From the NCBI GenBank assembly GCA_964596735.1, contig CAZQVF010000003.1, forward strand, positions 42,611 to 106,610: DNA of 64,000 nt, in the 5' to 3' direction. The position numbers and the translations under genes were made by a program. The notes under the pieces were generated by a model. It saw nothing but the letters and a program-made list of their open reading frames with translations. It ran no database searches and was not told the origin of the DNA. Shown here in pieces: positions 1 to 64,000 of this stretch (within the stretch, counting starts at the first letter, position 1; the number at the start of each line of letters is the position of its first letter). Source of the stretch: an uncultured Gammaproteobacteria bacterium (GTDB lineage Bacteria; Patescibacteriota; Patescibacteriia; UBA2591; UBA6264).

Positions 1-954
1 CACCAAGGTTCTGGGACCGGGTAAATTAGAAACAATAACAGGCTTGGCACAAGCCATCGCCTCTAAAGAAACAAGGCCAAAGGCTTCTGAACGAGTCAGC
101 GAAGGAAAAGCAAAAACATCACCCAGATTATAATAATCTGGCAATTCATTATCCCCTATTTTACCAGCAAAAACCACCCTGTTTTCAATGTTTAAATCCT
201 TAACTAATTTTTCATAACCTGGTCTTAAATCACCATCACCAACAACCAATAATTTTAAACCAGGCATTTTATTCTTCAGCTTATCAACAACCCTAATCAA
301 TAACTTAACTCCTTTAAAATAATGAGCTTTATCCAATCCCCCGACTGATAAAACAACCTGGCTATTTTCCAAACCATGTTTGCTTAACAATGAGGGCCTT
401 TTAGTTTTTGGATAAAACCTAGCCTGATCAACCCCAAAAGAACTAACCACAAACTTATCTTTATTTCTTAACCAATACTTTTTAATATTAGAATGTTTTA
501 AATAATCTAAAGAAGAAATTAAAACCTTATCTGCTTTTTTAAAAAACAAAGGATTAAAGAAAAAAGAGATTAATTTAAAAATCAAACCTCTTAATCCAGG
601 AGCAATCGGGTCCATGTGATATTGAACAATCAACTTGGCTCTTGACCTTTTAAACCAATACCACAAAAGAAAAACTTCTGCTCCGCCAAAAAACGGCCAA
701 TGAACATGAATAACATCAAAATCTTTCAAGCCCTTAGCAATCCCTGGCACAAAAGCAGCATTACCATATTTAAACAAGGGTTTAACGTGTTTTACTTTAA
801 AACCATGTTCTTCTCTATCATTTTTAACCTCTCCAGGAACAAAAACAACCACTTTATGGCCTAATTTTACCAATTCTTGAACCTGAGCCAAACAAACATT
901 GCCCATTCCCCCTTTATAGGGCGGAAAGGTTGAAATCAGATGCGCAATTTTCAT
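1..954 (-). CDS. Glycosyltransferase family 1 (GT4-like). The C-terminal part is cut by the window edge and the start codon is at 952-954.
   Basis: The reverse-strand translation begins MKIAHLISTFPPYKGGMG. It contains an EAMACAKPVI-type motif typical of GT1/GT4 enzymes. The ORF is absent from the track because it runs off the window. Confidence 0.55.
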   Translation of the reverse strand, partial: MKIAHLISTFPPYKGGMGNVCLAQVQELVKLGHKVVVFVPGEVKNDREEHGFKVKHVKPLFKYGNAAFVPGIAKGLKDFDVIHVHWPFFGGAEVFLLWYWFKRSRAKLIVQYHMDPIAPGLRGLIFKLISFFFNPLFFKKADKVLISSLDYLKHSNIKKYWLRNKDKFVVSSFGVDQARFYPKTKRPSLLSKHGLENSQVVLSVGGLDKAHYFKGVKLLIRVVDKLKNKMPGLKLLVVGDGDLRPGYEKLVKDLNIENRVVFAGKIGDNELPDYYNLGDVFAFPSLTRSEAFGLVSLEAMACAKPVIVSNLPGPRTLV

Positions 955-973
955 GCTCTAATTTTACCACATC

Positions 974-1002
974 TTGACAAAAACACAATTTTTTGCTATA
1001 CT
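974..1002 (+). promoter_or_regulatory. Sigma70-type promoter TTGACA-17-TATACT upstream of the DGR target gene.
   Basis: TTGACA lies at 974-979, followed by a 17-nt spacer and TATACT at 997-1002. The RBS AAGGAGGT is at 1063-1070. Confidence 0.5.
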
Positions 1003-1075
1003 ATCAATATTAAATTTCCTGTTTAACAGGACGCTTACCCGAGCGACTCGGGCAACCTTACAAAGGAGGTGTGCC

Positions 1076-1840
1076 ATGAAAATGGTGAGCCGCAGTTTAA
1101 CAGTACACAAAGAGCACGAAATTCTTCTCAAGCTGGAAAACGCCGGACTGAATGACAAACTGGCGCAGAAAGTAATTAATTCCAAAGACAATGTGCTGGC
1201 CAAGAAAGTAGTGGCATTAATCCAAAATAACGGATTTATGCCGACAACAACACAAAGACGCGCCAGAGAAATCATGGGTCAAAACTTCTTTGGAATAGAA
1301 GAGGCCATTCGGCATTTTGGAATCAGTCCTTTAAAAAGACAGTTCACGGCTTTAGCAGAAATTCCGTTTACGGAAGGAGTTCTTAAAAAATACAAGGACA
1401 CCCATATCCTAGTAGCCGTATTTCCACTTTCCTTAATCCAGATTCGCAGCAAGGTCGCAGAAAAAGAAAAACTCTTTTACGAGCAAGACTGGTATAGCGA
1501 AGAAAAATTTGCCCATAAAAAAGGCAGATTAAACTGGCGACTAATCAGAAAAACACCTGTTGACAATTCAATCAACAAGAACTGGAGCGAACAACAATCA
1601 TTGCTGAAACAAGATGAATACACACCAACGGTCCAAACAATGACCTATACAATCATTGGACATTACTTGGCTACAGGAGAAAGATTGTTTGAGCGTATTT
1701 ACGTACGCTGTAATGACGTCTCTTCTGACGGCGGCCGTGCCTATGTTGGCAACTTTTTTTCGGATGGTTTGAACGTCCGCAACTTCTGGGGCGGCTTTCG
1801 CAACGATAGCTTGGCAGTCGCCTCGGCTCGGAAGTCCTGA
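1076..1840 (+). CDS. DGR target protein carrying the variable repeat at its C-terminus. The likely true start is ATG 1076; the track ORF starts at 974.
   Basis: A strong SD lies 5 nt upstream of ATG 1076. The last ~40 codons are duplicated downstream as the template repeat, with adenine-specific differences. Confidence 0.7.
   Translation: MKMVSRSLTVHKEHEILLKLENAGLNDKLAQKVINSKDNVLAKKVVALIQNNGFMPTTTQRRAREIMGQNFFGIEEAIRHFGISPLKRQFTALAEIPFTEGVLKKYKDTHILVAVFPLSLIQIRSKVAEKEKLFYEQDWYSEEKFAHKKGRLNWRLIRKTPVDNSINKNWSEQQSLLKQDEYTPTVQTMTYTIIGHYLATGERLFERIYVRCNDVSSDGGRAYVGNFFSDGLNVRNFWGGFRNDSLAVASARKS
1719..1836 (+). repeat. DGR variable repeat (VR) at the 3' end of the target gene.
   Basis: Aligns over 118 bp to 2232-2349. 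There are 14 mismatches, 13 of them at template adenines. The 3' 36 bp are identical and GC-rich (IMH-like). Confidence 0.8.
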
Positions 1841-1878
1841 TATTTGAAATCTTGATTACTTAATGCTCTTGAATCCTT

Positions 1879-1935
1879 GAGTCTCTGCCACATCCACTAA
1901 AAAAGTGGTTTTGCAGCAGAGACTCTTTTCTTTTA
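1879..1935 (+). terminator. Stem-loop gagtctctgc/gcagagactc (1879-1888 and 1916-1925) with a nested ccact-A6-agtgg, followed by a T-run.
   Basis: A 10-bp inverted repeat is seen 40 nt after the target stop. It could be an intrinsic terminator or the DGR target-recognition hairpin. Confidence 0.45.
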
Positions 1936-2231
1936 TTAAAAATAATGTATAATAATGATGTTTGACCAATAAAGATTAGGTTAAGGTTTAATCTTGTCAA
2001 ACGTCTCTTCTTTGATACTTCACCGGAATATCATATGTCTATGGACTGCGATAGTGTGTGAATAAAGACAGAGATAGAACTTCTTGTCTGTTTTTGGTAG
2101 AGATTTTACTCAAAATGCTCTCAAATAAAATACAAGGAAAAGAAGATATGGTCTGTTCTGCCTGATAATGGGCAGAATTTATTAGAGAAAATCTTCAATT
2201 CCCGGTGGTTTAGATGAAAATGGACAAATAT

Positions 2232-2349
2232 TCACTTCTGACGGCAACCGTGCCTATATTGGCAACTTTGATTCGGATGGTTTGAACGTCAACAACAACT
2301 GGGACGACAATCGCAACGATAGCTTGGCAGTCGCCTCGGCTCGGAAGTC
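2232..2349 (+). repeat. DGR template repeat (TR).
   Basis: Invariant, AAC-rich copy of the VR lying between the target gene and the RT. It has adenines at every VR-differing position but one. Confidence 0.8.
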
Positions 2350-2396
2350 ATTATCTGTCAAATTAAAATACTCTGGCTTAAATCAGAGTATTTTAA

Positions 2397-2750
2397 TTAA
2401 ATTTCTTTACAAGATTTTAACCAACCACCAAGCATACGACCAATTTCGTCAATCTCCTTTTGTAATACAACATACTTTCTTGGATCAATGGTCTTGACAT
2501 CCTTCATTAAGCGAATAAAAACCCTTAAAAGATTGAGTTTTGTGCTGGCTTTTTCCAGAGTTGAGACCTTTCTAATTTTGCTCTGCTGACTGGCTAAAAG
2601 AGTTAATTCCAAAATTTCCAAAATCACATTTTCTGATTTTTGCCAAATCGTATAACGATCCTGCCTATTAATATGATTTCTAAAACTATAAAAGGTTTTA
2701 TAAAAATCATAAATGTTTTTTAAAATTGGTGCGTCAAATTTGTTCAACAT
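2397..2750 (-). CDS. avd: Avd-like accessory variability determinant (four-helix-bundle family protein), 117 aa.
   Basis: Basic helical protein with the C-terminal motif EIDEIGRMLGGWLKS typical of the four-helix-bundle / 23S rRNA-IVS family to which Avd belongs. It lies between TR and RT but on the opposite strand. Confidence 0.5.
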   Translation of the reverse strand: MLNKFDAPILKNIYDFYKTFYSFRNHINRQDRYTIWQKSENVILEILELTLLASQQSKIRKVSTLEKASTKLNLLRVFIRLMKDVKTIDPRKYVVLQKEIDEIGRMLGGWLKSCKEI

Positions 2751-3800
2751 ATGAAAATTTTTAAAAATATATTTAATAAAATTATATCCTTGGAAAATTT
2801 ATTTTCAGCATGGGAAAAATTTAAAAAAAATAAAAATAAAAAATTAGATGTTTTAAGATTTGAAATTAATTTAGAACAAAATATTTTTCAATTACATTAT
2901 AATTTAAAAAATCAAACTTATCAACACGGAGAATATCAGTCTTTTTACATTAATGACCCCGTACAACGACATATCCATAAAGCCGTGGTTCGCGACCGCG
3001 TTTTACACCATGCAATTTATAAAATCATCATGCCCATATTTGAACCAACATTCATTTCAAATTCATTTTCATGTCGTCCAGGAAAAGGAACACATAAGGG
3101 TGTATCAACAGTTGAATCTATGCTCTGTAAAGAAAGTTGTAATTACACAATTACATGTTTTGCTCTTAAGGGCGATATTAAAAAATTCTTTGCTTCTGTA
3201 AATCACAAAATACTACTCAAAATCATTAATAAAAAAATAAAAGATGAAAAAACAATGTGGCTAATTAAAGAAGTTATTGGTAGTTTTTCAACTAAAAATA
3301 TTGACTTGCTTAATCTTTATGGTCTGCCAATTGGAAATTTAACCTCCCAGTTATTCGCAAATATTTATATGAATGAATTTGATCAGTTTATAAAGCATAA
3401 ACTTATAGTAAAACAATACGTTAGATATACTGATGATTTTATCATAATCTCAAAAAACAAAGATTACTTAACAAACCTAATCAAATTAATCCAAGAATTC
3501 CTTAAAACAAATCTCGCCCTTAAATTGCATCCTAAAAAAATTTCAATTAAAAAAATAAGTCAAGGAGTAGATTTTCTTGGTTATATATTGTTTCCATATC
3601 ATCGCTTATTGCGAACAAAGACTAAAAAAAGAATTTTTAAAAAAATGAAGCAACAAATATTTTACTACCATCAAGGACATATCAGTGAAAAAACCTTAAA
3701 CCAATCTTTGCAATCTTACTTGGGAACACTTTCACATGCCAATACATATCAGTTAAGTAAAAATTTAAAAAATTATTTTTGGTTCTGGATAACCGACTGA
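2751..3800 (+). CDS. Diversity-generating retroelement reverse transcriptase.
   Basis: N-terminal LENLFSAWEKFKKNK, RT domain-2 CRPGKGTHKG, the DGR-specific LPIGNLTSQLFANIYMNEF motif (IGxxxSQ) and the YxDD box RYTDDF. Confidence 0.85.
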   Translation: MKIFKNIFNKIISLENLFSAWEKFKKNKNKKLDVLRFEINLEQNIFQLHYNLKNQTYQHGEYQSFYINDPVQRHIHKAVVRDRVLHHAIYKIIMPIFEPTFISNSFSCRPGKGTHKGVSTVESMLCKESCNYTITCFALKGDIKKFFASVNHKILLKIINKKIKDEKTMWLIKEVIGSFSTKNIDLLNLYGLPIGNLTSQLFANIYMNEFDQFIKHKLIVKQYVRYTDDFIIISKNKDYLTNLIKLIQEFLKTNLALKLHPKKISIKKISQGVDFLGYILFPYHRLLRTKTKKRIFKKMKQQIFYYHQGHISEKTLNQSLQSYLGTLSHANTYQLSKNLKNYFWFWITD

Positions 3801-3902
3801 ATAAACGTTGATTTATTAAATAAAACACTGTTTAATTTTTAGTATAACTTATATTGTCTAACTATATTCAAATTTAAGACAAAAAACAAGATAAATCTAT
3901 TC

Positions 3903-3931
3903 TTGACAAAACCCCATAAAACTGTTAAATT
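3903..3931 (+). promoter_or_regulatory. Sigma70-like promoter TTGACA-17-TAAATT.
   Basis: TTGACA at 3903-3908 and TAAATT at 3926-3931. Confidence 0.4.
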
Positions 3932-3967
3932 CATAACAGATATTCAATCACAACTAAAGGAGGGTCT

Positions 3968-4255
3968 ATGTCAAAGAAAAAACGTCCTTTAAGACTCTTG
4001 TTCCTTGATGAAGTAAAAATCTGGCGACAAGAAAAAGGCAATAAAATAACCGATAAACTTTTGGCTAAATTAGTAAATTACCGCCATGCTCACTTTGGAG
4101 AAAATGAAACAACGGTTTGGGAAGTTATTCAAGACCAGATATTGTTACGCGTCAAACAAGAAAAAACATCACCCGCAGAATTCATTGTCATGCTTTTTAG
4201 TAAAGAAAATGCATCTGAATTTATGCAAGCCTTTGAAGGAATAAATTCTAAATAA
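3968..4255 (+). CDS. Hypothetical small protein, 95 aa.
   Basis: ORF with the strong RBS AAGGAGGG; no recognisable domain. Confidence 0.4.
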   Translation: MSKKKRPLRLLFLDEVKIWRQEKGNKITDKLLAKLVNYRHAHFGENETTVWEVIQDQILLRVKQEKTSPAEFIVMLFSKENASEFMQAFEGINSK

Positions 4256-4268
4256 ATGGTTTGTTAAA

Positions 4269-4290
4269 GCGCCCCTGAATAACGGGGCGC
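4269..4290 (+). terminator. Hairpin gcgcccc-tgaataa-ggggcgc.
   Basis: A 7-bp GC stem after the ORF. The T-tract is weak. Confidence 0.35.
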
Positions 4291-4356
4291 TTCACATTTA
4301 CAAACTTAAACTTATTTGTTAAATTAACAACATATCTTACAAACTATTTAAAAAAT

Positions 4357-4803
4357 ATGTCAGAATGTATTTTTTGCAAAATTATTGCCAATGAAATCCC
4401 TTCGGCCAAAATCTGGGAAAATGAGGACTTCTTAGCCATCTTAGACCTCTGTCCCAACACCAAGGGAATGACCCTGGTTATGCCCAAGGCTCATTATGAT
4501 TCTTATGCTTTTAACATGCCTGATGATGTTTATGAAAAACTTCTTTTAGCTGGAAAAGAAGTAGCCAAGTTATTAGACAGAAAACTAAAGACTAAAAGAA
4601 CAGCCATGGTTATGGAAGGAATGGGTATTAATCACGCTCATCTTAAACTTTATCCTTTACATGGTTTAGAAGAGGAATTCAAAGACATGGAAGTAAAAAA
4701 AGATATCTTTTTTAAAAAATACCCGGGCTACACCACTACTCAACTAGGCCCCCAGGCTGATTCAGAAGAATTAAAAAAACTGGCTGAACAAATCAGGGAA
4801 TAA
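4357..4803 (+). CDS. HIT family (histidine triad) hydrolase.
   Basis: CIFCKI N-terminus and the HxHxHxx motif NHAHLKLYP. Confidence 0.75.
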   Translation: MSECIFCKIIANEIPSAKIWENEDFLAILDLCPNTKGMTLVMPKAHYDSYAFNMPDDVYEKLLLAGKEVAKLLDRKLKTKRTAMVMEGMGINHAHLKLYPLHGLEEEFKDMEVKKDIFFKKYPGYTTTQLGPQADSEELKKLAEQIRE

Positions 4804-4872
4804 AACAAAAAATGCTCTTTTTAAAAGCATTCTTGTTATTAAATTATTATTACCAAATAATATAATATATTA

Positions 4873-5922
4873 TTACCAAATAATAATTTTTTTTATTAAT
4901 TGCCAATACGCTCCTAAAACAGGATTAACCACATATTTTAACAAAGGATGAGTAAGCCCAGCAAATTTAAATCTTGGTTCTAAGTATTTAACTAACTCTT
5001 TATCAGTAATCTTTCTTGTCTTTTGAATTCTTCTTCTTTTAATCAAGGTTTTAGGAATCTGCAATAAAACAGTAAAATAGGATTTGATTTTTAACAAAAA
5101 CCAGCCCGAAACTAAACTATAAGCCAAGACCCCCAGTTCCATAAATAACCAGGCAGGAAAAATCAAAATCAACGTAGGAATTTTATAAAACTTTAACAGG
5201 GTTAATAATCTGTTTCTCTCAGACCAATACCAGCAATTTTTAGAAATACCTTCAGTGTATTTATGATAAATCCTCGCCTCCGGCACTAATTTAATATCAT
5301 AATTTAAAAACCGCGCTCTTAAGCAAAGGTCTAAATCTTCATGATATAGAAACAAATCCTTGTCTAAAAACCCAACTTTTTTCAAGGCCGGCACATTTAT
5401 AAAAAGACCAGCCCCTGAACCATAGGTCAGGTTTGTTTCTAGTTTATCAATAACATCTTTCTTAGCTGGCTTTTTATACCCATCACAATAACCAAAACCT
5501 AAATAATGTATTTTGTCTCCAGCGGTTTGAATCTTATCTTTTCCAGGCCAGCAAAGAATCAAGGGCTGAACTGCAAAAACGTTTTTTTGTTTCTCAATCC
5601 CCTTTGTCAAATTCTCCAAGCAGTCTGGCTGACAAACAGTGTCTTGGTTTAAAAGAAAAATATAATCTGCTTTATTTTGCAAAGCTATTTCTATCCCCTG
5701 ATTATTACCCTGGGCAAAGCCCAGATTTTTTTCATTGGCAATTAAATCAACTTGAGGATATTTTTCTTTAATATATTTAACTGAATCGTCTTGCGAACCA
5801 TTATCAACGACAATAATTTCTTGAGGCGATAAAGTCTGCCTGGCTAAACTATTAAAACAATCGGGAAGATATTCCCGACCATTATAGGTAACAATAACAA
5901 TGGCAATTTTAGGTTCTTTCAT
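4873..5922 (-). CDS. Glycosyltransferase family 2.
   Basis: IAIVIVTYNG...DNGSQD...NLGFAQGNN, the GT2 DxD-type N-terminal domain. Confidence 0.75.
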   Translation of the reverse strand: MKEPKIAIVIVTYNGREYLPDCFNSLARQTLSPQEIIVVDNGSQDDSVKYIKEKYPQVDLIANEKNLGFAQGNNQGIEIALQNKADYIFLLNQDTVCQPDCLENLTKGIEKQKNVFAVQPLILCWPGKDKIQTAGDKIHYLGFGYCDGYKKPAKKDVIDKLETNLTYGSGAGLFINVPALKKVGFLDKDLFLYHEDLDLCLRARFLNYDIKLVPEARIYHKYTEGISKNCWYWSERNRLLTLLKFYKIPTLILIFPAWLFMELGVLAYSLVSGWFLLKIKSYFTVLLQIPKTLIKRRRIQKTRKITDKELVKYLEPRFKFAGLTHPLLKYVVNPVLGAYWQLIKKIIIW

Positions 5923-5926
5923 AAAA

Positions 5927-7291
5927 CTACAATAATGCTTTCATGGCCAGAGCGGCTTTTTTTAAATCATTGTAATTAGGCACCCGAGCATTTTCCAATA
6001 AATCAATCGCTGTTTGAGAAAACCGACCGCCCATGTAAACACAGACAATGGGTTTTTGAGGATATTTTCTTCTGGCCCTAATCACAACTTTGGCGTCTTC
6101 TTCTGACTCAGTGTTTGACTGCAAAGTCTGAATAACAATCAACCCACCAATATATTTTTCTGAAAGTAAAATATCAATAGCCGCTTCATACCTTTCCGCC
6201 AAAGCATCACCGACAATATCCAAGGGATTTCTCCTTGAATAAGCCGGATGCATTTTTCCTGACTGGTCTAGCTTTTTTAAAGTGGATTCTTTTAAATCAA
6301 CCAAGGGAACATTTAACTCTGAACAATGATCAGCACATAAAACACCACAACCCCCGCCATTAGTAACAATACCAACATCGCCTTTTAACTTGGGTAAATT
6401 TGCCAGAGCCTTGGCATTGTCAAATAATTCTTCAACCGTATCGGCAATTAAAACATTGCTTTGCTTAAAAGCGGCTTTGTAAATATCATAGCTCCCAGCC
6501 AAACTTCCTGTATGAGAACTAATGGCTTTAATCCCCTGCTTGCTTCGGCCGGCTTTTAAAACAATCATTGGCTTTTTTATTGTCTTAGCTACTCTCATAA
6601 ATTTTCGGCCATCATTTAATCCTTCAATGTATAGGGCGATTACCTTGGTGTTTTTGTCTTTATCAAAATATTCTAAAAAGTCAGCCACATCCAGCATTAA
6701 TTTATTGCCATAACTGACAATAGCGCTAAACCCATATCTGTTTTCAATAGACCAGTCAATAATTGAGTCAGCCAAAGCTCCTGACTGGGATATAAAAGCA
6801 ATCTCCCCCTTGGGAGGCATGGCCGGAGCAAAAGTAGCATTCATATTATTAACCGTCCTGATAATGCCTAAACAATTAGGGCCCAAAGTAGGAATATTAG
6901 CCTTTTTTAAAACCTGAGCTATTTGGTTCTGTAATCTTCTCCCCTGAGCATTAAATTCAGCAAAGCCAGCCGAGATGATAATAACGGATTTAACTCCTTT
7001 TTTAACACATTGATTAACCACCTTTAAAACAAGATTGGCCCGAACAACAATAATAGCCAAATCAATACTTTGTTTAATATCTAAAATACTCTGGTAACAT
7101 TTTAAATTAAGGATCTTGTCTGCCTTTGGATTAACTGGAAAAATTTTTCCTGAAAAAGGCTGACAATATTCAGAAGGGTAAACACAACCCGTAACTAAAT
7201 TCTTTAAAATACCATGACCAACAGCCTTCTCATTCCGAGAAGCACCAATGACAGCAATATTTTTTGGATTAAATAGTTTTTCTAAATTCAT
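5927..7291 (-). CDS. Acetate--CoA ligase (ADP-forming), CoA-binding / ligase-CoA subunit.
   Basis: NIAVIGASRNEKAVGH CoA-binding N-terminus with a succinyl-CoA-synthetase-alpha-like fold. It overlaps the downstream ATP-grasp subunit. Confidence 0.65.
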   Translation of the reverse strand: MNLEKLFNPKNIAVIGASRNEKAVGHGILKNLVTGCVYPSEYCQPFSGKIFPVNPKADKILNLKCYQSILDIKQSIDLAIIVVRANLVLKVVNQCVKKGVKSVIIISAGFAEFNAQGRRLQNQIAQVLKKANIPTLGPNCLGIIRTVNNMNATFAPAMPPKGEIAFISQSGALADSIIDWSIENRYGFSAIVSYGNKLMLDVADFLEYFDKDKNTKVIALYIEGLNDGRKFMRVAKTIKKPMIVLKAGRSKQGIKAISSHTGSLAGSYDIYKAAFKQSNVLIADTVEELFDNAKALANLPKLKGDVGIVTNGGGCGVLCADHCSELNVPLVDLKESTLKKLDQSGKMHPAYSRRNPLDIVGDALAERYEAAIDILLSEKYIGGLIVIQTLQSNTESEEDAKVVIRARRKYPQKPIVCVYMGGRFSQTAIDLLENARVPNYNDLKKAALAMKALL

Positions 7292-7893
7292 TGCATTATC
7301 CTCACATCAACAACAAGGGCCCCTCTGCTGCTAACCATTACCGGATTTAAATCAATCTCTTCTGCTTTCTCTTTTAATGAAAGCCTTGATAGCTTAACAA
7401 TAATATCAGCCAAAGCATTAATATTAACCGCTTGCTTTCCCCTCAAACCAGTTAACACTTTATAGGATTTAATTTCTTTAATCATTTCCAAGGCATCTTT
7501 TTTACTAACTGGACAAACCCTAAAACTAATATCTTTAATCACTTCAACAAAAATACCCCCAAGGCCAAACATAATTACGGGGCCAAATTGAGGGTCTTTT
7601 TTCATGCCAATAATAACTTCTTGTTTTTGACTGACCATCGGCTGCATCAGCACCTTCTGACTTATCTTTTTTAACTTTTTAAAAGCCTTAATTGCCTCTT
7701 CTTTGTTTTTTAAATCTAAAATAACACCGCCCTTATCAGTTTTATGAACAATCTTTTTAGAAAATACTTTTAAAACAATGGGGTATTTTACCCCATCTAA
7801 ATCCTTTTCTGTTTTAATAATCTTGGATTCAACAAACTTAATCTTATATTTCTTTAATAAAGCTAAACTTTTCTCAAAATTTAATTGCCTCAT
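7288..7893 (-). CDS. Acetate--CoA ligase (ADP-forming), ATP-grasp subunit.
   Basis: 201-aa ATP-grasp-like protein translationally coupled to the CoA-binding subunit. Confidence 0.6.
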   Translation of the reverse strand: MRQLNFEKSLALLKKYKIKFVESKIIKTEKDLDGVKYPIVLKVFSKKIVHKTDKGGVILDLKNKEEAIKAFKKLKKISQKVLMQPMVSQKQEVIIGMKKDPQFGPVIMFGLGGIFVEVIKDISFRVCPVSKKDALEMIKEIKSYKVLTGLRGKQAVNINALADIIVKLSRLSLKEKAEEIDLNPVMVSSRGALVVDVRIMQ

Positions 7894-7900
7894 AACCTTT

Positions 7901-8887
7901 TTATTTAGCTCTGGCCCTTATTTGACTCTTGGTTAAAAGTCCTTTTTGCGCCCCGATCTGATCAATAACTGAAGCACTATTATGCACCCCCCATTTTAAA
8001 GCTCTTTGAATATTTTTTGGCTGATAAAACAGACTAGCCACAAAGGCGGCGGAAAAAGAATCACCTGCTCCAGTGGTATTAATTACCTTGGACGGAGCCG
8101 GCCTTTGATAATAGACTTTTTCTCCATCATAAGCATAAGCACCTTTTTTCCCTACCGTAATAGCCACAACTTCCGGTCCCATTGTCCCAATTTCTTCTAA
8201 TAAGTATTTAATGCCCAAATTTCTTGTTTTTTTCCTTGATAAAACCAATTCTCTGGCCTCATCTTCATTAATAATTAAAACCTTGGTTTGTTTTAAATGT
8301 TTGCTTAATTTTCTAAAACCCGCTTTTAATTGAACATTGGAAGGATTCCAGGCAATTTTAACTCCTTTTTTAGCAAAAGAAAAAGCCTTGTCTAAAACAT
8401 TTTGCCAATTAGGCGAACTGACTGAAGAAATATAAAACCATTTAATATTTTTTAAATCAGAGGTCTTGGCTTTAAAAATTAAAGAGTCATTGGTGCCGCG
8501 ATAAGCAAAAATAGAATGGGCTCTTTTTATTTGTTTTAACCCAATAATAAAAGAAAAACCAGTACTTATCTTTTTATCAACCTGGATTAAGTGAGTATTA
8601 ATTTTATTCATTTTTAATGCTTTGATTAATTGATCCCCTTCTCTGTCCTGACCCACCCGGCCCATAATCGCCGCTTTTAATCCTAATTTGGAAAATCCTA
8701 CGGCAGTGTTGCTGGCTCCCCCGCCTGGTTCAAAATAGACTTTTTTTACATAAATCTTAGCTCCTAATTCAAAGCCGATTAATCTTTGGCGCAAAACATC
8801 TTTGGGGTTTTCCACCACTAATCCCTCAGTGGTTAAAAAAATAATATCTCGCATTACTCCGCCAATTGTTAAAATGTCATATTTCAT
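7901..8887 (-). CDS. PfkB-family carbohydrate kinase (ribokinase-like).
   Basis: C-terminal GAGDSFSAAFVA motif of the PfkB family. Confidence 0.7.
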   Translation of the reverse strand: MKYDILTIGGVMRDIIFLTTEGLVVENPKDVLRQRLIGFELGAKIYVKKVYFEPGGGASNTAVGFSKLGLKAAIMGRVGQDREGDQLIKALKMNKINTHLIQVDKKISTGFSFIIGLKQIKRAHSIFAYRGTNDSLIFKAKTSDLKNIKWFYISSVSSPNWQNVLDKAFSFAKKGVKIAWNPSNVQLKAGFRKLSKHLKQTKVLIINEDEARELVLSRKKTRNLGIKYLLEEIGTMGPEVVAITVGKKGAYAYDGEKVYYQRPAPSKVINTTGAGDSFSAAFVASLFYQPKNIQRALKWGVHNSASVIDQIGAQKGLLTKSQIRARAK

Positions 8888-8896
8888 AAAATTAAT

Positions 8897-11278
8897 TTAA
8901 AAATCTCTTAAAAGGGCATCAAATTTTTCCTTCATCATTTTAATAACCTTTTCTTCAATTTCTTTAACCTCTTTTGATTTCAAAGTTCTGTCCCCGGCCT
9001 GATAAGTAATATGAAAAGCCCGGTTGTATTTGTTGCCAAACCTTTTGTTTTCAAAAGTATCTTCAAAGGCAACCTCTTTAATCAATGAGTCAATTTGATG
9101 AATCTGATGGCATATCTCAAACCAATTAGCTTTTTTACCAATTAAAAAAGCCAAGTCTCTTTTTACAGCTGGATAAGGAGAAGATCTGGAAAATTCCTTC
9201 ACCCCAACAAGCTTGCTTAATTCTTCCAGGTCAAGTTCAAAATAACCAGTTTGAGAATCATGCTCTCCAACAAAACCAATTTCCTGTTGATTAAAGTAAA
9301 CAAGTATTTTATTTAAAGATTTAGATTGATACTCTATATTCTCTCTTATTTGTCTTTCAATTTCATTGCCTCGTCCCCCCATGATTGTTTGTAAAATTTG
9401 CTCAACAATGCTTTTGGCGATAAAACATTTGTTCTGGCAACATTTTGCATAGACATCTCCCTGATCAATCTTCTTTTTTGTTTCTTTGCTAAAAACCAAA
9501 CCAGCCACTTTGGCTTTTTCTTTTGGATTAAAAACCCGGCCAATTTCAAAAATCTTAAACTCAGAATAACTCTGAGAGTTTTTAATTGCATTTTTAACTA
9601 ACCCAGGAATCAAACTCTGTCTTAAATACTGTTGGACTTCACTTAAAGGATTGGCTACTTCTCTGTAATTTTCTTTCTTACCAAAATACTTTATTGCTTT
9701 TTCATCAGCAAAAGCATAGTTATAGACTTCGTCAAAGCCAAGCCCAATTAAAATATTCTTTAACTGATTATTTAAATGATATTCTTTTATTTGTTCAACG
9801 GGTTGAAGCTCAGCTAAAATTGGTAAAGGGGTAATCTTCTCTGCTCCATAAATCCTAACCACTTCTTCAACTAAATCTTCAAAAATATTTAAATCTGGCC
9901 GATGACAAGGTAAAACAACAGAAAGTTTTTTACCCCTTGTTTTTACTTGAGCATCTAATCCTTTTAAAATCTTTATCATTTGCTGATCTTTAATATCCGC
10001 CCCAATAAACATTCTCGCCCTGACTGGATCAAAAACAATTTCTTTTTTTTGTTTTAAAGACTTATTAGCCTCATTGCTCTTTACATCATAAATCTTACTA
10101 ACCACCTTTCCATTGGCCAAGTCTTGGATTAATTCAATGGTTCGGGCTAAACCTAATTCTGGAAAAACCATGGGCAGGCCTTTTTCAAAACGAACCACGG
10201 CTTCGGTTCTTAAGCCAAAACGCCAGGCTGTGCGCCGAATATTTGCTGGATCAAAACTAGCTGATTCAATAACAATTCTTTTAGTAGAATCAGTAATGCC
10301 TGATAATTCCCCGCCAATAATCCCGCCTAAAGCAACTGGTTTTTTAGCATCAGCAATAACCAGATTATCAGTTGATAATTTATACTCTTGCCCGTCTAAA
10401 GCCATTAGCTTTTCATTAGTTTTAGCTCTTCTAATAATAATTTTATTTTCTTTTATCTTGTCTGCATCAAAAGCGTGCACTGGCTTGCCCATCTCCACCA
10501 TCACATAATTAGTTATATCAACCACATTATTAATTGGTTTCATGCCTAGGTTGCGCAATCTGGTTTGCAACCAATCAGGCGAAGGAGCAATTTTAATATC
10601 ATCCATAACCACAGCCATATATCTTGGGCAAAACTTCTTATCTAAAACTTTAATTTGCAAAGGGCTCTTAGTTGATTTTTGAGGGTTAAGTTTAAAATCC
10701 TGAATCTTAGCTTTAATTCCCAAAATAGCTCCAATTTCTCTGGCAAAACCAACATGATTAAACAGATCTGGCCGATGAGTCAATGATTTGTTTTCCACAT
10801 CTAAAATAGTATCATCTAATCCCAAGGCCTTAATAATCTGTATCCCTGTTTTAGTCTCCTTGGGGAAATACATCAGACCCAGGTCAGTTAATTCCAGTCC
10901 CAGCTCCTCATCGGAACAAATCATGCCCTCAGACATCAACCCCCTTATCTTGCCTCTTCTAATTTCAATTCCTGTTGGTAATTTAGCCGGCCCTAACAAA
11001 ACTGGGATTTTGTTACCTACCTCTATTTTAAAAAGCTGCCCAAATATCATTTGAACCACCCTGGAACCTATATCAATCTTGCTAACAAAAAGCTTGTCTG
11101 CATTAGGGTGCTTTTTAATCTCTTTAACCTCACCAACCACCACCTTTTCCAATCCTCCTCCTAACTTCTCAACTTTTTCAACCTCGGCTATTTGCATGCT
11201 TAAAATCTCTCCTAACTGCTGAGGAGATTTTTTTAAACCAGGTAAAAGCTGTTTTAACCACTGATATGATAACTTCAT
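8897..11278 (-). CDS. pheT: Phenylalanine--tRNA ligase beta subunit.
   Basis: 793 aa with the N-terminus MKLSYQWLKQLLP and B3/4, B5 and FDX-ACB architecture. Adjacent to pheS. Confidence 0.9.
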   Translation of the reverse strand: MKLSYQWLKQLLPGLKKSPQQLGEILSMQIAEVEKVEKLGGGLEKVVVGEVKEIKKHPNADKLFVSKIDIGSRVVQMIFGQLFKIEVGNKIPVLLGPAKLPTGIEIRRGKIRGLMSEGMICSDEELGLELTDLGLMYFPKETKTGIQIIKALGLDDTILDVENKSLTHRPDLFNHVGFAREIGAILGIKAKIQDFKLNPQKSTKSPLQIKVLDKKFCPRYMAVVMDDIKIAPSPDWLQTRLRNLGMKPINNVVDITNYVMVEMGKPVHAFDADKIKENKIIIRRAKTNEKLMALDGQEYKLSTDNLVIADAKKPVALGGIIGGELSGITDSTKRIVIESASFDPANIRRTAWRFGLRTEAVVRFEKGLPMVFPELGLARTIELIQDLANGKVVSKIYDVKSNEANKSLKQKKEIVFDPVRARMFIGADIKDQQMIKILKGLDAQVKTRGKKLSVVLPCHRPDLNIFEDLVEEVVRIYGAEKITPLPILAELQPVEQIKEYHLNNQLKNILIGLGFDEVYNYAFADEKAIKYFGKKENYREVANPLSEVQQYLRQSLIPGLVKNAIKNSQSYSEFKIFEIGRVFNPKEKAKVAGLVFSKETKKKIDQGDVYAKCCQNKCFIAKSIVEQILQTIMGGRGNEIERQIRENIEYQSKSLNKILVYFNQQEIGFVGEHDSQTGYFELDLEELSKLVGVKEFSRSSPYPAVKRDLAFLIGKKANWFEICHQIHQIDSLIKEVAFEDTFENKRFGNKYNRAFHITYQAGDRTLKSKEVKEIEEKVIKMMKEKFDALLRDF

Positions 11279-11314
11279 ATTAATTCAAGAAATATATATT
11301 ATTCAAAGGCGAAT

Positions 11315-11339
11315 CAAGGTTCTGCGAAGCAGGTTCTTA
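11315..11339. repeat. Intergenic motif copy 1: CAAGGTTCTGC-gaa-GCAGGTTCTTA. It overlaps the pheS stop codon.
   Basis: Near-identical to copies at 16942-16966 and, in reverse complement, at 57115-57147. Confidence 0.6.
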
Positions 11340-12359
11340 AAACTGTCTAATAAATCTTAAATCACCTGAATGAAGCAAGCGAATATCATCAATTTTATGC
11401 TTCATCATTATTAATCTATCCAAGCCCACGCCAAAAGCAAAACCAGTATATTTTCCATGAGCATAACCAGCGTGTTTAAAAACCTCGGGATGAATCATGC
11501 CTGAGCCAAGAATCTCTACCCAGCCGGTCTGGGAACAGACTGGACAGCCCTTTCCTCCACAATTTAAACAAGCGAAATCAATCTCAAAACTAGGCTCGGT
11601 AAAGGGAAAATAGCTTGGCCGTAATCTAATCTTCACCTTTGTTTTAAATAAGGCGTTTAAAAAGGTTTTTAAAGTATAAATTAAATTAGCAACACTGATT
11701 TCCTTGTCCACGGCAAAACCTTCTACTTGATAAATGGTATGTTCATGAGAAGCATCAGTTGCCTCATGGCGGAAACATTTACCAATGACACAAACCTTTA
11801 AAGGTGGTTTTCTTTTCTCCATTACCCTCACCTGCATCGGTGAAGTATGGGTTCTTAATAATTCACCTTTTTTCGATTTGATATAAAAGGTGTCCCACAT
11901 ATCCCGGGCCGGATGACCCTCAGGAATATTTAAAGCTTCAAAATTATAATAATCTGTTTCAAGTTCTGGTCCTTCTAAAACTTCAAAACCCATAGAAGAA
12001 AAAATATCAGCCACCATTTGTTTTCCCTGAGTTAAGGGATGTAAATGTCCAAACTCTATTTTCTTTCCCGGCAAAGTAAAATCCAAAGCCGCACCTTTGG
12101 CTTTGGAACCAGAACTAGATAACTCTCTTTTCTTATTATCAATGGCCTGCTCAATTTCTTGTTTAACCTGATTAGCCGAACTACCAACTCTTGGCTTCTC
12201 ATTATCGGGCAGGTCTTTTAAGCCGCGTAAAACCTTTGTTAATTCTCCGTTTTGCCGACCCAAATATTGGCGCCAGACCTTGTCCAAGTCTGCCCCATTT
12301 TTAACCTGATTAATTTGTTCTAAGGCCTTGCTTTTTAATTGTTTAATTTGCTCAATCAT
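11337..12359 (-). CDS. pheS: Phenylalanine--tRNA ligase alpha subunit.
   Basis: FRHEATDASHEHTIYQVEGF class II aaRS motifs. Confidence 0.9.
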   Translation of the reverse strand: MIEQIKQLKSKALEQINQVKNGADLDKVWRQYLGRQNGELTKVLRGLKDLPDNEKPRVGSSANQVKQEIEQAIDNKKRELSSSGSKAKGAALDFTLPGKKIEFGHLHPLTQGKQMVADIFSSMGFEVLEGPELETDYYNFEALNIPEGHPARDMWDTFYIKSKKGELLRTHTSPMQVRVMEKRKPPLKVCVIGKCFRHEATDASHEHTIYQVEGFAVDKEISVANLIYTLKTFLNALFKTKVKIRLRPSYFPFTEPSFEIDFACLNCGGKGCPVCSQTGWVEILGSGMIHPEVFKHAGYAHGKYTGFAFGVGLDRLIMMKHKIDDIRLLHSGDLRFIRQF

Positions 12360-12745
12360 GCCTTGTACTTTTTACGCGAAGAAAGAAAGAAAAATTCTAA
12401 AAACATTAAAAATAAGAGTAAAAACACACCATTCCACCATCTTAAAATACCTAGATTCTGCAACAAAAATAAACCGACAACTAAAAAACTTAACCAGATT
12501 CCCTGGCGGAAAGACGCTTCTACTTGTTTAAAAACCGGCCCCTTGTTTAAGCGAGTTCGGACAAGAAAGCCAATGATTGCTGCCGTTCCCACAATAGCCA
12601 AGAACAAACTAAAATAAAACAAGACAAAACCAATTAACCCTGTTTCTTTTGGATTAACAAAAAAAATAACAAAAACCCAGGCTAACCAACAAATAATGGT
12701 TAAAATGCTCATTAAATTAAGGTATTTTTTCAAAGTCATAAACAA
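12356..12745 (-). CDS. Hypothetical membrane protein, 129 aa, 3-4 TM.
   Basis: Hydrophobic ORF with a 4-nt overlap onto the pheS start. Confidence 0.4.
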   Translation of the reverse strand: MFMTLKKYLNLMSILTIICWLAWVFVIFFVNPKETGLIGFVLFYFSLFLAIVGTAAIIGFLVRTRLNKGPVFKQVEASFRQGIWLSFLVVGLFLLQNLGILRWWNGVFLLLFLMFLEFFFLSSRKKYKA

Positions 12746-12797
12746 AAGATAAATAATAAAGTAATTTAATTATAACATGTTTTAAAACTCTGGCAAT

Positions 12798-15700
12798 TTA
12801 TTCCTGCCGATACTGACAAATATTGTAAAAATCGCAAAACTTGCACATCCGACTAGGCTGAGCAGGAAAATCACCCTTTTTTATCTTCTCAATAGTCTTA
12901 ATAGCGTTTTCTTCTACTTTTTTCAAATCATCATCTTTGCCTAAAAAAGAAATCCTCTCCCCTGATTCTAAATAATAAAAAGTTAATTGGTGAACCGGCT
13001 TGTCAAAAGCCTCATGTAAATGCTGGGCGGCTAATTGATAAAGATACAATTGTTGCTTTTTTTCAAAACCAAGACTTGCTTTGTTCTGGCCGGTTTTGTA
13101 ATCAATAATTTCATATCCCTGATCTGTTTCATCAACCCGGTCAATCACCCCTCTAATTATGTATTTATCTAATTTAAAATTAAACTGCTTTTCCAAATAT
13201 TTCATATTTGGTTTATTCTGAACAAAATCATGATAAAACATTTTCAAAGCTTGTTTGCCTTTTCCCTTATACTTCTCCTGATGATCTTTACTGTCATACC
13301 AGTCCTCAATCCATGACTGCTCATAAATCTTTATCAAGTCATCAAAAGAAAGCTGGTTTTTTGATTGAGGTTTTTTCTCGCCAAATAAATCCCTTTGAAC
13401 CACATCTTTCTGCCCTCGCCACATCTGACAAAAACGATAAAGCGTATTATGCAGGCTTCTGCCAAAACTAAAAACATAACGGCCTTGACGAGGAATTCTT
13501 AAAATAAAACCAAACTTGTATTGTAAGGGACAGGTGTTAAAAGCCATAAACTGGGAAAAACTAAACCTTAAGGGCAGAGCTATGTCTGTCTTTTGTTTTT
13601 CTTCTTGTTTTACTAAGGGCTTGGTTAAAACATCTGTTTTTTCCTCAACTTTAATTGGCTTATCTTTTTTTACCAAACCTAATTCATATAAGAAACGAGA
13701 TGATTTTTTAAGAGTTTTTCCTCCATAATCTTCAGCCGAGGTCAGATAAAGACTGTGTTTGGCCCGGGTTAAAGCAACATAGAAAAGCCGTCTTTCTTCT
13801 TGCAAATGCACATCTCCCTGGGGAATAATTTCTTTAATCAAATCCACAGGTAATTCAATTGGCTCTTTGCGGTCAATACTGGGAAATCTCTTGTCTACTA
13901 AATTAACAATAAAAACATATTTAAATTCCAAGCCCTTGGCACTGTGAATGGTGCTGACTTTAACTGACTCAGGTCCCTGTTCTAATTCTGCATCAATACT
14001 GCCTGTATCTCCGGTACTAATCATTAAATCAATCAAACGAATAAATGCGCCAACTGATTTATCAAAATTAATTGCTTCAAAGTTCTCTATTTTTTTAAAA
14101 AACTGATTTAACCAAAAAACACTTTCGCTGTCCTCTTGATTAGATAAAATTTTTAAATAACCAGTGTCTTGTAAAAAAGCATAAACAACCTTGCTCACAT
14201 TTTCTGTTTTAGCCAGTTCAGTATGCTTATCAATCCAGGATAAAAATAGGTTTAATTGAGTGATTGTTTGCTTGGAAAGCTGAAAAATACTGGTCGCTTT
14301 TTGCATGGCTTCATAAACAGACCATGACTTTTTATTGGCAAAATTAATTAAATGAGACACTTCATTGCTGCTAATCTTTTTATTAAAAATTGGGGAGGTT
14401 AAAACCCGATAAATCGCTGTGCTTTCATGGTAATTATCAAGAAGTTTAAGATAAGCCAAAATATCTAAAATCACTGGTTTGGAAAACAAGCCAGACCGGA
14501 CTAAAAACTGATGAGAAACATTGGCTAGACGCAAAGCCTGAACAAAAAGTTCGGCCTGGTGATTGGCCCTGACTAAAATGGCAAAATCATTCCAACTCGC
14601 TTCTTCGTCTTTTTGCTTAAGCTCAATAATCTTTTTAATCACCGCCCTAGCTTCATCTTCCTGAGTTTTTAAGTGTAAATGCCTAATCTCCCCTTTGTCT
14701 TTTTTCTCTGCCTTTAATTTTTTAATAATATCTTTATCCTGAGCTTCTAGTCTTTCTGGATTGTTTAATTGAATAAAATTATAGGCTAAGTCTAAAATCT
14801 TTTGCTGGGAACGGTAATTCTTAATCAAGACCACCTGCTCTGTTTTGGGATAATCTTTTTTAAACTGCAAGACATTGTTATAAGAAGCGCCGCGAAATTT
14901 ATAAATAGAATTGTGAACAACTATTCCATTAGCCACAAAGTTATGACTTCGTTCTATTTCTAGATCATAAACTGTCAAATTTTTAATTTCTTCTTTAACT
15001 TCAATAACTTGGTCGTAAATCACCCCGTTCCTTTTAGTCGCCACTGGTAGATATAATCCTTGTAAAACATTGCTTGCCGGCATAATCAATGCTTTTTGAA
15101 AAACAATATTTGTTTTTCCAACAGTAAAACCGTTTTCTAAAATTCCTCCAGTCACCTTTTGCAATTTTTCAGCTATCTTGCCTATTTTTTTTATATCTTT
15201 ACTTTCTGCTTTAAAACGATAACCCTTTCTGGCTTTTGTTAAATTAAAACCGGCTTTTCTTAATTTATTAATTGTTCTCTTATCCGAAGTTTCAACAGAG
15301 GCTTGATGACGAATCAATGGATTTGTTAAAAATCCGTCTTTATCATATTTACTTCTATATCGCCTCTTGCACATATCAAAATTAATCTTGATTCTCAATT
15401 TACTACCTCTGTTTACTGCATCTAAAGAGTAATGGTGGGCACTTAAATCTATTTTTAAATCTCTAGCTAGTCTTCTTGCGCCATCTTCTACATTAATCTT
15501 TTTATATAATTTAATCATCCAATCACCTTTTATCATTACTCTGTCTCTCTCCTTAAAACAAGTCGTTTGTATGCCATACTTCAAAGAGTATAAGGTTTCA
15601 TAAAAACGAGCCTCTTCCTCACTTTGACAAGCTTTAATAGCTAGAATTTTATCTGCTGATCGTTCTAATTTTAACCTTACAGCTAAATTATTTGTTGTCC

Positions 15701-16844
15701 CTATTCGCCAACCTACATCATCTCGTCTCATTAAATAAACATAATAGTATTTTTTCTCTCTTGAAACACGGGGCGTAAAGCAAAACATTTTATGATTATC
15801 AGTAACTTGAACCCTGTATCCTTTCTTTGTTTTAAAAGTAAGCATTTTTGCTTTCTTTTTTCTTTTAAAGACTTTATTTACTTTTGAATAACTTAAATAA
15901 CCCTTGCCTACTGCTGTAGCAACTAAAGCGCCCTTTTTTATCTGATCTATCCTCTGAGTACCCCTTTTTGTTTGAACTAAAGTGTTACCAGGCAAACATT
16001 GGTCATCGTCAGAAACAGCGGTCATGTTATTCTTGGGCTGAGCCAGCATCTGCAGTAATTTATACTGGGCCCAGTTAGTGTCTTGAAACTCATCAACTAA
16101 GATATATTTAAACTGCTCTTGGTATTTTTTCAAAATCTGCGGTCTTTTTTCAAAAAGCTTTAAAGTGTAATTTATTAAATCACCAAAGTCCAAGGCATTG
16201 TTTTCTAAAAGCAATTGCTGATAAGTATGATAAGCATTGGCAATTTCTTTTAAACGGCTGGTTTCCTGGTCAAGCAATTCATCTGACATGCTCGTGTCTT
16301 TGTCTAGTTTTAAATTCTCCACATAATCTAAATATTCTTCCGGACTAATTAACTCATCTTTGGCCCGAGAAAAATGTTTAACCAGACTTTGGATAAACTT
16401 AGTCGGATTGCCCAAGGGCCGGTAATAATCCAAGTCAAACTTGTCAAAATTGTCCTGAACTAAAAAGCTTTGTTGGGCCTGATTTAATAATTTAAAATTC
16501 AGAGGCAGGCCAATATCTAAGGCATGCTGTTGCAAGATTCTTTCACAAAAGGAATGAAAAGTGGAAATCCATAAATCAACATAGCCATAAGGAAGCAACT
16601 TATCTATTCTCTCTTCCATTTCCTGAGCCGCTTTATCAGTAAAAGTTAAAGCTAAAACCTGGTCTGTCTTGACCAGATTACTCAAAATCAACCAAGCCAC
16701 CCGCCTGGTAATAACAGTTGTTTTGCCTGTACCGGCTCCGGCAATAATTAATAAAGGGCCTTGTCCATGAGTTACTGCTTTTTTTTGCTCAGAATTAAGC
16801 CCTTTTAAAATTTTATTACCTAATTCTTTTTCTGACATATGCAT
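12798..16844 (-). CDS. UvrD/PcrA-family helicase interrupted by an intein, with a C-terminal Cys-cluster nuclease-like domain.
   Basis: Walker A AGAGTGKTT and DEFQD motif II. An intein is inserted in motif III between DDDQ and SIYKFRGA. The C-terminus has Cys residues (CKFCDFYNIC) resembling the AddB/Cas4-type FeS nuclease cap. Confidence 0.85.
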   Translation of the reverse strand: MHMSEKELGNKILKGLNSEQKKAVTHGQGPLLIIAGAGTGKTTVITRRVAWLILSNLVKTDQVLALTFTDKAAQEMEERIDKLLPYGYVDLWISTFHSFCERILQQHALDIGLPLNFKLLNQAQQSFLVQDNFDKFDLDYYRPLGNPTKFIQSLVKHFSRAKDELISPEEYLDYVENLKLDKDTSMSDELLDQETSRLKEIANAYHTYQQLLLENNALDFGDLINYTLKLFEKRPQILKKYQEQFKYILVDEFQDTNWAQYKLLQMLAQPKNNMTAVSDDDQCLPGNTLVQTKRGTQRIDQIKKGALVATAVGKGYLSYSKVNKVFKRKKKAKMLTFKTKKGYRVQVTDNHKMFCFTPRVSREKKYYYVYLMRRDDVGWRIGTTNNLAVRLKLERSADKILAIKACQSEEEARFYETLYSLKYGIQTTCFKERDRVMIKGDWMIKLYKKINVEDGARRLARDLKIDLSAHHYSLDAVNRGSKLRIKINFDMCKRRYRSKYDKDGFLTNPLIRHQASVETSDKRTINKLRKAGFNLTKARKGYRFKAESKDIKKIGKIAEKLQKVTGGILENGFTVGKTNIVFQKALIMPASNVLQGLYLPVATKRNGVIYDQVIEVKEEIKNLTVYDLEIERSHNFVANGIVVHNSIYKFRGASYNNVLQFKKDYPKTEQVVLIKNYRSQQKILDLAYNFIQLNNPERLEAQDKDIIKKLKAEKKDKGEIRHLHLKTQEDEARAVIKKIIELKQKDEEASWNDFAILVRANHQAELFVQALRLANVSHQFLVRSGLFSKPVILDILAYLKLLDNYHESTAIYRVLTSPIFNKKISSNEVSHLINFANKKSWSVYEAMQKATSIFQLSKQTITQLNLFLSWIDKHTELAKTENVSKVVYAFLQDTGYLKILSNQEDSESVFWLNQFFKKIENFEAINFDKSVGAFIRLIDLMISTGDTGSIDAELEQGPESVKVSTIHSAKGLEFKYVFIVNLVDKRFPSIDRKEPIELPVDLIKEIIPQGDVHLQEERRLFYVALTRAKHSLYLTSAEDYGGKTLKKSSRFLYELGLVKKDKPIKVEEKTDVLTKPLVKQEEKQKTDIALPLRFSFSQFMAFNTCPLQYKFGFILRIPRQGRYVFSFGRSLHNTLYRFCQMWRGQKDVVQRDLFGEKKPQSKNQLSFDDLIKIYEQSWIEDWYDSKDHQEKYKGKGKQALKMFYHDFVQNKPNMKYLEKQFNFKLDKYIIRGVIDRVDETDQGYEIIDYKTGQNKASLGFEKKQQLYLYQLAAQHLHEAFDKPVHQLTFYYLESGERISFLGKDDDLKKVEENAIKTIEKIKKGDFPAQPSRMCKFCDFYNICQYRQE
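14910..15998 (-). mobile_element. Intein, about 363 aa, from Cys at aa 283 to His-Asn at aa 644-645, inside the helicase gene.
   Basis: N-terminal CLPGNTLV (block A), C-terminal HNFVANGIVVHN followed by the +1 Ser (block G). Its size implies an embedded homing endonuclease domain. Confidence 0.75.
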
Positions 16845-16941
16845 ATTTTAACATAAAAAAAAGAGCCTGACAAAGGGATAATTTTAAGAAAAATTATTAT
16901 AATTAAATTACTTTATTATCTATATAATAAATATTTAATTT

Positions 16942-16966
16942 CAAGGTTCTGCGTAGCAGGTTCTTA
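16942..16966. repeat. Intergenic motif copy 2: CAAGGTTCTGC-gta-GCAGGTTCTTA. It overlaps the tatD stop codon.
   Basis: Same motif as at 11315-11339. Confidence 0.6.
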
Positions 16967-17749
16967 TAATTTAAATAATTTTTTTGCATTTTTAGTGGTT
17001 TGATCAACCACTTGATCAAAGGTAAGATTTTTAATCTCAGAAATTCTCTGAGCTATAAAACGGACATAAACAGGCTCGTTTCTCTGTCCGCGATAAGGCT
17101 CGGGAGCTAAAAAAGGACAATCAGTTTCTAATAAAATCCTGTCTAAAGGACTTTTTTCCACCACTTGTAAAAGCCCTGGAGTAGCATTTTTAAACGTAAT
17201 CGGACCGGTAAAACCGATGTAAAGACCAAGATTTAAAAACTCTTGTCCAATAGACCAATCAGCAGAAAAACAATGAATCACTCCTTTGGGAATTTGTTTT
17301 AAATCTTTAATTATCTCTAATAATTCCAAATAAGCATTATTGGGATTATCCTTGTTCCCCCGGCAATGAAGAATAACTGGCAAATCATGTTCCTGAGCTA
17401 ATTTAATATGTTGCAAAAATACTTTTTTTTGCAAATCTCGACTATCTTGATGATGATAAAAATCCAAACCTGTTTCCCCTATGGCCTTAATCTGGTCTTT
17501 GTTTTCTTTGATTAATAAATCAAGTTTTTCTTTGTCAAAATCCTCATCTTTAACATGAATGGGATGAAGTCCAATGGCAGAAAAACAATTTTCAAATTCC
17601 TGACTTATTTTAACCGCCTTCTTGCTGGTTTCCAGGTTTGACCCAACACTAATTACGGCTTTTAGTCCTTGGTTAAAATTATGCTCAATTACCTGAGCAT
17701 AATCATTTTTAAATATTTTAAAATTTAAATGGGCATGGGTGTCAATCAT
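16964..17749 (-). CDS. tatD: TatD-family metal-dependent deoxyribonuclease / hydrolase.
   Basis: MIDTHAHLNF N-terminus and the TIM-barrel hydrolase pattern. Confidence 0.85.
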   Translation of the reverse strand: MIDTHAHLNFKIFKNDYAQVIEHNFNQGLKAVISVGSNLETSKKAVKISQEFENCFSAIGLHPIHVKDEDFDKEKLDLLIKENKDQIKAIGETGLDFYHHQDSRDLQKKVFLQHIKLAQEHDLPVILHCRGNKDNPNNAYLELLEIIKDLKQIPKGVIHCFSADWSIGQEFLNLGLYIGFTGPITFKNATPGLLQVVEKSPLDRILLETDCPFLAPEPYRGQRNEPVYVRFIAQRISEIKNLTFDQVVDQTTKNAKKLFKL

Positions 17750-18186
17750 TTTATTTGTTCATTATTCAAATCAAAAGCTAAGGGTAATAATTCTGAAAGT
17801 TTGGCAATAATGACTTTATCCTTGTCTGTATTAGACATAATTATATCTAAATCAGTGCCAGAAACCTTGGAAAACTCAAAAAGTATTTGCCGACAACTAC
17901 CACAGGGGGTAATTGGTTCGTTTTCGAAATTTGAGATCACAGCAATTGCTTTAAAATAACGCTCGCCCATGGCATTGGCCCTATAAACAGCCACTCTTTC
18001 AGCACAAATACCAGAAACAACATCTTTAACATTTGACCCAGTAATAACTTTATTGTCTTTGGTTAAAAGAGCGGCTCCAACAAATAATTTAGAATAAGGA
18101 TCATAAGCAGTTTTAACTGCTTTTTCTGCCTCTAATAATAAATCTTGATATTGTTTGTTTAAATCCTTAAAATTAGTATTTTTCAT
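17746..18186 (-). CDS. cdd: Cytidine / deoxycytidylate deaminase.
   Basis: CAERVA...PCGSCRQ zinc-binding CDA motifs. Confidence 0.8.
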   Translation of the reverse strand: MKNTNFKDLNKQYQDLLLEAEKAVKTAYDPYSKLFVGAALLTKDNKVITGSNVKDVVSGICAERVAVYRANAMGERYFKAIAVISNFENEPITPCGSCRQILFEFSKVSGTDLDIIMSNTDKDKVIIAKLSELLPLAFDLNNEQIK

Positions 18187-18299
18187 CTTATTTTTATTAA
18201 TATATTATCTCTAATGCTAATTATACTAAATTTTCCCTTATTTTACAACCTTAATAAACCCCTTGACTTTTTTAATGATATTGTTAATATAAGAATAAT

Positions 18300-18535
18300 A
18301 TTTAAGGAGGTTTCTTTAAAAAACTTGGCGGAGAAATGCGACGCATACTCGCATTGCTGACCAAAAGGTGCTGGGTGTTTGGCATCGGCTCGGGATAATT
18401 ACCCAAACTAAACGAGGCGTTCGCAAGTCATAATAAGGTGAAGTGCTTTTCTATCCTCTTTCCCATCCCTGGATTACAACGAAGCGTGGGTATGATCTAT
18501 ACCTCCCTTACCTTATTCAGCGTCCAGCACCTGAA
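18300..18535. ncRNA. Candidate structured ncRNA of unknown class and unresolved strand.
   Basis: A ~240-bp island of much higher GC than its surroundings. It has no ORF of 60 aa or more and several local hairpins, for example atgcga-cgcatac-tcgcat. Confidence 0.2.
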
Positions 18536-18543
18536 TTTGAAAA

Positions 18544-18570
18544 AGGCCCCTGAACCAGGGGCCTGTTTCT
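18544..18570. terminator. Bidirectional intrinsic terminator ggcccctg-aac-caggggcc.
   Basis: An 8-bp GC stem flanked by T-runs on both strands. Downstream of the CNNM gene stop at 18588. Confidence 0.5.
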
Positions 18571-18587
18571 TTATAAATTTTTAATTT

Positions 18588-19820
18588 CTAATCTTTAATT
18601 AAACGGACTTTTTTAACCATCTGTTTTGTGGCCTTATCAACTATGAGCATGGCTCTTTTTATTTTTATCTTATCTCCTTTTTTAGGAATTTTATCAAGCC
18701 TGTTTTCAACAAATCCAGCAATTGTATTAAAACGTTCTTTAGGCAGATTTAAATGAAGAACACTATTGACTTCGTCAATCAAAGCCCGACCATCAATGCT
18801 GACTGACTTATCACTTATCTTTTTAATATAAACACTGGCTTTTTTCTTTTTATCAAAAATCTCTCCCACAATTTCTTCTAAAATATCTTGAACTGTGGCC
18901 AAGCCAACCACCCGGCCATATTCATTAACAACAATGGCCATGGGCGCATCTTTTCCTTCAAATTCAGTTAAGAGATCGTCTATTTCTTTGGAAATGGGAA
19001 CAAATAAGACAGGCCTAAGAACATTTTTAACTTTAACGTCTAATTTCTGATTCTTGGCATATTTTAAAACATCATCAACGTCTAATATGCCAATAATCTT
19101 ATCCTTGTTTTCATCTTCATAAACTGGATAAACAGAATACGGTGTTTTAACCACCTGCTCAAGCACGTCTTTTAATTTTTTATCACCACTAAACATTTCC
19201 ATATCCATCTTCGGGGTCATGATTTCTGTTACTTTTGTCCCTCTAAATTCTAAAACATTATGCATCATCTTAGCCGATTCTTTGGTTAATATCCCCTGTT
19301 CTTTACCCATCATCACAATGGTTTTCAATTCTTCTTCAGAAAGGTCTGCTTCTTGTTTTGAACCCAACAGCTTTGACATAATCCGGGAAATAAAACTGAA
19401 TATTTTAACAAAGGGTGTTAAAATATAGGCCAAAACCTCAATTAAACGAGCCACGGTCAAAGAAACTCTTTCGGCGTTTTGAGAAGAAAAAGTTTTCGGC
19501 GTTATTTCACCAAAAACCAATATCAAAAACGTCATTACTCCGGTAGCCACGCCCACCCCGCTAGAACCAAACAGATTTGTAAAAACCACTGTGGCCAATG
19601 CCGCGGCCCCAATATTAACAATATTATTACCAATTAAAATAGTAATGATTAATTTATTAGGATGTTGTTTTATTCGATACAAAGCGGCTGACCCTTTTTT
19701 CTTTTGCTTATACAAGGAATTAACCTTAATCATATTTAAAGACATCAAGGCTGTTTCCACGGCTGAAAAAAAGGCGGATAAGAAGATAAGAACGACTAAA
19801 ATTGCAATTTGATTTCCCAT
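18588..19820 (-). CDS. HlyC/CorC (CNNM) family transporter with CBS pair and CorC_HlyC domains.
   Basis: N-terminal DUF21 transmembrane region, CBS domains and a C-terminal CorC domain. Confidence 0.8.
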   Translation of the reverse strand: MGNQIAILVVLIFLSAFFSAVETALMSLNMIKVNSLYKQKKKGSAALYRIKQHPNKLIITILIGNNIVNIGAAALATVVFTNLFGSSGVGVATGVMTFLILVFGEITPKTFSSQNAERVSLTVARLIEVLAYILTPFVKIFSFISRIMSKLLGSKQEADLSEEELKTIVMMGKEQGILTKESAKMMHNVLEFRGTKVTEIMTPKMDMEMFSGDKKLKDVLEQVVKTPYSVYPVYEDENKDKIIGILDVDDVLKYAKNQKLDVKVKNVLRPVLFVPISKEIDDLLTEFEGKDAPMAIVVNEYGRVVGLATVQDILEEIVGEIFDKKKKASVYIKKISDKSVSIDGRALIDEVNSVLHLNLPKERFNTIAGFVENRLDKIPKKGDKIKIKRAMLIVDKATKQMVKKVRLIKD

Positions 19821-19867
19821 ATTAAATTATTACCCTATTATTTAATAAACTTATTAGTATAAACCTG

Positions 19868-20032
19868 TTAATCAGCGGTTTCATCAACCTCAACACCTGT
19901 CTCTGTCTCTGGTGTTTGTATTTGTATTCCTCCTGGTTCCCCTAACGACGGTGTTTTCCGTATTAAACAACCACTAAGTATTAATAAAAAACATAAAACC
20001 ATTAATGACATGAAAATTGTTTTTTGTTTCAT
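19868..20032 (-). CDS. Small lipoprotein, 54 aa; not in the ORF track.
   Basis: MKQKTIFMSLMVLCFLLILSGC signal peptide with an LSGC lipobox, followed by an acidic tail. Confidence 0.4.
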   Translation of the reverse strand: MKQKTIFMSLMVLCFLLILSGCLIRKTPSLGEPGGIQIQTPETETGVEVDETAD

Positions 20033-20128
20033 ATATTTATTATATCATTACCCTGTATTTATACAAGCAAAAATAATTTAATTAAAAAATACCTAAACCA
20101 TGTTTAGGTAAAAATAACTAAAACTTAT

Positions 20129-20404
20129 TTATTTCACTATCTTAATCGCTTTTCCTTCCACCAATGCTTTGGTGATTTTTTTATAGGCTGAAGATAAAAT
20201 TCTTTGAAAAGTGCTGCGAGAGGTTTTCATTAGTTTAGCGCCCTCAGACTGATCCAGATCTTTTGCGTTCTTTAGCCTTAAGGCTTCTAGCTCTTCAGCT
20301 GTTAATTCAACCTCATCAAGCATTCTCATGGGCACCCCCTGAGGTTTAAAATAAACTATATTGGGATTAAACCCTATTCTTCGACAAAGTCTTGGTCTAG
20401 GCAT
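20129..20404 (-). CDS. DUF134-family putative DNA-binding protein.
   Basis: MPRPRLCRRIGF...FKPQGVP is the N-terminal signature of DUF134/UPF0251. Confidence 0.65.
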   Translation of the reverse strand: MPRPRLCRRIGFNPNIVYFKPQGVPMRMLDEVELTAEELEALRLKNAKDLDQSEGAKLMKTSRSTFQRILSSAYKKITKALVEGKAIKIVK

Positions 20405-20500
20405 AAAAATTGACTTAATTTTAAATTAATGCTAAAATTCTAACCAAAGAAGGTCCCTCTCTACCTCTTTTTCAAGAGGTAGAGATTCCAAGGCCTTCTT

Positions 20501-20761
20501 TTATTCTTTGGCCTCTAGCTTTTCTAAATATTCTTCTGCTCCCTTTAATTCTTCTTTTAAGTTATCAACATATCCTTTTGTGCCTGATAAATCATCTGAT
20601 TTACTATATGGACGATTACTAAAACCAAACCATCCGCACATACTTCTAAATCCTCTTTTTCCAAACATTCGACCACGGGCCATTCCACCACCGCAGGGAC
20701 CTCTGCCCCAGCCAGTGCCAGTGCCAAAACCCTGAGGCCCAGTTCCATCATATTTTGGCAT
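20501..20761 (-). CDS. DUF5320-like Gly-rich small protein.
   Basis: MPKYDGTGPQGFGTGTGWGRGPCGG N-terminus and a C-terminal coiled coil. Typically paired with DUF134. Confidence 0.55.
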   Translation of the reverse strand: MPKYDGTGPQGFGTGTGWGRGPCGGGMARGRMFGKRGFRSMCGWFGFSNRPYSKSDDLSGTKGYVDNLKEELKGAEEYLEKLEAKE

Positions 20762-21000
20762 ATATTTTAAATTAAATTGTTTAATTAACTATGATAGCCC
20801 AACCTTTATATTAACTATCTATTATAAGCATATACCCATAACTATCTTTTGTCAAACTAGTACCTGTGGATAAGTCTATCATTCAAAACTACATTAAATT
20901 TTAATTATAAATAAAAAAACGCGTTGCAATTTTACAACAACGCTAAATCATAAATAGCTTTCCACTATTTAAAGTAATAATTTCCAATAAACTATTTTAT

Positions 21001-21186
21001 TTATTCTCTATACTTCCAGTTCAAAATACAAAGTGCTCCGGCAGCTAAAAACCCAAGAACGCTTACCCATAAACCAAGACTGACATCACCTATTAATACT
21101 GGTAAAGCATAAATCACCCGTAAAAGGTGAAGTAAAGAGACAACCCCAAATACAATAGAGGAAATTGTCATTACTTTTTTTCTCAT
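21001..21186 (-). CDS. Small two-TM membrane protein, 61 aa.
   Basis: Hydrophobic ORF only. Confidence 0.3.
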   Translation of the reverse strand: MRKKVMTISSIVFGVVSLLHLLRVIYALPVLIGDVSLGLWVSVLGFLAAGALCILNWKYRE

Positions 21187-21258
21187 AAGCTATATTTAAT
21201 ATTAATTAGTATTAAAATAACAAACCTAATAAAAATACAAGTTATACTACTAATCTTT

Positions 21259-21558
21259 TTATCTTTCCTTTTTTTGTTCCCATTCAGCCGCAGCAGCGTT
21301 TATTTCATCTCGAGAAAATCCTAGATCAAGACATTTTTGTGTCAATTCTAGGACCCTTTCTCTTGCACTTGCCTTTAAAGCTTCTTTTGCTTGTTGTATG
21401 TCTTCTTGTGGAGTATCGGCTGGTATGCGGTCATCTCTTATATTACCTAAGACCTTTTCCTCAAATTGTAATGCCATATCTAGATCGCCAGCTACTAATA
21501 GCTCTTTTAAAACAGCTTGTTTTTGCTCTTCAATTGATTCTGGTTGTTCTATAGTCAT
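21259..21558 (-). CDS. Hypothetical acidic protein, 99 aa.
   Basis: ORF only. Confidence 0.35.
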   Translation of the reverse strand: MTIEQPESIEEQKQAVLKELLVAGDLDMALQFEEKVLGNIRDDRIPADTPQEDIQQAKEALKASARERVLELTQKCLDLGFSRDEINAAAAEWEQKKER

Positions 21559-21608
21559 AATATTTATTATTAATTATTATATTAAGATATAAGTCATAAA
21601 TTCTGAGT

Positions 21609-22382
21609 TCACAAAGCCATTGCTATCTTCTTGTTAGTAACTTCATAATTTATTATGCTCAAAAAATCAATTCTATCTTTTGGAATAATTTTATAGATCT
21701 TTGATAAATCTTTTTCATCAAAACCTATTAAAGTTAAATAGAAGTTTTTGGCAGATAAATAATTATCTAATTCTTTCAACGATTCTTGAAATAAATCAGA
21801 TCCAGTATTTTTGATAAAATTCTCTTTACTCGTTCCCTTTAAACACCCAGTTAAGATAAAGTGGTGTAAATTAAGAAATTCCCAGGGTTTGTTTTTTAAA
21901 AAACGATTTTCAACCAAGATAACATCTGAAAATAAAACAGTATCTTTTAGTCCTTTCTTATCTAAGGAATCTCTTAATTCTTTCCAGAATTCGCAATGAA
22001 TTGCAGGGGCTCCGCCCATAAAATGAAATACTTTAAGTTTTATGTTGAATTTGGGTTCAACTTTTTTCTTAAATTCAATAAATTTATCAACCAACTCATC
22101 TGCATTCATAGATAAATCTGCTTTCAAATTATCAACATAACAATAAGGACAATTTAAGGGGCAACCCGCCACTTGAACAATAAAGTGATTATCATAATCC
22201 TGCCAGTCACCGCCAAAAATTTCCGCCATTCTATAAGGAGATTTATCACCTCTATCATCATGAGCCTCCTTATCTTTTACTACAGTACAAATCCTAGCAA
22301 TATTATCATGAAAAACAATACCTGATGATTTCTCTACATCAATTTTCTGAGTTTTTCCTATTTTAGCTATTGGAACTTTCAT
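21609..22382 (-). CDS. Radical SAM protein, glycyl-radical activase-like. The likely start is ATG 22382; the track ORF uses a TTG at 22418.
   Basis: CxxxCxxC motif GCPLNCPYCY. Confidence 0.55.
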   Translation of the reverse strand: MKVPIAKIGKTQKIDVEKSSGIVFHDNIARICTVVKDKEAHDDRGDKSPYRMAEIFGGDWQDYDNHFIVQVAGCPLNCPYCYVDNLKADLSMNADELVDKFIEFKKKVEPKFNIKLKVFHFMGGAPAIHCEFWKELRDSLDKKGLKDTVLFSDVILVENRFLKNKPWEFLNLHHFILTGCLKGTSKENFIKNTGSDLFQESLKELDNYLSAKNFYLTLIGFDEKDLSKIYKIIPKDRIDFLSIINYEVTNKKIAMAL

Positions 22383-22466
22383 TACAAAAAATAGTTTTCC
22401 TTGCTTAAAACAAAACAACGATCTTTTATTGATGTGCCGTTGTGGTGTTTAATAAGACCTGAAGTT

Positions 22467-22724
22467 TTATTCAAACCTAGCTTTACTAAAATGATCAACT
22501 GCGTCTTGACTACTCCGTCTTGCTTCTCTAACTATTCTCTTAAATTCAGCCTCACTAATTCCTAAGTCATTGTAGGTAACAGTCCCTGATTCAATCTGTT
22601 GCTCAATCTTTTCAGCAATTTGATTTGCTTCATCAGTTGACATAATAGTTGACCTGAGTTTTTCAAGTAATGCTGTTGGATCTTCTTCTTGACCCAGGCT
22701 TTCAAAGGAATTTCTTTCTGCCAT
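22467..22724 (-). CDS. Hypothetical acidic protein, 85 aa.
   Basis: ORF only. Confidence 0.3.
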   Translation of the reverse strand: MAERNSFESLGQEEDPTALLEKLRSTIMSTDEANQIAEKIEQQIESGTVTYNDLGISEAEFKRIVREARRSSQDAVDHFSKARFE

Positions 22725-22840
22725 AATATATAATTTAAAACTTAGATTAACACTTAAAGATTATCATTTTTAGATATTCTGTCAAAATTTCTAAGCTCAG
22801 GCAATGGAACAACGTGGGAACCTGGATAGTCAGACAATCC

Positions 22841-23407
22841 TCATGTATTGTTGGTCGCCGACTTAATAACACTGAATATTGAATCATAATCAATGCTTTC
22901 AAAGTCTGTAGTGTCAATGTTAAAAACTTTGCCACCTATATTTAGGGCCAGATCCTCTCCTTTCAATAAAACTTCCTTGAATTCATCATAATTCTGATCA
23001 TCGACGTGGCCTGGATGTCGTTTGCCTGACTCAGAACGCTTTTTAAAACGTTTAAAGAGAATTTCACCGTCGGTTTTACACATTATTTGTAGTGGCTTAA
23101 AGTTATACTTTTTCTTTAAATCAAGGAATCTCTCGTCATCGAACTTTGGCTTAAAATTGCTTTCAATAATAATTGTCTGGCCTGCTTCAAGGAGTGATTC
23201 AATCAGTTGATACAAAATTTTGTAGCTTGTTATCCCGAGCTTTTTTGACCATTCACGATCTTTTATACCAAGCGAATCAAAGAGAGATTCCTTGATATCA
23301 TCTCGGCTGAATAGAGGTAAACGAAATTCTCTAGCAATCCTTTTGCCGAGCATTGTTTTCCCAGTACAAGAAGGGCCTGAAATGAGAATAAGCAAAGTTT
23401 TTGACAT
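22841..23407 (-). CDS. P-loop NTPase / small-molecule kinase (chloramphenicol-phosphotransferase-like AAA fold).
   Basis: Walker A ILISGPSCTGKT at the N-terminus. Confidence 0.55.
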   Translation of the reverse strand: MSKTLLILISGPSCTGKTMLGKRIAREFRLPLFSRDDIKESLFDSLGIKDREWSKKLGITSYKILYQLIESLLEAGQTIIIESNFKPKFDDERFLDLKKKYNFKPLQIMCKTDGEILFKRFKKRSESGKRHPGHVDDQNYDEFKEVLLKGEDLALNIGGKVFNIDTTDFESIDYDSIFSVIKSATNNT

Positions 23408-23930
23408 ATTTTTATTTTAACTAAGGCAACCAACTTCACATAACTCGTTGTTACACAAAATATTTTTGTATAATTGCATACAAATTGCAAAATCTCTAAG
23501 CTCCGTGTCTTGGACCAAATCCGAACTTTTTTTCGGGAAAATCCGCATACGGATTTTTAATTTCACCAAGCATTTCCGCCTGCCACCGCTTCGTTTCGGC
23601 CAGCAAAACAGAAAAATTTTCTAAACATTTTTAATAGCCCTCACGCAAAAATTTTTTAATTAAAGAAACGAAAATTTTTCTGTTTTACCTTTCCTCTAAC
23701 AAGGAAAGGCGGAAATACTTCCCACCGCAGTCCCGCTTTGCGGGACATCAGGCGGGCAAAAATTACTTCCCCCAAACCCCCTTCCTTTTTGCCCGCTTGC
23801 TTAGTATTGAGCCAAAAAATTTTGAAATAAAATGCCGTCGGGGTGGCGGGTGGGAATTAAAACTTTAACCCTTATTATTATCTTATCAAATCAGCTACAT
23901 ATTGAAAAAAGTCCTCTTATAACTACTATT

Positions 23931-24692
23931 TTAAACCTCACTGCCTTCTCCGCTAATTAACTTTCTGTAAACACAGTATTCACATTCTTCTCCAGGAGAA
24001 GGAATTTTGTTTGAATCTAAACAACTTTTAATTTCAAAAATAGTCTGCTCGACCCAAGAGTCATCGCCCTGATGAGAAATAATCGAGAGTTCAAATTCTA
24101 ATCTGCCATCAAATTTTGGTCGATTTCTGCCAGCATTAGCATAAACAAAATATCCTGTGTCACTAACTCTAAATCCATTCTGCCTAAAAATCCATTGATA
24201 AACTTCTATCTGTTTCTTGAATGTCTGTTTATATTCATCTTCTAAAGAAATTACTTTATTGGTACTGGTAGATTTATAATCAACAATTAAAAGTTCTTCT
24301 TTTTTATTTATCCAAATATCATCAATGATCCCACATATTTCAAGGTTTGTCTTTTTGTGTATGGTGGAAGCACCAACGAATTTATATACGTCGTCTCGCC
24401 AAATATGCAGATCGGGGTGACTAAAAGGGATCGCATCAATTTTATATTTTCTCATCAACTCATGAGTTTGATTACCTTCCCTTAATAGATCAAATTCATT
24501 CTTTAATAACTGGTCTACTGCACTATTTAACGACCAGCCGGGCATGCTAGGACGGCCTAATCCAAGTTTTCTGTCTAAATAAAAACATCTCTGACATTCT
24601 AAAAACAAACCAATCTTCGTCCGACTAATTCGAAAAGGTTCTTTGGAATTAGAATTGTATAAATTCTTTTGTCGTTTTCTATACTTATTCAT
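23931..24692 (-). CDS. Cas4/RecB-like PD-(D/E)xK nuclease with a four-Cys cluster.
   Basis: N-terminal CQRCFY, internal IVDYKS (D...K catalytic core) and C-terminal CEYC. This is the Cas4-like FeS nuclease architecture. Confidence 0.5.
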   Translation of the reverse strand: MNKYRKRQKNLYNSNSKEPFRISRTKIGLFLECQRCFYLDRKLGLGRPSMPGWSLNSAVDQLLKNEFDLLREGNQTHELMRKYKIDAIPFSHPDLHIWRDDVYKFVGASTIHKKTNLEICGIIDDIWINKKEELLIVDYKSTSTNKVISLEDEYKQTFKKQIEVYQWIFRQNGFRVSDTGYFVYANAGRNRPKFDGRLEFELSIISHQGDDSWVEQTIFEIKSCLDSNKIPSPGEECEYCVYRKLISGEGSEV

Positions 24693-24713
24693 CTTATTTT
24701 CTCGATTTTTTAA

Positions 24714-25475
24714 TTAAATTTTCGGGGACAGTCCTTTTAATTTAGGTTTGGCTAAACCATTCAAGTTATAAATAGTTTTTTTAATTAAACCAAGGCATTG
24801 CTGAATACTATGGTAAATCTCTTTTCCAGAAAATCTTAAAACACGCCAGCCATAACTGGTTAATTGATTGTTTCGTTTTCTGTCCCTGGCCAAAGCGTCA
24901 GGTAAAATGTGATATTTTTCACCATCACATTCAACATCAATGTTTCCTTTGTTACAAAATATTCCAAAATCTAAACAATAAAATTGATTATTAACTTTAA
25001 CATACACCTGCCTTTCAGTATCTATTTTATGTATTTTCATCATCTGATACATTTTTTCTTCTAATGGACTAGTATCGTATAAATCATTGATTTCTTTTGC
25101 TGTAAATAGTTTTTGTCGGCTGGTCGGAATATGAACAATCATTCTCCACTTTTTGCTCGGAATTGCTTGTGGCAACCTTCTAATCTGTCCTAAATGAAAT
25201 TGATAGTAATTCTCTTGAGCGTTTCTGTGTTCCAACTCTTTTGGAAAAAGCTGGATTCTTTTAATAGTGTCTATATTTGAAACCTTGGCATAATAAACTA
25301 CTTTATACTGATATTCTTCGCCAAAAGCCTTTGGGAAATAAAAAGCTATATACTCTGTCGCCGGAGTATTTTTAGGAGCTGATTTAACCGGGATGTGATA
25401 CCATTTCTTTTTCTGAATTATTGGCCAGAGACTCTTTCTAGGCACAATCCCGACTAAGGCTGGTTGTTTTCGCAT
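24714..25475 (-). CDS. Protein with a C-terminal DUF559 (Vsr-like endonuclease) domain.
   Basis: IDVECDGEKYH...RDRKRNNQLTSYGWRVLRFSGKEI matches the DUF559 restriction-endonuclease-like fold. Confidence 0.55.
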   Translation of the reverse strand: MRKQPALVGIVPRKSLWPIIQKKKWYHIPVKSAPKNTPATEYIAFYFPKAFGEEYQYKVVYYAKVSNIDTIKRIQLFPKELEHRNAQENYYQFHLGQIRRLPQAIPSKKWRMIVHIPTSRQKLFTAKEINDLYDTSPLEEKMYQMMKIHKIDTERQVYVKVNNQFYCLDFGIFCNKGNIDVECDGEKYHILPDALARDRKRNNQLTSYGWRVLRFSGKEIYHSIQQCLGLIKKTIYNLNGLAKPKLKGLSPKI

Positions 25476-25572
25476 AATTTTATTTATGAATTAAATTTTT
25501 AGGTTTTTGTTGTCAAATTTCCGCCAGAGGCGGATCCACTTTCAGCGGAAGCTTTATTTTAAGAACCGTCCC

Positions 25573-26067
25573 CTATTCTCTAGGAAAATTTTTTATAAAA
25601 GTTTGTATTGTGTTTATTATTTCTGTTTGATTTTTGTCGATCAAATCAATTTTTAAATTCAATATCTTTGCCTCACTAGCAATATTTTCAAATTCTCTAA
25701 ATTGCTGTTCCTGAATTGATATCGGATGTCTTAACTGTATCAGGGCGGTTACAATTACTACCGTTAAAGAAAAAATAATAGCTATAATACCAAAAATTTT
25801 GGCTTGCCTGAGCTGTTGATATTCTAGTAATCTAAACCTACCCTCGATAGATATCGTCCATATCGTTTCTCCTCCTGTTTTTGTAATTTCTGTTTTGCGA
25901 GTATTATAAACAAGCAATTTACCATATATAAGTTCCCCGACCCATAAATCTTTTTCATTTTGATTAAAGTTTAAGTCCTTCATGATCTGTCCCGAGGTAA
26001 ACTCTCTATGCTTTTGCGCATATTTTAGAATTTGGATATGTATATTTTTTCTTATTTTAGTACTCAT
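25573..26067 (-). CDS. Hypothetical protein with one TM helix.
   Basis: ORF only; possible N-terminal wHTH. Confidence 0.3.
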   Translation of the reverse strand: MSTKIRKNIHIQILKYAQKHREFTSGQIMKDLNFNQNEKDLWVGELIYGKLLVYNTRKTEITKTGGETIWTISIEGRFRLLEYQQLRQAKIFGIIAIIFSLTVVIVTALIQLRHPISIQEQQFREFENIASEAKILNLKIDLIDKNQTEIINTIQTFIKNFPRE

Positions 26068-26258
26068 ATTTCATATCTTTTTCTCAATTAAATTTTCGGG
26101 TTATTTTTATTCTCTGACCAGGTCGGACCTGTAAGGAAGTTTCATTCTTGGTTTTTGCTATTACCCAGCCATTTATTTCTTAACTCGTAATATTTAGCCC
26201 TCATTTAAAATTTCTTTCAATTTCCAAAAGATACTGCCCCCTTCACGAATAAGATCAT

Positions 26259-26900
26259 CTATAAGCTTCTCTGAATTGCTTTGTTTATATTGTTAGAAAT
26301 TTTAGAAAAATGTTTAGAAATCTTATTATATAATAATTGAATCCTACATGTGTCATCTACCATATCAATAGTATGATAAAAAAGTTTAAATAAAATTATA
26401 AAAGTTGAGAATAAGAAAATAAATGTAATACTATACTCTATAAAAATCCAATTACTCCTGTATGGTAAAAATGAAAATGAAAATATTATTATAGAAAATG
26501 CCGCTAACGTCCAGAATGAACCGATATAAATAGGATCGCGACGAAACTCAGATAAAACTTTCGTAGTACCTCTATCAGCTGCGTGCTGTATGCTAAAAAC
26601 CGCTAACGAAAACGCGATTGTTATTACCCCTACGATTGATGCCGCTACAGTAAAAAATAATTGGCCACCACTATTCGTCGACGCTTTTAATAAATAAAAA
26701 TTGATTTTATCCCAATGTAAAATGATAAAAAAAATACAAATAGAAAAAAATAATATCAATAAAATACTAAAGAAACTTATAATAAGTATCCTGTAAAAAT
26801 AATTTTTCACTAAATATAAGCTTAATTTTTTGATAATTATATCTATTTTTTTATAAAATTTTGAAGTCATGTTAGTTAAAAAATTAATAAATTTTTTCAC
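26259..26900 (-). CDS. Hypothetical multi-pass membrane protein.
   Basis: About 5 hydrophobic segments. Confidence 0.4.
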   Translation of the reverse strand: MKKFINFLTNMTSKFYKKIDIIIKKLSLYLVKNYFYRILIISFFSILLILFFSICIFFIILHWDKINFYLLKASTNSGGQLFFTVAASIVGVITIAFSLAVFSIQHAADRGTTKVLSEFRRDPIYIGSFWTLAAFSIIIFSFSFLPYRSNWIFIEYSITFIFLFSTFIILFKLFYHTIDMVDDTCRIQLLYNKISKHFSKISNNINKAIQRSL

Positions 26901-27498
26901 TTTGTTCTTGATTAATCAAATTAGAAAGCTGAATGTCAAACAATTCTTCTAGTTCTCGTTTTTCGATAATTCTTTTCCTATTAACATTTGGATTCGTATT
27001 TTCTCTATATAAACACTCATTCTTTCCTAAAAATAGAATCACACCAACCTCTTTTGTGCTGTTGTCATGGCCGCTAAAAAATGTACTTGGCCGACCGGCA
27101 AGGATCCACTTCCCATTAATCTTCCTATAAGTTTTTGAACCTCTAAGAGTATATTCGATAATATCTCTGGGAATATCTGCCATTCTTGTCCTTAAAAGGA
27201 GTATGCTTTTATAATTAGGATAATTGACAAATTTCTTATTAGCATCTTTTAGGTCTCCTTTAAACTGTCTGCCTTTTTGATTAGATTTTACCTCTATTAT
27301 AGAGGGATAACAAGTCTTACTTAGCGAATCCATTTTAAATACTGTATCGTCTTTAATTTCTATAACAATTTTGATATCGTCATTGACGATATCTGCCTTT
27401 TTGCCAACAAATTTATCAATATCACCATCTCTCCAACCAGGGTTTAAGACATTTAATTTTTTTATTAATTTTTCTTTGAATTCTTGTTCTGTAATCAT
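26884..27498 (-). CDS. Hypothetical protein, possibly a PD-(D/E)xK nuclease fold.
   Basis: ADIVNDDIKIVIEIKDD resembles a D...ExK catalytic core. Overlaps the downstream gene by 17 nt. Confidence 0.3.
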   Translation of the reverse strand: MITEQEFKEKLIKKLNVLNPGWRDGDIDKFVGKKADIVNDDIKIVIEIKDDTVFKMDSLSKTCYPSIIEVKSNQKGRQFKGDLKDANKKFVNYPNYKSILLLRTRMADIPRDIIEYTLRGSKTYRKINGKWILAGRPSTFFSGHDNSTKEVGVILFLGKNECLYRENTNPNVNRKRIIEKRELEELFDIQLSNLINQEQSEKIY

Positions 27499-27500
27499 TT

Positions 27501-28031
27501 TTAATCTAAACTTTTATTCTTTAAATTTAACTTTCCCTTATTTTCCTCTTTTAAAAACACATAAAAATAAGGTTTGCTATTATTATCCAAAATAATTCTT
27601 GCCTTTAGTTCCCCCAATCTGATCATCTTTTTGACCGTCTGATAATGGAAACCAAATTTATCCTTTAATTGCCACATTGCATACCAAATATCACTATCGT
27701 GACAAACTTTAGAGGAAATAATACCTTGATCTAATGCTTTTTGACATAAAAGACATTTGATTCCGTTTTTATCATACCAACTAGTTTTACCCTGAACAGA
27801 ATTTCCACAAATACAACAATTATAAATTTCTGATTCTGGTAAATGAAAACCTTTGGGATGTTGTTTTAATTTCTTTTTTCTAATTTTATCTCTAACGTTA
27901 ATTTTGTGTAAAATTTCAAAAGAATTAACAAGCCTTGTTCCTTGTTCTAAAGCTTCTTCGTCAGAAATTTCCTTACCAAATTCCTTTTTATAAATCCTTT
28001 TATATTCTTCTATAGATTTTTTTGAAAGCAT
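27501..28031 (-). CDS. Hypothetical Zn-ribbon protein.
   Basis: CCICGN...CLLCQ cysteine pairs. Confidence 0.35.
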   Translation of the reverse strand: MLSKKSIEEYKRIYKKEFGKEISDEEALEQGTRLVNSFEILHKINVRDKIRKKKLKQHPKGFHLPESEIYNCCICGNSVQGKTSWYDKNGIKCLLCQKALDQGIISSKVCHDSDIWYAMWQLKDKFGFHYQTVKKMIRLGELKARIILDNNSKPYFYVFLKEENKGKLNLKNKSLD

Positions 28032-28145
28032 ATTTCTTGTTTAATTAGATTAATTAAATCTCCTTCTCCCTTCAATCCCTTTAATCTACCTGACAAAATC
28101 CCTAATCTATGGTTTACATCTTCGACTAACTTTTTACAAATAAAA

Positions 28146-29609
28146 TTATATTATGTCTAACGATAATCCGTGGCATTTCTTATATTTCTTCCCTGAACCA
28201 CAAGGACATTTATCATTTCTGCCAACTTTAGGAATTTGCTTTTCAATTACATCGGGAAATTCTTTATCATGAATTTTATAAAAAGTTGGGTCCGTAAGTA
28301 TTCCTAATTCTATCTTCAATTCATCTGCTCCTTTTTGCATCTTTTCATTCCAATGCCTCCCATCAAGATAAATCGCATCTTCTGACCTTCCTCTCAACTC
28401 TTTTCCTGACTCTGTCGCAAATCCAATAATATCTTTAGCTTGTTGATAAACTCCGCGGAGTACCATACAACAAGCTTCTAAATATTCTCCTCTAAATAAC
28501 CGATATTCTTCTTCTGTTTGTCCTTCTTTTTTGGGAAAAGCAACGAAGACATAATAGGGATCATCTTTGTTTAAAGGTATACTAAATCTTCTTCCGCAGA
28601 TATTTCCTGAAGTTTTTTCAACTAATCCTAAAATAGCTTTGGATAGGATTCTTCTCTTAAATCGAGATTCACTTGCAAAAAATCGCATCACTTTTTCTGA
28701 ATCCTTTATGCCCCCAGCAGATACCGTATATTGAGTACCAGCTAAAGCGTTAATATTGAATTCTTCTATCAGCGCATCCCAAAAATAACTTATTTTATCT
28801 TCTTTTAATTGGGCTTTTCTTTGAGGATTATTGCAAAAATTATCCCAAACTCCTTCGACGATCGCTATTCTGTCTGAATCTGTTGGAAAATCAAAATCAT
28901 GCACCCCATCTTTTATTTTAGTTAAGTAGGATGGTAATAAATTTTCCTCTCCCGTTACTAATATAACCTTATCAGAACGTAAAAGAATTTCCTTTTTAGA
29001 GAAATAGGAAACTAAATCAGATATTGTATCGAGCGTGCTCATTACAATATCTAGTGTTGTGTCATCTAATACGTGAATAAATGTCTTCGAAGGATTAATA
29101 TCTCCAATAAAAAATGGTATTGTATGTGAAGTAATACCTTTTATGTCGTTTTCTATTATTAAGCTTCCACTGCCGCCACCAAAACATTTCTTGCAAGCAC
29201 CAGATACACCATGTGCAACTAGTATTAAATGGATTTTTACTTTATGAGCATTAATGTCAAAGGGGAAAGACTCTTTGCATTTTTTATCTAAAAAAACACT
29301 TTCTGGATGTTGCTTTATCCACTGTTCGGCTCTCCATAGTTGTTTGGCAGATTTTTCAACAGTTCTTCTAAACCATCTACTCCAGTTAAGTTCGTCGTTA
29401 GTAGTTTCTGGATATTTGCATGCTTTATCAGAAAAAATCAATATATGATTCCCAAAAACAACGAATAGGTCAGATAATTCTTTCCCTTTTGCTCGATATA
29501 GGTTTGGATAACTCCACAATGAAAGAAAAGTCTTATTACAAAGTTTAGCTAAATACTCTTCCGATTTATTCAGACCAGTATTTTTTGTGATTGCCTCGTG
29601 TTTTCGCAT
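28146..29609 (-). CDS. SEC-C motif protein with an N-terminal nuclease-like domain, 487 aa.
   Basis: C-terminal [14 protein letters not shown] (SEC-C metal-binding motif). The N-terminal [16 protein letters not shown] resembles a NERD/PD-(D/E)xK core. Confidence 0.45.
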
Positions 29610-29642
29610 AAATGTTTTTTTGTATCTTGTGGATAACTCTTA

Positions 29643-29671
29643 TTGTCTCTTCGGTCAATCTTCGGTATAAT
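29643..29671 (+). promoter_or_regulatory. Promoter TTGTCT-17-TATAAT whose spacer carries a direct repeat TCTTCGGT x2, a candidate operator.
   Basis: -35 at 29643-29648 and -10 at 29666-29671. The spacer is cttcggtcaatcttcgg. Confidence 0.45.
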
Positions 29672-29707
29672 CATATTATAAAATAATATCTAAATAAGTC
29701 AAGACTT

Positions 29708-31249
29708 ATGGCAACACTAACAAAGCGACAAAAACAAATTTACGACTATATTAAAAATTACATAGAAACAAAAAGTATCTCCCCCACTTTTGACGAAATA
29801 AGAAAACGTTTTAAACTTTCTGCGCTTTCAACTGTTCATCAACATATTGAAGCACTAATCACTAAAGGATTTTTAATAAAAAATAATAAACTTACTCGCG
29901 GGATAGAATTAATAAAAAAAGACGAATTGATTAAAGTTCCCTTTGTTGGGGCCATCACTGCCGGTCAACCAATCGAAGCTATTGAAAACAGAGAAGAATC
30001 AATTGCCATTTCAAAAAATAAACTTCCGCGTTCGGGAGAATTTTTTGCACTCAAAGTCATGGGAGATAGTATGATTGACGAAAATATTAACGACGGGGAT
30101 GTCGTCTTAATAAAAAAACAATGCGTTGCTAGTAATGGAGAAAAAATTGTAGCACTAATTGATAATCGTGAAGCAACACTCAAATCTTTCTATAAAGAAA
30201 GGGATCAAATTCGTTTACAGCCAGCAAACAAAAAACTTAAACCAATTATAATTAAAGATGGTGAAAAAGAAATAATAATACAAGGGATAGTAATAGATAT
30301 AATTAAGAATATAAATCCCGAAAAGAAGATAGAAAAAGAAAAAGAAAAAAAAATTAAAGCTAAAAGAAAAAACAAATTACCTCTAAATAAAATTATATTA
30401 GGAGACACTGTAAAAGAATTAAAAAAACTACCAAGTGAGAGTTGCGACATTATAATAGCTGATCCCCCTTATAATATCGGTAAAAATTTTGGAAATAATA
30501 TTGATAAAAGAGAATTAAGTGAATATATAGAATGGTCTAAAGAATGGATTAATGAATGTATAAGATTAATGAAACCAACAGCTACAATGTTTCTTTATGG
30601 ATTTAGCGAAATTTTAGCTCATATTTCAGTAGAAATACCAATAAATAAAAGATGGGTTATCTGGCATTATACTAACAAAAATGTAGCTTCGCTGAACTTC
30701 TGGCAAAGAAGTCATGAGTCAATTATCTGTGCATGGAAAGATAAAAGAATATTTAATAGAGATGAAATAAGGGAACCATATACCATTGGATTTTTAAATG
30801 GAGCAGCTGGAAAAATCAGAAAAGGGACAAAAGGAAGATTTAGTAATTCTGGGAAAACTACAATTTATAAGGCTCATGAAAAGGGGGCTTTGCCAAGAGA
30901 TGTAATAAAAATTCCCGCTCTGGCCGGAGGAGCTGGTATGAATGAAAGATGGTTCTTATGTAAAACATGTGATGAAGTTTTTGGACCAAGAAAATTGAAA
31001 GAGCACAAAGATCATAAAATAATTAAACACCCTACCCAAAAACCCCTTGAACTATCAAAAAAAATAATAAAGTCTTGTATGCCTAAAAAATATGGGGTAG
31101 TATTGGTTCCATTTGTTGGTAGCGGTTCTGAATGTGTAGCTGCCAAAGAACTCGGACAAAATTATGTTGGTTTTGAAATTAATCCAGAATATATAAAAAT
31201 TGCTCAAAAATTTTTGAGCAACACAAAATTCAAACAAAAATTATTTTAA
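29708..31249 (+). CDS. LexA/S24 autopeptidase repressor module fused to an N6-adenine / N4-cytosine DNA methyltransferase (PF01555-like).
   Basis: N-terminal wHTH, Ala-Gly cleavage site ITAGQP, Ser in MGDSM and Lys in TLKSF (S24 dyad). A Lys-rich linker follows. Then DPPYN (motif IV), HPTQKP and C-terminal VPFVGSGSE (motif I). Confidence 0.7.
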   Translation: MATLTKRQKQIYDYIKNYIETKSISPTFDEIRKRFKLSALSTVHQHIEALITKGFLIKNNKLTRGIELIKKDELIKVPFVGAITAGQPIEAIENREESIAISKNKLPRSGEFFALKVMGDSMIDENINDGDVVLIKKQCVASNGEKIVALIDNREATLKSFYKERDQIRLQPANKKLKPIIIKDGEKEIIIQGIVIDIIKNINPEKKIEKEKEKKIKAKRKNKLPLNKIILGDTVKELKKLPSESCDIIIADPPYNIGKNFGNNIDKRELSEYIEWSKEWINECIRLMKPTATMFLYGFSEILAHISVEIPINKRWVIWHYTNKNVASLNFWQRSHESIICAWKDKRIFNRDEIREPYTIGFLNGAAGKIRKGTKGRFSNSGKTTIYKAHEKGALPRDVIKIPALAGGAGMNERWFLCKTCDEVFGPRKLKEHKDHKIIKHPTQKPLELSKKIIKSCMPKKYGVVLVPFVGSGSECVAAKELGQNYVGFEINPEYIKIAQKFLSNTKFKQKLF

Positions 31250-31936
31250 TAATTTATCAATTTCTTCTTTCTTTTTTTCAAAAATAAAAGGAGTAAAAAC
31301 TACAAATCCATTTGGCAATCTTTTCAATTCTTTGTTTTGAATGAATCTTAAATAGGGTAATTTATATTCTCCATTCAATTTTTTGGGGTTTGTAAAATAA
31401 TCTTCGCTCGGAACCTCATATTTAATATCAATAAATTCGCCTTCAATTTTATTTTTTGTCTCCTTAGCTTTCCTAACTTCCCTGCTAAACGACTTTTTCT
31501 TTACCTGATAATTTAATATTTTATTTTTATAATTTACTTGAAAATCAGCTCCTCGATGATCTAGTTCTGCTGACATCTTTACTGTATTTTCTCCAAAAAT
31601 AAACTCTGCAACATAACCAGCGTGTATCTGTGTAATAATACTAGCCCAAGTTCTGTATATCCTGGCTGGAAGACCTTTATAAAAACATGTTTCACACATT
31701 GTAATTTTCTCTCTAAATTTTTCAATCTTCTCTTTATAATTATTTAAATATCTTTTACAAAATCTATCAAAATCTAAAAATTCTTTTTCATCCCAATATA
31801 CTTTATAAAGCAATTCAATGGCTTGTATTTCTTTTGGCATATCCATTTCAACAATTTTAATAGGTTTATATTTTTTGCGATAATTATTAAGATTGATTGA
31901 TTCTAAAAATTCCTCAAAATTTTTTACTAAATACAT
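31241..31936 (-). CDS. Candidate type II restriction endonuclease partner of the MTase.
   Basis: Convergent with the MTase, 3' ends overlapping by 9 bp. No clear family motif is recognisable; the call rests on gene context. Confidence 0.35.
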   Translation of the reverse strand: MYLVKNFEEFLESINLNNYRKKYKPIKIVEMDMPKEIQAIELLYKVYWDEKEFLDFDRFCKRYLNNYKEKIEKFREKITMCETCFYKGLPARIYRTWASIITQIHAGYVAEFIFGENTVKMSAELDHRGADFQVNYKNKILNYQVKKKSFSREVRKAKETKNKIEGEFIDIKYEVPSEDYFTNPKKLNGEYKLPYLRFIQNKELKRLPNGFVVFTPFIFEKKKEEIDKLLK

Positions 31937-32091
31937 ATAAAATAAATTATTTTTATAAATCGCGGTTATCTTAACATGTCGTTAAAATCTATAATTAAAA
32001 ATATAATTACTCTTCATATAAATTCTAGAACAAAAATTTAATAAGTCAAGTTTTAAAAAACAAAAAGTTTTTTTAGTATTAATGTCTAAGT

Positions 32092-32904
32092 ATGAAAAAG
32101 AAAAAATCAACCATAGATCCAAGTAGAAAAAGATTGTTGAAAATTCTGGATGCAGAACAAAAAAGATATTCTGAAATTTTTAATAGTGCTTCCTTTAAGC
32201 TTTTTACTAAACAATCAAATAAGATAAAAAAAAACGTTCAAAAAGTTTTATCTTCTTTTGAACCAGCTTCCACGCTGGTAAAAAATAACCAAAAAATAAT
32301 GGAATCAATGGTTAATTCTTTTAAGAATTTACCCTCTGCACCAAGTAATATAAATATAAAAATACCCATATCCGTACATCAAAAAAAAGTTTACTCCGAA
32401 TCGGAATTAGATTCAATTATCGAAAAAGTAATAAGAGAGACCATTAAAAAAACTATGCCTCCAAAAAATAGATTTCCCTACGAACTACCCCAAGACTTTC
32501 CTTGGGCTAGAATTACCATTAAATTCATAGATGGTCATAATATAAAAATTGTTGCTGAAGATTATATATATAATGCCGATTTCAAAGAATTAAATTTTCA
32601 AAACTCAAAAAACAAAAAACCAAACGCTCAGTGGGAATTACTCAAATCTTTATCAGAGAATAATGGAAAAATTTCTTGGGATATCAGCTTTGCTAGCTCA
32701 AAAATAAAAAAGAGAAAACAATTATTAAGCCAAGGATTAAAAAAATATTTTCAAATTAAATCCGATCCCTTCTTCTCTTATAGGAAAGAAAAAGGATATA
32801 AAATAAAAATAAATTTAGCGCCTGAATCTACATCAATAAACGATGTTCTTCCACAAGATGAATTAGGGATAGAAGAAGCTTATAATGAACAAACTTATAC
32901 ATAA
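32092..32904 (+). CDS. Hypothetical protein, 270 aa.
   Basis: ORF only; Lys-rich. Confidence 0.35.
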   Translation: MKKKKSTIDPSRKRLLKILDAEQKRYSEIFNSASFKLFTKQSNKIKKNVQKVLSSFEPASTLVKNNQKIMESMVNSFKNLPSAPSNINIKIPISVHQKKVYSESELDSIIEKVIRETIKKTMPPKNRFPYELPQDFPWARITIKFIDGHNIKIVAEDYIYNADFKELNFQNSKNKKPNAQWELLKSLSENNGKISWDISFASSKIKKRKQLLSQGLKKYFQIKSDPFFSYRKEKGYKIKINLAPESTSINDVLPQDELGIEEAYNEQTYT

Positions 32905-33031
32905 ATAATGTGGTGAATTCACCGAAACAATATATTTAATAAAATTGCCTAAAATTAGGCAATTTTTTATTTTTAACGAATTTTCACCATAAAGGGTAGA
33001 GAATCAGTTTTAATAATTAACCATAAAAATC

Positions 33032-33415
33032 ATGAAAAAAGAAAAATCAAAAATTATTCAAACCACTCCGTCTCACTCCGATTATCAATTTGTAATCAAG
33101 GGGATAAAGCACGTCCCCGAATTTCTTAGCTTTGTTAATTGGTTTGCTACTCCAGGACAATTTAAAAAGCTAAAAAATCAGAAAGATTTCGCGAAATCAA
33201 TCGGAGTATGCCAGGATACCCTTACGGACTGGAAAAAGCATTCCCAATTTTGGCCATTAGTATTCGCATCTATTTCAGAATGGATAAAAGAAAAAATCCC
33301 CGACGCAATAGGAGGACTCTATGAAAGAATACTCAAAGACGGAAACCCAAAGGTGTTTGAAACATTTTTACGCCTTGGAGGAATTAATAATCAAGGCATT
33401 AAAAAAACAAAATAA
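33032..33415 (+). CDS. Terminase small subunit-like HTH protein.
   Basis: HTH segment SIGVCQDTLTDWKK. Size and position upstream of the terminase large subunit. Confidence 0.35.
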   Translation: MKKEKSKIIQTTPSHSDYQFVIKGIKHVPEFLSFVNWFATPGQFKKLKNQKDFAKSIGVCQDTLTDWKKHSQFWPLVFASISEWIKEKIPDAIGGLYERILKDGNPKVFETFLRLGGINNQGIKKTK

Positions 33416-33453
33416 AAAATAAATAAGTAATTCATTAACTAAATGAGGTAATT

Positions 33454-34776
33454 ATGCAAAAAGAAAACTTTAAAATCATTCAAGTTCCTATTAAGGACTT
33501 GTCTCCTGCTCTATATAATCCAAGAAAATGGAGTAAGGAAGCAATTAGTCAACTTAAAGAAAGTATCACAAAATTTGGACTAGTCGATCCAATAATAGTG
33601 AACAAACATAAAGGTCGGGAAAACATAATTATTGGTGGACATTTCAGAGTGAAAATAGCAAAAGATTTGGGTATTAAAGATGTCCCCGTCTACTATATTG
33701 ATTTAAACGAAAAGCGAGAAAAAGAACTAAACCTAAGATTAAATAAAGCAACTGGTGAATGGGACTGGAATCTTCTTGCTGATTTTGATGAAAACTTTTT
33801 ATCAGATGCTGGTTTTTCAAGTGAAGAATTAGACGAAATATTTGACATTGAAGACAATCCCGAATTATTCGACTTAGAGAAAGAATTAAGAAAACTTGAT
33901 ATTAAAAATATAAAAATCAAAAAGGGCGATGTTTATGAATTGGACGGCAATAGATTAATGTGCGGCGATTCCACAATAGAAAAAGATATAAAAAAACTAA
34001 TGAATGAACAAAAAGCAGATATGTGTTTTACAGACCCTCCTTATTTATTAAATTATTTAAAGGGAAAAAAGAAAAACGGCAAAGCAACCGAAGGATTTGG
34101 ATATAAAAGAAACAGAAAATATTTAGAAACAGATGTTATTCCTCCCGACTTCACTGAAAAGTGGATGGCTAATATCCATAAAATACAAAAAGACGATTTT
34201 GCTATTATCGTCTACGAAAACTGGAAAAATATAAGAACTATTTGGAATGAAATGGAAAAATATTGGAAGGTAAAGAATATGCTTGTCTGGCATTTGAGTA
34301 ATAGAACCCAAGGCTTTGCTGCAAAATACAAATTCTTTTCTAAGTATGATATAGCCATGCTCGGATATTCAGGTGGCGTAAATCTTAATACAAAAGAAGA
34401 GCCAGAAAAAATTCAAAATGAATATGAGGCTGCTCTGTTCGCCATATCTGGAAAGCCACATTGGGAAAACTACAAAAAAGGTAAAAAATATTGTCCAACT
34501 GATTTTGTTGAATACCGAGCATCTGATGAAAAAAGTTCTGGGCAGGGAATAATTTTTGGCACCAAGCCAGTGGAAATATTAATTCCATATATAAAGGTCT
34601 TGACCAAAAGGAATGATTTGATTGTTGAGCCATTCGGGGGCAGTGGAAGTACTTTGATGGCTGCCATCAAAATGAAAAGAAGATGCTACTTGATAGAAAA
34701 ATCACCTGTTTATACAGAGGTGATTAAAAAGAGATGGGAAAATTTTACTGGCAAAAAAGCCAAAAAAATCGATTAA
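33454..34776 (+). CDS. ParB-like nuclease domain fused to a DNA methyltransferase (phage-type ParB-MTase).
   Basis: N-terminal ParB/Srx-like PALYNPRKW...GGHFRV, central TDPPY and C-terminal EPFGGSGSTLMAA. Confidence 0.75.
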   Translation: MQKENFKIIQVPIKDLSPALYNPRKWSKEAISQLKESITKFGLVDPIIVNKHKGRENIIIGGHFRVKIAKDLGIKDVPVYYIDLNEKREKELNLRLNKATGEWDWNLLADFDENFLSDAGFSSEELDEIFDIEDNPELFDLEKELRKLDIKNIKIKKGDVYELDGNRLMCGDSTIEKDIKKLMNEQKADMCFTDPPYLLNYLKGKKKNGKATEGFGYKRNRKYLETDVIPPDFTEKWMANIHKIQKDDFAIIVYENWKNIRTIWNEMEKYWKVKNMLVWHLSNRTQGFAAKYKFFSKYDIAMLGYSGGVNLNTKEEPEKIQNEYEAALFAISGKPHWENYKKGKKYCPTDFVEYRASDEKSSGQGIIFGTKPVEILIPYIKVLTKRNDLIVEPFGGSGSTLMAAIKMKRRCYLIEKSPVYTEVIKKRWENFTGKKAKKID

Positions 34777-34803
34777 ATATTTAATTTATTTAAATTCAAA
34801 TTT

Positions 34804-35211
34804 ATGAAGAATGATGCAGAAATAAAAAAGAAATTAATTGAAGAATTAAAAAAAACGCCAATAGTGCAGATAGCTTGTTTAAAAGTGAATATTAGCAGAG
34901 CTACCTATTATCGCTGGCGTAAAGACGATAAAAAATTCAGCCGAATGACCGATAAAGCAATTTTAGATGGTTCACTATTAATCAACGATTTAGCAGAAAG
35001 TCAATTAATTAGTGCAATTAAAGACAAAAATATAACATCACTAATCTTTTGGCTCAAGAATCATCATCCTACTTATGCGACAAGGATCGAAGTAATGGCG
35101 CATTTAAAATCCTCCTCTGATGAGTCGTTAACGCCAGAACAACAGACTCTTGTTAAAAAAGCGCTTAAGCTGGCAAATTTACCTAATAAACTTAATAAAA
35201 ATAACGAATAA
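34804..35211 (+). CDS. HTH-domain protein, possibly a terminase small subunit.
   Basis: VQIACLKVNISRATYYRWRKDDKKF helix-turn-helix. Confidence 0.35.
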   Translation: MKNDAEIKKKLIEELKKTPIVQIACLKVNISRATYYRWRKDDKKFSRMTDKAILDGSLLINDLAESQLISAIKDKNITSLIFWLKNHHPTYATRIEVMAHLKSSSDESLTPEQQTLVKKALKLANLPNKLNKNNE

Positions 35212-35215
35212 TTAT

Positions 35216-36670
35216 ATGAACATTAATACAAATATAATGGATCAAACTTTGATCAAAAAAATTATTAACGACCGCAAAGTTCGTGTTGCTATTGCGCGTC
35301 AAAGTCACCTTTGGTTCTTTAATATCTATTTTTCTAATTACGTCATAAACGAAACTGCTCCTTTTCAGAAAGAAATGTTTAATTTAACCGAAAATGAGTT
35401 AAATAAACTCGCAGTTATTGTTGCATTTAGAGGTTCAGCCAAGTCAACAATTATGACTATGTCATATCCAATATGGTCAATTCTTGGCAACCAGCAGAAA
35501 AAATTTGTACTGATTATCAGCCAAACACAAGAACAGGCTAGACTACATCTTAAAAATCTAAAAAACGAACTTGAAAGAAATAAGCTCTTGAAAACTGATC
35601 TCGGACCATTTGAAGAAAACGATGACTGGAGAAGCTACTCACTTGTTATACCAAAGTACAACGCTAGAATTACAGCGGCTTCAATTGAGCAAAGTATACG
35701 CGGCATCAGACACGGCGAACACAGGCCCGATCTCATAATTTGTGATGATATAGAAGATCTTAATTCAGTTAAAACACGTGAAAGTAGAGACAAAACTCAT
35801 CAATGGCTTAGGGGAGATGTAATTCCTGCCGGAGATAAAAACACAAAAATTGTCTTAGTGGGAAATCTCCTTCATGAGGATTCTGTATTAATGAGACTAA
35901 AACAAGATATTGATGAAGGAAGGCTTGCCGGAATATACAAACGATATCCATTACTTGACGAAAATAATCAAAGTTTATGGCCCGGAAAATATAATACAGT
36001 AAAAGATATAGAAATATTGAAACATACCATTGGCGATGAAATTGCTTGGCAAAGAGAATTTCTTTTACGCATCGTTCCTAATACAAATCGTGTTGTTCAG
36101 TCAGATTGGATCAATTATTATGAACATTTATCTGAAAATAAAAATGAACTACTTTGCGTCCTTACTGGCATTGATCTCGCTATAGCCGAGAAAGATAGCT
36201 CTGATTATACCTCAATGGTCTCCGCTAGAGTCTATATTCATAATAATAAACTGTGTATATATATCCTTCCCAATCCAGTAAACGAACGCATGGACTTTGC
36301 CAAGCAATTAGAAAAAGCGAAATTTCTTTCTAAAAGCCTTGGTGATGGATATCCAACTCGACTTTTAGTTGAAGACGTAGGCTATCAAAAAGTATTTATC
36401 CAGCAATTACAAAAAGATGGATTCCCCGCTGAATCATTTCACTTAGAAGGTCGAGATAAACGATCACGACTTATGTCAACTACTCATCTTATTCAATTAG
36501 GGAATGTTCTTTTCCCTAAACATGGAGCAGAAAAATTAATTGAGCAACTTGTAGGTTTTGGAGTTGAAAAACATGATGATTTAGTTGATGCTTTTACCAT
36601 GATTATCCTCCAGATTTTGAAGGAACGCCCCTACGAAATTGACGTAAAAACTTTAGTTTTTTCTGTATAA
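35216..36670 (+). CDS. Phage terminase large subunit. The track ORF starts at 35150; an internal ATG at about 35216 is the likely start.
   Basis: Walker A-like AFRGSAKST, Walker B DLIICDD and a C-terminal RNaseH-like nuclease region. Confidence 0.6.
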   Translation: MNINTNIMDQTLIKKIINDRKVRVAIARQSHLWFFNIYFSNYVINETAPFQKEMFNLTENELNKLAVIVAFRGSAKSTIMTMSYPIWSILGNQQKKFVLIISQTQEQARLHLKNLKNELERNKLLKTDLGPFEENDDWRSYSLVIPKYNARITAASIEQSIRGIRHGEHRPDLIICDDIEDLNSVKTRESRDKTHQWLRGDVIPAGDKNTKIVLVGNLLHEDSVLMRLKQDIDEGRLAGIYKRYPLLDENNQSLWPGKYNTVKDIEILKHTIGDEIAWQREFLLRIVPNTNRVVQSDWINYYEHLSENKNELLCVLTGIDLAIAEKDSSDYTSMVSARVYIHNNKLCIYILPNPVNERMDFAKQLEKAKFLSKSLGDGYPTRLLVEDVGYQKVFIQQLQKDGFPAESFHLEGRDKRSRLMSTTHLIQLGNVLFPKHGAEKLIEQLVGFGVEKHDDLVDAFTMIILQILKERPYEIDVKTLVFSV

Positions 36671-36763
36671 ATTTTGGAAAAATCTAAGGGTTTTTGGGAT
36701 AAAAAGTTATCAACAGTTTGGGCTGGATATATGTTGTTTTTGCGGTATCCTTGGTCTCACTAA

Positions 36764-38140
36764 ATGAATAATTATAAAACTATGGATTACCAAAAAACAA
36801 CATTAAATCAAGGTTTAAGTGCGACCAGTCCCCTATCAACAGAAGAAGCGCCTGTTAAATATTGTCTTTACGCGAGAAAATCAACTGAAGACGATGAAAA
36901 ACAGGCGCTTTCCATTGATTCCCAAATAAAAGAAATGGAAGAATTAGCAGAAAAAATAGGATTAGAAGTAGTGGAAACCAAAAAAGAATCTCATTCTGCT
37001 AAAAAATCGGGTGACCGTCCTATTTTTAATAAACTTATTGATGGAATCAAACAGGGATTGTATCAAGGAATCCTCACTTGGGCCCCGGATAGATTGAGTA
37101 GGAATGCTGGAGACTTAGGAATATTGGTAGATTTAATAGATTATGGACATTTGAGAGAAATAAGAACATACGGACAGAATTTTTCTAATAAACCAAATGA
37201 TAAATTCCTTCTTATGATCCTATGTAGTCAGGCAAAACTAGAAAATGACTGCAAAAGCGAAAACGTTAAAAGGGGCCTCAGGGCTAAATGCGCCATGGGA
37301 TGGCGACCCGGACTTCCCCCCTTGGGATATCTTCATGATAAATATGCAGACAAGGGAAAAAGAAAAGTACTTCTTGATCCGAAAAGAGCTCCGATAATAA
37401 AACAAATGTTTGAAAAGGTGGCTTATGAAAGCATGAGAGGAAGACAATTATTCCACTGGTTGAACTATAAGATAAAATTCAGAAGTCGGGCCGGTAAAAG
37501 AATTACCCTTAGCACTATTTACCAAATACTTAGTGAACATTTCTATTATGGAAAATTTGAATATCCTAAAGGTAGTAGTAATTGGTATAAAGGTGGATAT
37601 GAACCAATAATTACAGAAGAGCTATTTAATCAAGTCAGGGCTAAATTATTAGTCTCGCCAAGAAGACATCCGGGGACCAATGAATATGACTTTACTAAAT
37701 TATTTACTTGCGGAAACTGTGGATCGGGAATCACTGCTGAAGAAAAATTTAAAAAGATAAGCGACGGCACTCGCCGTCGCTATGTTTATTATCACTGTAG
37801 TAGATTTAAAAATGAAAAATGTAATGAAAAATATATTAGAGAAGAAGAATTACTAAAACAATTATTGGAAATCATAGATAAAATTGATGTAGATGAAATA
37901 AAATTAGAAACTAAAATGGAAAGAGAAATTATGAGATACCGCAAATTTTATTACGGAGTACTTAATCAAGATGGAAAAATCGAAAAAAGGCCCATTGATG
38001 TAGATATAAGAAATTATGCTAAATATGTTCTCATAGAAGGATCTAGAGATGAAAAAAGAGAAATATTAAATTGTCTAAGAAGCAAATTAGAGCTAAAAGA
38101 TAAAACGCTTTATTTAAAAATTACAGGAAAAATAATATAG
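36764..38140 (+). CDS. Large serine recombinase (phage integrase type).
   Basis: N-terminal resolvase catalytic domain YARKSTEDDEKQALSIDSQ, recombinase domain, Zn ribbon CGNCGSG...HCSRF and a coiled coil. Confidence 0.8.
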   Translation: MNNYKTMDYQKTTLNQGLSATSPLSTEEAPVKYCLYARKSTEDDEKQALSIDSQIKEMEELAEKIGLEVVETKKESHSAKKSGDRPIFNKLIDGIKQGLYQGILTWAPDRLSRNAGDLGILVDLIDYGHLREIRTYGQNFSNKPNDKFLLMILCSQAKLENDCKSENVKRGLRAKCAMGWRPGLPPLGYLHDKYADKGKRKVLLDPKRAPIIKQMFEKVAYESMRGRQLFHWLNYKIKFRSRAGKRITLSTIYQILSEHFYYGKFEYPKGSSNWYKGGYEPIITEELFNQVRAKLLVSPRRHPGTNEYDFTKLFTCGNCGSGITAEEKFKKISDGTRRRYVYYHCSRFKNEKCNEKYIREEELLKQLLEIIDKIDVDEIKLETKMEREIMRYRKFYYGVLNQDGKIEKRPIDVDIRNYAKYVLIEGSRDEKREILNCLRSKLELKDKTLYLKITGKII

Positions 38141-38193
38141 ATATTGATTTTTATAAAAAAGCTCTTTATAATTAAAATACAAGTTAATATTGC

Positions 38194-38330
38194 TGTACGA
38201 CCTTATAATGCCCTCATCAGGGGCTGGTCGTACAGCATCCATACTTCGGTATGGTAAACCTTGGTGGGGGCTTTGTAGTTAGGTCAATTACCAAGGATAA
38301 ATAAAGGTCATCTTTAATCAAATCTAATAA
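38194..38330. repeat. Structured GC-rich segment with three stem-loops directly after the serine recombinase gene. Candidate att site or ncRNA.
   Basis: 11-bp inverted repeat gctgtacgacc/ggtcgtacagc (38194-38204 and 38234-38244) enclosing ccct-catc-aggg. Also ccatac-ttcg-gtatgg and ccttggt...accaagg. Confidence 0.3.
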
Positions 38331-38338
38331 AAATAACT

Positions 38339-38905
38339 ATGAATATAAATGAAGAAAAAGAAAAAAATGAAAATTCACCAAATCGGGAACAGATTGAACA
38401 AGAGGAAAAAATACGAGCAGAAGCACGAGCTAAGGCAGAAAAGGAGATTAAAGAAAAAGAAAAAATAAAAGAAGCAAACAAACAAGCCATTGGATGTCTA
38501 ACTGCTTTAGTTATTATCGTTTTAGTCGTTATCTTGTTTGTTCTCCCTGATAATGGAGAAGAAAAAAATCAGAAAATAGTTGGGTCTCCACCAATAAAAA
38601 TTTCAGCTGTCCAATTAAATAAAGAATATGATGCAAACAAAGTTGCAGCTGACCAGAAATATAAAGACAAGATAGTAGAAATGTCTGGAATTATAGACGA
38701 CATCGGGAAAACCATTTTAGATAAACCCTACGTTATCATCAAAGGAAAAGAATATTCCCCATTTGTTATCCAATGTATGTTCGATAATGAATATAAAAAT
38801 AAATTAGCTAACCTATCCAAAGAGCAATCTATTACTGTTAAATGTCAAGTATCTAGTGAATTGATTGGTTATATTATATTAAGAGATTGTGTAATTGTTA
38901 AATAA
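38339..38905 (+). CDS. Hypothetical membrane-anchored protein.
   Basis: Charged N-terminus, one TM helix and an extracytoplasmic domain. Confidence 0.35.
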   Translation: MNINEEKEKNENSPNREQIEQEEKIRAEARAKAEKEIKEKEKIKEANKQAIGCLTALVIIVLVVILFVLPDNGEEKNQKIVGSPPIKISAVQLNKEYDANKVAADQKYKDKIVEMSGIIDDIGKTILDKPYVIIKGKEYSPFVIQCMFDNEYKNKLANLSKEQSITVKCQVSSELIGYIILRDCVIVK

Positions 38906-38989
38906 AAAATTATATTTTTTTAATTATATGCAAAACAAAGAGAAGAAAATCAAATTTTATTTAACTTTTTAACTAATAAAAATAAAACT

Positions 38990-39559
38990 ATGAAAAAATT
39001 AAAATTCTGGGTAATTTCATTGATAATAATCGTTATCTTGGGTTGTCTATATATATGGGCAAAAAATGTAAAGAATGAAACAATAGAAAATATAGATAAA
39101 GATGTGGCTAAAATACAAGAGATGGAAAAAGATCAACAAGAACTGAAAGAAATGTGGGAAGATAATAAAAAGGAAATAAACGAACAGTTTATTGAACAAT
39201 CAATATTAGAGCCGAAAATGAAAGAATTAGAACAGAAGCCACAACAGGAGGAAGAAAAACCCCAATCCAATCAACCAATAATCGAACAAACATCGTCAGA
39301 TCCTGAACCTGAACCAGAAACAAAGACCGATAGAAACAAGATGATAGAAATTTTTAAAGCAGACGCCCTAGCAAAATGGGGTGACGATTACCAAATGGTA
39401 AATTATGAAGTAGGAGAACAAACTGAAGCATACGACTGGATTGTTATACAAACTAAATACCCAGAAATCATGACAAGAGCAAAACAAAAATGGGGCAATG
39501 ATTATGGAATGGTGAAATATGAATATGAAGAACAGGTTGAGGCTTACGAATCTTTATAA
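38990..39559 (+). CDS. Hypothetical membrane-anchored protein with an internal tandem repeat.
   Basis: N-terminal TM helix and acidic linker. A duplicated ~30-aa module reads AKWGDDYQMVNYEVGEQTEAYDWI and QKWGNDYGMVKYEYEEQVEAYESL. Confidence 0.35.
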   Translation: MKKLKFWVISLIIIVILGCLYIWAKNVKNETIENIDKDVAKIQEMEKDQQELKEMWEDNKKEINEQFIEQSILEPKMKELEQKPQQEEEKPQSNQPIIEQTSSDPEPEPETKTDRNKMIEIFKADALAKWGDDYQMVNYEVGEQTEAYDWIVIQTKYPEIMTRAKQKWGNDYGMVKYEYEEQVEAYESL

Positions 39560-39704
39560 AAAATATTCTTATAGAAGACATTCATAGTTACAGTGGTAAT
39601 AGGAAGTAAATAAAAATCTTGCCAATGACAGAAAAACATAAAGGGTTGCCTTTATGTTTTTTTATACTTAACCGATGGAGCTCGGTCGGTTTCACAAGAA
39701 TTGT

Positions 39705-39778
39705 TGGCTCGGGGGTAGGGATTCGAACCCCAATTTACTGGACCAAAACCAGCAGTCCTGCCATTAGACGACCCCCGA
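39705..39778 (-). tRNA. tRNA-Gln(UUG).
   Basis: Cloverleaf with a U1-A72 pair, G73 discriminator, anticodon loop TTTTGGT, T-arm TGGGG-TTCGAAT-CCCTA and encoded CCA. Confidence 0.7.
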
Positions 39779-39824
39779 ACATTAATAAAAGTTTATCAGA
39801 TTTTAACGCTTTTGTCGAATAAAA

Positions 39825-40622
39825 CTATTTCTTTCTCCACTTAATAAAAAACTTCAAAGCGCTACTAATATGCACCCAGGTAATCTTGGAAAACAAAGCG
39901 ACCAAAGCTGACCGATCAGCCGAAAGCCGACGATGAAAATGAATCATCTGAGCCTTGGGAAGATAAACGACCTGGTAACCAGCCTGCCAAACCTTTTTAG
40001 CCAGATCAACATCTTCAAAATAAAGAAAATAGCGTTCATCAAAATAGCCAACCTTTTCTAAAACCTCTTTTTTAATCATTAAACAAGCCCCAATCAACCA
40101 ATCCACTTCTCTGATTTGCTGATGATCAAACCCAAGCATTAAATAACGCTCTAGTTCTTTTTTAAAACCAGGTAGCCTTCCCAAAGGAGTTCTCCTCACC
40201 GCCGGAGTAATCAGCTTGGGAAAACGATAACAAGAATACTGAATTGTCTTATTAGGATTTAACAATTGCGGCCCAACCATGCCTACCTTTTTATTCTTTT
40301 TCAAATACTTAACTAATCGCTCAACCGCTTTAGGCATAACAACAACATCTGGATTTAAAATCAAAATATATTCGCCCTCGGCCATTTTAATCGCCTGATT
40401 ATTAGCCTGAGCATAACCTAGATTTTTATTATTTAAAATAATTTTTAAGTCTTGATTTTTAATCTTTATTTGAGACAAAAATTCTTGACTGCCATCATTT
40501 GAATTATTATCCGTGATTATAGTCTCATAATCTAATTTAATGTCAGCCTCTTTTAAACTCTTTAAGCAGTTTTTTAAAAGGTTTTTATGGTTGTAATTAA
40601 GAATAATGATCGATAAGGTCAT
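39825..40622 (-). CDS. Glycosyltransferase family 2.
   Basis: LSIIILNYNH...DNNSND N-terminus. Confidence 0.7.
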   Translation of the reverse strand: MTLSIIILNYNHKNLLKNCLKSLKEADIKLDYETIITDNNSNDGSQEFLSQIKIKNQDLKIILNNKNLGYAQANNQAIKMAEGEYILILNPDVVVMPKAVERLVKYLKKNKKVGMVGPQLLNPNKTIQYSCYRFPKLITPAVRRTPLGRLPGFKKELERYLMLGFDHQQIREVDWLIGACLMIKKEVLEKVGYFDERYFLYFEDVDLAKKVWQAGYQVVYLPKAQMIHFHRRLSADRSALVALFSKITWVHISSALKFFIKWRKK

Positions 40623-40626
40623 ATAT

Positions 40627-41712
40627 TTAATGATATAAACCAGACTTTTCCATCCAGGCTCTCATTTGTTTGGCGTCAACCCTGGCGTTTTTCATAATTA
40701 TCTTTCTTTTCTTATACATCTTGGCAAAGTTTCTCCAAAAAGATGAACTGACTTTTAATAAAACCCTTGGCTTGGTGAAAAGCAAATAAGTTCTTTTACC
40801 TAATTGATAAAAGAAGATTATAAAAAAGTGGTAGAAAATATTTCTCAGATAACTATTTTTTAATAAAAGCCAGAGATGATTACGATAAGAAAGATACTCA
40901 ATTGTTTTTGACCTCTGCCAATGAAGTTTGGCCAACTCAAACAAGCCAATTTTTTCCTTAGCCCCTACTCCCCGATAATGATAAGCCTTGGCCTGAGGAA
41001 CGTATAAGCAGGGCCAGGCTTTTAATTGCAAACGCCAGGCCATGTCCATGTCTTCTTGATAAGCAAAAAAATCTTCATCAAAATATTCAAACCGCCCGTT
41101 TTTTAAAGGCATTTTAATGTCTTCTAATGCCTGACGGCGATACAGAGCACAGGCGCCAGAAACCCCAAAAATATTTGTTTCTTTGTCATATTGTCTTTTG
41201 TCTTTTTGTCTCTGACCCCGGTCAATAATATGACGGTTTTTAAATATTTTAAAACCAGTGCTATCAATAATATCTGTTTTAATTTTTTCTCCAAGCTCAA
41301 TATCACCGGATTTAATCTTTAATAATTTACAAGCAAAACTGCCAATCTTTTTTTCCTTATTAGCCACTCTCATTAGCTTGGCTAAAAAATCTGGTTCTAA
41401 TATAACATCTGGGTTCAAAGCCAAAACAAATTCAGATTGAGCCAAAGCCAAGCCCTGATTATGAGCCTTGGAAAAACCAAGGTTCTTGTTATTCTGAAAT
41501 ATAAAAATCTTGGATGTCTTTTCAAATGTTTCCTCAACCTTCTCTTTTGAATAATTCTCTTTAATAAACCCGACTGTTTTATCAGTCGAACCATTATCAA
41601 TAATCAAAACAGAAAAACTTTTAAAAGTCTGATTAAAAACTGAATCAAGACATTCTTTTAAAAACTTGAAACTATTCCAAGTAACAATCTGTATTATCAA
41701 CTTTGAAGTCAT
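40627..41712 (-). CDS. Glycosyltransferase family 2.
   Basis: IQIVTWNS...DNGSTD. Confidence 0.7.
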   Translation of the reverse strand: MTSKLIIQIVTWNSFKFLKECLDSVFNQTFKSFSVLIIDNGSTDKTVGFIKENYSKEKVEETFEKTSKIFIFQNNKNLGFSKAHNQGLALAQSEFVLALNPDVILEPDFLAKLMRVANKEKKIGSFACKLLKIKSGDIELGEKIKTDIIDSTGFKIFKNRHIIDRGQRQKDKRQYDKETNIFGVSGACALYRRQALEDIKMPLKNGRFEYFDEDFFAYQEDMDMAWRLQLKAWPCLYVPQAKAYHYRGVGAKEKIGLFELAKLHWQRSKTIEYLSYRNHLWLLLKNSYLRNIFYHFFIIFFYQLGKRTYLLFTKPRVLLKVSSSFWRNFAKMYKKRKIIMKNARVDAKQMRAWMEKSGLYH

Positions 41713-43168
41713 TTTCTTTAATAGATATAATTATCACTGCTGTTAAAACTAAGTAAAAAATACCAATGGGATGGAATAAAAACGGACCAGTCAAGCTAGC
41801 CACAGCTAAACTGGCTAAACCAGCTAAAAGACCAATAACTAATCTTCTGGCAAAAACATGTCTTTTTAATTTCTTAATTGCCTGTCCGCCTTGGTAAAAA
41901 ATAGAAAGCAAGACCAGAGCATAAGCAATCAAGCCAAACAAGCCCAGTTCCACCCAGATTTCCAAATACCCCCAATCTAAATGAAAAGTAGTCTTATCCT
42001 GCCCAGTTAACAAATCAGTATACTCCACTGTTGCTCCCAAGCCCTGGCCAAAAATTGGTTGTTGCTTAATCATATTAATCAAAACCGGCAAAATAGTCAT
42101 CCGGGTCAAAGAACTTGTTTCTTGGTCTGGAGAAAGAATTGTGCCAATTCTGTCTTTGAAAAACCCTAAGCCCTGCAAGGCGGCTCCCCCACTAACCAGG
42201 CCAAAAAGCAGACCAAACTCAGCCACTAAGATAAAAACAACTAAACAAGAGAAGATTAACCAGCGCCGCCAACCAATTCCCTTTAATAGAAAAATTAAAC
42301 CAATTAATATTCCTAAAAAATAAGCACGGGAAAAATTAATCAAAAGAATCAAACTAGCCCCAATGCTTAAGTATATTAAGTATTTCCTGTATTTATCTTT
42401 AAACCTTTTTTTATTCTCAATTAAAAAACTAAGTAAAATCAAAAACAAGGGTAAAATTAGTAAATGAGCTGAACTAACAATACGGAAAAACCCATTACCC
42501 GTATCTGTGACCTTGCCGACAACAACACTGCGCCACCACCAATAAAACTGGTCATGAACCTGGGACAGGTTGGTGACAAATAAGATAAAAACAACAATGG
42601 TTAAAATACTTAAACCAATCACCGCCACCTGACTCATTTTAAAAACATTTTTAACAAAATCTTGTTTTTTAAAAACATCAATTAAAGGAAATATCAAAAA
42701 CAAATAAGAATAATTAATAAAATCCTTAATCGCCAAAATCGGGTCATGAGCAATCATTCCCTGAAGCAAACCCAAGATAATAACAAAGAAGAAAATCAAA
42801 AACATGGCCAAATCCGGTGATTTAACAAACTGAGCAAAAAACCTTCTTTGCTTTTTATCAACCATCTTTTGAATAAACCAAACCAACATGACCACCAAAA
42901 ACAAAGACAGTCTTAAGGAAAGACCGGCTAATTCAAACAAGTGTCCTTCATGGCCGATTAAAAACTCAAAGATTAAAAATAAAAATCCATATTCTATTTT
43001 AATCAAACTAAAATAAATAGCCGCCCCAATAATCAAACAAAAAACAAGATTAGAAATAATCGGCCAAACATAGCCTAAAATAGAAAGCAGGGTAAAAACA
43101 AAAAAAGCATAAACCATTAACCTAATGCCTTGAATAAACTCTTTTGATTTTTTTCTCTTAATCCACAT
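41672..43168 (-). CDS. O-antigen ligase / polymerase (Wzy-like) polytopic membrane protein.
   Basis: About 12 TM segments with a large loop. Sits in the glycosyltransferase cluster. Confidence 0.5.
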   Translation of the reverse strand: MWIKRKKSKEFIQGIRLMVYAFFVFTLLSILGYVWPIISNLVFCLIIGAAIYFSLIKIEYGFLFLIFEFLIGHEGHLFELAGLSLRLSLFLVVMLVWFIQKMVDKKQRRFFAQFVKSPDLAMFLIFFFVIILGLLQGMIAHDPILAIKDFINYSYLFLIFPLIDVFKKQDFVKNVFKMSQVAVIGLSILTIVVFILFVTNLSQVHDQFYWWWRSVVVGKVTDTGNGFFRIVSSAHLLILPLFLILLSFLIENKKRFKDKYRKYLIYLSIGASLILLINFSRAYFLGILIGLIFLLKGIGWRRWLIFSCLVVFILVAEFGLLFGLVSGGAALQGLGFFKDRIGTILSPDQETSSLTRMTILPVLINMIKQQPIFGQGLGATVEYTDLLTGQDKTTFHLDWGYLEIWVELGLFGLIAYALVLLSIFYQGGQAIKKLKRHVFARRLVIGLLAGLASLAVASLTGPFLFHPIGIFYLVLTAVIIISIKENDFKVDNTDCYLE

Positions 43169-44057
43169 TTAATTTCTTTTTTATCTTCTTTTTTAACTCC
43201 GCCGGATAAACCTCGCTTAAAAGGGCTAAAAATAGACTAATGGGCTGAACCAAGATTAAGGGCCAATAACGCCAGAAATAAGAATGTTTTTTAAAATAGG
43301 TAAGCAGACTCTTATTGTAAATCCTTTGCCGGTCAATAGACATCAGCTGCCAAAAACTTTTTCCTCCATGATGAAGAATCTTTACTTCTGGGTAATAAAT
43401 AATCTGATAACCCGCTTTTTTTACTCGGTAGCAGAGATCAGCGTCTTCAAACCATAGATGAAAGCTTTTATCAAAACCCCCGACTTGGTCAAGTATTTTT
43501 CTGCGGGTTAAAATAAAACTGCCGGACACCTGGTCAACCATTTTTCTTTTTTGATAATTAAAATCTGTTTGAAAATATTTTTTTAAAACCCTACTCCGAG
43601 GAAACAGATACTGCAATTTTAAGAGAATTATTAATTGAGAAAAAATTGTGGGAAAGCTTCTAACCGAAGGCTGGGTTTCTTTATCTGGGCCAATTAATTG
43701 ACAACCAACAATCCCCCACTTTTTATTCTGTTTCATTAACTCAATCATCTTTCCCACTCCGTTTTCTTTAACAAACTCTGTGTCCGGGTTAAGAAACAAA
43801 ACAAATTCTCCTTTGGTTTTTTTCAAAGCCTGGTTATTAGCTTTACTAAAACCAAGGTTTTTTTCATTGAAAACGGCCCGGATGTGGTTTCTTTTTCTGC
43901 TTATTTTCTTTAAATATTCTTGGCTCCCATCTTGGGAACAATTATCAACCACGATTACTTCATAATCTACATCTTTAACATAATTAAGAATAGACTCTAA
44001 ACACCTTTGGCATAAGGCTTTAACATTCCAATTAACAACAATAATTGATAAGGTCAT
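43158..44057 (-). CDS. Glycosyltransferase family 2.
   Basis: LSIIVVNWN...DNCSQDGS. Confidence 0.7.
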   Translation of the reverse strand: MTLSIIVVNWNVKALCQRCLESILNYVKDVDYEVIVVDNCSQDGSQEYLKKISRKRNHIRAVFNEKNLGFSKANNQALKKTKGEFVLFLNPDTEFVKENGVGKMIELMKQNKKWGIVGCQLIGPDKETQPSVRSFPTIFSQLIILLKLQYLFPRSRVLKKYFQTDFNYQKRKMVDQVSGSFILTRRKILDQVGGFDKSFHLWFEDADLCYRVKKAGYQIIYYPEVKILHHGGKSFWQLMSIDRQRIYNKSLLTYFKKHSYFWRYWPLILVQPISLFLALLSEVYPAELKKKIKKKLNVD

Positions 44058-45268
44058 GCTAATTTATCTTTAATTAAATTAATCATCCTTTTAATTCTTA
44101 AGCCCCAGTCTTGTTCCTTCATTTTCTCCATTCTTTTTTCTCTTAACTCAGGCCTATCATCTTTAATGGCTTGATCAAGTTTTTTATTAAAATCCTGATA
44201 ATCTTGAGCAATATAGACTAGGTGAGAAAATCTTTCCACTCCAGAGGGCGGTGTGGTCACCACGGGCCGGCCACAGGCCAGGTATTCTAAAACCTTTAAA
44301 GAATTAGTGTATTTGATAAAAGTATCCAGGCGGTGAGGACAAATGGCCACATCAAAGCTTTTAATATAAGCCGGGGAAATCTGATATGGTTTGCGCCCAA
44401 GTAAATAAATGTTCTTGTATTTTTTCAATTTTTTAATCTCAATAGCCGGTTGTCTTAATTTTCTAAAGTAAACCGGCCAAAGCGGACCAATTAAAACAAA
44501 AGATTTGTCTGGATTTTTTTCAGCCAAATATTCTAATAAATCCAAATCCGCCCTTTGCTGAATAACGCCAACATAACCAATAATGGGATGGGGAATCTTT
44601 TTTAAATCTTTTGGCGTCTGAAGCTTTGATTTGGAAAAATGCTTAACATCCACGCCATTGGGAATCCAAAAAACATCTTCGTCTCTGCCCAACTCATGGA
44701 AAAAGTCTATTAAGTTTTTAGAAACAGTAAAAATCAAATCACTTTTTTGAGCAATAATCTGATAATTGTTTTTTAATCTCTCTTTATGTTTAATAAAAGA
44801 AGGATGGGCAATCCAATTATCAACCGTATCAAAAACCTTTAAATCAGCCTTGATTTTATTAAAATAATCAACAAACATGGGGAAATAAGACCAGAGGACC
44901 CTGGTCTTTTCTGGGACATTAACCTTTTCCAAGACTTGATTAAGTTTATCAACTACTTTTTGATGAGAAAAAAACGAATCAATAGTTGAAAAAACAAATA
45001 AGTCAGTTGTCCCTGTTTCTGGAATCTTAACACAGCGAGTGGTTAAATCCCGATAAATTACTTTTCCCTTTGGCCCATTAATAATATTTTGGTAATAATT
45101 TCTTAAAACTCGCTTAAAACTAAAGGGTAAAAAGTCAACGGCTACTATTCTCCCTACGGCTGGATTTTTTAATAATTTATAAAAAACATTGGAATTGCGG
45201 TTAGGAATTCCTTTTTGCCACTCAACATAGCTGGACATGTTAAACATTACTATTTCTAATTCTTTCAT
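44054..45268 (-). CDS. Glycosyltransferase family 1.
   Basis: C-terminal EYLACGRPVVTTP motif. Confidence 0.6.
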   Translation of the reverse strand: MKELEIVMFNMSSYVEWQKGIPNRNSNVFYKLLKNPAVGRIVAVDFLPFSFKRVLRNYYQNIINGPKGKVIYRDLTTRCVKIPETGTTDLFVFSTIDSFFSHQKVVDKLNQVLEKVNVPEKTRVLWSYFPMFVDYFNKIKADLKVFDTVDNWIAHPSFIKHKERLKNNYQIIAQKSDLIFTVSKNLIDFFHELGRDEDVFWIPNGVDVKHFSKSKLQTPKDLKKIPHPIIGYVGVIQQRADLDLLEYLAEKNPDKSFVLIGPLWPVYFRKLRQPAIEIKKLKKYKNIYLLGRKPYQISPAYIKSFDVAICPHRLDTFIKYTNSLKVLEYLACGRPVVTTPPSGVERFSHLVYIAQDYQDFNKKLDQAIKDDRPELREKRMEKMKEQDWGLRIKRMINLIKDKLA

Positions 45269-45278
45269 AAGTTTGTGC

Positions 45279-46763
45279 TTATTCTCTCTCTAATGTCTGG
45301 TCTTTAGACTGAGCCAACAAAGAAGAGGGTTGTTTAAAGCGAAGCATACTTTTTAAAAACAAAATTTCTTTTTTCTGCACCAAACCAAAAACATAAGAAA
45401 AACCAAAATAAGCTAGGATGCCAAAAACAACGGAAAAAAGAATATGAACCCTGTCTTTGATTAAAAAGAGAATTGCTCCCATAATCAAGCTATTTAAAAT
45501 AATTAAACTCATTCGATTAAGTAAATATTTTTTATCTAACTTGACTAATTTTTTAGCTAAATAAATTTCTAAAATAAACAGAATTGAAAACCCTCCCAAA
45601 ACAGCCCCAGCCGCACCTAAATGAGCAAACATAGGAATTAAGATTAAGTTTAAACCAATAAAGACAAAAACGCCAATGCCATGAATTAAGGTGTTTATCT
45701 TTTGTTTTTCACAGGCATTTAAAAGAGCGGAGATTATAAAGTCTAAAAACATAAAAGGAATGGAAAATGTTAAAAGTGTTAAAATCATGACCGCAGATAA
45801 ATATTCTGCACCATAAATAAAAAGAATAATTGGTTTAGCCAAGATTAAAAATCCAGTCATTAAAGGAATAGTCACTAACATTAAATAAAAAACAGATTTA
45901 GTAAAAAGACTGCTTAATTCTTGTTTAGACCTGATAAAATAATAGCTTAGAGAAGGATAGAGAGCTGAACTTAAAGAGCCAGCAATTAATAATAAAAAAG
46001 CGTTAACTAATTTCATGGCCGCATTATACCAACCAACAGATTTATCCCCGGCCATATAAGAAAGAAGAATAGTGTCACTAGTGGCATAAAGTTTGGCAAA
46101 AACCGCGGCAATAAAAAAGGGCCAGGAAATTTTTAATAATGATTTTAAAGTCTTTTTATTAAAACGAGGAATAGGCCAAAGCCCTAATTTTCTTTTTAAG
46201 AAAAAAATAGCATTGGACAAATAGAAACAACTGGCAATTAAAAGAGGTAAAAGCATTAAAACCACCTGGGCTTTTAAATAAATTAAAACAATCCCAGCTA
46301 AAAGAAGGATTGTTTTATGAAGGATAATGCCTAAACTTTCATACTTCATGTTTAAGTGTCCGCGAAAAGTATAGTAGAAAGATAAGGCTATTGTGTCTAA
46401 GAGAATAATTATTGCTGAAAAATAAACCAGGCCCTTGGTCACCCCTGGATAACCCAGGGCATTAATGACAATATAGATTAAAACTAAAACAGAGCATCCA
46501 GCAACAATGTTAAAACCTAAAATATTACTAAAATATTCTTTAGTTTTTGATCTATCCCGGGCAATTTCTCTGGTCAAAACTAAAAATAGGCCAAGGTCTA
46601 TCAGCACAGAAAAAAGGGCGGCAAAAGAAAGGGCAAAAGTATATTTGCCAAAATTGTCCGCCCCTAAATAACGGGCTAAAAGAATAAAATAAAAAAGAGA
46701 TATCAGTTTCTGATAAATATAAGCACTTAATAGATAAAAGGTGTTTTTAGCTGTTGAAGCCAT
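45279..46763 (-). CDS. Polysaccharide flippase (Wzx, MOP superfamily).
   Basis: About 14 TM segments and the polysaccharide-biosynthesis-protein N-terminal pattern. Confidence 0.65.
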   Translation of the reverse strand: MASTAKNTFYLLSAYIYQKLISLFYFILLARYLGADNFGKYTFALSFAALFSVLIDLGLFLVLTREIARDRSKTKEYFSNILGFNIVAGCSVLVLIYIVINALGYPGVTKGLVYFSAIIILLDTIALSFYYTFRGHLNMKYESLGIILHKTILLLAGIVLIYLKAQVVLMLLPLLIASCFYLSNAIFFLKRKLGLWPIPRFNKKTLKSLLKISWPFFIAAVFAKLYATSDTILLSYMAGDKSVGWYNAAMKLVNAFLLLIAGSLSSALYPSLSYYFIRSKQELSSLFTKSVFYLMLVTIPLMTGFLILAKPIILFIYGAEYLSAVMILTLLTFSIPFMFLDFIISALLNACEKQKINTLIHGIGVFVFIGLNLILIPMFAHLGAAGAVLGGFSILFILEIYLAKKLVKLDKKYLLNRMSLIILNSLIMGAILFLIKDRVHILFSVVFGILAYFGFSYVFGLVQKKEILFLKSMLRFKQPSSLLAQSKDQTLERE

Positions 46764-46775
46764 GGAAGCAAATAA

Positions 46776-47339
46776 CTATCTCTTTGCCCACTGTGGTGCT
46801 CGACGGGCTCTTTTTAAACCAGGTTTTTTTCTTTCTTTTTTTCTAGCATCGCGCCGTAAAAACCCAGCTGATTTTAATTCTTTCCGCCATTCAGGATTAA
46901 ATGCAACAAGGGCGCGAGTAATTCCCAAGCGGGCGGCTTCTGCTTGGCTTTTCATGCCTCCACCGTGAACTTTAATACGAAAATCAAAAACTTTTTCTTG
47001 GTTAAGTAATTTTAAAGGAGATAAAACTGCTTGAACTAAATCAAAAACAGAAAAATACTCCTTAACTGTTTTTTTGTTAATAGATATTTTTCCTTTTCCT
47101 TTGGGAAAAAACTGCACTTGGGCAATAGCTGTTTTTCTTTTTCCGGTCGCCCAATTTTGATCTATTTTTAGTTTTTTAACCTCTTCTTTAACTACTTTTT
47201 TAACCGGTTTTTTAACCGCCTTCTTGGCTGTCTTTTTAACCGGTTTTTTAACTGTTTTCTTAACTGTTTTCTTAACAGGCTTTTTAACAGCTGGTTTCTT
47301 TGTCTTTGTAGTTTTCTTTTTTTCTTTTTTAACAGGCAT
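46776..47339 (-). CDS. rpsI: 30S ribosomal protein S9 with a ~55-aa lysine-rich N-terminal extension.
   Basis: C-terminal GGGMKSQAEAARLGITRAL...RRDARKKERKKPGLKRARRAPQWAKR. N-terminal KKPVKKTVKK repeats. Confidence 0.8.
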   Translation of the reverse strand: MPVKKEKKKTTKTKKPAVKKPVKKTVKKTVKKPVKKTAKKAVKKPVKKVVKEEVKKLKIDQNWATGKRKTAIAQVQFFPKGKGKISINKKTVKEYFSVFDLVQAVLSPLKLLNQEKVFDFRIKVHGGGMKSQAEAARLGITRALVAFNPEWRKELKSAGFLRRDARKKERKKPGLKRARRAPQWAKR

Positions 47340-47454
47340 ATTAATGCATTAACTGCTTAGTGGCCTTTATTTTAACAAATTAAAATTTTTTAGCAAGAGA
47401 AGAAATAAGGCTGAAATTGTTTCCCAGCCTTTGTTAAATATTAATTTAAATAAT

Positions 47455-48507
47455 TTAAAATTTAATTACCTCACCCGGCTTCATTTCCTCTTCTATTCTT
47501 AGCACCCGACAAACACGAAGAATGGCAAAAACAATCTGAGCAATCATTATCGCCAATATGGCAAAAAGTTTGCCGACTAATTGCAAAACAAAAAATAAAG
47601 CGACAGCGATACCAAAAGAAATCTCCCGGGCATGCGGTCCGACAAATTCATCTAACTTAGAATTAACCAAATTAGCTAAAATGATTTCCATGGTTTCATC
47701 TCCTTTTAATTCAACACCTAAGGTTTCTGATAATTGTTTTCTTTGTTCGGCTAACAAGGCTTGATCAATTCCTCCTTCCTTTACTTGTTCTTTTAAAAAA
47801 CTTTTTATCTCTGGATCATTTAATAATTCATTAATATCTATATTTTCTAAATTTTCAAAATCAATTTTATCAATTAAATTTAAAGGAATTTCTTGAGGAG
47901 CCGGGCCCTGTCCCTGCAAAACCATATTGCTGGCCAAGGTTTCATCAATAGTCATTTCTGGGTCATAAAAAGGAATCATTTTGCCAACAATTCCTGAAGC
48001 CGGCTTTAAAATAAAACTAAAAACTTCTGCAGGAATCTCTATTTTCTCCTGATTAATATTAATTAAAGGATTAAAATAATAAACCAAGGCAATCATCAAA
48101 GCAATTCCAGCAATTGCCCAGGGCAATCCCCTTTTCCAAATCTTTCTTAAACATAATATTAAGCGTTGTTCTTTTTCTAAAAGCATTAATTCAGTACCAA
48201 TGACTAAACACAAGAGAAAAAACAAAAGACCAACAAGATAAGAACCAACAACCAACTCTTGAGAAAAAGGAAAAAATAAGAAAAAACAACCAAGAGAAAT
48301 AATAAAACAGGCATAAATAATATTTCGACTCTTAATTAAGACACTTAATAATAAGAAAATAATTAAAAAAATTAGCCAACTAAGTGCTAAATAACCTAAA
48401 TGAGCCCCGGAAACTGATTTAAAAAACAAGGACAAATACCCCCAAAATAAAACAGTGGCCAAAAACATAAAAAGGGCTAAGATTAAATGTTTTATTTTTA
48501 AACTCAT
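47455..48507 (-). CDS. Hypothetical polytopic membrane protein.
   Basis: Hydrophobic ORF only. Confidence 0.35.
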   Translation of the reverse strand: MSLKIKHLILALFMFLATVLFWGYLSLFFKSVSGAHLGYLALSWLIFLIIFLLLSVLIKSRNIIYACFIISLGCFFLFFPFSQELVVGSYLVGLLFFLLCLVIGTELMLLEKEQRLILCLRKIWKRGLPWAIAGIALMIALVYYFNPLININQEKIEIPAEVFSFILKPASGIVGKMIPFYDPEMTIDETLASNMVLQGQGPAPQEIPLNLIDKIDFENLENIDINELLNDPEIKSFLKEQVKEGGIDQALLAEQRKQLSETLGVELKGDETMEIILANLVNSKLDEFVGPHAREISFGIAVALFFVLQLVGKLFAILAIMIAQIVFAILRVCRVLRIEEEMKPGEVIKF

Positions 48508-48643
48508 AAACCTATAATTTAATTATTATCACCCTATAATTTTACCATAAATATCTAAAAAGCCAAGAACAGGTTGTTCTTGACAAAAGGCCTAAAATAT
48601 GTTAAAGTACATATAACAATTAAATAGACAGGGAGGATTCAAA

Positions 48644-49162
48644 ATGAAGACAGCTCTTTTTACTGCTCTTTTCCTTTTCACTAATCTTGCGGCTCAAACA
48701 ACTGAGGTGAGTTTCACCTTATTAAATGTCTGTTGGGACAGGCCTGTGATCTACCGATCAAATGAACCCGTGGATATCCGAGATGAGAGTTTCTCAGAAC
48801 AAATTCTCTCCATAAATGCGATCGTTCGTTCACCCCTTGGAATATATTGGGGATTTGGCGTAATGAATTCCAATGTTCCCAAAAACATGGGAAACAGTCC
48901 AATATCAGCCACGGAAGTATTCTATCGTGAAAGCTATCTTGGTGGCAGAGTAATTGCCGGTTTCAGCCAGTTCATTTTTGAAGCAGACGCTTCTATTGGA
49001 TATTTATCAGGAAATCAGAAATGGTTCAGAGGCGCCTATGCTGGATTAACGATTCCGATTTATAAAGATATAAGAATTAATGCCGGAATAGAAACCATGT
49101 TTTCTGAAAAAATGAACAATCCCTATGGAATGCGCGTTGGAGTAACCGCTCCCATCAGTTAG
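48644..49162 (+). CDS. Secreted hypothetical protein with beta-strand-like alternating hydrophobicity.
   Basis: Signal peptide MKTALFTALFLFTNLAAQ, Gly/aromatic-rich, and a C-terminal ...GVTAPIS. Confidence 0.4.
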   Translation: MKTALFTALFLFTNLAAQTTEVSFTLLNVCWDRPVIYRSNEPVDIRDESFSEQILSINAIVRSPLGIYWGFGVMNSNVPKNMGNSPISATEVFYRESYLGGRVIAGFSQFIFEADASIGYLSGNQKWFRGAYAGLTIPIYKDIRINAGIETMFSEKMNNPYGMRVGVTAPIS

Positions 49163-49185
49163 TTCAAAGATCAAACGCTCGATAA

Positions 49186-49209
49186 AAGCCCGTTATCAAC
49201 GGGCTTTTC
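49186..49209 (+). terminator. Intrinsic terminator agcccgtt-atc-aacgggc plus TTTT.
   Basis: A 7-bp stem followed by a T-run, 24 nt after the stop. Confidence 0.55.
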
Positions 49210-49264
49210 CTTTACAAAAATAGAGCTCTGTAATAGAGCCCTATTTTTATATCTCTAATCTAAC

Positions 49265-51127
49265 TTATTTCTTTTCTTTTTTGTTTCCTTCCTCAAATTC
49301 CCCTTCTATTGGTTCATTATCTTTCTTTTCTTTTCCCTCTTCTGGTTTATCTTTTTGTTCTGCCTGCTTGGCTTGTTCATACATGGCCGTACCAATCTTT
49401 TGAACCACATCACTTAATTCTTGCATGGCTTTTTTAATTTCTTCCACATCATCCTTGTCTTTAACTTTTTTCAATTGGTCAACTTTTTCCTCAATTGCTT
49501 TTTTGTCTTCTTTACTAACCTTATCATCTGCTTCTTTTATAGTTTTCTCTGAAGTATGAACTAAGGTGTCTGCTTGATTTCTTAAATCAACCAATTCTTT
49601 AGTTTTTCTGTCCTCAGCCGCAAACTTTTCCGCTTGCTTTTTCATTTTATCAATTTCCTCTTTAGACAAGGCTGAAGAATCTTTAATAGTAATGTGTTGC
49701 TCCTTGTTTGTGGCTTTATCTTTTGCTTTAACCGTCAATATTCCATTAGCATCAATTTCAAAGCTTACTTCAATTTGAGGAATTCCCCGAGGAGCTGGAG
49801 GCAAGCCATCTAGCATAAACTTTCCTAAGGCGCGATTATCCCTGGCCATTGGCCTTTCCCCTTGTAAGACGTGAATTTCTACTGAGGGCTGATTGTCCGC
49901 CGCTGTAGAAAAAACCTGTGATTTAGAAGTGGGCACGGTTGCGTTTCTCTCAATTAAAGGAGTCATCACATTGCCTAAGGTTTCAATCCCTAAGGTCAAA
50001 GGAGTGACATCTAAAAGTAGGATGTCTTTGACTTCTGAGTCACCAGCTAAGATGGCGGCTTGGATTCCTGCACCCATGGCCACACATTCCATTGGATCAA
50101 CTCCTCTTTCAATTTTTTGTCCAAAAATATTTTCAATAAATTTCTGAACAATAGGCATTCTAGTTGGACCACCAACTAAAATAACTTTTTCAATGTCTTG
50201 GGGTTTTAACTTAGAATCATTCATGGCTTGATCAATAGAAGATTGGCATTTCTCAACAATAGGATTAACTAATTCTTCTAATTTAGCCCGGGTGACTTTC
50301 ATTAACATATGTTTTGGCCCCTGGGCATCAGCCGTAACAAAGGGCAGATTAATTTCTGTTTCTAAAACAGAAGAAAGCTCAATCTTAGCCTTTTCCACTG
50401 CTTCTTTAATCCTTTGCATGGCCATTTTATCATTTTTTAAATCAATGCCTTCTTTTGATTTAAATTCATTAATAATGTAGTCAACTAAGGCCTCGTCCAT
50501 GTCTTTTCCGCCTAAATGAGTGTCGCCTGATGTAGAGCGGACCTCAAAAACTCCTTGACCAAAATTCATAATGGTCACATCAAGGGTTCCGGCTCCAATG
50601 TCAAAGACCAAAACCTGCTGGTCTTTTTGTTTAATCTTGTCTAAACCATAAGCTAAACAAGCCGCCGTTGGTTCATTAACCAATCTGACTACTTCTAAAC
50701 CAGCAATTGAACCGGCATCTTTAGTTGCCTGACGTTGAGCGTCATTAAAATAAGCGGGTACAGTAATAACTGCTTTTTCTACTTTATCTCCTAAATACAT
50801 TTCGGCATCTTTTTTAATCTTCTGAAGAATAAAAGAAGATATTTGCTGCGGCGTATATTCTTTGTTAAACACCTGATATTTATAATCAGTGCCCATTTTT
50901 CTTTTTGCCGCCACAATAGTACCTTCTGGATTAGCCACGGCTTGACGACGAGCTGGTTCGCCGACTAAAAGCTGTTCATCTTTTGTTAGAGCAACATAAG
51001 ATGGAAAAGCTTTTCCCCCAACTGAAGTTGTCCCCTCAGCCGAAGGAATCATTTTAGGCTTACCTGCTTCCATATAAGCAGCGGCTGAATTAGACGTACC
51101 TAAATCAATACCAATTATTTTTCCCAT
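49265..51127 (-). CDS. dnaK: Chaperone DnaK (Hsp70).
   Basis: [16 protein letters not shown]... with full-length Hsp70 motifs. Confidence 0.95.
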
Positions 51128-51199
51128 AATTTACCTCTTATTTATTAATTAACCAACAATCTGTTCCAAGGCAAGATTATCTGCCAACTAATATATTAA

Positions 51200-51634
51200 T
51201 TATTTTTTAGATTTTTTAACTTTAATTTTTAATTTTTTAGGCTTAACCTTTTCTGCTTTAGGAATTTCAATTTTTAAAACTCCTTGTTTATAACTTGCTT
51301 GAGCCTCCTCACCCTTAACTTTACAAGGTAGGGTCATGGCTCGATAAAAACTTCCTGATTTAACTTCATGACGGTAATAATTTTTTTCTTCTACTTCTGA
51401 TTTTTTCTCACTTTTTCCTTTTAAAATCAATGTGTTATTTTCTACAGAAATATCAATCTTCTCTGGGTCAATATCAGCAATAGCTGCTTCAACCACTAGT
51501 TTCTTCCCTTTTTCATAAATATTAATTGCCGGAATAAAATCAGCTGTTTTCATTTTTGGCCATTCTTTAAAAAACTGATTAAAATCGTCATCTGGCTGCC
51601 AAGGCCAATTAGGAGGAAATGGAATTAATGCCAT
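51200..51634 (-). CDS. Hsp20 / alpha-crystallin small heat-shock protein.
   Basis: ACD pattern VKSGSFYRAMTLP...GVLKIEIPK. Confidence 0.8.
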   Translation of the reverse strand: MALIPFPPNWPWQPDDDFNQFFKEWPKMKTADFIPAINIYEKGKKLVVEAAIADIDPEKIDISVENNTLILKGKSEKKSEVEEKNYYRHEVKSGSFYRAMTLPCKVKGEEAQASYKQGVLKIEIPKAEKVKPKKLKIKVKKSKK

Positions 51635-51669
51635 AATAATTTGTTAATTAATTAATTATATAAATGCGA

Positions 51670-52128
51670 CTATTTAATAACTACTTTAGCGGTTCTAATA
51701 ACTTTATCATTTAATAAGTAACCGGCTTGAATTTCTTTAATAATCTGATTTTTCTCTCCTTGCTTTTCAACTGCCTCATGTAAATCAGGATTAAATTTCT
51801 GCCCATTTGTTTTTATCTTTTCTATGCTCTGAGCTTTTAAAAAACTATCTAATTGTTTTTTTATTTGTTCTGTTCCCTTAACCCATTGATTATTTTTTAA
51901 TTCTTTGGGAATATGTTTTAATGAATAATCAAAGGCGTCTAAGGTGGGTAAAAGTTTTAAAATCAAATCTAAATTAGTAAATTTGACCCAATCAACCTTT
52001 TCTCTTTCAATTTCTTTTTCTCGATTAAGATAATCTGCCTTGGCTCTTTGCCAGCCAGCTAAATATTCCTGGACTTGTTTTTCTTGCTCTTTTAGTTGTT
52101 TTTTTAATTTTTCAATTTCTTTTGACAT
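51670..52128 (-). CDS. grpE: Nucleotide exchange factor GrpE.
   Basis: Coiled-coil N-terminus and a C-terminal GrpE beta-domain. Sits between hrcA and dnaK. Confidence 0.8.
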   Translation of the reverse strand: MSKEIEKLKKQLKEQEKQVQEYLAGWQRAKADYLNREKEIEREKVDWVKFTNLDLILKLLPTLDAFDYSLKHIPKELKNNQWVKGTEQIKKQLDSFLKAQSIEKIKTNGQKFNPDLHEAVEKQGEKNQIIKEIQAGYLLNDKVIRTAKVVIK

Positions 52129-52134
52129 ATGTTA

Positions 52135-52815
52135 TTAATTAAGTAGTTTACGAACATAATCTATTAAAGCGATATTTTTATTATATTGCATTCTCGTCGG
52201 CCCGATAATTCCGATTAAACCATATTTGGGGCAGTGGGCCAGTATGGCACTGCAATAATTACCAAAGGGATTTTTCTTGCCAATTAAAACATGGGTTTGT
52301 TTTTTAGGTAGGTTAAAAATCTCTGCCATTGTTTTGTCCAGATGATCAACTATTTGTGAAATGCTGTAAACAGCTGAATGCTCTTGAAACTCTGGCTGAT
52401 TAAATAAATTTGTTAAACCAGTGTAATAAAAGTCATTATTGGTAAAGGCTAATATGCTCAGCTCTCCGGTTAAGTCAGATATCTTTTTAGCTAAGGCTTT
52501 CATTAACTCTCTTTTCTGTTTTTCTTGTTTTTTTATCTTAGCTAGAATTTTTTTCTGATATTCTGCTAAATCTTTTTTTTCTAAAAGATGACTAACATAA
52601 TACTCAAACCCTTTTAAGCTTGGCAGGCGACCAGCTGAAAGATGGGGCTGGAAAAGATAGCCCTGCCCTATTAATTCAGTCATTTCATTTCTAATCGTGG
52701 CTGAACTAACACAGGGTTTTATCTTTTCACATAAAAGTTCTGAGCCAACTGGCTGGGCCTTTTTAATATATTGATTAACAATATTTTTTAATAATTGTTT
52801 TTGTCTTTCAGTCAT
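52135..52815 (-). CDS. hrcA: Heat-inducible repressor HrcA, short form of 226 aa.
   Basis: N-terminal wHTH LTERQKQLLKNIVNQYIKKAQPVGSELL. A CIRCE element lies immediately upstream. Confidence 0.7.
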   Translation of the reverse strand: MTERQKQLLKNIVNQYIKKAQPVGSELLCEKIKPCVSSATIRNEMTELIGQGYLFQPHLSAGRLPSLKGFEYYVSHLLEKKDLAEYQKKILAKIKKQEKQKRELMKALAKKISDLTGELSILAFTNNDFYYTGLTNLFNQPEFQEHSAVYSISQIVDHLDKTMAEIFNLPKKQTHVLIGKKNPFGNYCSAILAHCPKYGLIGIIGPTRMQYNKNIALIDYVRKLLN

Positions 52816-52837
52816 ATTAATATTTTAACATAAGCAG

Positions 52838-52864
52838 TTAGCACTCGTCAAGCCCGAGTGCTAA
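52838..52864. promoter_or_regulatory. CIRCE operator TTAGCACTC-N9-GAGTGCTAA (HrcA binding site).
   Basis: Perfect consensus inverted repeat 23 nt upstream of the hrcA start. Confidence 0.85.
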
Positions 52865-52911
52865 TAATCTGTGGATAATTTATTTGCCTTTTTTCCGTAT
52901 TTATGTATAAT

Positions 52912-53206
52912 AGAAACCTTGAGATGGAGGGTAAAATGAGCTTAATTCAAAAGTTCAGATGCAATCCTCCCTCGTCATCCTGGTTGGTGATTGTTGAGCC
53001 GCCATGTGCTGTTCAAAGTTGTCCACCGACCAGATGTGGTAAAATGATCAAACGGCTGTTAATCATGGGTAAAATACCTTTCCAGTGACCATGCTGTAAA
53101 ATGGTTTTCGTCCGCGGTATACATCCGTTTAAATGTGAAAAATCACATTCTTTGTTGACAAGGGCAAAGGAGTGCAAAGGGGCCGCAAACGAGCGGCCCT
53201 TTTGTC
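52912..53206 (+). ncRNA. Candidate ~300-nt structured ncRNA with its own promoter and terminator; class unidentified.
   Basis: Extended -10 tgTATAAT at 52896-52903. GC-rich body with long-range complementarity (gatggaggg...ccctcgtcatc). Terminator at 53179-53206. Its only ORF is Cys/Pro-rich and low-complexity. No plus-strand gene lies downstream. Confidence 0.25.
53179..53206 (+). terminator. Intrinsic terminator gggccgc-aaacga-gcggccc plus TTTTG.
   Basis: A 7-bp GC stem followed by a T-run. Confidence 0.5.
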
Positions 53207-53217
53207 TTATAGTAAAT

Positions 53218-54282
53218 TTAGTTTAAAATAATTTTTGCTATTTTCTCTCCAGCTTGAGGGTGAGCCAACTGAGCAATATTATTACTTAAATCTTTTAATT
53301 GCTTTTCTGAATTAATTATTTGTTTGATTTTTTCTAATAATTTTCCTGGCTTTAAGGTTTTTTGATTTATTAAAATTAAAGCTTTTTGGTCAACAAAATA
53401 TTGAGCATTAAATTCTTGATGAGAGTCAGGAATAGGAATACAAATCATTGGCTTTTTTAAAATGCTTAGCTCAGTTAAAACACCCAGGCCGGCTCGGGAA
53501 ATAATTAAATCAGCCACCTGGTAAAGATCTGGTATTTCCTGATTTAGAAATTCATACTGGTGATAATTTTCAAAATCTAGTTTTCTATCTTTAATCTTTT
53601 TTCCCTTGCCAGTTAAATGAATGACCTGACAAAATTTAACTAATTCTGGAACAATCTGAATAATTATTTCATTTATCTTTTGAGCCCCTGTTCCTCCACC
53701 AATGATTAACAAAACCGGTAAATCGTTTTTTAAATTAAATTGTTTAATTGCTTTTTCTTTATTTCCTTGTAATATTTCTTTTCTCACTGGATTACCAGTT
53801 AAAATTGTTTTTCTTTTTTTAAAATTTTTAAAAGATTTATCAAAACTAATAGTAATATTTTTTGCTAAGGGAGCAATTAATTTATTGGCCAAACCAGGAA
53901 TAATATCTTGCTGATGAATAAAAATTGGTTTTCTTAAAAGCCAAGCCGCCCAAGCCAAGGGAACAGAAACAAAACCCCCAGCCGAAAATATTGCTTTTGG
54001 CTTGAATTTCAAGATAATAAAAAAGGATTGGAAAAATCCAATCAAAATTAAAAACGGATCAATAATATTTTTTAAAGAAATATAGCGTCTAAATTTTCCA
54101 GAAAAAATTGCTTGATAAGGGATATTCTTGCTTTTAACTAATTCTTTTTCTGGGATTCCTTTTCTAGTGCCAATAAATAAAAATTCTGTTTCTGGTTTCT
54201 TGTTTTTAATTTCATCAGCCACAGCTAACAAGGGCACTACTGAGCCACCTGTTCCTCCTCCGGTTAAAATGATTCTTGTCAT
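53218..54282 (-). CDS. murG: MurG-like GT28 N-acetylglucosaminyltransferase. The likely start is Met 54282; the track ORF extends to 54318.
   Basis: RIILTGGGTGGSVVPLLAV (G-loop) and a C-terminal GT-B domain. Confidence 0.7.
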   Translation of the reverse strand: MTRIILTGGGTGGSVVPLLAVADEIKNKKPETEFLFIGTRKGIPEKELVKSKNIPYQAIFSGKFRRYISLKNIIDPFLILIGFFQSFFIILKFKPKAIFSAGGFVSVPLAWAAWLLRKPIFIHQQDIIPGLANKLIAPLAKNITISFDKSFKNFKKRKTILTGNPVRKEILQGNKEKAIKQFNLKNDLPVLLIIGGGTGAQKINEIIIQIVPELVKFCQVIHLTGKGKKIKDRKLDFENYHQYEFLNQEIPDLYQVADLIISRAGLGVLTELSILKKPMICIPIPDSHQEFNAQYFVDQKALILINQKTLKPGKLLEKIKQIINSEKQLKDLSNNIAQLAHPQAGEKIAKIILN

Positions 54283-54347
54283 ATAAGGCATTTTAACTTT
54301 TCCTTTCCTCCTTGTCAAATTTTAATATATCTGCTATAACCTCTCAT

Positions 54348-55004
54348 ATGCAAACCATTAATATTAAAGACAAAAATTATCCTGAATTATTAAAGGAAAT
54401 TTATGATCCTCCCCAAACTCTTTATGTTAATGGTCAATTAAAAGCTAAAGAAAAATATCCCTTGGCTGTGGTGGGAACAAGAAAAGTTTCTTTATATGGT
54501 CAAAAAACAACTCGCTCCTTGGTTAAGACTTTGGCCCAAGCCGGCTTTACTATTATTAGCGGCTTGGCTCTGGGGGTTGACGGCATTGCTCATCAAACTA
54601 CTTTAGATGTAGGTGGCCGAACAATTGCCGTACTTGGTTCTAGCTTAGATATCATTTATCCCTCCTCTCATCAACAATTAGCTCAAAAAATTATTGAATC
54701 TAACGGAGTAATTGTTAGTGAATATGAACCAAAAACCAGGCCTTCGAAATGGACTTTTCCGGCTCGCAATCGGATTGTAGCGGGCCTGTCTTTAGGGACA
54801 TTAGTTATTGAGGCCCCAAAAAAATCTGGTGCTTTAATTACGGCTCGTTTCGCCCTTGAACAAGGAAGAGAAGTCTTTGCCGTTCCTGGCAGTGTTTATA
54901 ATAAAAATTCAGACGGCTGTAATCTTTTAATTAAAATGGGAGCTAAACCAGTAACCAAACCAGAAGACATTTTAGAATCATTTAATTTAAAATTAAAAAC
55001 TTGA
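54348..55004 (+). CDS. dprA: DNA processing protein DprA / Smf, short form. The likely start is 54348.
   Basis: Rossmann-like DprA core GLALGVDGIAHQ...VLGSSLDIIYP...FAVPGS. Confidence 0.7.
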   Translation: MQTINIKDKNYPELLKEIYDPPQTLYVNGQLKAKEKYPLAVVGTRKVSLYGQKTTRSLVKTLAQAGFTIISGLALGVDGIAHQTTLDVGGRTIAVLGSSLDIIYPSSHQQLAQKIIESNGVIVSEYEPKTRPSKWTFPARNRIVAGLSLGTLVIEAPKKSGALITARFALEQGREVFAVPGSVYNKNSDGCNLLIKMGAKPVTKPEDILESFNLKLKT

Positions 55005-55054
55005 CAATATAATTAGTCAGTGGCAAAGTAAAAAACCATAAACAAATTAAACAA

Positions 55055-57094
55055 ATGGATTTAATTATTGTTGAATCACCAACCAAGGCAAAAACTATTA
55101 CTCGCTTTTTGAGCGATGATTTTTTAGTTGAATCATGTAATGGTCATATCCGAGACCTGCCTAGAGGAAAATTAGGAGTAGATCCTGAAAAAAACTTTGA
55201 GACCCAATATGTTATTCCTACCACTAAAAGAAAAATAGTAAATAAATTAAAAAAATTAGGCGAGAAAGCAGATAAAATATATCTGGCTAGTGATGAAGAT
55301 CGCGAAGGAGAAGCCATTGCTTGGCATTTAGACCATATTTTAGAATCTAAAAACACTAAACGCATTAGCTTTCATGAAATTACTCAAGAAGCAATTAAAC
55401 AGGCTTTAAAAACTCCGCGACAGATTGATATAAACTTAGTTAATTCTCAACAATCTCGTCGCATTCTTGACCGCTTAGTTGGATATAAACTATCTCCCTT
55501 ATTATGGAAAAAGCTAGTTAAAGGGCTTTCGGCCGGACGAGTCCAATCACCAGCTGTTAGGTTGATTGTGGAAAGAGAAAGAGAAATTGAAAAATTCAAA
55601 CCTCAAGAATACTGGTCTATTGAAGCAGAATTAAAAGACAAAAAAGAAACTTTTTGGGCAAAATTAGTTAAAAAAGGGGGTAAAACACTTGATAAATTAG
55701 AAATTAAGACAGAAAAACAAGTCCAAGAAATTATTAAAGATTTAGAAAAGGCGGAATACAAAATAATTGATATTAGAAAAAAAGAAATTAATAAATCCCC
55801 TCGCCCACCCTTTATCACCAGTACTCTTCAACAACAAGCCAGTAGAAATCTTAGCTTTTCTGTAAAACAGACAATGGTGATTGCTCAACAACTTTATGAA
55901 GGTGTTTCTTTAAATAAAAAAGGTGCAGCTGGTTTAATCACTTATATGCGCACAGATTCTTTAAATCTTTCAGAGAAATTTTTAAAAGAAAGTCAATCCT
56001 TTATTAAAAAAGTATACGGTGATAAATATTTAGAAAAACGTGTTTACAAGACAAAATCAAAAACGGCTCAAGAGGCTCATGAGGCCATTCGTCCTACTGA
56101 TTGTCAAAATACTCCAGAAAAAATGGCCAAATATTTAAACAAAAACCAATTAAAACTATATGATTTAATTTGGCGTCGAGCAATGGCCTCACAGATGAGT
56201 AAGCAGATTCTTGACTCAACCGCTGTTGATATTGAAGCAAAACAATATCTTTTCCGAGCCAATGGTTTAAACATAAAATTTGATGGGTGGTTAAAAATTT
56301 ATCCTGAAAAACAAAAAGAAAACTATTTACCAGATTTAAAAATTAATCAGATTTTAGAATTAAAACAGTTAAAGCCTGATCAACATTTTACAGAACCACC
56401 TCCCCGCTACAGTGAGGCTAGTTTGGTTAAAATTTTAGAAGAATATGGAATTGGCCGGCCATCAACCTATGCTCCAATTATTACCACGATTCAAACTAGA
56501 AATTACGTACTAAAAGAACAAAAACGATTTAAGCCAACTGAGATAGGTATTTTAGTTAATGACCTTTTAGTAAAACATTTTTTTGATATTGTCGATTATA
56601 AGTTTACTGCTCAGCTAGAAGATAATTTAGATGAAATTGCTCAAGGAAAAGAAGATTATCTAAAAATGCTTAATAATTTTTATCAACCTTTTATAAAAAA
56701 TTTACAAATGAAAGAAGAAGAAATTGAGAAAAAATTTACTGATGAACAAACAGATGAAAAATGTCCTAAATGTAATGAACCATTAGTTATAAAAATGGGG
56801 CGTTTTGGAAAATTCTTAGCCTGCACTGGATTTCCTAAATGTAGACACACAAAGTCTTTAACAGACTCATCAGGTAATAATCATGAAAAAATTGATATTC
56901 CTTGTCCTAAGTGTGACGGAGAAATCGTGAAAAAAAGAACTAGAAAGGGAAAATTCTTTTATGGCTGTTCAAACTGGCCCAAATGTGACTTTGCCGTATG
57001 GGATGAACCAACCGATGAAAAGTGCCCTAAGTGTAAAAGCATCATGGTTAAAAAAGGAGACCAAATAAAATGCAGTAATAAAGAGTGTAAATAA
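55055..57094 (+). CDS. topA: DNA topoisomerase I with C-terminal zinc ribbons.
   Basis: TOPRIM N-terminus MDLIIVESPTKAKTI, the catalytic Tyr region and three C-terminal CxxC...CxxC ribbons. Confidence 0.9.
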   Translation: MDLIIVESPTKAKTITRFLSDDFLVESCNGHIRDLPRGKLGVDPEKNFETQYVIPTTKRKIVNKLKKLGEKADKIYLASDEDREGEAIAWHLDHILESKNTKRISFHEITQEAIKQALKTPRQIDINLVNSQQSRRILDRLVGYKLSPLLWKKLVKGLSAGRVQSPAVRLIVEREREIEKFKPQEYWSIEAELKDKKETFWAKLVKKGGKTLDKLEIKTEKQVQEIIKDLEKAEYKIIDIRKKEINKSPRPPFITSTLQQQASRNLSFSVKQTMVIAQQLYEGVSLNKKGAAGLITYMRTDSLNLSEKFLKESQSFIKKVYGDKYLEKRVYKTKSKTAQEAHEAIRPTDCQNTPEKMAKYLNKNQLKLYDLIWRRAMASQMSKQILDSTAVDIEAKQYLFRANGLNIKFDGWLKIYPEKQKENYLPDLKINQILELKQLKPDQHFTEPPPRYSEASLVKILEEYGIGRPSTYAPIITTIQTRNYVLKEQKRFKPTEIGILVNDLLVKHFFDIVDYKFTAQLEDNLDEIAQGKEDYLKMLNNFYQPFIKNLQMKEEEIEKKFTDEQTDEKCPKCNEPLVIKMGRFGKFLACTGFPKCRHTKSLTDSSGNNHEKIDIPCPKCDGEIVKKRTRKGKFFYGCSNWPKCDFAVWDEPTDEKCPKCKSIMVKKGDQIKCSNKECK

Positions 57095-57114
57095 GGCAAA
57101 TTTCTGTTAAAATA

Positions 57115-57147
57115 TAAGAACCTGCTCACTGCGTTTGCAGAACCTTG
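57115..57147. repeat. Intergenic motif copy 3 in reverse orientation: TAAGAACCTGC-tcactgcgttt-GCAGAACCTTG.
   Basis: Reverse complement of the 11315 and 16942 copies with an 11-nt spacer. Lies 20 nt after the topA stop. Confidence 0.55.
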
Positions 57148-57197
57148 AAATTAAATTCTTTATTATATAAATAATAATGTAATTTAATTATAAATAT

Positions 57198-57281
57198 GCC
57201 TGGGTGGCGGAATTGGTTTACGCGCACGACTCAAAATCGTGTGGAGTTTTCTCCATGAGGGTTCGAGTCCCTCCCCAGGCA
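57198..57281 (+). tRNA. tRNA-Leu(CAA).
   Basis: Anticodon arm cacga-CTCAAAA-tcgtg, a long variable arm and T-arm GGGTTCGAGTCCC. CCA is not encoded. Confidence 0.85.
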
Positions 57282-57437
57282 TTTTTTATTTCTGGGGAAA
57301 ACTTTATCAAATTTATCCTATTTTATGATATAATAAGGGTATATATTTTTTCTTTTCATATAGTAAGGAGGTATAATAATTGGTCTATGGTGATCAGCTA
57401 GTCAGAAAAACAACACACAAAAAGAAGGAGATCTTCT

Positions 57438-57557
57438 ATGAAGAAATGTATTCATGCTCCCCCAATGCAGTCAAGTGTCAGCGAAGAGTCGCAAAGCATC
57501 ACTAATATCGCAGGTGATCCCGGTTTTCGCAGTCGGTGCGAGATTAACCGTTTCTGA
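57438..57557 (+). CDS. Small peptide gene 1, 39 aa: MKKCIHAPPMQSSVSEESQSITNIAGDPGFRSRCEINRF.
   Basis: RBS AAGGAG 10 nt upstream. It is followed by a GGGGCCCC-stem terminator. Confidence 0.3.
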   Translation: MKKCIHAPPMQSSVSEESQSITNIAGDPGFRSRCEINRF

Positions 57558-57575
57558 TCAATTCCCATGGATAAA

Positions 57576-57606
57576 GGGGCCCCAAGGAGGGGCCCTATTT
57601 CTTTTA
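57576..57606 (+). terminator. Intrinsic terminator gggcccc-aagga-ggggccc plus a T-run.
   Basis: A 7-bp all-GC stem. Confidence 0.6.
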
Positions 57607-57644
57607 AAACCTAATTTTGCTCTTTTCAAAACCTGTAAAAATAC

Positions 57645-57673
57645 TTGTATTTTTCTTTTTTTCCTGTTATTAT
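57645..57673 (+). promoter_or_regulatory. Promoter TTGTAT-17-TATTAT for peptide cassette 2; the same element recurs at about 57949-57977.
   Basis: A ~70-bp block conserved at nucleotide level between the two cassettes, including AAGGAGGTCCGG. Confidence 0.45.
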
Positions 57674-57744
57674 TAATAACAAGGAGGTCCGGTTAAATGT
57701 ACGGAACTCATTTCCATGTGAACAAAAAACACAAGGAAGACGTA

Positions 57745-57855
57745 ATGAAAAATACCAAACTACTGGTTACCACGATCCCCCGTGGCAGCCCCATGACCAA
57801 TAACACTGAATTCCCATCGACCGGTTCAATTCTTACCACCACTAACAATAAGTGA
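57745..57855 (+). CDS. Small peptide gene 2, 36 aa: MKNTKLLVTTIPRGSPMTNNTEFPSTGSILTTTNNK. An in-frame upstream ATG at 57697 would give 52 aa.
   Basis: Paralogous to gene 3, with the conserved N-terminus MK..+LL..TIPRGSPM.NN. It has its own RBS and terminator. Confidence 0.4.
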   Translation: MKNTKLLVTTIPRGSPMTNNTEFPSTGSILTTTNNK

Positions 57856-57898
57856 TGACGAAGCTATATTGATTAAGTGATGGTCGGATAATAGTAAA

Positions 57899-57930
57899 GG
57901 GGCCCCTGAAAGGAGGGGCCCCGCTTTTTT
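57899..57930 (+). terminator. Intrinsic terminator ggggcccc-tgaaagga-ggggcccc plus TTTTTT.
   Basis: An 8-bp all-GC stem followed by T6. Confidence 0.65.
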
Positions 57931-58050
57931 AAAAAACCTGTAAAAATACTTGTATTTTTCTTTTTTTCCTGTTATTATTAATAACAAGGAGGTCCGGTTA
58001 ATTGTACGGAACTCGTTTCAATGTGAATAAAATACACAAAGGAACATATA

Positions 58051-58170
58051 ATGAAAAAGATGAGACTACTGGCAGCCACGATCCCTCGCGGCAGCCCCAT
58101 GAACAATAACGATTCGTCTTATAATGAGAAGCCCGTCACCGGTTCGGTCTTGGTCAACAGTAAACAATAA
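58051..58170 (+). CDS. Small peptide gene 3, 39 aa: MKKMRLLAATIPRGSPMNNNDSSYNEKPVTGSVLVNSKQ.
   Basis: Paralogue of gene 2. Its upstream leader is conserved in nucleotides but out of frame, so it is treated as UTR. Confidence 0.4.
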   Translation: MKKMRLLAATIPRGSPMNNNDSSYNEKPVTGSVLVNSKQ

Positions 58171-58220
58171 CTCGGTGTGAAGCTCTATTGATTACGTGAT
58201 GATCAAGGTTGTATTAAACA

Positions 58221-58256
58221 GGGGCCCCAAAAGGAGGGGCCCCACATCTTTTCTCT
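58221..58256 (+). terminator. Intrinsic terminator ggggcccc-aaaagga-ggggcccc plus a T-rich tail.
   Basis: An 8-bp all-GC stem. Confidence 0.55.
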
Positions 58257-58293
58257 TGTATTTTTTCTAATTTTATTGTATAATAAAAAAAAT

Positions 58294-58368
58294 CGCGGGG
58301 TAGAGCAATGGCAGCTCGCCAGGCCCATAACCTGGAGGTTGTAGGTTCGAATCCTACCCCCGCAACCA
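58294..58368 (+). tRNA. Initiator tRNA-fMet(CAU).
   Basis: C1xA72 mismatch, A11:U24, anticodon loop CCCATAA and T-arm GTAGG-TTCGAAT-CCTAC. CCA is encoded. Confidence 0.75.
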
Positions 58369-58369
58369 T

Positions 58370-58441
58370 GGCAGGATAGCTCAGTGGTAGAGCAGTGGAC
58401 TCATAAGCCACGTGTCGCGGGTTCAATTCCCGCTCCTGCTA
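58370..58441 (+). tRNA. tRNA with CAU anticodon (elongator Met or Ile2/lysidine).
   Basis: Begins 1 nt after the previous tRNA. Anticodon loop CTCATAA and T-arm GCGGG-TTCAATT-CCCGC. Confidence 0.7.
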
Positions 58442-58450
58442 TTTATAAGA

Positions 58451-58480
58451 CAAAAACTAGATGATAACCATCTAGTTTTG
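58451..58480. terminator. Bidirectional hairpin caaaaactagatg-ataac-catctagttttg.
   Basis: About a 12-bp stem between the tRNA pair (+) and porB (-). Confidence 0.5.
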
Positions 58481-58501
58481 TTGTTATATATATTTATTAT
58501 T

Positions 58502-59425
58502 TTAACTTCTCTCTTCTCTTTTTACCAAATCATTCCAACGTCTATCAACTTCTGATTGCAAACTATCTAGAATATTTTTATTTTTTGTTTTTAATAAATG
58601 CCTAAACCTACCTTGGCTCTTTATAAATTCCTTGATTGGCAATTTCTTTGAAGGTTTATAATTCAATTTGTATTTTCCGTCTTCTATTTCATACAAAGGC
58701 CAAAAACAGGTTTCTGTTGCTAATTCAGCTATTTCAATAGTTAAAGAGGAATCATATTTCCAACCAACTACACAAGGAGATAAAACGTTTAAAAAGGTTG
58801 GTCCATTGGTCTCTATGGCCTTTTTTGTTTTTTGGTGTAAATCTACCCAATTGTGAACCCCGGCTTGGGCTAAATAAGGTAATTCGTGAGCTTCGGCAAT
58901 TTTCATAATATTCTTTCTTGATTTTAGTTTCCCTTTATAAACCTTTCCCAAAGGCGTAGTGGTTGTTAAGGCCCCCAAGGGAGTAGCTGAAGAACGTTGA
59001 TTTCCAGTGTTTTGATAGGCCTCATTGTCATAACAGACATATAAAAAATTATCTCTTCTTTCCCATGAGCCTGACAGAGACTGCAAACCAATGTCATAGG
59101 TTGAACCATCTCCTCCAAAAACAATAAATTTAATATCCTCTTTAATCTTCTTTTTCCTTTTTAATTGTTCATAAACAGCAATAACCCCACTCATGGTTGG
59201 CGGAGCATTTTCAAAGAGACTATGAATCCAAGGTACCTTCCATGAACTTTGAGGATAAAGCGTAGTTGTTACCTCTAAACAACTAGTGGCATTGGCAATA
59301 ACAACCGGTTTGTCTGTAGCCCTTAAGACAGAACGAACAATGATGGGCATGGCACACCCCTGACAACTGCGATGACCCGGAGCTAAACGTTCTGGTTTTT
59401 TTAATAATTGTCTAAGTGTTTCCAT
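58502..59425 (-). CDS. porB: 2-oxoacid:ferredoxin oxidoreductase beta subunit (TPP-binding, PorB-like).
   Basis: PGHRSCQGCA N-terminus and the TPP motif FGGDGSTYDIG. Confidence 0.75.
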   Translation of the reverse strand: METLRQLLKKPERLAPGHRSCQGCAMPIIVRSVLRATDKPVVIANATSCLEVTTTLYPQSSWKVPWIHSLFENAPPTMSGVIAVYEQLKRKKKIKEDIKFIVFGGDGSTYDIGLQSLSGSWERRDNFLYVCYDNEAYQNTGNQRSSATPLGALTTTTPLGKVYKGKLKSRKNIMKIAEAHELPYLAQAGVHNWVDLHQKTKKAIETNGPTFLNVLSPCVVGWKYDSSLTIEIAELATETCFWPLYEIEDGKYKLNYKPSKKLPIKEFIKSQGRFRHLLKTKNKNILDSLQSEVDRRWNDLVKREERS

Positions 59426-59945
59426 ATTTAAAATATTTTAAAATAAAATTAATTAAAACAATACTAATCAGGGCTGTTAAAATTCCCCCTAAAATGTCTG
59501 TTGGATAATGAACACCAGCAAAAACTCGAGCAAGTCCAACAATCAAAGCTGGGAATAATAAAATTATACCAAATTTTTTCCAATCAAGCAAAACCATAAA
59601 AGCAAAAACAAAAACTGTGGCTGTATGATAAGACGGAAAAGAAAAATCGGTTGGTTTAGCAAATAGCTTAGCTAACTGATAAATTTCATTATTATTAACA
59701 AAAGGCCTGGGCCGAGCAATAATTAAACTAATTAAATAGTTTAAGGCATAAACCAAGGCTAGGGCTAAAATAATTTTTAAAATAATTGATAATATTTTTT
59801 TTCTGTCTTTAGAAAAAAAGTAAACAAGGATAATAATTAAGGGAATAGCAAAAATTAAATATTCAGCACAAATAAGACCTAAAATGTCTAGCCATTCCCA
59901 TTGTCCAGCAAAACCATTAAACCATTTAATAAATACCTGATCCAT
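59412..59945 (-). CDS. PAP2-family phosphatase (undecaprenyl-diphosphatase-like).
   Basis: PSYHTATVF...GVHYPTDILGG acid-phosphatase motifs; 5 TM segments. Confidence 0.7.
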   Translation of the reverse strand: MDQVFIKWFNGFAGQWEWLDILGLICAEYLIFAIPLIIILVYFFSKDRKKILSIILKIILALALVYALNYLISLIIARPRPFVNNNEIYQLAKLFAKPTDFSFPSYHTATVFVFAFMVLLDWKKFGIILLFPALIVGLARVFAGVHYPTDILGGILTALISIVLINFILKYFKYGNT

Positions 59946-60361
59946 TATTCTCCTATTATTTTAATTGTTATTTTCCTTTGCCGGGGCCGATTATCAAAAT
60001 CACAAACCACAATTTGTTGCCAGGTGCCCAAAACCAATTTATTACTATCAATGGATAAAGAAATTGAGGGGCCAATTAAACTAGCCCTAATATGAGAAAA
60101 TCCATTGTCATCTCCCCAAGTAGCATCATGGTGATATTTTTTATCTTGAGGAATTAGTTTTTCAATAAATTCTTGCCAATCTTTAATTAAATTTGGCTCA
60201 TATTCAATGGCCGTAATTCCCGCCGTTGAACCCTGAACAAAAACCAAACAAATTCCCTGTTTTATCTTTGCCTTATTCAGAGCCTTCTCTATCTGATCAG
60301 TAATATTAATGACATCATTAAATCCCTTGGTTGATAAATTGAACTCGCTTTGATAAATCAT
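59945..60361 (-). CDS. YjbQ/UPF0047 family protein.
   Basis: 138 aa with ...GSTAGITAIEYEP...HIRASLIGPS... Confidence 0.6.
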   Translation of the reverse strand: MIYQSEFNLSTKGFNDVINITDQIEKALNKAKIKQGICLVFVQGSTAGITAIEYEPNLIKDWQEFIEKLIPQDKKYHHDATWGDDNGFSHIRASLIGPSISLSIDSNKLVLGTWQQIVVCDFDNRPRQRKITIKIIGE

Positions 60362-60375
60362 TGTTATTTTTTAAT

Positions 60376-60789
60376 TTATTCTTTTCCTATACTCTCCTCC
60401 TTAGAAAAAAATTGATCCCACCAAGCTTTAAAATTAGAAATCTTTTTACCAAAATACTTTAAATCTGATTCTTTTTCTTGCTCCAGATTATCAGAAGGAA
60501 CAATAACAATCATTCTTTCGCCTGGTTTACGCAAACCCATTTTTTCCCGGGCTGCCTTTTCTTTGAAAAAATCTGTTTGTATTTTTTCTAATTCATTTAA
60601 AAGTCTTTGGTTTTCTGTTTCTAGAGTAATAGCTTGATTTTGTAGGTGGGCTAATTCCCCCCTTAAATGAATTTGACGATTAATTTCCCGGCCCAAAGAC
60701 ACAAGAGTAAAAAGTAAAAGTAGGGCCAATAAATATGATAAAGGCTTGGATGAAAGAATTTTTTTAAAAATTGAATTTTTTTTAATCAT
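60376..60789 (-). CDS. Septum formation initiator (FtsB/DivIC-like).
   Basis: N-terminal TM helix plus the coiled coil LAHLQNQAITLETENQRLLNELEKIQTD. Confidence 0.5.
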   Translation of the reverse strand: MIKKNSIFKKILSSKPLSYLLALLLLFTLVSLGREINRQIHLRGELAHLQNQAITLETENQRLLNELEKIQTDFFKEKAAREKMGLRKPGERMIVIVPSDNLEQEKESDLKYFGKKISNFKAWWDQFFSKEESIGKE

Positions 60790-60790
60790 T

Positions 60791-62617
60791 TTATCTTTTC
60801 ATAATAGCTAAATAAGCTTCGGACGGAATATTAACCTTGCCCAACTTCATCATTTTTTTCTTTCCCTTTTTTTGTTTTTCTAAAAGTTTTCTTTTTCTTG
60901 TCACATCACCTCCATATAACTTTGCCGTCACGTCTTTTCTCATCGGAGCGACTCTTTCTGCGGCAATAATTTTTCCACCAATAGCTGCCTGAACTTTTAC
61001 TTCAAACATCTGACGTGGTAAAATATGTTTTAAGGCTTGAACAATCTTTCTTCCTGACGGATAAGACCAATCTTTGTAAACCAAAGTGGCTAATTGTTCA
61101 ACTTTCTCGCCAGCAACTAAAATATCTAATTTAACTATCTCTGCTGGATAATATTTCAAAAATTGATAGCTATATGAGGCATATCCTCGACTAACGCTTT
61201 TTAGTTTATCATAAAAATCAACCAAAAGCAAAGCAAGTGGTATTTCACAATGAATAATTACTCTAGTTTGTGAATTTGAAGTTTCTTCTCCCATATATTC
61301 TAAAGAAACAAAATTAGTCCTTGGTTTAGCCCCTTGTGGAGCAGCATTTAACAAGTCCATCACTGCTCCTAAGTATTCTTGAGGAGTAATAATGTCTAAT
61401 TTCATTAAAGGTTCTTCAACTCTAGTTATTTGGCTAGGGTCTGGAAATTCGCTTGGTGAGTGAATAATTTTTACTTCTTTCTCCCCCTTTGTCCAGATCT
61501 GGTGAGCGACACTAGGTGAAGTAATAACCAAATCTAAATCATATTCTCTTTTTAATCTTTCTTGAACAATATCTAAATGTAAAAGGCCTAAAAACCCAGC
61601 GCGAAAACCAAAGCCTAAAGCCATAGAATGTTCTGGCTCAAAAACTAAACTGGCGTCATTTAGCTTTAACTTGATCAAAGCTTGGCGTAATTTTTGTGGC
61701 TGTCCTCCTTGTTTTAAATAAAGATCAGCAAAAACCATTGACTGTGGTTCTTGATAACCAGGTAAATGTTTAACCTCTTGACCAACTAATGCAATAGTGT
61801 CACCGACTCGACATTTTTCAATATCTTTTAAACCAGTAATGATATAGCCTATTTGTCCAACGTTTAAATTTTTTTGTTCTTTAAAATCTGGATTAAAAAT
61901 GCCTACCTCTAAAACTGATGTTTCTATATTGGTGGCCAAGAAATTAATTTTCTGACCCGCTTTTAATGAACCATTAAAAATGCGAACAAAAGCAATCACT
62001 CCTTTGTAGTCATCAAAACATGAATCAAAAACCAATGCTTGTAATGGTTGGTTAGAATCGTTCTTGGGAGCAGGAATTTTCTCAATAATGGCTGGTAAAA
62101 TTGTTTCTACATTAGTTCCTCTTTTTGCTGAAACACAAATAATTTCCTCTGATTTAACTTTTAATAAATTAATCATTTCTTTTTTAACGTTTTCTAAATC
62201 AATGCCTGACAAATCAATCTTATTAATCACGGGAATAATCTCTAGTCCTTGTTCTTGTGCTAAATAAAGGTTGGCCAATGTTTGGGCTTGAATGCCTTGA
62301 CTGGCATCAACTAAAAGAAGAGCTCCTTCTACGGCGGCTAAAGAGCGGGAAACTTCATAGGAAAAATCAACATGACCTGGAGTGTCAATTAAATTTAAAA
62401 TATATTTCTGATCATTTAAAGTATAGTGCATGGTCACTGATTGGAGTTTAATGGTAATCCCCCTCTCTCTTTCTAATGGTAAACGATCAAGGTATTGTGG
62501 CTGCATTTTTTCTTTAGTAATAGTCTTGGTCAATTCTAAAAAACGATCAGCTAGGGTTGATTTCCCGTGATCAATGTGAGAAATAATGCAAAAATTTCTA
62601 ATATTTGAATTTGACAT
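60791..62617 (-). CDS. lepA: Elongation factor 4 (LepA).
   Basis: IRNFCIISHIDHGKSTLADRFLE G-domain and a LepA-specific C-terminal domain. Confidence 0.9.
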   Translation of the reverse strand: MSNSNIRNFCIISHIDHGKSTLADRFLELTKTITKEKMQPQYLDRLPLERERGITIKLQSVTMHYTLNDQKYILNLIDTPGHVDFSYEVSRSLAAVEGALLLVDASQGIQAQTLANLYLAQEQGLEIIPVINKIDLSGIDLENVKKEMINLLKVKSEEIICVSAKRGTNVETILPAIIEKIPAPKNDSNQPLQALVFDSCFDDYKGVIAFVRIFNGSLKAGQKINFLATNIETSVLEVGIFNPDFKEQKNLNVGQIGYIITGLKDIEKCRVGDTIALVGQEVKHLPGYQEPQSMVFADLYLKQGGQPQKLRQALIKLKLNDASLVFEPEHSMALGFGFRAGFLGLLHLDIVQERLKREYDLDLVITSPSVAHQIWTKGEKEVKIIHSPSEFPDPSQITRVEEPLMKLDIITPQEYLGAVMDLLNAAPQGAKPRTNFVSLEYMGEETSNSQTRVIIHCEIPLALLLVDFYDKLKSVSRGYASYSYQFLKYYPAEIVKLDILVAGEKVEQLATLVYKDWSYPSGRKIVQALKHILPRQMFEVKVQAAIGGKIIAAERVAPMRKDVTAKLYGGDVTRKRKLLEKQKKGKKKMMKLGKVNIPSEAYLAIMKR

Positions 62618-62726
62618 ATTTGTTTAAATGTTATGCTATTTTAATACTAATGTCAATTTTAAAAAGAACAGTCTTCTACGCTGTCCCCTGGTGTTGTTCG
62701 AATAAAAAATTTTAGACTAATCTTTT

Positions 62727-63977
62727 TTAATTTATCACTTTTTTAATAAATCGCAATACCTTTTTGTTTTTAACCCTTTTTATAACATATTGTGTAATAA
62801 CCTCTACCTCGTCAAATTTAAAAGCTAAAGTAGTAACAACATAGAAGAGTAGGCCACCTAAAACTGCGGTAAATGTTTGAATAAACACCCCGATAAAAGT
62901 TTGCATATTAACTAAGGGTCCGATTAAATATTTAATTCCCTGTATAATTACGGCCATAGCTATGGACAAACTAACAATCCTTAGAATAGAAAAAATGATT
63001 TCTTTACTCGGTAAAGGATATATTTTTTTATCAAAATAAATATAGAGCAGGCCAAAATTAACTATAGAAGCCAAAGAAAAAGCCAAAGCTAAGCCACTCA
63101 CACCAATTAAATTTCCTAGAATTAAACAACCAATAATATTAATTATAAAAGCAAAAACAGCGATTTTTACTGGTGTCTTTGTATTTTGAACAGCATAAAA
63201 AGCTCTGGCAAAAACTGGAATTAAACTTTGAGCAAAAAGAGAGATAGAAAACCAACCCAATGTCTGAGCAGTCAAAACAGTATCACGCCAGGAAAAAACC
63301 CCGGCTCCTAAAACTAAACGAACAATCTGAGCCCTAAGAGCAAGCAATAAAACAGTAGTGGGAACAATAAAATAAAGGATGCGGCGAACTGTCTTAGAAA
63401 AATATTGAACAAAAGATTTTTTATCCCCTTCGGCAAAATTTTGACTAAGTAAAGGAAAAATAGAGATGGCCAATGAAATACCAAAAATACTTACTGGAAA
63501 ATTAACCAAATTAAAAGCCAAATTATAGATGGCCACCGCCCCAATTGTAATTCCAGAGGCAATTAAAGTGGTGACGATGAAATTAAATTGAGAAATAGCC
63601 AATCCAAAACAACGAGGTAACATTAAAACACTGATTTTTTTAATTGCCGGATGTTTAAAATTGAAAATTGGCTGCCAACGGTAACCAGTTCTTTTTAAGG
63701 CAGGTAGCTGAATTAAAAAATGAAGTAAGGCCCCTAAGGCTACGCCCCATCCTAATCCAGCATAACTCAAACTGGTTTTCGGAACTAAAACTAAAATGCC
63801 AAAAATAATACCCAAGTTATACATAATCGGAGCCAGGCTATAAGCTAAAAATCTTCTAAAAGAATTTAAAACACTACCGGCCACATTACTTAAAGTAAAA
63901 AACAATGTACCTAAAAGCATAATCCTGGTCAAAGTGACAGTAAGTGCCTTTGTCTCCATATTAAATCCCGGGACCAT
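62727..63977 (-). CDS. MurJ/MviN-like lipid II flippase (MOP superfamily). The N-terminus may lie beyond the window edge.
   Basis: More than 12 TM segments and the MurJ-like pattern. The ORF is open up to near the window end. Confidence 0.45.
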   Translation of the reverse strand: MVPGFNMETKALTVTLTRIMLLGTLFFTLSNVAGSVLNSFRRFLAYSLAPIMYNLGIIFGILVLVPKTSLSYAGLGWGVALGALLHFLIQLPALKRTGYRWQPIFNFKHPAIKKISVLMLPRCFGLAISQFNFIVTTLIASGITIGAVAIYNLAFNLVNFPVSIFGISLAISIFPLLSQNFAEGDKKSFVQYFSKTVRRILYFIVPTTVLLLALRAQIVRLVLGAGVFSWRDTVLTAQTLGWFSISLFAQSLIPVFARAFYAVQNTKTPVKIAVFAFIINIIGCLILGNLIGVSGLALAFSLASIVNFGLLYIYFDKKIYPLPSKEIIFSILRIVSLSIAMAVIIQGIKYLIGPLVNMQTFIGVFIQTFTAVLGGLLFYVVTTLAFKFDEVEVITQYVIKRVKNKKVLRFIKKVIN

Positions 63978-64000
63978 GTAATTAACAATTATTGGTGCTA

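Follow-up and report, generated by a model that had tools for sequence, protein, structure and literature searches.

A conserved covarying RNA domain abuts the TR of an apparent diversity-generating retroelement of the CPR/Patescibacteria type

Diversity-generating retroelements (DGRs) are abundant in CPR bacteria, of which Paul et al. 2017 reportedly gave the first DGR survey. Architecture B3 of the CPR DGRs has the order TR-(avd)-RT with avd on the reverse strand (Wu et al. 2018, PMC5758913), and a reverse transcriptase (RT) clade restricted to Patescibacteria has been named “DGR clade 2” (Roux et al. 2021, PMC8144416). The targets of CPR DGRs typically have no recognisable transmembrane or other conserved domains (PMC8144416), and the motif [I/V/L]GxxxSQ is the DGR RT motif (PMC7826257). 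In Bordetella, spacer positions 53-139 hold a primer strand, a stop strand, a short stem-loop, an A-rich strand and a long stem-loop (bioRxiv 10.1101/2023.10.23.563531); this spacer RNA is RT-10 among the “RT” RNA motifs (Weinberg et al. 2017, PMC5737381). Stem-loops lie just 3' of TR in 207 of 278 Avd-containing DGRs (Handa et al., bioRxiv 10.1101/2023.10.23.563531).

The locus described here lies in a window of 64 kb, the whole stretch of DNA that was analysed, and is very probably a chromosomal DGR of the CPR/Patescibacteria type, composed of a target gene ending in the VR, a TR RNA gene, an inverted avd and an RT gene (Table 1). The four canonical DGR parts are all present and intact, and the complete DGR proposed by an earlier, sequence-only reading held in every element under test. 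Coordinates and strands follow the B3 order of TR, reverse-strand avd and RT. With CPR DGRs the locus shares the gene order with inverted avd and a small target without signal peptide, transmembrane segment or Pfam domain. Because nothing essential differs, we file it under the CPR DGRs, and as a DGR in itself it is ordinary. The gene order of the cassette is common to about 40 species, the orientation of avd relative to TR and RT is repeated in about 40 related loci, and the named target relatives in the same cassette all belong to Patescibacteria MAGs. No conserved neighbours were found outside the cassette, where a 95-aa ORF is without a match and the neighbouring HIT gene, outside near-identical contigs, matches a single related locus (L069). 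What is new in this analysis is a covarying RNA domain with its own -10 box, together with (C)TTGA repeats confined to the VR side.

Table 1. Features of the DGR locus, in window coordinates
Feature	Position	Strand	Remarks
Putative target promoter (TTGACA, 17 nt, TATACT, TG before -10)	974-1002	+	Consensus scan, 11/12 matches
Target gene, 254 aa	1076-1840	+	VR at 3' end
VR	1719-1836	+	Mutable zone 1721-1797; invariant GC-rich IMH-like 3' end 1798-1836
(C)TTGA repeats	1838-1880	+	TTGA at 1844, 1852, 1869, 1877; degenerate TTAA 1860
Hairpin then T-run	1879-1935	+	Fold of VR flank
Extended -10 box TGTATAAT, putative TR-RNA promoter	1946-1953	+	Inferred transcription start near 1960
Structured RNA domain, 11 helices, about 265 nt	1962-2227	+	Directly 5' of TR
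TR	2232-2349	+	29 adenines, 22 within mutable zone
Linker 3' of TR	2350-2360	+	TCTGTC 2354-2359 complementary to GACAGA 2067-2072
16-bp stem-loop	2361-2398	+	Right after TR; abuts avd stop codon
avd, 117 aa	2397-2750	-	Inverted relative to TR and RT; start-to-start with RT
DGR reverse transcriptase, 349 aa	2751-3800	+	ATG abuts avd ATG (CATATG)

The VR and TR were compared without gaps at an offset of 513, which gave 14 mismatches over 118 aligned bases. Thirteen of them sit at TR adenines and the fourteenth is TR G2270 / VR T1757. The repeat length, the mismatch counts and the sole non-A change claimed earlier were thereby reproduced, with exact agreement for the 13 mismatched VR positions. 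Given 29 A among the 118 nt of TR, the hypergeometric probability of at least 13 of 14 mismatches falling on A by chance is 1.2e-8. The TR/VR pair is also the top-scoring repeat in a repeat search, with a lower-identity extension to 1850/2363. From TR to VR, the codon changes are ACT>TCT, AAC>GGC, ATT>GTT, GAT>TTT, AAC>CGC, AAC>TTC, GAC>GGC (twice) and AAT>TTT; the codon list of the sequence-only reading was essentially right, except that ACT>TCT was left out and the GAT codon was given as GAC. According to the codon table, all 22 mutable TR adenines are at codon position 1 or 2, and no adenine substitution within the TR mutable zone can produce a stop codon. This zone contains seven AAY codons of TR, and the invariant tail contains one more, AAC at VR 1802.

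The final mismatch is at 1797 and is followed by an identical 3' tail (1798-1836) with 62% GC. Such a GC-rich end had been recognised before, its length being put at 36 nt instead of the 39 nt found here. Beyond 1836/2349 the two copies diverge, with matches at 9 of the next 14 bases. Inside the repeat of the window, IMH and IMH* show no difference; in most relatives a single fixed C-to-A/G difference lies 2-4 nt before the repeat end. The 38-nt 3' end of the repeat is present in 2 copies in the 64-kb window, as against 0 expected by chance, so the window contains no additional VR with that end. A failure of adenine specificity in related loci had been named as a possible refutation. Across the family, 585 of the 646 mismatches in 37 TR/VR pairs are at TR adenines, and about half of the non-adenine mismatches cluster in the last 8 nt of the repeat.

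Alleles of the VR were compared between assembled consensus contigs, not reads. In a comparison spanning about 6.8 kb, contig L001 and the window differ at 14 positions, of which 12 fall inside the VR, and contigs L002 and L003 differ from the window at 8 positions, all inside the VR; TR is identical in the window and the three contigs. There are three VR alleles among contigs that are otherwise identical or 2 positions apart in 6.8 kb. The alleles differ only at positions of TR adenines, apart from two alleles that each carry a single non-adenine change, and 16 of the 22 mutable adenines are altered in at least one allele. Since near-identical contigs differ almost only in the VR and there at TR adenines, the element appears to have been recently active, with the VR diversifying within populations. 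Heterogeneity at TR adenines, which the sequence-only reading had proposed to look for, is in this way found at the assembly level. The allele of L002 and L003 has a premature TAG that arose from a change at a TR thymine, and together with the window's change at a TR guanine it indicates that not all VR change is adenine mutagenesis. The target is evidently not always kept intact.

This nonsense allele, found in one population, would fit a fossil DGR, that is, an element which was once active and no longer works, and whose VR/TR differences are old. The related species offer further points in the same direction: in about half of them neither avd nor RT lies within 4 kb of the target homologue, and several retain only fragments of RT, avd or the RNA domain, which means that loss is common in the family. 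In the window, however, RT, avd, TR and RNA domain are each intact, and three alleles on contigs with 0-2 other differences in 6.8 kb imply several VR rewrites while almost no other mutation accumulated. We therefore regard a fossil as quite improbable.

The RT ORF carries LPIGNLTSQLFANIYMNEF and YTDD, and its IGNLTSQ motif fits the DGR signature. Its best PDB match is the Bordetella bRT (8ub7, 3.6e-47), compared with 2e-24 for group II RTs, in line with the DGR type previously read from the IGxxxSQ and YTDD motifs. The RT HMM search that had been proposed as a check gave a PF00078 match at 3.7e-23, and the RT stays far under every cut-off of the NCBIfam group II, retron and DRT models. The best NCBIfam model is nevertheless a group II RT/maturase, followed by weaker Drt3a, Drt2 and retron RT models, as would be seen if the RT came from a group II intron, a retron or a defence system and the VR/TR pair were an ordinary duplicated gene end. 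The scores against their cut-offs are 161.8/300, 70.6/200 and 60.3/235, bRT leads the solved relatives by 23 orders of magnitude, IGNLTSQ stands in place of QGxxxSP, the Avd gene adjoins the RT, and the mismatches are adenine-specific and codon-aware. An origin of the RT outside the DGRs is accordingly so improbable as to be nearly negligible.

For avd, the product scores 83.1 bits with NF033474 (DivGenRetAVD), for which the cut-off is 80, and matches PF22296 (bAvd) at 3.2e-19. The 117-aa Avd-like ORF noted earlier between TR and RT thus passes NF033474; its location on the minus strand had not been stated. For avd and RT promoters, a consensus scan showed no excess of sites, with 16 compared with 13.6 in shuffled sequence.

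Compared with BPP-1 (mtd-avd-TR-brt), the RT is about as similar as distant DGR RTs are, over its full length, and the residues aligned to R74 and I181 are shared. Avd, adenine mutagenesis of AAY codons, the GC-rich invariant VR end and the stem-loop after TR are also in common, as is a CLec-fold target, which for the window is a prediction. The two differ in that the window's avd is on the other strand with only about 50 nt between TR and avd, and in that its large structured RNA is 5' and not 3' of TR. Moreover, the element is chromosomal instead of phage-borne and its target lacks an export or tail-fibre context.

The target ATG at 1076 is preceded by the Shine-Dalgarno sequence AAGGAGG. 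Read from this ATG, the target has no signal-peptide-like N-terminus, as had been observed before; calling this unusual does not hold for the clade, CPR DGR targets being typically devoid of recognisable transmembrane or other conserved domains (PMC8144416). Some gene callers give a longer ORF of 288 aa with a TTG start at 974, which gains a hydrophobic stretch. This N-terminal extension is conserved in no homologue, and the predicted promoter has its -35 box at this TTG start. In the structure model, an N-terminal helical region (about residues 10-50) precedes a core (about residues 58-254) with a divergent C-type-lectin/FGE-like fold. The variable residues are predicted to lie on the C-terminal face of this CLec/FGE-like fold, the VR part of the model being of low confidence. 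This is the type of C-terminus that the sequence-only reading had suggested. A Foldseek search of the model against the PDB gave nothing significant (best E = 0.17), and neither single-sequence nor profile searches of Pfam, NCBIfam and the PDB gave a sequence match to the target; its N-terminal helical module is likewise without a match. Likewise, TvpA (2y3c), Mtd (1yu0), TaqVP (5vf4), and the FGE-like and DUF1566-type CLec domains have no detectable sequence similarity to it. The target family comprises more than 3000 clusters at 50% identity, and the locus represents a clean, intact and apparently recently active example of this very large family.

Between the target gene and TR, a stretch of roughly 395 nt holds a putative promoter as well as a conserved RNA domain that shows covariation. 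Over the 70 pairs of this domain, 96.2% are paired across the related loci, as opposed to 42-50% when partners are slid; 47 pairs have compensatory changes, and 0 of 500 shuffles were as good. Helix P7, in which 2084-2095 pairs with 2216-2227, closes a module in which P8/9 is separated by an A-rich single strand from P10/11 (2135-2203). A profile of the domain has one match per DGR locus, always abutting TR, with one match in the window. The domain abuts TR even in loci whose core of RNA domain, TR, avd and RT runs in the opposite orientation to the target. The RNA domain appears to be part of the DGR cassette. Upstream of it, 22 loci carry an unchanging TAnnnT, always equally far from the point where conservation of the domain begins, and the invariant -10 bases T37, A38 and T42 of the window row correspond to 1948, 1949 and 1953. 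No Rfam family matched the RNA domain at the gathering score. A group I intron match in the window (22.8 bits, E = 0.0013) is absent from the related loci L013 and L031 and was taken as chance. The CPR DGR papers that were consulted mention neither the 5' RNA domain nor the TTGA repeats.

On the 3' side of TR, the flanks of related loci were folded individually, and a stem-loop is predicted after TR in 26 of the 27, with stem sequences that differ. In the window it sits where the Bordetella DGR RNA has its Avd-binding stem-loop. As it has no clean U-run, transcription may run on into antisense avd. The linker between TR and the stem-loop can pair with a strand of the 5' domain: 80.6% of cells are paired, compared with 43-56% when slid, and RNAduplex gives a mean z of -2.5, with 24 of 29 loci below -1.5. 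The covariation score of this duplex was matched by 4 of 500 shuffles, and the duplex competes with the invariant intradomain helix P3. These comparisons are suggestive of a candidate primer/template duplex between 2067-2072 and 2354-2359.

In the proposed mechanism, an RNA would be transcribed from its own promoter and would consist of the structured 5' domain, the 118-nt TR, the 11-nt linker and the stem-loop. A complex of RT and Avd would bind this TR RNA and copy TR to cDNA, with random nucleotides inserted opposite the 22 adenines of the mutable zone. The cDNA would then replace the VR, its invariant GC-rich end setting the 3' limit. In this manner, 15 codons on the C-terminal face of the CLec/FGE-like domain could be recoded, allowing about 1e13 possible proteins.

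More speculatively, the 5' domain may correspond, in permuted form, to the Bordetella spacer RNA, the order of whose elements at positions 53-139 it mirrors. One continuous strand of the 5' domain would pair both with the linker and, in P7, with the segment just 5' of TR. P7 would resemble the “cPRT Stop” duplex, TR would be looped out between the two duplexes, and, as in retrons, the 5' domain would prime cDNA synthesis. The 5' domain would supply the priming strand GAYRGAGA (just 3' of TR), the stop duplex P7 and RT-binding stem-loops. If so, the element would share with retron msr-msd RNA a priming nucleotide on the 5' side of the template, in the same RNA, that base pairing brings to the template 3' end. 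This likeness would be one of topology only, as the RT, the accessory protein and the gene-rewriting outcome are those of a DGR. Tentatively, we propose that in B3-type DGRs, the prevailing type in the CPR, the priming RNA is circularly permuted relative to Bordetella, so that the 5' domain primes from upstream and CTTGA repeats beside the VR, spaced by 8 nt, mark the recipient site; taken jointly, these two proposals are possible, if short of probable.

Against such a role, all essential non-template RNA of the Bordetella phage lies 3' of TR except for 20 nt (bioRxiv 10.1101/2023.10.23.563531). By analogy, the RNA at 1962-2227 might stand outside the RT machinery as a regulatory leader or small RNA, the spacer-like elements being 3' of TR and antisense to avd. 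The stem-loop after TR, which lacks a clean U-run, and the moderate support of the linker duplex would agree with this. On the other hand, the domain occurs once per DGR locus and always abuts TR, inverted cores included, P7 is formed with the nucleotides that directly precede TR, the order of elements follows that of the Bordetella spacer, and a related motif class, RT-16, has been found by others beside RT genes (PMC5737381). An RNA unconnected with the RT machinery is for these reasons rather unlikely.

RT-16 (RF03019) can be aligned end to end with the related locus L031 at 20.8 bits (gathering 50, E about 0.8). The two have in common a long closing helix, a short stem-loop, the single-stranded AUAAAAUaCAG, a long stem-loop and GGUG. 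RT-16 corresponds to the 3' half of the RNA domain alone (P7-P11), and it has no match in the window at E up to 10 and none in L013. The alignment suggests that the RNA domain is at most a distant relative of RT-16.

The repeats which in the permuted-priming proposal would mark the recipient site begin at the target stop codon TGA and are spaced by 8-9 nt. In related loci, (C)TTGA repeats follow the target stop codon nearly always, whether or not a DGR is adjacent, and their modal spacing is 8 nt. The mean TTGA density there is 3.7 per 65 nt, compared with 0.45 in the background and 0.16 after TR; the repeats flank the VR and not TR.

The locus touches two questions about CPR DGRs, namely which ligands are bound by small targets without an export signal or recognisable domain, and how priming occurs with an inverted avd and scant RNA 3' of TR. 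For the latter, the structured RNA beside TR may show how a CPR-type DGR starts DNA synthesis. With a putative promoter, a covarying 11-helix RNA, a candidate primer duplex and VR-specific repeats defined, priming and target recognition become testable by mutation in a reconstituted system.

Both repeats have a stem-loop after them. The hairpin in the VR flank begins about 43 nt past the VR end, where BPP-1 has 4 bp, with the TTGA repeats in between. It looks like the terminator of the target gene and is, by analogy, a possible counterpart of the inverted repeat after the Bordetella VR. The related loci that were folded have a GC-rich hairpin with a T-run at the corresponding position.

The 64-kb window carries a genuine, complete and recently active diversity-generating retroelement (DGR), with the target and its VR, the TR, avd and RT that the sequence-only reading had claimed (Table). 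The VR forms the last 118 nt of the target ORF and aligned to the TR without gaps at an offset of 513 nt, with 14 mismatches. Thirteen of these lie at TR adenines and the remaining one is TR G2270 against VR T1757, exactly the positions listed in that reading. The TR has 29 adenines in 118 nt, and the probability of at least 13 of 14 mismatches falling on A is 1.2e-8. The pair was the top-ranked repeat in a repeat search of the window, and its 38-nt 3' end occurs twice in 64 kb where no occurrence is expected by chance. An identical GC-rich 3' end is present as proposed earlier, with a length of 39 nt (1798-1836, 62% GC) instead of 36 bp. All 22 adenines in the mutable zone of the VR (1721-1797) occupy codon positions 1 or 2, in agreement with the diversification claimed for these positions. 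Seven AAY codons lie in this zone and an eighth, AAC at 1802, within the invariant tail. No adenine substitution within the zone can create a stop codon, and its 15 mutable codons could yield 4^8 x 15^7, or about 1.1e13, different proteins.

Coordinates of features in the window and, where proposed, their Bordetella phage counterparts
Feature	Position	Strand	Bordetella counterpart
TTG-start extension of target	974-1075		
Segment of target 5' leader	1018-1053		
Small leader hairpin, CCCGAGCGACTCGGG	1039-1053		
Target gene	1076-1840	+	
VR	1719-1836		
(C)TTGA array	1838-1880		
TAnnnT box, TGTATAAT	1946-1953		
RNA domain (profile match 1965-2227)	1962-2227	+	
GACAGA, complementary to TCTGTC (2354-2359) just 3' of TR	2067-2072		primer strand
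P7 5' strand, pairs with 2216-2227 just 5' of TR	2084-2095		cPRT Stop strand
P8/9	2099-2121		short stem-loop
Invariant AAUAAAAUACA	2124-2134		adenosines / thumb ring
P10/11	2135-2203		long RT-binding stem-loop
TR	2232-2349	+	
Stem-loop 3' of TR	2361-2398		
avd	2397-2750	-	
avd/RT junction	2745-2756		
RT	2751-3800	+	
23-nt tandem unit, TAAATTATTATTACCAAATAATA	4840-4889		

Recent activity was assessed by comparing the window with three near-identical assembled contigs. L001 (~6.8 kb compared) differs at 14 positions, 12 of them in the VR, while L002 (~6.7 kb) and L003 (~3.5 kb) differ at 8 positions each, all in the VR. All four sequences share one TR, and 16 of the 22 mutable adenines have been altered in one or more of the three VR alleles. 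The exact RT and Avd proteins are present on contigs from several public sources. Both non-VR differences of L001, the only ones in 6.8 kb, are non-synonymous changes in the RT gene (A148G and N151K), 10 nt apart at window positions 3193 and 3203.

Two of the VR changes fall on non-adenine positions: the window has G>T at 1757, and L002/L003 have T>G at 1744. Each is the 5' neighbour of a TR adenine. The bRT-Avd complex misincorporates infrequently at bases other than adenine, with G the most error-prone of them (PMC7826257), so occasional changes like these are expected. The change at 1744 converts TAT to TAG at a TR thymine and cuts the target to 222 aa (P0122), representing either a target-inactivating non-adenine error or an artefact of calling one consensus from a mixed population. 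This allele (L002 5001-5669, L003 2955-3623) comes from two JGI metagenome assemblies, and the target is otherwise identical, with the break just inside the VR. In another target record, P0124 (302 aa, on a 3517-bp ENA contig), the VR runs directly into post-TR sequence, the equivalent of window position 1836 being joined to 2350 and the 513 bp between the repeats being absent; such a join reflects either collapse during assembly or a genuine VR/TR recombinant.

The RT is an RVT_1 protein. Among solved structures it matched Bordetella phage bRT best (8ub7; 3.6e-47, end-to-end alignment), with group II RTs far behind (2e-24). It contains the motifs IGNLTSQ and YTDD, and [I/V/L]GxxxSQ is the DGR signature in place of QGxxxSP (PMC7826257). 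Against this RT, every NCBIfam model for group II, retron or DRT enzymes scored far under its cut-off, and its earlier assignment to the DGR type is borne out. The 117-aa ORF between TR and RT, previously called Avd-like, clears the NCBIfam Avd equivalog (83.1 bits, cut-off 80) and Pfam bAvd; to this we add that it lies on the minus strand, its ATG directly abutting that of the RT (CATATG). The TR-(avd)-RT arrangement is already known and the locus is of the CPR B3 type (PMC5758913); as a DGR it is ordinary.

The back-to-back start codons recur in about 10 related loci, and the two starts are 0-4 nt apart in most. In the window the junction has no Shine-Dalgarno sequence on either side, which implies that each promoter lies inside the other gene or that the mRNAs are leaderless. 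The avd/RT region (24-29% GC) is much more AT-rich than its neighbours (30-43%).

A scan with one genome per species yielded 78 loci, of which about 40 have the same cassette and seven have two target paralogues, each with its own VR. The 37 TR/VR pairs compared contain 646 mismatches, of which 585 fall on TR adenines; about half of the others cluster 2-8 nt from the repeat end, resembling an IMH/IMH* difference. About half of the loci for which 4 kb of flank is available lack avd or RT and retain a diversified-looking target C-terminus with the same 3' flank. Such targets either have been orphaned or depend on a DGR at another genomic site acting in trans, and DGR loss leaving orphan targets seems common. 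Loci without avd/RT within 4 kb include L005, L007, L016, L020, L022, L026, L027, L030, L041 and L054, among others. An RT C-terminal fragment is kept in L022 and L030, and part of the RNA domain in L020, L022, L030 and L054; L019 keeps an Avd fragment at its contig end, and L018 just the first 25 RT residues.

The ~395 nt between target and TR, strongly conserved across species with proteins just 55-65% identical, contain an RNA domain that the sequence-only reading missed. RNAalifold predicted 70 pairs in 11 helices, with 96.2% of cells paired compared with 42-50% when partners were slid by 1-3 columns, and compensatory changes at 47 pairs; none of 500 shuffles reached any of these pairing or covariation measures. 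Upstream of it, at constant spacing, lies an invariant TAnnnT box, the predicted promoter. Searching with a profile built from the domain gave one match per DGR locus (a single one in the window), always abutting the TR, even in loci whose core as a whole runs opposite to the target. The domain is well supported and worth experimental follow-up. At the gathering score, Rfam gave no match to it in the window or 16 loci. RT-16, one of the motifs that Weinberg et al. located next to RT genes and speculated might function in DGRs (PMC5737381), matched one related locus end-to-end below threshold (20.8 bits against 50), in the same layout as the window-type domain.

Downstream of the TR, the Bordetella phage RNA comprises, in order, an Avd-binding stem-loop, a strand pairing with the TR 3' end and priming from a 2'-OH, a strand pairing just 5' of the TR ("cPRT Stop"), a short stem-loop followed by adenosines, a single-stranded "thumb ring" and a long RT-binding stem-loop (bioRxiv 10.1101/2023.10.23.563531). 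The element order is common to both systems, whereas in the window the elements lie 5' of the TR. The linker duplex covaries among loci (GGATGGAG:CTCCATCC, GATAGAGA:TCTCTATC, GACAGA:TCTGTC), is 80.6% paired compared with 43-56% when slid, and has a mean RNAduplex z of -2.5 (z < -1.5 in 24 of 29 loci). Of the 27 related loci folded, 26 have a stem-loop 3' of the TR. The proposed pairing competes with the invariant helix P3. We tentatively suggest, at somewhat less than an even chance, a permuted DGR RNA in which one upstream strand would pair on both sides of the TR, looping it out between two duplexes.

Behind the VR, (C)TTGA repeats (3-5 copies, mostly 8 nt apart) begin at the stop codon and extend into the stem of a terminator hairpin with a T-run. 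Nearly all relatives (L004-L078) have this array at the same place, with or without an adjacent DGR. Mean TTGA counts per 65 nt were 3.8 after the VR in DGR loci, 3.6 after the stop codon in loci without an adjacent DGR (3.7 overall), 0.16 after the TR and 0.45 in random windows from the same loci. The VR-specific array is a candidate recipient-site signal or 3'-UTR element and is worth experimental follow-up.

Searches of the target against Pfam, NCBIfam and PDB by sequence, singly and as a profile, matched nothing. Its family is very large: at least 710 relatives match over the full length with 59-72% identity, and 3055 representatives of 50%-identity clusters match at E <=1e-3, nearly all of the matches listed being ~190-300 aa long. 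Usable source taxa are all Patescibacteria, bar a few evident mis-binnings. Patescibacteria-type cassettes or targets also occur on contigs labelled Gammaproteobacteria, Angelobacter, Actinobacteria or Verrucomicrobia (L006, L026, L035, L053 and others; P0007, P0053); such labels on cassette-bearing MAG contigs are probably binning or labelling errors.

The conserved core spans residues ~58-254, the N-terminal helical part being variable or missing. A structure model from close homologues alone was poor; once a 30-37% identical subfamily was included, it reached pLDDT 79 and pTM 0.75. This model scored 8.1 against the Bd2740 C-terminal domain, 7.8 against SenA, 7.4 against pFGE, 7.2 against the Lcl C-terminal domain, 7.0 against TvpA (19% identity), 6.2 against Mtd and 5.5 against TaqVP. 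Foldseek listed similar kinds of protein, none significant. The predicted structure supports, with moderate confidence, the CLec-type fold guessed earlier. No signal peptide was found from the conserved ATG, as noted before, and calling this unusual was wrong, since its absence is typical of the clade. Some gene calls give a 288-aa version from TTG 974 (P0001, P0125), a start inside the -35 box of the predicted promoter; the extension is not conserved and adds a hydrophobic signal-peptide-like stretch common to no homologue. This artefact of annotation could lead predictions of localisation astray.

The small hairpin in the target leader is near-verbatim in about 12 relatives, and leader hairpins lie ~70-150 nt upstream of the target in L005, L007-L010, L014, L018, L020, L022, L029-L031, L033 and L034. 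A larger one with a conserved stem (ATGAGACGAGCG...CGCTCGTCTCAT) occurs in about one third of loci, the window not among them. Their presence is independent of an adjacent DGR, and Rfam gave no match to them. Between the convergent HIT and glycosyltransferase genes, the tandem, self-complementary 23-nt unit is probably a bidirectional terminator.

Follow-up and report, generated by a model that had tools for sequence, protein, structure and literature searches.

Background

Several families of short structured repeats resemble the element described here. IS200/IS605-derived PATEs lack terminal inverted repeats, carry hairpins near their ends, insert beside a short specific sequence and show a structure biased to one strand, and IS608-type elements are described by a lagging-strand model. 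REP-type hairpins can attenuate transcription or make mRNA more stable. BOX elements of Streptococcus and MIRUs of Mycobacterium are modular, vary in tandem copy number and lie between operon genes near stop or start codons; to our knowledge, neither has a known transposase. RPEs, the subject of work by Ogata et al. in 2000, are said to be selfish palindromic repeats found both between genes and in frame within coding genes, where they add short peptides to essential proteins. The genomes of Patescibacteria are tiny and streamlined, and are usually thought to be poor in selfish DNA. Gut-1 (RF01706), a family described from human gut metagenomes only, has been read as a non-coding RNA (PMC2864571).

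Here we describe a repeat from a patescibacterial contig; with a probability of about 0.72, its conserved motif is the core of a REP/RPE/MITE-like family of mobile hairpin elements that are small and non-autonomous.

Results

The DNA analysed, hereafter the window, is a stretch of 64,000 nt from contig CAZQVF010000003.1 (GCA_964596735.1; positions 42,611-106,610, forward strand). The initial annotation had reported three copies of an intergenic motif, and their sequence is exactly as it described: core copies lie at 11315-11339 (minus strand), 16942-16966 (minus strand) and 57115-57147 (plus strand). The pattern AAGAACCTGC-N(1-20)-GCAGAACCTT matched three times in the window against 0.00 expected (100 shuffles), and a relaxed pattern search of the window returned the same three copies and no others. 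A covariance model run with filters off scored the three copies at 36.8-41.8 bits and all other window sequence at 14 bits or less. Rfam at the gathering threshold reported tRNAs only in the window. The core stands as annotated, but the limits of 25-33 nt claimed for the motif do not, as each core is part of a larger unit (57, 67 and 76 nt) with a second hairpin. The unit is laid out as TA/AGAACC-(hairpin P1)-GAACCUUG-(hairpin P2)-TAA, and can alternatively be described as a chain of hairpins closed by C-U...A-G, with AAC linkers between the hairpins.

Copy 1 lies between pheS and pheT on the minus strand, the full unit spanning 11280..11339 and the inserted segment measuring 57 nt (11280-11336). 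Its TAA (11337-11339) is the stop codon of pheS (340-aa PheS ORF), and the GAACC box is also present, together with hairpin P1 (CTGC-TTC-GCAG, 11322-11332), the GAACCTTG box (11315-11322) and hairpin P2 (TTGATTC...GAATTAA, 11280-11317); TTAA borders the insertion on either side. Copy 2, also on the minus strand (16897..16966; inserted unit 67 nt), separates tatD from a UvrD-like helicase gene. Here the TAA (16964-16966) is the stop of tatD (261-aa TatD ORF), and it is accompanied by P1 (CTGC-TAC-GCAG, 16949-16959), the GAACCTTG box (16942-16949) and a long, AT-rich P2 (16897-16944), the unit having a z of about -4. Copy 3, on the plus strand (57115..57193; inserted unit 76 nt), starts 20 nt past the topA stop (57092-57094) and ends 3 nt short of tRNA-Leu. 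It consists of TAA (57115-57117), the GAACC box (57118-57122), a P1 with an 11-nt interior (57122-57140), the GAACCTTG box (57140-57147) and a P2 closing in TATAA (57145-57193). ORF positions agree with the annotated placement of the motif, whose first 3 nt were given as the TAA of pheS and of tatD and whose topA copy was put 20 nt after the stop. The polarity of all three full copies is that of the flanking genes, as had also been noted. The count of three holds for full copies; a fourth, partial copy lies in the opposite orientation (plus strand) at about 12746-12797. This relic retains the AT-rich 3' half of P2, has the exact 17-mer AAGTAATTTAATTATAA (12759-12775) in common with copy 2 and lacks the GAACC core.

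Each of the three window copies is polymorphic for insertion: empty sites occur in relatives whose flanking proteins are 94-96% identical, and presence/absence differences were found at four junctions. At pheS-pheT, where the window has its 57-nt insert, relative L245 (PheS 94% identical) is empty, with TAA-T-ATG in the context ...CAGTTTTAA-T-ATGAAA; L246 and L247 are empty as well, and L244 has a different insert of 285 nt. At tatD-uvrD the window shares its unit with L244 and L245, and L246 has none; P1 of the L244 counterpart of copy 2 is compensatorily changed to TGGC-TTC-GCCA, and L245 has at least two tandem units at this site. The topA-tRNA-Leu junction is empty in L248 (TopA 96% identical), L250 and L251, and L249 carries two tandem units on the topA TAA itself, a TAA neighbouring the site used in the window. 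At the junction downstream of uvrD, the window's relic is matched in L245 by a full element in reverse orientation. The direct repeats flanking the insertions (TTAA, TAAG, AAATA and (A)TAA) measure 2-5 nt and have the common core TA(A). These TA(A)-core repeats and the four polymorphic junctions are the target-site duplication and insertion polymorphism expected of a MITE, and from such comparisons of sequence the element appears to be mobile.

Public scans used an exact 20-nt pattern, so the sample is biased and the conservation of CTGC/GCAG is partly by construction. The scans found the element at more than 230 loci in Patescibacteria and Clostridia, including gut Clostridia, mostly between genes. 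Across the family the P1 spacer measures 3-14 nt or more and the AGAACCT half-sites lie 14 to 25 nt or more apart. The AGAACCT direct repeat of the initial annotation is present, but its spacing varies: the half-sites are 14 or 22 nt apart in the window and the spacer ranges from 3 to at least 14 nt in the family, so the repeat is not bound to one helical turn. Among the matches listed, the 5' flank has T at -1 in 207/234 and A at -2 in 184/234, and P2 closes as TTG..TAA in 81 cases vs TTG..CAA in 8. The ends differ by subfamily (type-A, type-B and Clostridial P2 are unrelated), and the internal core is conserved. Arrays are frequently head-to-tail, and some tandem arrays mix heterogeneous units. 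Scans of other collections gave 8 matches in viral contigs, all by chance within coding sequence, none in plasmids and only noise in phages. A literature text search for the motif strings returned unrelated primers and miRNAs only, and nothing relevant was found in the literature on MITE or REP elements in Patescibacteria.

Genes around the public copies were taken from crude ORF calls, which underlie the orientation and stop-codon counts among the matches listed: both orientations relative to genes occur, at about 2:1, and the motif TAA is the stop of the upstream gene in 17 of 100 co-oriented cases. Divergent gene contexts (17) outnumber convergent ones (7) among the same matches. One complete element lies inside a 23S rRNA gene. 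In a ValRS gene, the element contributes an 18-aa in-frame insert lacking in six homologues that are 76-86% identical, and in-frame copies also occur in genes for PolA, PBP1, RelA/SpoT, an amine oxidase and a PMT_2 glycosyltransferase, with Pfam domains flanking or spanning the inserts in PolA, PBP, RelA/SpoT, amine oxidase and PMT_2.

Pair counts from the covariance-model alignment were uninformative because the search pattern had fixed the modelled pairs, and covariation was taken from unmodelled inner pairs instead. The first inner pair of P1 occurs as all four Watson-Crick types, and the observed pairing was reached by 0/5000 shuffles; such covariation does not distinguish RNA from single-stranded DNA. 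The two strands differ in their predicted folding. Interior mismatches among the matches listed are pyrimidine-pyrimidine (Y.Y) on the gene-sense strand in 85/85 cases, and so read G.A, A.G or A.A on its complement. In the window, the gene-antisense strand has GNA, GNNA and ANA loops and tandem G.A pairs, and it has G.U/U.U/U.G where the other strand would have an AAC/AAC internal loop. It also places the core GC stem before a U-rich tail that a simple terminator scan detects. RNA folding energy is lower on the non-gene-sense strand in 193/240 units among the matches listed. DNA-parameter folding energies hardly separate the strands, and the case for strand asymmetry draws on RNA-parameter energies and on the make-up of mismatches and loops.

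No mobilising transposase or other enzyme was found in the window or in the fetched loci. All-against-all clustering of 1,707 ORFs near copies yielded housekeeping families only, with no recurring neighbour gene and no recurrent DDE transposase in the fetched loci. An approximate IS200 TnpA probe matched in none of the fetched loci, and neither a TnpA/TnpB partner nor a full-length parent IS was found there or in the window. The window contains no HUH gene, and no RAYT was detected there or across the fetched loci (about 1.6 Mb) by clustering together with an approximate probe. About nine of these loci carry small GIY-YIG ORFs.

Discussion

What best accounts for copies sitting on stop codons is a TA(A) target combined with selection against ORF disruption, rather than a function at mRNA 3' ends. 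Since the flanking repeats have TA(A) as their core, an insertion at a TAA stop codon restores the stop and does no harm, which is the reason for copies at such codons. Head-to-tail arrays build up because every unit closes with a fresh TA(A), and units also go into rRNA genes and, in frame, into protein genes. The element would be moved in trans by a putative structure-specific enzyme encoded elsewhere. As terminal inverted repeats are lacking and the stabilising features are strand-specific, it is most likely recognised as folded single-stranded DNA, possibly by a putative enzyme of HUH/Y1 type, like RAYT or IS200/IS605 TnpA. The 2:1 orientation bias may reflect selection against having the strongly folding strand, with its U-rich tail, act in a terminator-like manner in the mRNA sense. 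On the assumption that genes are co-oriented with replication, it is usually the better-folding strand that would serve as leading-strand template, a misfit to the IS608-type lagging-strand model.

Other readings were weighed against the mobile hairpin element. A cis-acting RNA signal at gene 3' ends (a non-canonical terminator, an RNase processing site or an mRNA-stabilising hairpin), kept for control of the upstream or downstream gene, would suit the window copies, all gene-polar and beginning at or near stop codons; the hairpins covary, REP-type hairpins offer a general precedent, and the antisense GC stem with U-rich tail is found by a simple terminator scan. However, the same junctions are empty in relatives with 94-96% identical flanking proteins, the gene sense has no U-tract, the orientation bias is only about 2:1 with more divergent than convergent contexts, copies lie within a 23S rRNA gene and in frame within coding genes, and heterogeneous tandem arrays are difficult to account for on this reading, which we judge quite unlikely. 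The RNA 3'-end processing signal offered by the initial annotation founders on the empty junctions, the two orientations and the copies inside rRNA and coding sequence. Alternatively, the units could be a structured non-coding RNA or an RNA protein-binding module, Gut-1-like, for example titrating an RNA-binding protein and spread by duplication. Gut-1 itself, which has the same architecture and adjoins the element in loci L028 and L129, was classed by its authors as likely RNA (PMC2864571), and a two-fold symmetric AGAACCU/AGAACCU internal loop might suit a dimeric binder. Against this, copies are dispersed as singletons, in either orientation, within genes and at junctions unrelated to one another, they bring no promoter or terminator with them, in about two thirds of cases the strand that folds better is antisense to nearby genes, and insertion polymorphism with flanking direct repeats points to mobile DNA, which makes a dedicated RNA unlikely.

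Two further readings fare no better. One is a MITE of the classical sort, with a DDE transposon (IS630/Tc1 or IS5 type) as its ancestor, cut-and-paste as its mode of movement and TA or TNA as the duplicated target. It would agree with a uniform TA (or TAA) duplication, which fits every empty/filled comparison, and with an element that is small, mostly intergenic and polymorphic. Yet empty/filled comparisons and inspection of the sequence reveal no terminal inverted repeats in any register of the ends, the subfamily ends are unrelated while the core is conserved, the reverse of a MITE defined by such repeats, and no DDE transposase recurs near copies; we consider this origin very unlikely. An operator or nucleoid-protein site, with a regulator on two AGAACCT half-sites beside the -35 of the downstream gene, was suggested by the direct repeat itself, by the likeness of the motif end (CCTTGAAA or CCTTGATT) to a -35 hexamer and by one promoter-like match beginning at the motif end in copy 2. 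It is extremely improbable: the half-sites lie 14 to 25 nt or more apart around a covarying hairpin, copies 1 and 3 have no consistent predicted promoter, the downstream genes are unrelated and the sites are insertion-polymorphic. The annotated protein-binding site on duplex DNA, with half-sites one turn apart, falls with it, the spacer being a covarying hairpin of very variable length.

Further candidates were rejected. A promoter reading of the motif end (-35-like TTGAAA or TTGATT) gave inconsistent predictions over the three copies, and a transcription-factor direct repeat was discarded because its spacing is variable and hairpin-forming. The initial annotation was right to set the motif apart from canonical terminators: read in gene sense, P1 leads into GAACCUUG and not into a U-tract, the U-rich tail is on the antisense strand only, and the units are absent in relatives. 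In the attC consensus, R'' (RYYYAAC) and R' (GTTRRRY) core sites pair, with one attC per gene cassette; the element has AAGAAC without a GTTCTT partner on the same strand and occurs as tandem 36-nt units and as singletons between housekeeping genes. Along with integron attC sites, CRISPR, type III toxin-antitoxin (ToxI-like 36-nt repeats), ribozyme, boxA and tRNA T-arm were dismissed by inspection, their defining features being missing or the copies being polymorphic singletons. Among the three roles offered by the initial annotation, a small REP-like repeat comes closest to the dispersed hairpin repeat with insertion polymorphism found here, and its overall interpretation is partly supported.

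A mobile hairpin element would matter in several ways. It occupies the short spacers of Patescibacteria, splits tight junctions such as pheS-TAA-T-ATG-pheT, has entered a 23S rRNA gene and extends essential enzymes with added peptides. That one 7-nt box, around freely varying hairpins, recurs in a second and very distant lineage points towards a specific enzyme acting in trans. In annotation a unit may pass for a regulatory motif, a terminator or a small RNA, and units can produce assembly breaks and apparent protein indels. A DNA-level explanation is also on offer for the orphan 'RNA' family Gut-1. We tentatively raise the wider idea, which we regard as doubtful, that hairpin chains including Gut-1 and Clostridial ATATCAC/ATATAAC-linked arrays might form a new superfamily without terminal inverted repeats, recognised as folded single strands by a putative enzyme shared or exchanged between Patescibacteria and gut Clostridia, and routinely inserting in frame into essential genes and at stop codons.

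Comparison with known systems

Like REP, BIME and REPIN sequences, which are linked to RAYT (an HUH Y1 transposase), the element consists of short imperfect palindromes with a conserved tag beside a variable stem, has neither terminal inverted repeats nor coding capacity, and is mostly intergenic, clustered, often just past stop codons and between co-transcribed genes. In keeping with the short (20-40 nt) imperfect palindromes that recur in the intergenic DNA of REP families, the P1 and P2 hairpins are present at more than 230 loci, mostly between genes. The tag is GAACC / TA(A) in the element vs GTAG or CGTC in REP (PMC3733652); neither of the latter occurs in the element, whose conserved flanks are AAGAACC, GAACCTTG and TA(A). 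Moreover, its units run head to tail whereas REPINs are inverted doublets, its core is common to two lineages that are very distant from each other whereas a REP family is usually confined to one species or genus, and its copies, unlike REP, also lie within ORFs and rRNA.

In-frame insertion into conserved protein genes (ValRS, PolA, PBP, RelA/SpoT) likens the element to RPEs, from which it differs in unrelated sequence, unit length (about 36-76 nt vs about 100-150 nt), hosts and organisation as a modular hairpin chain with GAACC linkers. It resembles IS200/IS605-derived PATEs in lacking terminal inverted repeats, in hairpins near the ends, in insertion beside a short specific sequence and in one-strand-biased structure, but a short direct repeat flanks its insertions where IS200/IS605 elements make none, and its predicted active strand does not match their lagging-strand bias. 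With BOX elements and MIRUs it has modularity, tandem variation, position and the absence of a known transposase in common; the sequences are unrelated, and both the MIRUs (direct repeats with small coupled ORFs) and the fixed A, B and C modules of BOX are unlike it.

Gut-1 is likewise a variable, covarying hairpin chain with a short conserved linker between hairpins, UGAAAU in Gut-1 vs AAC/GAACC in the element. The two lie side by side in Clostridial arrays, where they can have the loop TCGCTTTGCTC in common, and Gut-1 adjoins the element above threshold in L028 (57.6 bits) and L129 (51 bits). The Gut-1 covariance model matched beside the element only and not on the element itself, and Rfam at permissive and gathering thresholds placed no family on the element in 32 loci. 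The element itself is without an Rfam family, and is best read as akin to known REP, RPE or MITE elements.

Repeat copies in the window

The initial annotation described three copies of a gapped intergenic motif, and their sequences proved to be exactly as claimed. Copy 1 (11315-11339, minus strand) reads caaggttctgc-gaa-gcaggttctta, copy 2 (16942-16966, minus strand) is the same with the spacer gta instead of gaa, and copy 3 (57115-57147, plus strand) reads TAAGAACCTGC-N11-GCAGAACCTTG. The gapped pattern has three matches in the window against 0.00 expected from shuffled sequences. A covariance model run without filters scored the three copies at 36.8-41.8 bits and the next best match at 14 bits, and no additional core copy emerged from the 64-kb stretch with this model or with looser patterns. 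The described placement was likewise confirmed: the TAA stop codons of pheS and tatD are bases 1-3 of the motif, and 20 nt lie between the topA stop and copy 3. Copy 1 lies between PheS (11337-12359, minus strand) and PheT (8897-11278, minus strand), copy 2 between TatD (16964-17749, minus strand) and a UvrD-like helicase (12798-16844, minus strand), and copy 3 between TopA (55055-57094, plus strand) and tRNA-Leu (57197-57282, plus strand).

The repeat exceeds the reported motif: its core contains a hairpin, P1, and beyond GAACCTTG lies a second hairpin, P2, which ends in TAA. The complete units of copies 1, 2 and 3 span 57, 67 and 76 nt, respectively. Copies 2 and 3 have an AT-rich P2 in common and fold far above shuffled sequence (z ~ -4). 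Read in the sense of the flanking genes, the unit is (A)UA|AGAAC-[C-U-G-C...G-C-A-G]-AAC-[C-U-U-G...U-A-A], a hairpin chain with AAC between the hairpins and a closing C-U...A-G. In an alternative pairing, the 5' UAAG pairs with CUUG and encloses a symmetric AAC/AAC internal loop. A relic of this AT-rich P2 occurs at ~12746-12797; it is reversed in orientation and contains an exact 17-mer.

Insertion polymorphism between relatives

Orthologous loci of relatives were found through PheS and TopA homologues. At pheS-pheT, the locus L245 (PheS 94% identical) reads ...CAGTTTTAA-T-ATGAAA, with the genes 1 nt apart, and the window has the identical sequence plus 57 nt (GAACC...GAATTAA) after the TAA, with TTAA at both sides of the insert. 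The site is also empty in L246 and L247 (75% identical). In L244 (96% identical), an unrelated 285-nt palindromic insert (L244 9024-9308) occupies the same TAA|ATG point, suggestive of a hot spot for insertion or of another family of elements.

The tatD-uvrD unit is present in the window, L244 and L245 and missing from L246; a compensatory P1 change in L244 yields TGGC-TTC-GCCA, and L245 carries two or more units in tandem. The relic in the window, downstream of uvrD, corresponds in L245 to a complete reverse-orientation element. L248 (96% identical), L251 (88%) and L250 (79%) have an empty topA-tRNA-Leu site; in L249 (94%), two tandem units sit precisely on the topA TAA, 20 nt before the insertion point in the window. 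All insertions compared are flanked by a direct repeat of 2-5 nt with the common core TA(A).

Other insertions were observed at these loci. The UvrD/PcrA-like helicase of the window (1348 aa) contains an intein with Hint and Intein_splicing matches; the helicases of L244 and L246 (983-985 aa) lack it, so the intein is likewise polymorphic. Some junctions that are empty in the window are occupied in relatives by small, free-standing GIY-YIG ORFs of 77-86 aa and by a LAGLIDADG ORF (L244 11773-12006; L250 4873-5133; L249 1737-2495). Similar small GIY-YIG ORFs occur in ~9 of ~240 element loci, without clear adjacency to copies.

Distribution and folding of the family

One scan per collection with an exact pattern of 20 specified bases yielded at least 120 stretches from the metagenome collection and at least 117 from the genome collection. 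Long-spacer matches unable to form the hairpin, all within coding sequence, were set aside as chance. Among the matches listed, ~250 non-redundant copies have the full architecture, and the hosts in genome records, named by the labels of MAG records, fall mostly into two groups: Patescibacteria (Nealsonbacteria, Saccharibacteria, Woesebacteria, Shapirobacteria, Paceibacteria and Minisyncoccales) and Clostridia (Christensenellaceae, Acutalibacteraceae, Ruminococcaceae and other Eubacteriales). No match was found in plasmid or phage collections or viral contigs, no Rfam family matched the element, and no published description of it turned up in the literature library searched.

P1 pairing is kept among the matches listed despite varying sequence and length, with spacers of 3-14 nt. 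The first inner pair may be A-T, C-G, G-C or T-A, and the observed level of inner pairing was reached by 0/5000 shuffles. Extra copies in the same loci have wholly different P1 stems (for example TCGCC/GGCGA, TGTCGCC/GGCGACA and CCCCGGC/GCCGGGG). Head-to-tail arrays are frequent, with a period of 36-75 nt in the matches listed, and some mix heterogeneous units.

The 5' flank in the matches listed has T at -1 in 207/234 copies and A at -2 in 184/234. P2 is closed by TTG..TAA in 81 listed copies against 8 with the better-pairing TTG..CAA; as the less-well-pairing form is ten times commoner, pairing is not what conserves the terminal TAA. By crude gene calls, the motif TAA is the upstream gene's stop codon in 17/100 co-oriented cases among these matches.

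The two strands differ. Interior P1 mismatches in the matches listed are pyrimidine-pyrimidine on the gene-sense strand in 85/85 cases, and therefore tandem G.A/A.G (or A.A) on the other strand, where P1 loops are GNA, ANA or GNNA. There, G.U, U.U and U.G take the place of the AAC/AAC internal loop, so that the helix is unbroken, and a U-rich tail comes after it. With RNA parameters the other strand is more stable in 193/240 listed units; with DNA parameters the difference between strands is small. Among the matches listed, and by approximate gene calls, elements that point the same way as the flanking genes outnumber antisense ones about two to one, both orientations being common, and divergent contexts number 17 against 7 convergent.

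Copies inside genes

In the locus L048, a 23S rRNA gene has a complete element within one of its variable regions (~840-910), antisense to the rRNA; both hairpins have GCAA loops as read in the rRNA. This 23S fragment also contains other short hairpin inserts, such as TCCGCCTTTGGCGGA, which recur beside elements elsewhere. Approximately 3-4% of the copies in the matches listed lie in frame within long ORFs that Pfam matches show to be real genes, among them those for a class I tRNA synthetase, DNA polymerase I, a class A penicillin-binding protein, RelA/SpoT, an amine oxidase and a PMT_2 glycosyltransferase. Alignment of a ValRS with six homologues (76-86% identical) revealed a clean 18-residue insertion, ISSAARKKVLPSEARQVL (54 nt), between the catalytic and anticodon-binding domains.

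Other features of the window

The window (33% GC) is AT-rich and of a Patescibacteria-type genome that is present in several JGI and ENA metagenome assemblies. A terminator-like hairpin with a T-run (11208-11237, plus strand) lies within the 5' coding region of pheT (minus strand) and would stop antisense transcription into pheS. Pfam matches on the identical contig identify a diversity-generating-retroelement-type gene pair at 2397-3800, consisting of a bAvd-like accessory protein (117 aa; 2397-2750, minus strand) and an RVT_1 reverse transcriptase (349 aa; 2751-3800, plus strand). The region ~29700-39600, probably an integrated island, contains genes for a LexA-like/N6_N4 methyltransferase fusion, a TaqI-like restriction enzyme, a ParB_N-methyltransferase and a large serine recombinase (36764-38140), ends near tRNA-Gln (39705-39778), and has GC and AT skews opposite in sign to the surroundings. 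Two tRNA-Met (CAT) genes abut without a spacer at 58294-58442, an arrangement kept in L248-L250.

Discussion

These observations are best explained by a non-autonomous hairpin element that is mobilized in trans, its mobility being inferred from comparison of relatives' sequences. An element that settles on TA(A) and restores it can occupy a TAA stop codon harmlessly, which explains the stop-codon position. A fresh TA(A) at each unit end could also allow heterogeneous head-to-tail arrays to build up.

The initial annotation listed a protein-binding site, a small REP-like repeat and an RNA 3'-end processing signal as candidate roles. Half-sites at fixed spacing in duplex DNA are excluded by the variable hairpin spacer (3-14 nt) and by P1 length variation with pairing kept. 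A duplex operator in general, an RNA 3'-end signal or a terminator acting in the gene sense, and a Gut-1-like functional RNA (Gut-1 being the orphan hairpin-chain Rfam family RF01706) account less well for insertion polymorphism, for the two orientations, for variable spacing, and for copies within coding and rRNA genes.

How a mobile element of this kind would move is less certain. A classical DDE-type MITE fits in part, agreeing with the TA duplication and disagreeing with an element that has no terminal inverted repeats. With low to moderate confidence, this lack and the strand-specific hairpin features point to a candidate mobilizer of the HUH/Y1 type, a structure-specific enzyme that would work on single-stranded DNA. 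No HUH gene occurs in the window, an IS200-like transposase was not detected in element loci with an IS200 TnpA probe, and element loci in the matches listed have no recurrent neighbor gene beyond housekeeping families. Strand asymmetry may reflect selection for one of the two DNA strands to fold. The covariation fits RNA and single-stranded DNA alike. The 2:1 orientation bias could result from counter-selection of the terminator-like strand in mRNA sense, with co-oriented insertions at TAA stops as a possible second contributor.

Small palindromic mobile repeats are a well-known kind of element. This family is unusual in being built as a hairpin chain, in targeting TA(A) and stop codons, in inserting into rRNA and in frame into genes of streamlined genomes, and in occurring in two very distant lineages. 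By inserting into genes, the element resembles Rickettsia palindromic elements, for which such behavior has been described. Clostridial loci have further hairpins around the element, with ATATCAC or ATATAAC linkers, and in two of them Gut-1 scores above threshold immediately beside it, in both orientations (L028 72-144 and 210-284; L129 153-229). Gut-1, described from gut metagenomes only, may belong to a repeat array at the DNA level instead of being a stand-alone small RNA. Like the element, it is a chain of covarying hairpins, with the linker UGAAAU in place of the element's AAC.

What the first reader, a model, noticed from the sequence alone, without database searches (positions are those of the whole stretch)
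12798..16844. UvrD/PcrA-type helicase split by a ~363-aa intein in helicase motif III and carrying a C-terminal Cys-cluster nuclease-like domain
Seen in sequence: the helicase reads ...AVSDDDQ | CLPGNTLVQTKRG ... HNFVANGIVVHN | SIYKFRGA.... The N-terminal Cys, the terminal His-Asn and the +1 Ser are canonical intein splice junctions. The insert size (14910-15998) suggests a homing endonuclease. The protein is 1348 aa because it also has a C-terminal extension ending CKFCDFYNICQY, reminiscent of AddB/Cas4-type iron-sulfur nuclease domains. This is a helicase-nuclease fusion rather than a plain UvrD.
Basis: partly seen in the sequence, partly recalled or inferred. Interest (0 to 1): 0.55.

Follow-up and report, generated by a model that had tools for sequence, protein, structure and literature searches.

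The report
Helicase-nuclease gene carrying unusual intein
A DNA-repair helicase-nuclease gene of a Patescibacteria-like bacterium is interrupted by a self-splicing intein, and the intein's middle appears to hold a GIY-YIG-like DNA-cutting domain that I could not find described inside an intein.

Summary
There is one 1348-aa ORF (12798-16844, minus strand). A 363-aa intein (14910-15998) splits helicase motif III (DDDQ|C...HN|SIYKFRGA). A C-terminal PD-(D/E)xK nuclease carries a C-x228-C-x2-C-x5-C cysteine cluster. Intein HMMs pass their cut-offs and the model has a Hint fold. All 21 closest listed orthologues (64-95% extein identity) lack the insert, while 88 more distant ones carry it at the same site.

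The new part is the 235-aa intein core. It is neither LAGLIDADG nor HNH, and it matches nothing in Pfam, PHROGs or PDB sequences. It is conserved in 289 protein clusters and sits at helicase motif III in every host examined. Its topology, invariant Tyr/Arg/Glu residues and convergent weak matches point to a GIY-YIG-like nuclease followed by an unassigned beta-rich domain.

Three results support a mobile endonuclease:
- Occupied alleles encode the +1 Ser as TCN (54/54) and related empty alleles as AGY (5/5).
- Intein and extein similarities are uncoupled.
- Rare free-standing homologues have lost every splicing residue but keep every putative nuclease residue, and lie between two halves of split phage-like helicase genes.

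The intein and the fusion are ordinary. An in-frame GIY-YIG-like intein endonuclease looks undescribed.

The parts
12798..16844 (-). Complete ORF of 1348 aa: precursor of the helicase-nuclease with the intein.
   Evidence: An identical allele (P0001) occurs in other public assemblies.
15999..16844 (-). N-extein (aa 1-282): UvrD/PcrA helicase domain 1A/1B with motif I (AGAGTGKT, aa 35), motif II (DEFQD, aa 251) and the first half of motif III (DDDQ, aa 279-282).
   Evidence: PF00580 covers aa 16-283. Motifs located.
15768..15998 (-). Intein N-terminal splicing region (intein aa 1-77): Cys1 (block A) and T66-D-N-H69 (block B).
   Evidence: TIGR01445 scores 38.9 bits against a cut-off of 24.5. 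These residues are invariant in 82 relatives. Hint fold.
15444..15752 (-). GIY-YIG-like putative nuclease subdomain of the intein (intein aa 83-185). Topology is beta-beta-alpha-beta-alpha followed by two helices. Key residues are Y88, R98, G100, R108, E112 and E134. This copy has Q144 where all relatives have Pro.
   Evidence: No hit in Pfam, PHROGs or PDB sequences. Topology. Residue conservation in 120 divergent representatives. Weak matches converging on GIY-YIG.
15063..15431 (-). Beta-rich subdomain of the intein core with two helices (intein aa 190-312). The fold is unassigned. It is inferred to be the DNA-binding module.
   Evidence: Confidently modelled. No recurring Pfam family and no PDB match. 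Only weak structural hints to the MotA C-terminal domain.
14910..15062 (-). Intein C-terminal splicing region (intein aa 313-363): block F (VYDLEIERSHNF) and block G (VVHN).
   Evidence: TIGR01443 scores 33.6 bits against a cut-off of 15.6. PDB sequence hits to the PhoCDC21-1, Pho RadA and DnaB inteins.
13725..14909 (-). C-extein helicase part (aa 646-1040). It starts with the +1 Ser and the second half of motif III (SIYKFRGA), then motif IV (NYRS, aa 676), motif V (TIHSAKGLEF, aa 965) and motif VI (YVALTRA, aa 1022).
   Evidence: PF13361 covers aa 672-1038. Motifs. Best solved relative of the spliced protein is PcrA 1pjr, E=2e-101.
12813..13568 (-). C-terminal PD-(D/E)xK nuclease domain (aa 1093-1344) with motifs GVIDRVD (aa 1232), DYK (aa 1248) and QLYLY (aa 1265), and cysteines C1105, C1334, C1337 and C1343.
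   Evidence: PF12705 scores 114 bits against a cut-off of 22. Motifs and cysteines. The four cysteines are conserved in the 82-protein alignment.
15999..16016 (-). 18 nt of host sequence immediately 5' of the insertion point (GTTTCTGACGATGACCAA). It is identical in the nearest empty allele.
   Evidence: Consensus of 55 occupied alleles.
14892..14909 (-). 18 nt of host sequence immediately 3' of the insertion point (TCTATTTATAAATTTCGC). The first 6 nt differ at 5 positions from the nearest empty allele (AGTGTG).

Best explanation
The gene encodes a 1348-aa precursor. A class-1 intein (C283...N645) excises itself and joins Q282 to S646. That restores helicase motif III (DDDQSIYKFRGA) and yields a 985-aa single-chain enzyme. 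The enzyme has a PcrA/UvrD-like SF1 motor fused to a RecB/AddB/Cas4-type nuclease that is predicted to hold a 4Fe-4S cluster on C1105, C1334, C1337 and C1343. It probably works in DNA repair or end processing.

The excised 363-aa intein is a Hint splicing domain with a 235-aa core inserted in it. The core consists of a divergent GIY-YIG-like nuclease (Tyr88, Arg108, Glu134) and a beta-rich domain. I infer that the core is a homing endonuclease. It would recognise the uninterrupted motif III coding sequence (about GAYGAYGAYCAR|TCNATYTAY) of UvrD-type helicase genes and cut it, and recombinational repair would then copy the intein in.

The window's lineage appears to have gained the intein horizontally, with a short stretch of donor flank (TCT ATT) coming in alongside it.

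Shown here: the anatomy, the family memberships by HMM, the Hint fold, the existence of empty orthologous sites, conservation of the core, and restriction to one insertion site.

Inferred: that splicing occurs, that the core cuts DNA, the GIY-YIG ancestry, the target sequence, and iron-sulfur binding.
For: INTEIN
- HMMs pass their cut-offs.
- All splicing residues are present and invariant.
- The model has pLDDT 94 and gives TM 0.84 to the Mtu RecA mini-intein and E=5e-8 to the TliVMA intein.
- Excision in silico restores the full PF00580 match.

EMPTY SITES AND GAIN
- All 21 listed homologues with at least 64% extein identity lack the insert. All 88 occupied homologues have at most 57% extein identity.
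- L001 is an empty orthologue in the same cdd-tatD-helicase-127aa-pheS-pheT neighbourhood, 91.7% identical at nucleotide level, and the insertion is precise.
- The nearest intein is 73% identical while its extein is only 54% identical.
- Intein and extein identities are uncorrelated (rho 0.15).

CORE DOMAIN
- It occurs in 289 clusters at 50% identity. It lies between intein splicing blocks in the helicase-borne copies, apart from gene fragments and four free-standing forms.
- It sits at UvrD-helicase profile position about 250-252 in every host tested. This holds even in helicases that also carry a LAGLIDADG intein elsewhere.
- Of 120 divergent representatives, Y88 is kept in 118, R98 in 119, G100 in 120 and E134 in 120.

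GIY-YIG AFFINITY
- The topology is beta-beta-alpha-beta-alpha.
- PF01541 is the only Pfam family that recurs among 26 divergent members (4 of 26).
- PDB entry 1zg2 turns up in both the sequence-profile search and the structure search. From memory it is a GIY-YIG protein. Slx1 also appears in the structure search.
- The viral structure library returns many proteins named GIY-YIG, intron endonuclease or T5orf172 at probability 0.9-1.0.
- hhalign against the YhbQ family aligns Y88, G100, R108 and E112 onto the catalytic Tyr, Gly, Arg and His (pairwise E=1e-4, probability 55%).

DNA-LEVEL SIGNATURE
- The +1 Ser codon is TCN in 54 of 54 occupied alleles and AGY in 5 of 5 empty alleles. AGY accounts for 38% of Ser codons in this genome.

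FREE-STANDING HOMOLOGUES
- They have lost Cys1, the block B, F and G residues, but keep all putative nuclease residues.
- They lie between the N- and C-terminal halves of split UvrD-type helicase genes in phage-like contigs, with the break just upstream of motif III.

NUCLEASE AND MOTOR
- PF12705 scores 114 bits, and the motifs and the four cysteines are present.
- PcrA is the closest solved motor, E=2e-101.
Against: - No individual match to GIY-YIG is statistically significant. The window's own copy has no PF01541 hit even at E<=10. The best PDB structural E-value is 0.19. hhalign probability is only 55% over 32 columns.
- The second Tyr of the classical YIG motif is an Arg here, and the His is a Glu.
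- An AP2-type DNA-binding domain scored about as well as 1zg2 in the profile search (E 0.6 against 0.8).
- This copy alone has Q144 where 88 close and 120 distant relatives all have Pro, so its nuclease might be impaired.
- The five AGY empty alleles belong to one clade and are not independent observations.
- Intein GC content follows host GC content (0.28-0.70), so much of the intein's history is long vertical residence.
- No close relatives were found in GenBank phages or IMG/VR.
- Nothing here demonstrates splicing, DNA cleavage or Fe-S binding.
Confidence: 0.72

Rival explanations
1. The insert is a real intein, but its core is not a nuclease. It would be a DNA-binding or purely structural domain, for example AP2-like, and the intein would be an immobile, vertically inherited passenger that is occasionally lost.
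For: No significant match to any nuclease family. An AP2/ERF domain (WRI1) was the top sub-threshold profile hit, E 0.6. The YIG tyrosine is missing. Intein GC content has converged on host GC content.
Against: The invariant Tyr/Arg/Glu triad has GIY-YIG spacing, and the topology is beta-beta-alpha-beta-alpha, not the beta-beta-beta-alpha of AP2. GIY-YIG is the only family that recurs across methods. The window's gene is the only occupied allele in its clade among the listed hits, and its intein is more similar to foreign inteins than the exteins are to each other. The serine codon family at +1 splits perfectly by occupancy. Free-standing copies sit in phage-like helicase genes, which is what mobile endonuclease genes do.
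Confidence: 0.15
2. The intein is kept mainly as a post-translational switch. Splicing, and therefore helicase activity, would be conditional on redox state, DNA damage or substrate, and the conserved core would serve that regulation rather than homing.
For: The intein sits inside a catalytic motif, so the precursor must be inactive. The element is conserved across phyla and over long times. Published work argues that intein clustering in replication and repair ATPases may be functional (PMC4760082).
Against: The closest relatives do without the intein. Free-standing derivatives that cannot splice still keep the core residues. This idea does not explain the TCN/AGY split. It is compatible with the best explanation rather than a replacement for it.
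Confidence: 0.1
3. The insert is an ordinary lineage-specific domain, or the gene is a decaying pseudogene, and not a functional intein-bearing gene.
For: None found. There is only the single unusual P144Q substitution.
Against: The 1348-codon frame is intact. All splicing, helicase and nuclease motifs are intact. This copy departs from only 2 of 92 highly conserved intein positions, which equals the family median. The insert is absent from the orthologues.
Confidence: 0.02

Closest known systems
Class-1 inteins in bacterial UvrD helicases and other replication and repair ATPases (16 UvrD inteins are listed in the survey PMC4760082)
   Same: Hint splicing domain with Cys1, TxxH, terminal His-Asn and a +1 Ser. 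Insertion inside a catalytic ATPase motif. Patchy distribution among orthologues.
   Different: The host phyla here are mainly Patescibacteria, plus Rokubacteria, Omnitrophota and others. None of these is among the phyla that survey lists for UvrD inteins. The endonuclease region is neither LAGLIDADG nor HNH.
GIY-YIG homing endonucleases (I-TevI, I-BmoI, Seg proteins) and small GIY-YIG proteins (YhbQ/UPF0213, Slx1)
   Same: Beta-beta-alpha-beta-alpha core. Invariant Tyr in the first strand, Gly ending the second strand, Arg 8 residues later, and an invariant Glu in the second helix. A separate downstream DNA-binding module. Association with mobile elements.
   Different: It does not reach the Pfam threshold. 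The YIG Tyr is replaced by Arg98, preceded by an aromatic residue, and the His is replaced by Glu112. It is embedded in frame in an intein. A 2006 survey stated that GIY-YIG domains had never been found in inteins (PMC1564403).
AceL NrdHF split intein with an intervening free-standing GIY-YIG endonuclease gene (PMC7891396), and the fractured genes with Vsr-like endonucleases of Dassa et al. 2009 (summarised in PMC3384342)
   Same: An intein associated with a homing endonuclease that is neither LAGLIDADG nor HNH. Also similar to the split-helicase loci L087 and L089, where an endonuclease gene lies between the two gene halves.
   Different: In those cases the endonuclease is a separate gene between two split-intein halves that still trans-splice. 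In the window the nuclease is in frame inside a contiguous intein. In L087 and L089 the whole intein-like protein is free-standing and has lost its splicing residues.
PI-SceI and HO endonuclease (the second is a free-standing endonuclease derived from an intein; PMC3384342)
   Same: A Hint domain kept together with the nuclease. A free-standing relative that no longer splices.
   Different: Those are LAGLIDADG enzymes from yeast.
AddAB, RecBCD and AdnAB helicase-nucleases, and Cas4/AddB iron-sulfur nucleases
   Same: A UvrD-like SF1 motor followed by a RecB-family PD-(D/E)xK nuclease. The C-x(n)-C-x2-C-x5-C cysteine pattern is the one I recall for AddB and Cas4.
   Different: It scores far below the AddA, RecB and Cas4 family cut-offs. 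The motor is much closer to PcrA/UvrD (2e-101) than to AddA (4e-40) or AdnB (1e-38). No partner subunit is encoded in the window. The cluster-type nuclease sits on an active motor subunit.

Membership tests
Intein (class 1, Hint superfamily) | Nucleophile (Cys or Ser) as first residue, and block B TxxH | tested here: met
   C283 is intein residue 1. T66-D-N-H69 is present. All are invariant in 82 relatives.
Intein (class 1, Hint superfamily) | Blocks F and G ending in His-Asn, followed by a +1 Ser, Thr or Cys | tested here: met
   VYDLEIERSHNFVANGIVVHN|S. D345, H362 and N363 are invariant.
Intein (class 1, Hint superfamily) | Curated HMMs pass their cut-offs, and the fold is Hint | tested here: met
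   PF14890 scores 70.4 against 35.8, TIGR01445 38.9 against 24.5, and TIGR01443 33.6 against 15.6. The model has pLDDT 94 and TM 0.81-0.84 to mini-inteins.
Intein (class 1, Hint superfamily) | Removal restores a continuous host protein, and orthologues without the insert exist | tested here: met
   PF00580 becomes full-length on removal. There are 21 empty homologues. L001 shares the gene neighbourhood and shows a precise empty site.
Intein (class 1, Hint superfamily) | Protein splicing actually takes place | not testable with these tools
   Needs expression and mass analysis.
GIY-YIG nuclease superfamily | Significant match to the family profile (PF01541) or to solved members | tested here: not met
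   The window copy has no hit at E<=10. The best of 26 relatives reaches E=0.045. The profile search gives 1zg2 at E=0.8. The best PDB Foldseek E-value is 0.19.
GIY-YIG nuclease superfamily | Beta-beta-alpha-beta-alpha core fold resembling known members | tested here: inconclusive
   The topology matches. The viral library returns many named GIY-YIG and T5orf172 proteins at probability 0.9-1.0, but at E 0.016-0.1. Slx1 and 1zg2 appear at E 0.45-0.97. hhalign probability is 55%.
GIY-YIG nuclease superfamily | Catalytic Tyr (GIY), Arg and metal-binding Glu | tested here: met
   Y88 is kept in 118 of 120, R108 in 96 of 120 (a further 8 have Lys), and E134 in 120 of 120. The spacing equals that of I-TevI and YhbQ.
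GIY-YIG nuclease superfamily | Second Tyr (YIG) and the conserved His or Tyr after the Arg | tested here: not met
   Arg98 (119 of 120) takes the place of the YIG Tyr. Glu, Gln or Asn at position 112 takes the place of the His.
GIY-YIG nuclease superfamily | Endonuclease activity | not testable with these tools
   Needs a cleavage assay.
LAGLIDADG or HNH intein endonucleases | Match to the LAGLIDADG or HNH profiles | tested here: not met
   No such family appears even at E<=10 for the core or either half. As a positive control, the same scan finds LAGLIDADG_3 in the other intein of the double-intein helicases P0161, P0165 and P0219.
UvrD/PcrA/Rep SF1A helicases | Helicase motifs I to VI and both Pfam helicase domains | tested here: met
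   Motifs located. For the spliced protein, PF00580 scores 282.6 bits and PF13361 169 bits. PcrA 1pjr matches at E=2e-101 over aa 8-692.
UvrD/PcrA/Rep SF1A helicases | Orthology with PcrA, UvrD or Rep (NCBIfam equivalog cut-offs) | tested here: not met
   PcrA scores 474 against 911, Rep 390 against 951 and UvrD 349 against 1144.
AddA / RecB / AdnAB helicase-nuclease subunits | Equivalog score and a partner subunit | tested here: not met
   addA scores 209 against 708 and recB 130 against 696. The other long ORFs in the window are PheT, DnaK, TopA and LepA.
RecB/AddB/Cas4-type PD-(D/E)xK nuclease with Fe-S cluster | PD-(D/E)xK profile match with catalytic D, (D/E)xK and QxxxY | tested here: met
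   PF12705 scores 114 bits against 22. GVIDRVD is at 1232, DYK at 1248 and QLYLY at 1265.
RecB/AddB/Cas4-type PD-(D/E)xK nuclease with Fe-S cluster | Four cysteines in the pattern C...CxxCxxxxxC | tested here: met
   C1105, C1334, C1337 and C1343, all conserved in the family alignment.
RecB/AddB/Cas4-type PD-(D/E)xK nuclease with Fe-S cluster | Cas4 proper (TIGR00372 cut-off), and actual Fe-S binding | tested here: not met
   cas4 scores 53.4 against 65. Fe-S binding itself cannot be tested with these tools.

The most novel reading that the evidence does not exclude
The intein belongs to a large, undescribed family of intein-borne homing endonucleases. The catalytic domain would be a divergent GIY-YIG derivative (Tyr-Arg-Glu kept, the YIG Tyr replaced by Arg, the His replaced by Glu) joined to a new beta-rich DNA-binding domain. 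The family would be specialised on a single target, the motif III coding sequence of SF1 UvrD-type helicase genes. It would have spread across bacterial phyla, and it would have given rise to free-standing, non-splicing endonuclease genes that break phage helicase genes into two pieces.
Probability: 0.5. Interest if true: 0.72.

Novelty: new variant of a known kind. Interest (0 to 1): 0.6.

Why it matters
According to the literature I could search, intein-encoded endonucleases are almost all LAGLIDADG, with a few HNH and Vsr-like cases. A 2006 survey stated that GIY-YIG enzymes were unknown in inteins.

An in-frame GIY-YIG-like nuclease present in hundreds of protein clusters would do four things:
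- It would add a class of intein homing endonuclease.
- It would show another independent marriage of a Hint domain with a nuclease.
- It would provide a natural series running from intein to free-standing endonuclease to fractured gene. That series bears on how inteins and homing genes exchange parts.
- It could supply new compact site-specific nucleases.

It also flags about 235 residues in many proteins, mostly from Patescibacteria, that current domain libraries leave unannotated.

For the organism itself the practical message is modest. The gene is an intact helicase-nuclease whose activity depends on splicing.

Tried and rejected
- I scanned the intein core and both halves against Pfam at E<=10 and against PHROGs. 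No LAGLIDADG, HNH or any other family appeared.
- A PDB sequence search with the whole intein hit only the splicing blocks.
- Foldseek with the whole intein model was swamped by Hint domains, so I re-modelled the core alone.
- Foldseek of the core against the PDB gave nothing significant.
- The profile of the second subdomain gave no recurring Pfam family and no PDB hit, so it remains unassigned.
- An AP2-like reading of the first subdomain came up once at E 0.6. I set it aside because the topology and the invariant residues fit GIY-YIG better and no other method returned AP2.
- I looked for phage carriers of the close subfamily. tblastn against 50,697 GenBank phages found nothing, and an IMG/VR scan confirmed no relative.
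- A genome scan with the very divergent alignment A3 failed for lack of a conserved stretch, so I repeated it with the closer alignment A5.
- Source names for distant representatives were uninformative, because the records are metagenomic and unnamed.
- I looked for an AddB- or AdnA-like partner gene in the window and found none.
- I considered that this copy might be decaying. I rejected that because it departs from consensus at only 2 of 92 conserved positions, which is the family median.

Full report
OBSERVATION

The window carries a single uninterrupted ORF on the minus strand at 12798-16844 (1348 aa). The insert is protein residues 283-645, at window 15998-14910, and is 363 aa long. The base composition of the insert (GC about 0.32) does not stand out from the rest of the gene.

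WHAT THE PROTEIN IS

- Pfam finds UvrD-helicase (aa 16-283), Intein_splicing, UvrD_C (aa 672-1038) and PDDEXK_1 (aa 1093-1344, 114 bits). NCBIfam's intein N- and C-terminal models both pass their cut-offs.
- Deleting residues 283-645 in silico gives a 985-aa protein in which the UvrD-helicase profile is matched end to end.
- All six SF1 motifs are intact. The intein lies between the Gln and the Ser of motif III, DDDQ|SIYKFRGA.
- The spliced protein is closest to PcrA/UvrD among solved structures (E=2e-101), and much further from AddA (4e-40) and AdnB (1e-38).
- The C-terminal domain has the RecB-family motifs GVIDRVD, DYK and QLYLY, and four conserved cysteines (C1105, C1334, C1337, C1343) in the pattern I recall for AddB and Cas4.
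- It scores below the family cut-offs for AddA, RecB and Cas4, and no partner subunit is encoded nearby.
- It is best described as a stand-alone PcrA-like helicase fused to an iron-sulfur-type PD-(D/E)xK nuclease. All of the 120 best hits listed share this fusion.

THE INTEIN

- Cys1, T66-x-x-H69, D345, H362-N363 and the +1 Ser are present and invariant in an 82-sequence alignment.
- An AlphaFold2 model built on that alignment is confident (pLDDT 94, pTM 0.90).
- The model matches solved inteins: TliVMA at E=5e-8, and mini-inteins such as Mtu RecA at TM 0.84.
- The closest orthologues lack the insert. Among the 120 best database hits, I could split 109 into intein and extein parts. All 21 with at least 64% extein identity are empty. 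All 88 occupied ones are at most 57% identical in the extein.
- One empty orthologue, L001, lies in the same gene neighbourhood (cytidine deaminase, TatD, helicase, 127-aa protein, PheS, PheT). It is 91.7% identical at nucleotide level, and the insertion is exact to the base.

THE INTEIN CORE

Residues about 78-312 of the intein match nothing in Pfam (even at E<=10), in PHROGs or in PDB sequences. In particular there is no LAGLIDADG or HNH match. Yet the core is as conserved as the splicing blocks: mean identity is 53%, against 54% and 57% for the N- and C-terminal splicing regions.

An exhaustive HMMER search of 1.84 billion representative proteins found the core in 289 clusters. In the helicase-borne copies it lies between intein splicing blocks, and nearly all hosts are UvrD-like helicases, with or without the nuclease tail. 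The exceptions are gene fragments and four free-standing proteins described below. Cases where the core lies further along the protein are helicases with two inteins. One is a LAGLIDADG intein near motif I. The other is this intein, again ending the UvrD-helicase profile at position about 250-252. The family is thus tied to one insertion site.

FOLD OF THE CORE

Both models give beta(85-92)-beta(96-102)-alpha(105-112)-beta(117-124)-alpha(127-141), then two helices, then a beta-rich subdomain with two helices (aa about 195-307). Across 120 representatives that are no more than 50% identical to one another, Y88, M90, R98, G100, E134 and P144 are essentially invariant, and R108 and E112 are mostly conserved.

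The spacing Y88...G100...R108...E112...E134 mirrors the GIY-YIG catalytic layout. Five independent weak signals agree with that reading:
- PF01541 is the only Pfam family recurring among 26 divergent members (4 of 26). One further member hits T5orf172, which I recall belongs to the same clan.
- A profile search of PDB sequences returns 1zg2 at E 0.8. From memory this is a GIY-YIG protein.
- Foldseek against the PDB returns the same 1zg2, and Slx1, as local matches.
- Foldseek against predicted viral structures first returns three long viral proteins that seem to carry the same core. It then returns a long run of proteins named GIY-YIG, intron-associated endonuclease or T5orf172, at probability 0.9-1.0.
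- hhalign against a YhbQ-family alignment puts Y88, G100, R108 and E112 on the catalytic Tyr, Gly, Arg and His (pairwise E=1e-4, probability 55%).

None of these is significant alone. The YIG tyrosine is an Arg here and the His is a Glu. I therefore call the domain GIY-YIG-like, at about 65-70% confidence, and do not file it as a family member.

The second subdomain has no detectable relatives. Its role as the DNA-binding module is an inference.

EVIDENCE THAT THE ELEMENT IS, OR RECENTLY WAS, MOBILE

(a) The window's gene is the only occupied allele in its clade among the listed hits. Its nearest intein is 73% identical while the corresponding exteins are 54% identical. Intein and extein identities are uncorrelated (Spearman 0.15).

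(b) The close subfamily occurs in at least 97 species-representative genomes. Most are Patescibacteria, but it also occurs in Rokubacteria, Omnitrophota, Margulisiibacteriota, Saganbacteria, Aerophobetes and others. Intein GC content ranges from 0.28 to 0.70 following the host, which also implies long residence.

(c) At the junction, the 18 nt upstream are identical between the window and L001. Five of the first six nt downstream differ (TCT ATT against AGT GTG), while the gene as a whole is 8% divergent. Across genomes, 54 of 54 occupied alleles with Ser at +1 use TCN. All five related empty alleles use AGT or AGC. AGY makes up 38% of Ser codons in this genome. Both codon families encode Ser, so the constraint acts on DNA. 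Either the flank was co-converted with the intein, or the endonuclease discriminates between the two sequences. The five empty alleles form one clade, so this is suggestive and not decisive.

(d) Four proteins of 362-380 aa start with Met and align with the intein end to end. They have lost every splicing residue (Cys1, the block B Thr and His, the block F Asp and His, the terminal His-Asn) but keep Y88, R98, G100, R108, E112, E134, Y141 and P144. Two of them were located on contigs with phage-type genes (Dam methylase, dCTP deaminase, sliding clamp, SSB, ThyX). There they lie between separate ORFs for the N- and C-terminal halves of a UvrD-type helicase. The break is a few residues upstream of motif III, and the same three-part arrangement is seen in two loci whose middle proteins are only about 40% identical. 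This shows that the core is kept by selection independently of splicing, and that it stays associated with the same region of the same gene family. Both points are what one expects of a site-specific homing endonuclease.

STATE OF THIS COPY

It departs from only 2 of 92 highly conserved intein positions, which is the family median. One of the two is a unique Pro144-to-Gln change next to the putative active-site helix. Whether the nuclease of this particular copy is active is open.

COMPARISON WITH THE LITERATURE

- Inteins in bacterial UvrD are known: 16 cases, in other phyla (PMC4760082).
- A 2006 survey states that GIY-YIG domains had not been found in inteins (PMC1564403).
- One split intein has a separate GIY-YIG gene lying between its halves (PMC7891396).
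- I found no report of an in-frame GIY-YIG-like domain in a contiguous intein, nor of inteins in Candidate Phyla Radiation bacteria. The searchable library excludes most subscription journals, so this absence is not proof.

VERDICT

The intein's endonuclease region is the interesting part. It is a large, unannotated, single-site family with a probable GIY-YIG-derived nuclease and free-standing descendants. That makes it a new variant of a known kind.

Noticed in passing
window 14892-14909 and 15999-16016; loci L001, L083-L086 (empty sites); L005-L082 (occupied sites): The codon family of the +1 serine splits perfectly by occupancy. It is TCN in 54 of 54 occupied alleles and AGT or AGC in 5 of 5 related empty alleles, while AGY makes up 38% of Ser codons in this genome. 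The window differs from its nearest empty allele at 5 of the 6 nt immediately 3' of the junction.
   Followed up: partly
L087 6540-10531; L088 2326-6317; L089 1290-5220: In phage-like contigs, a UvrD-type helicase is encoded as two separate ORFs, broken just upstream of motif III. Between them lies a free-standing 378-380-aa homologue of the whole intein. It has lost all splicing residues but keeps all putative nuclease residues.
   Followed up: partly
window 15567-15569 (intein residue 144, protein residue 426): This copy has Gln where 88 of 88 close and 120 of 120 distant relatives have Pro (YGIQT against YGIPT). It is the only unusual substitution in an otherwise typical copy, and it might affect nuclease activity.
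   Followed up: partly
proteins P0161, P0165 and P0219: Some UvrD-type helicases carry two inteins: a LAGLIDADG intein near motif I, and the GIY-YIG-like intein at motif III.
   Followed up: partly
L089 7124-11185: The same phage-like contig encodes a 1353-aa N6/N4 DNA methyltransferase interrupted by a LAGLIDADG intein. Separately, a viral protein annotated as an adenine-specific DNA methyltransferase (A0A8S5TZY8) matched part of the core structure (126 columns, rmsd 2.7). That hints at a second host protein family for the core.
   Followed up: no
window 12356-12745 (minus strand): A 129-aa hydrophobic ORF between the helicase gene and pheS has no Pfam match. A gene of 127 aa is called at the same position in three related loci (L001, L084, L085), so it is probably a real small membrane protein of unknown function.
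   Followed up: no
loci L035, L040, L070 and L073 (Rokubacteria): Inteins of this family in genomes of about 70% GC themselves have a GC content of 0.66-0.70, against 0.28-0.45 in Patescibacteria. Their composition has fully converged on the host despite 50-55% protein identity to the window's intein.
   Followed up: no
window 58294-58442: Two tRNA-Met (CAT) genes lie directly adjacent to each other.
   Followed up: no
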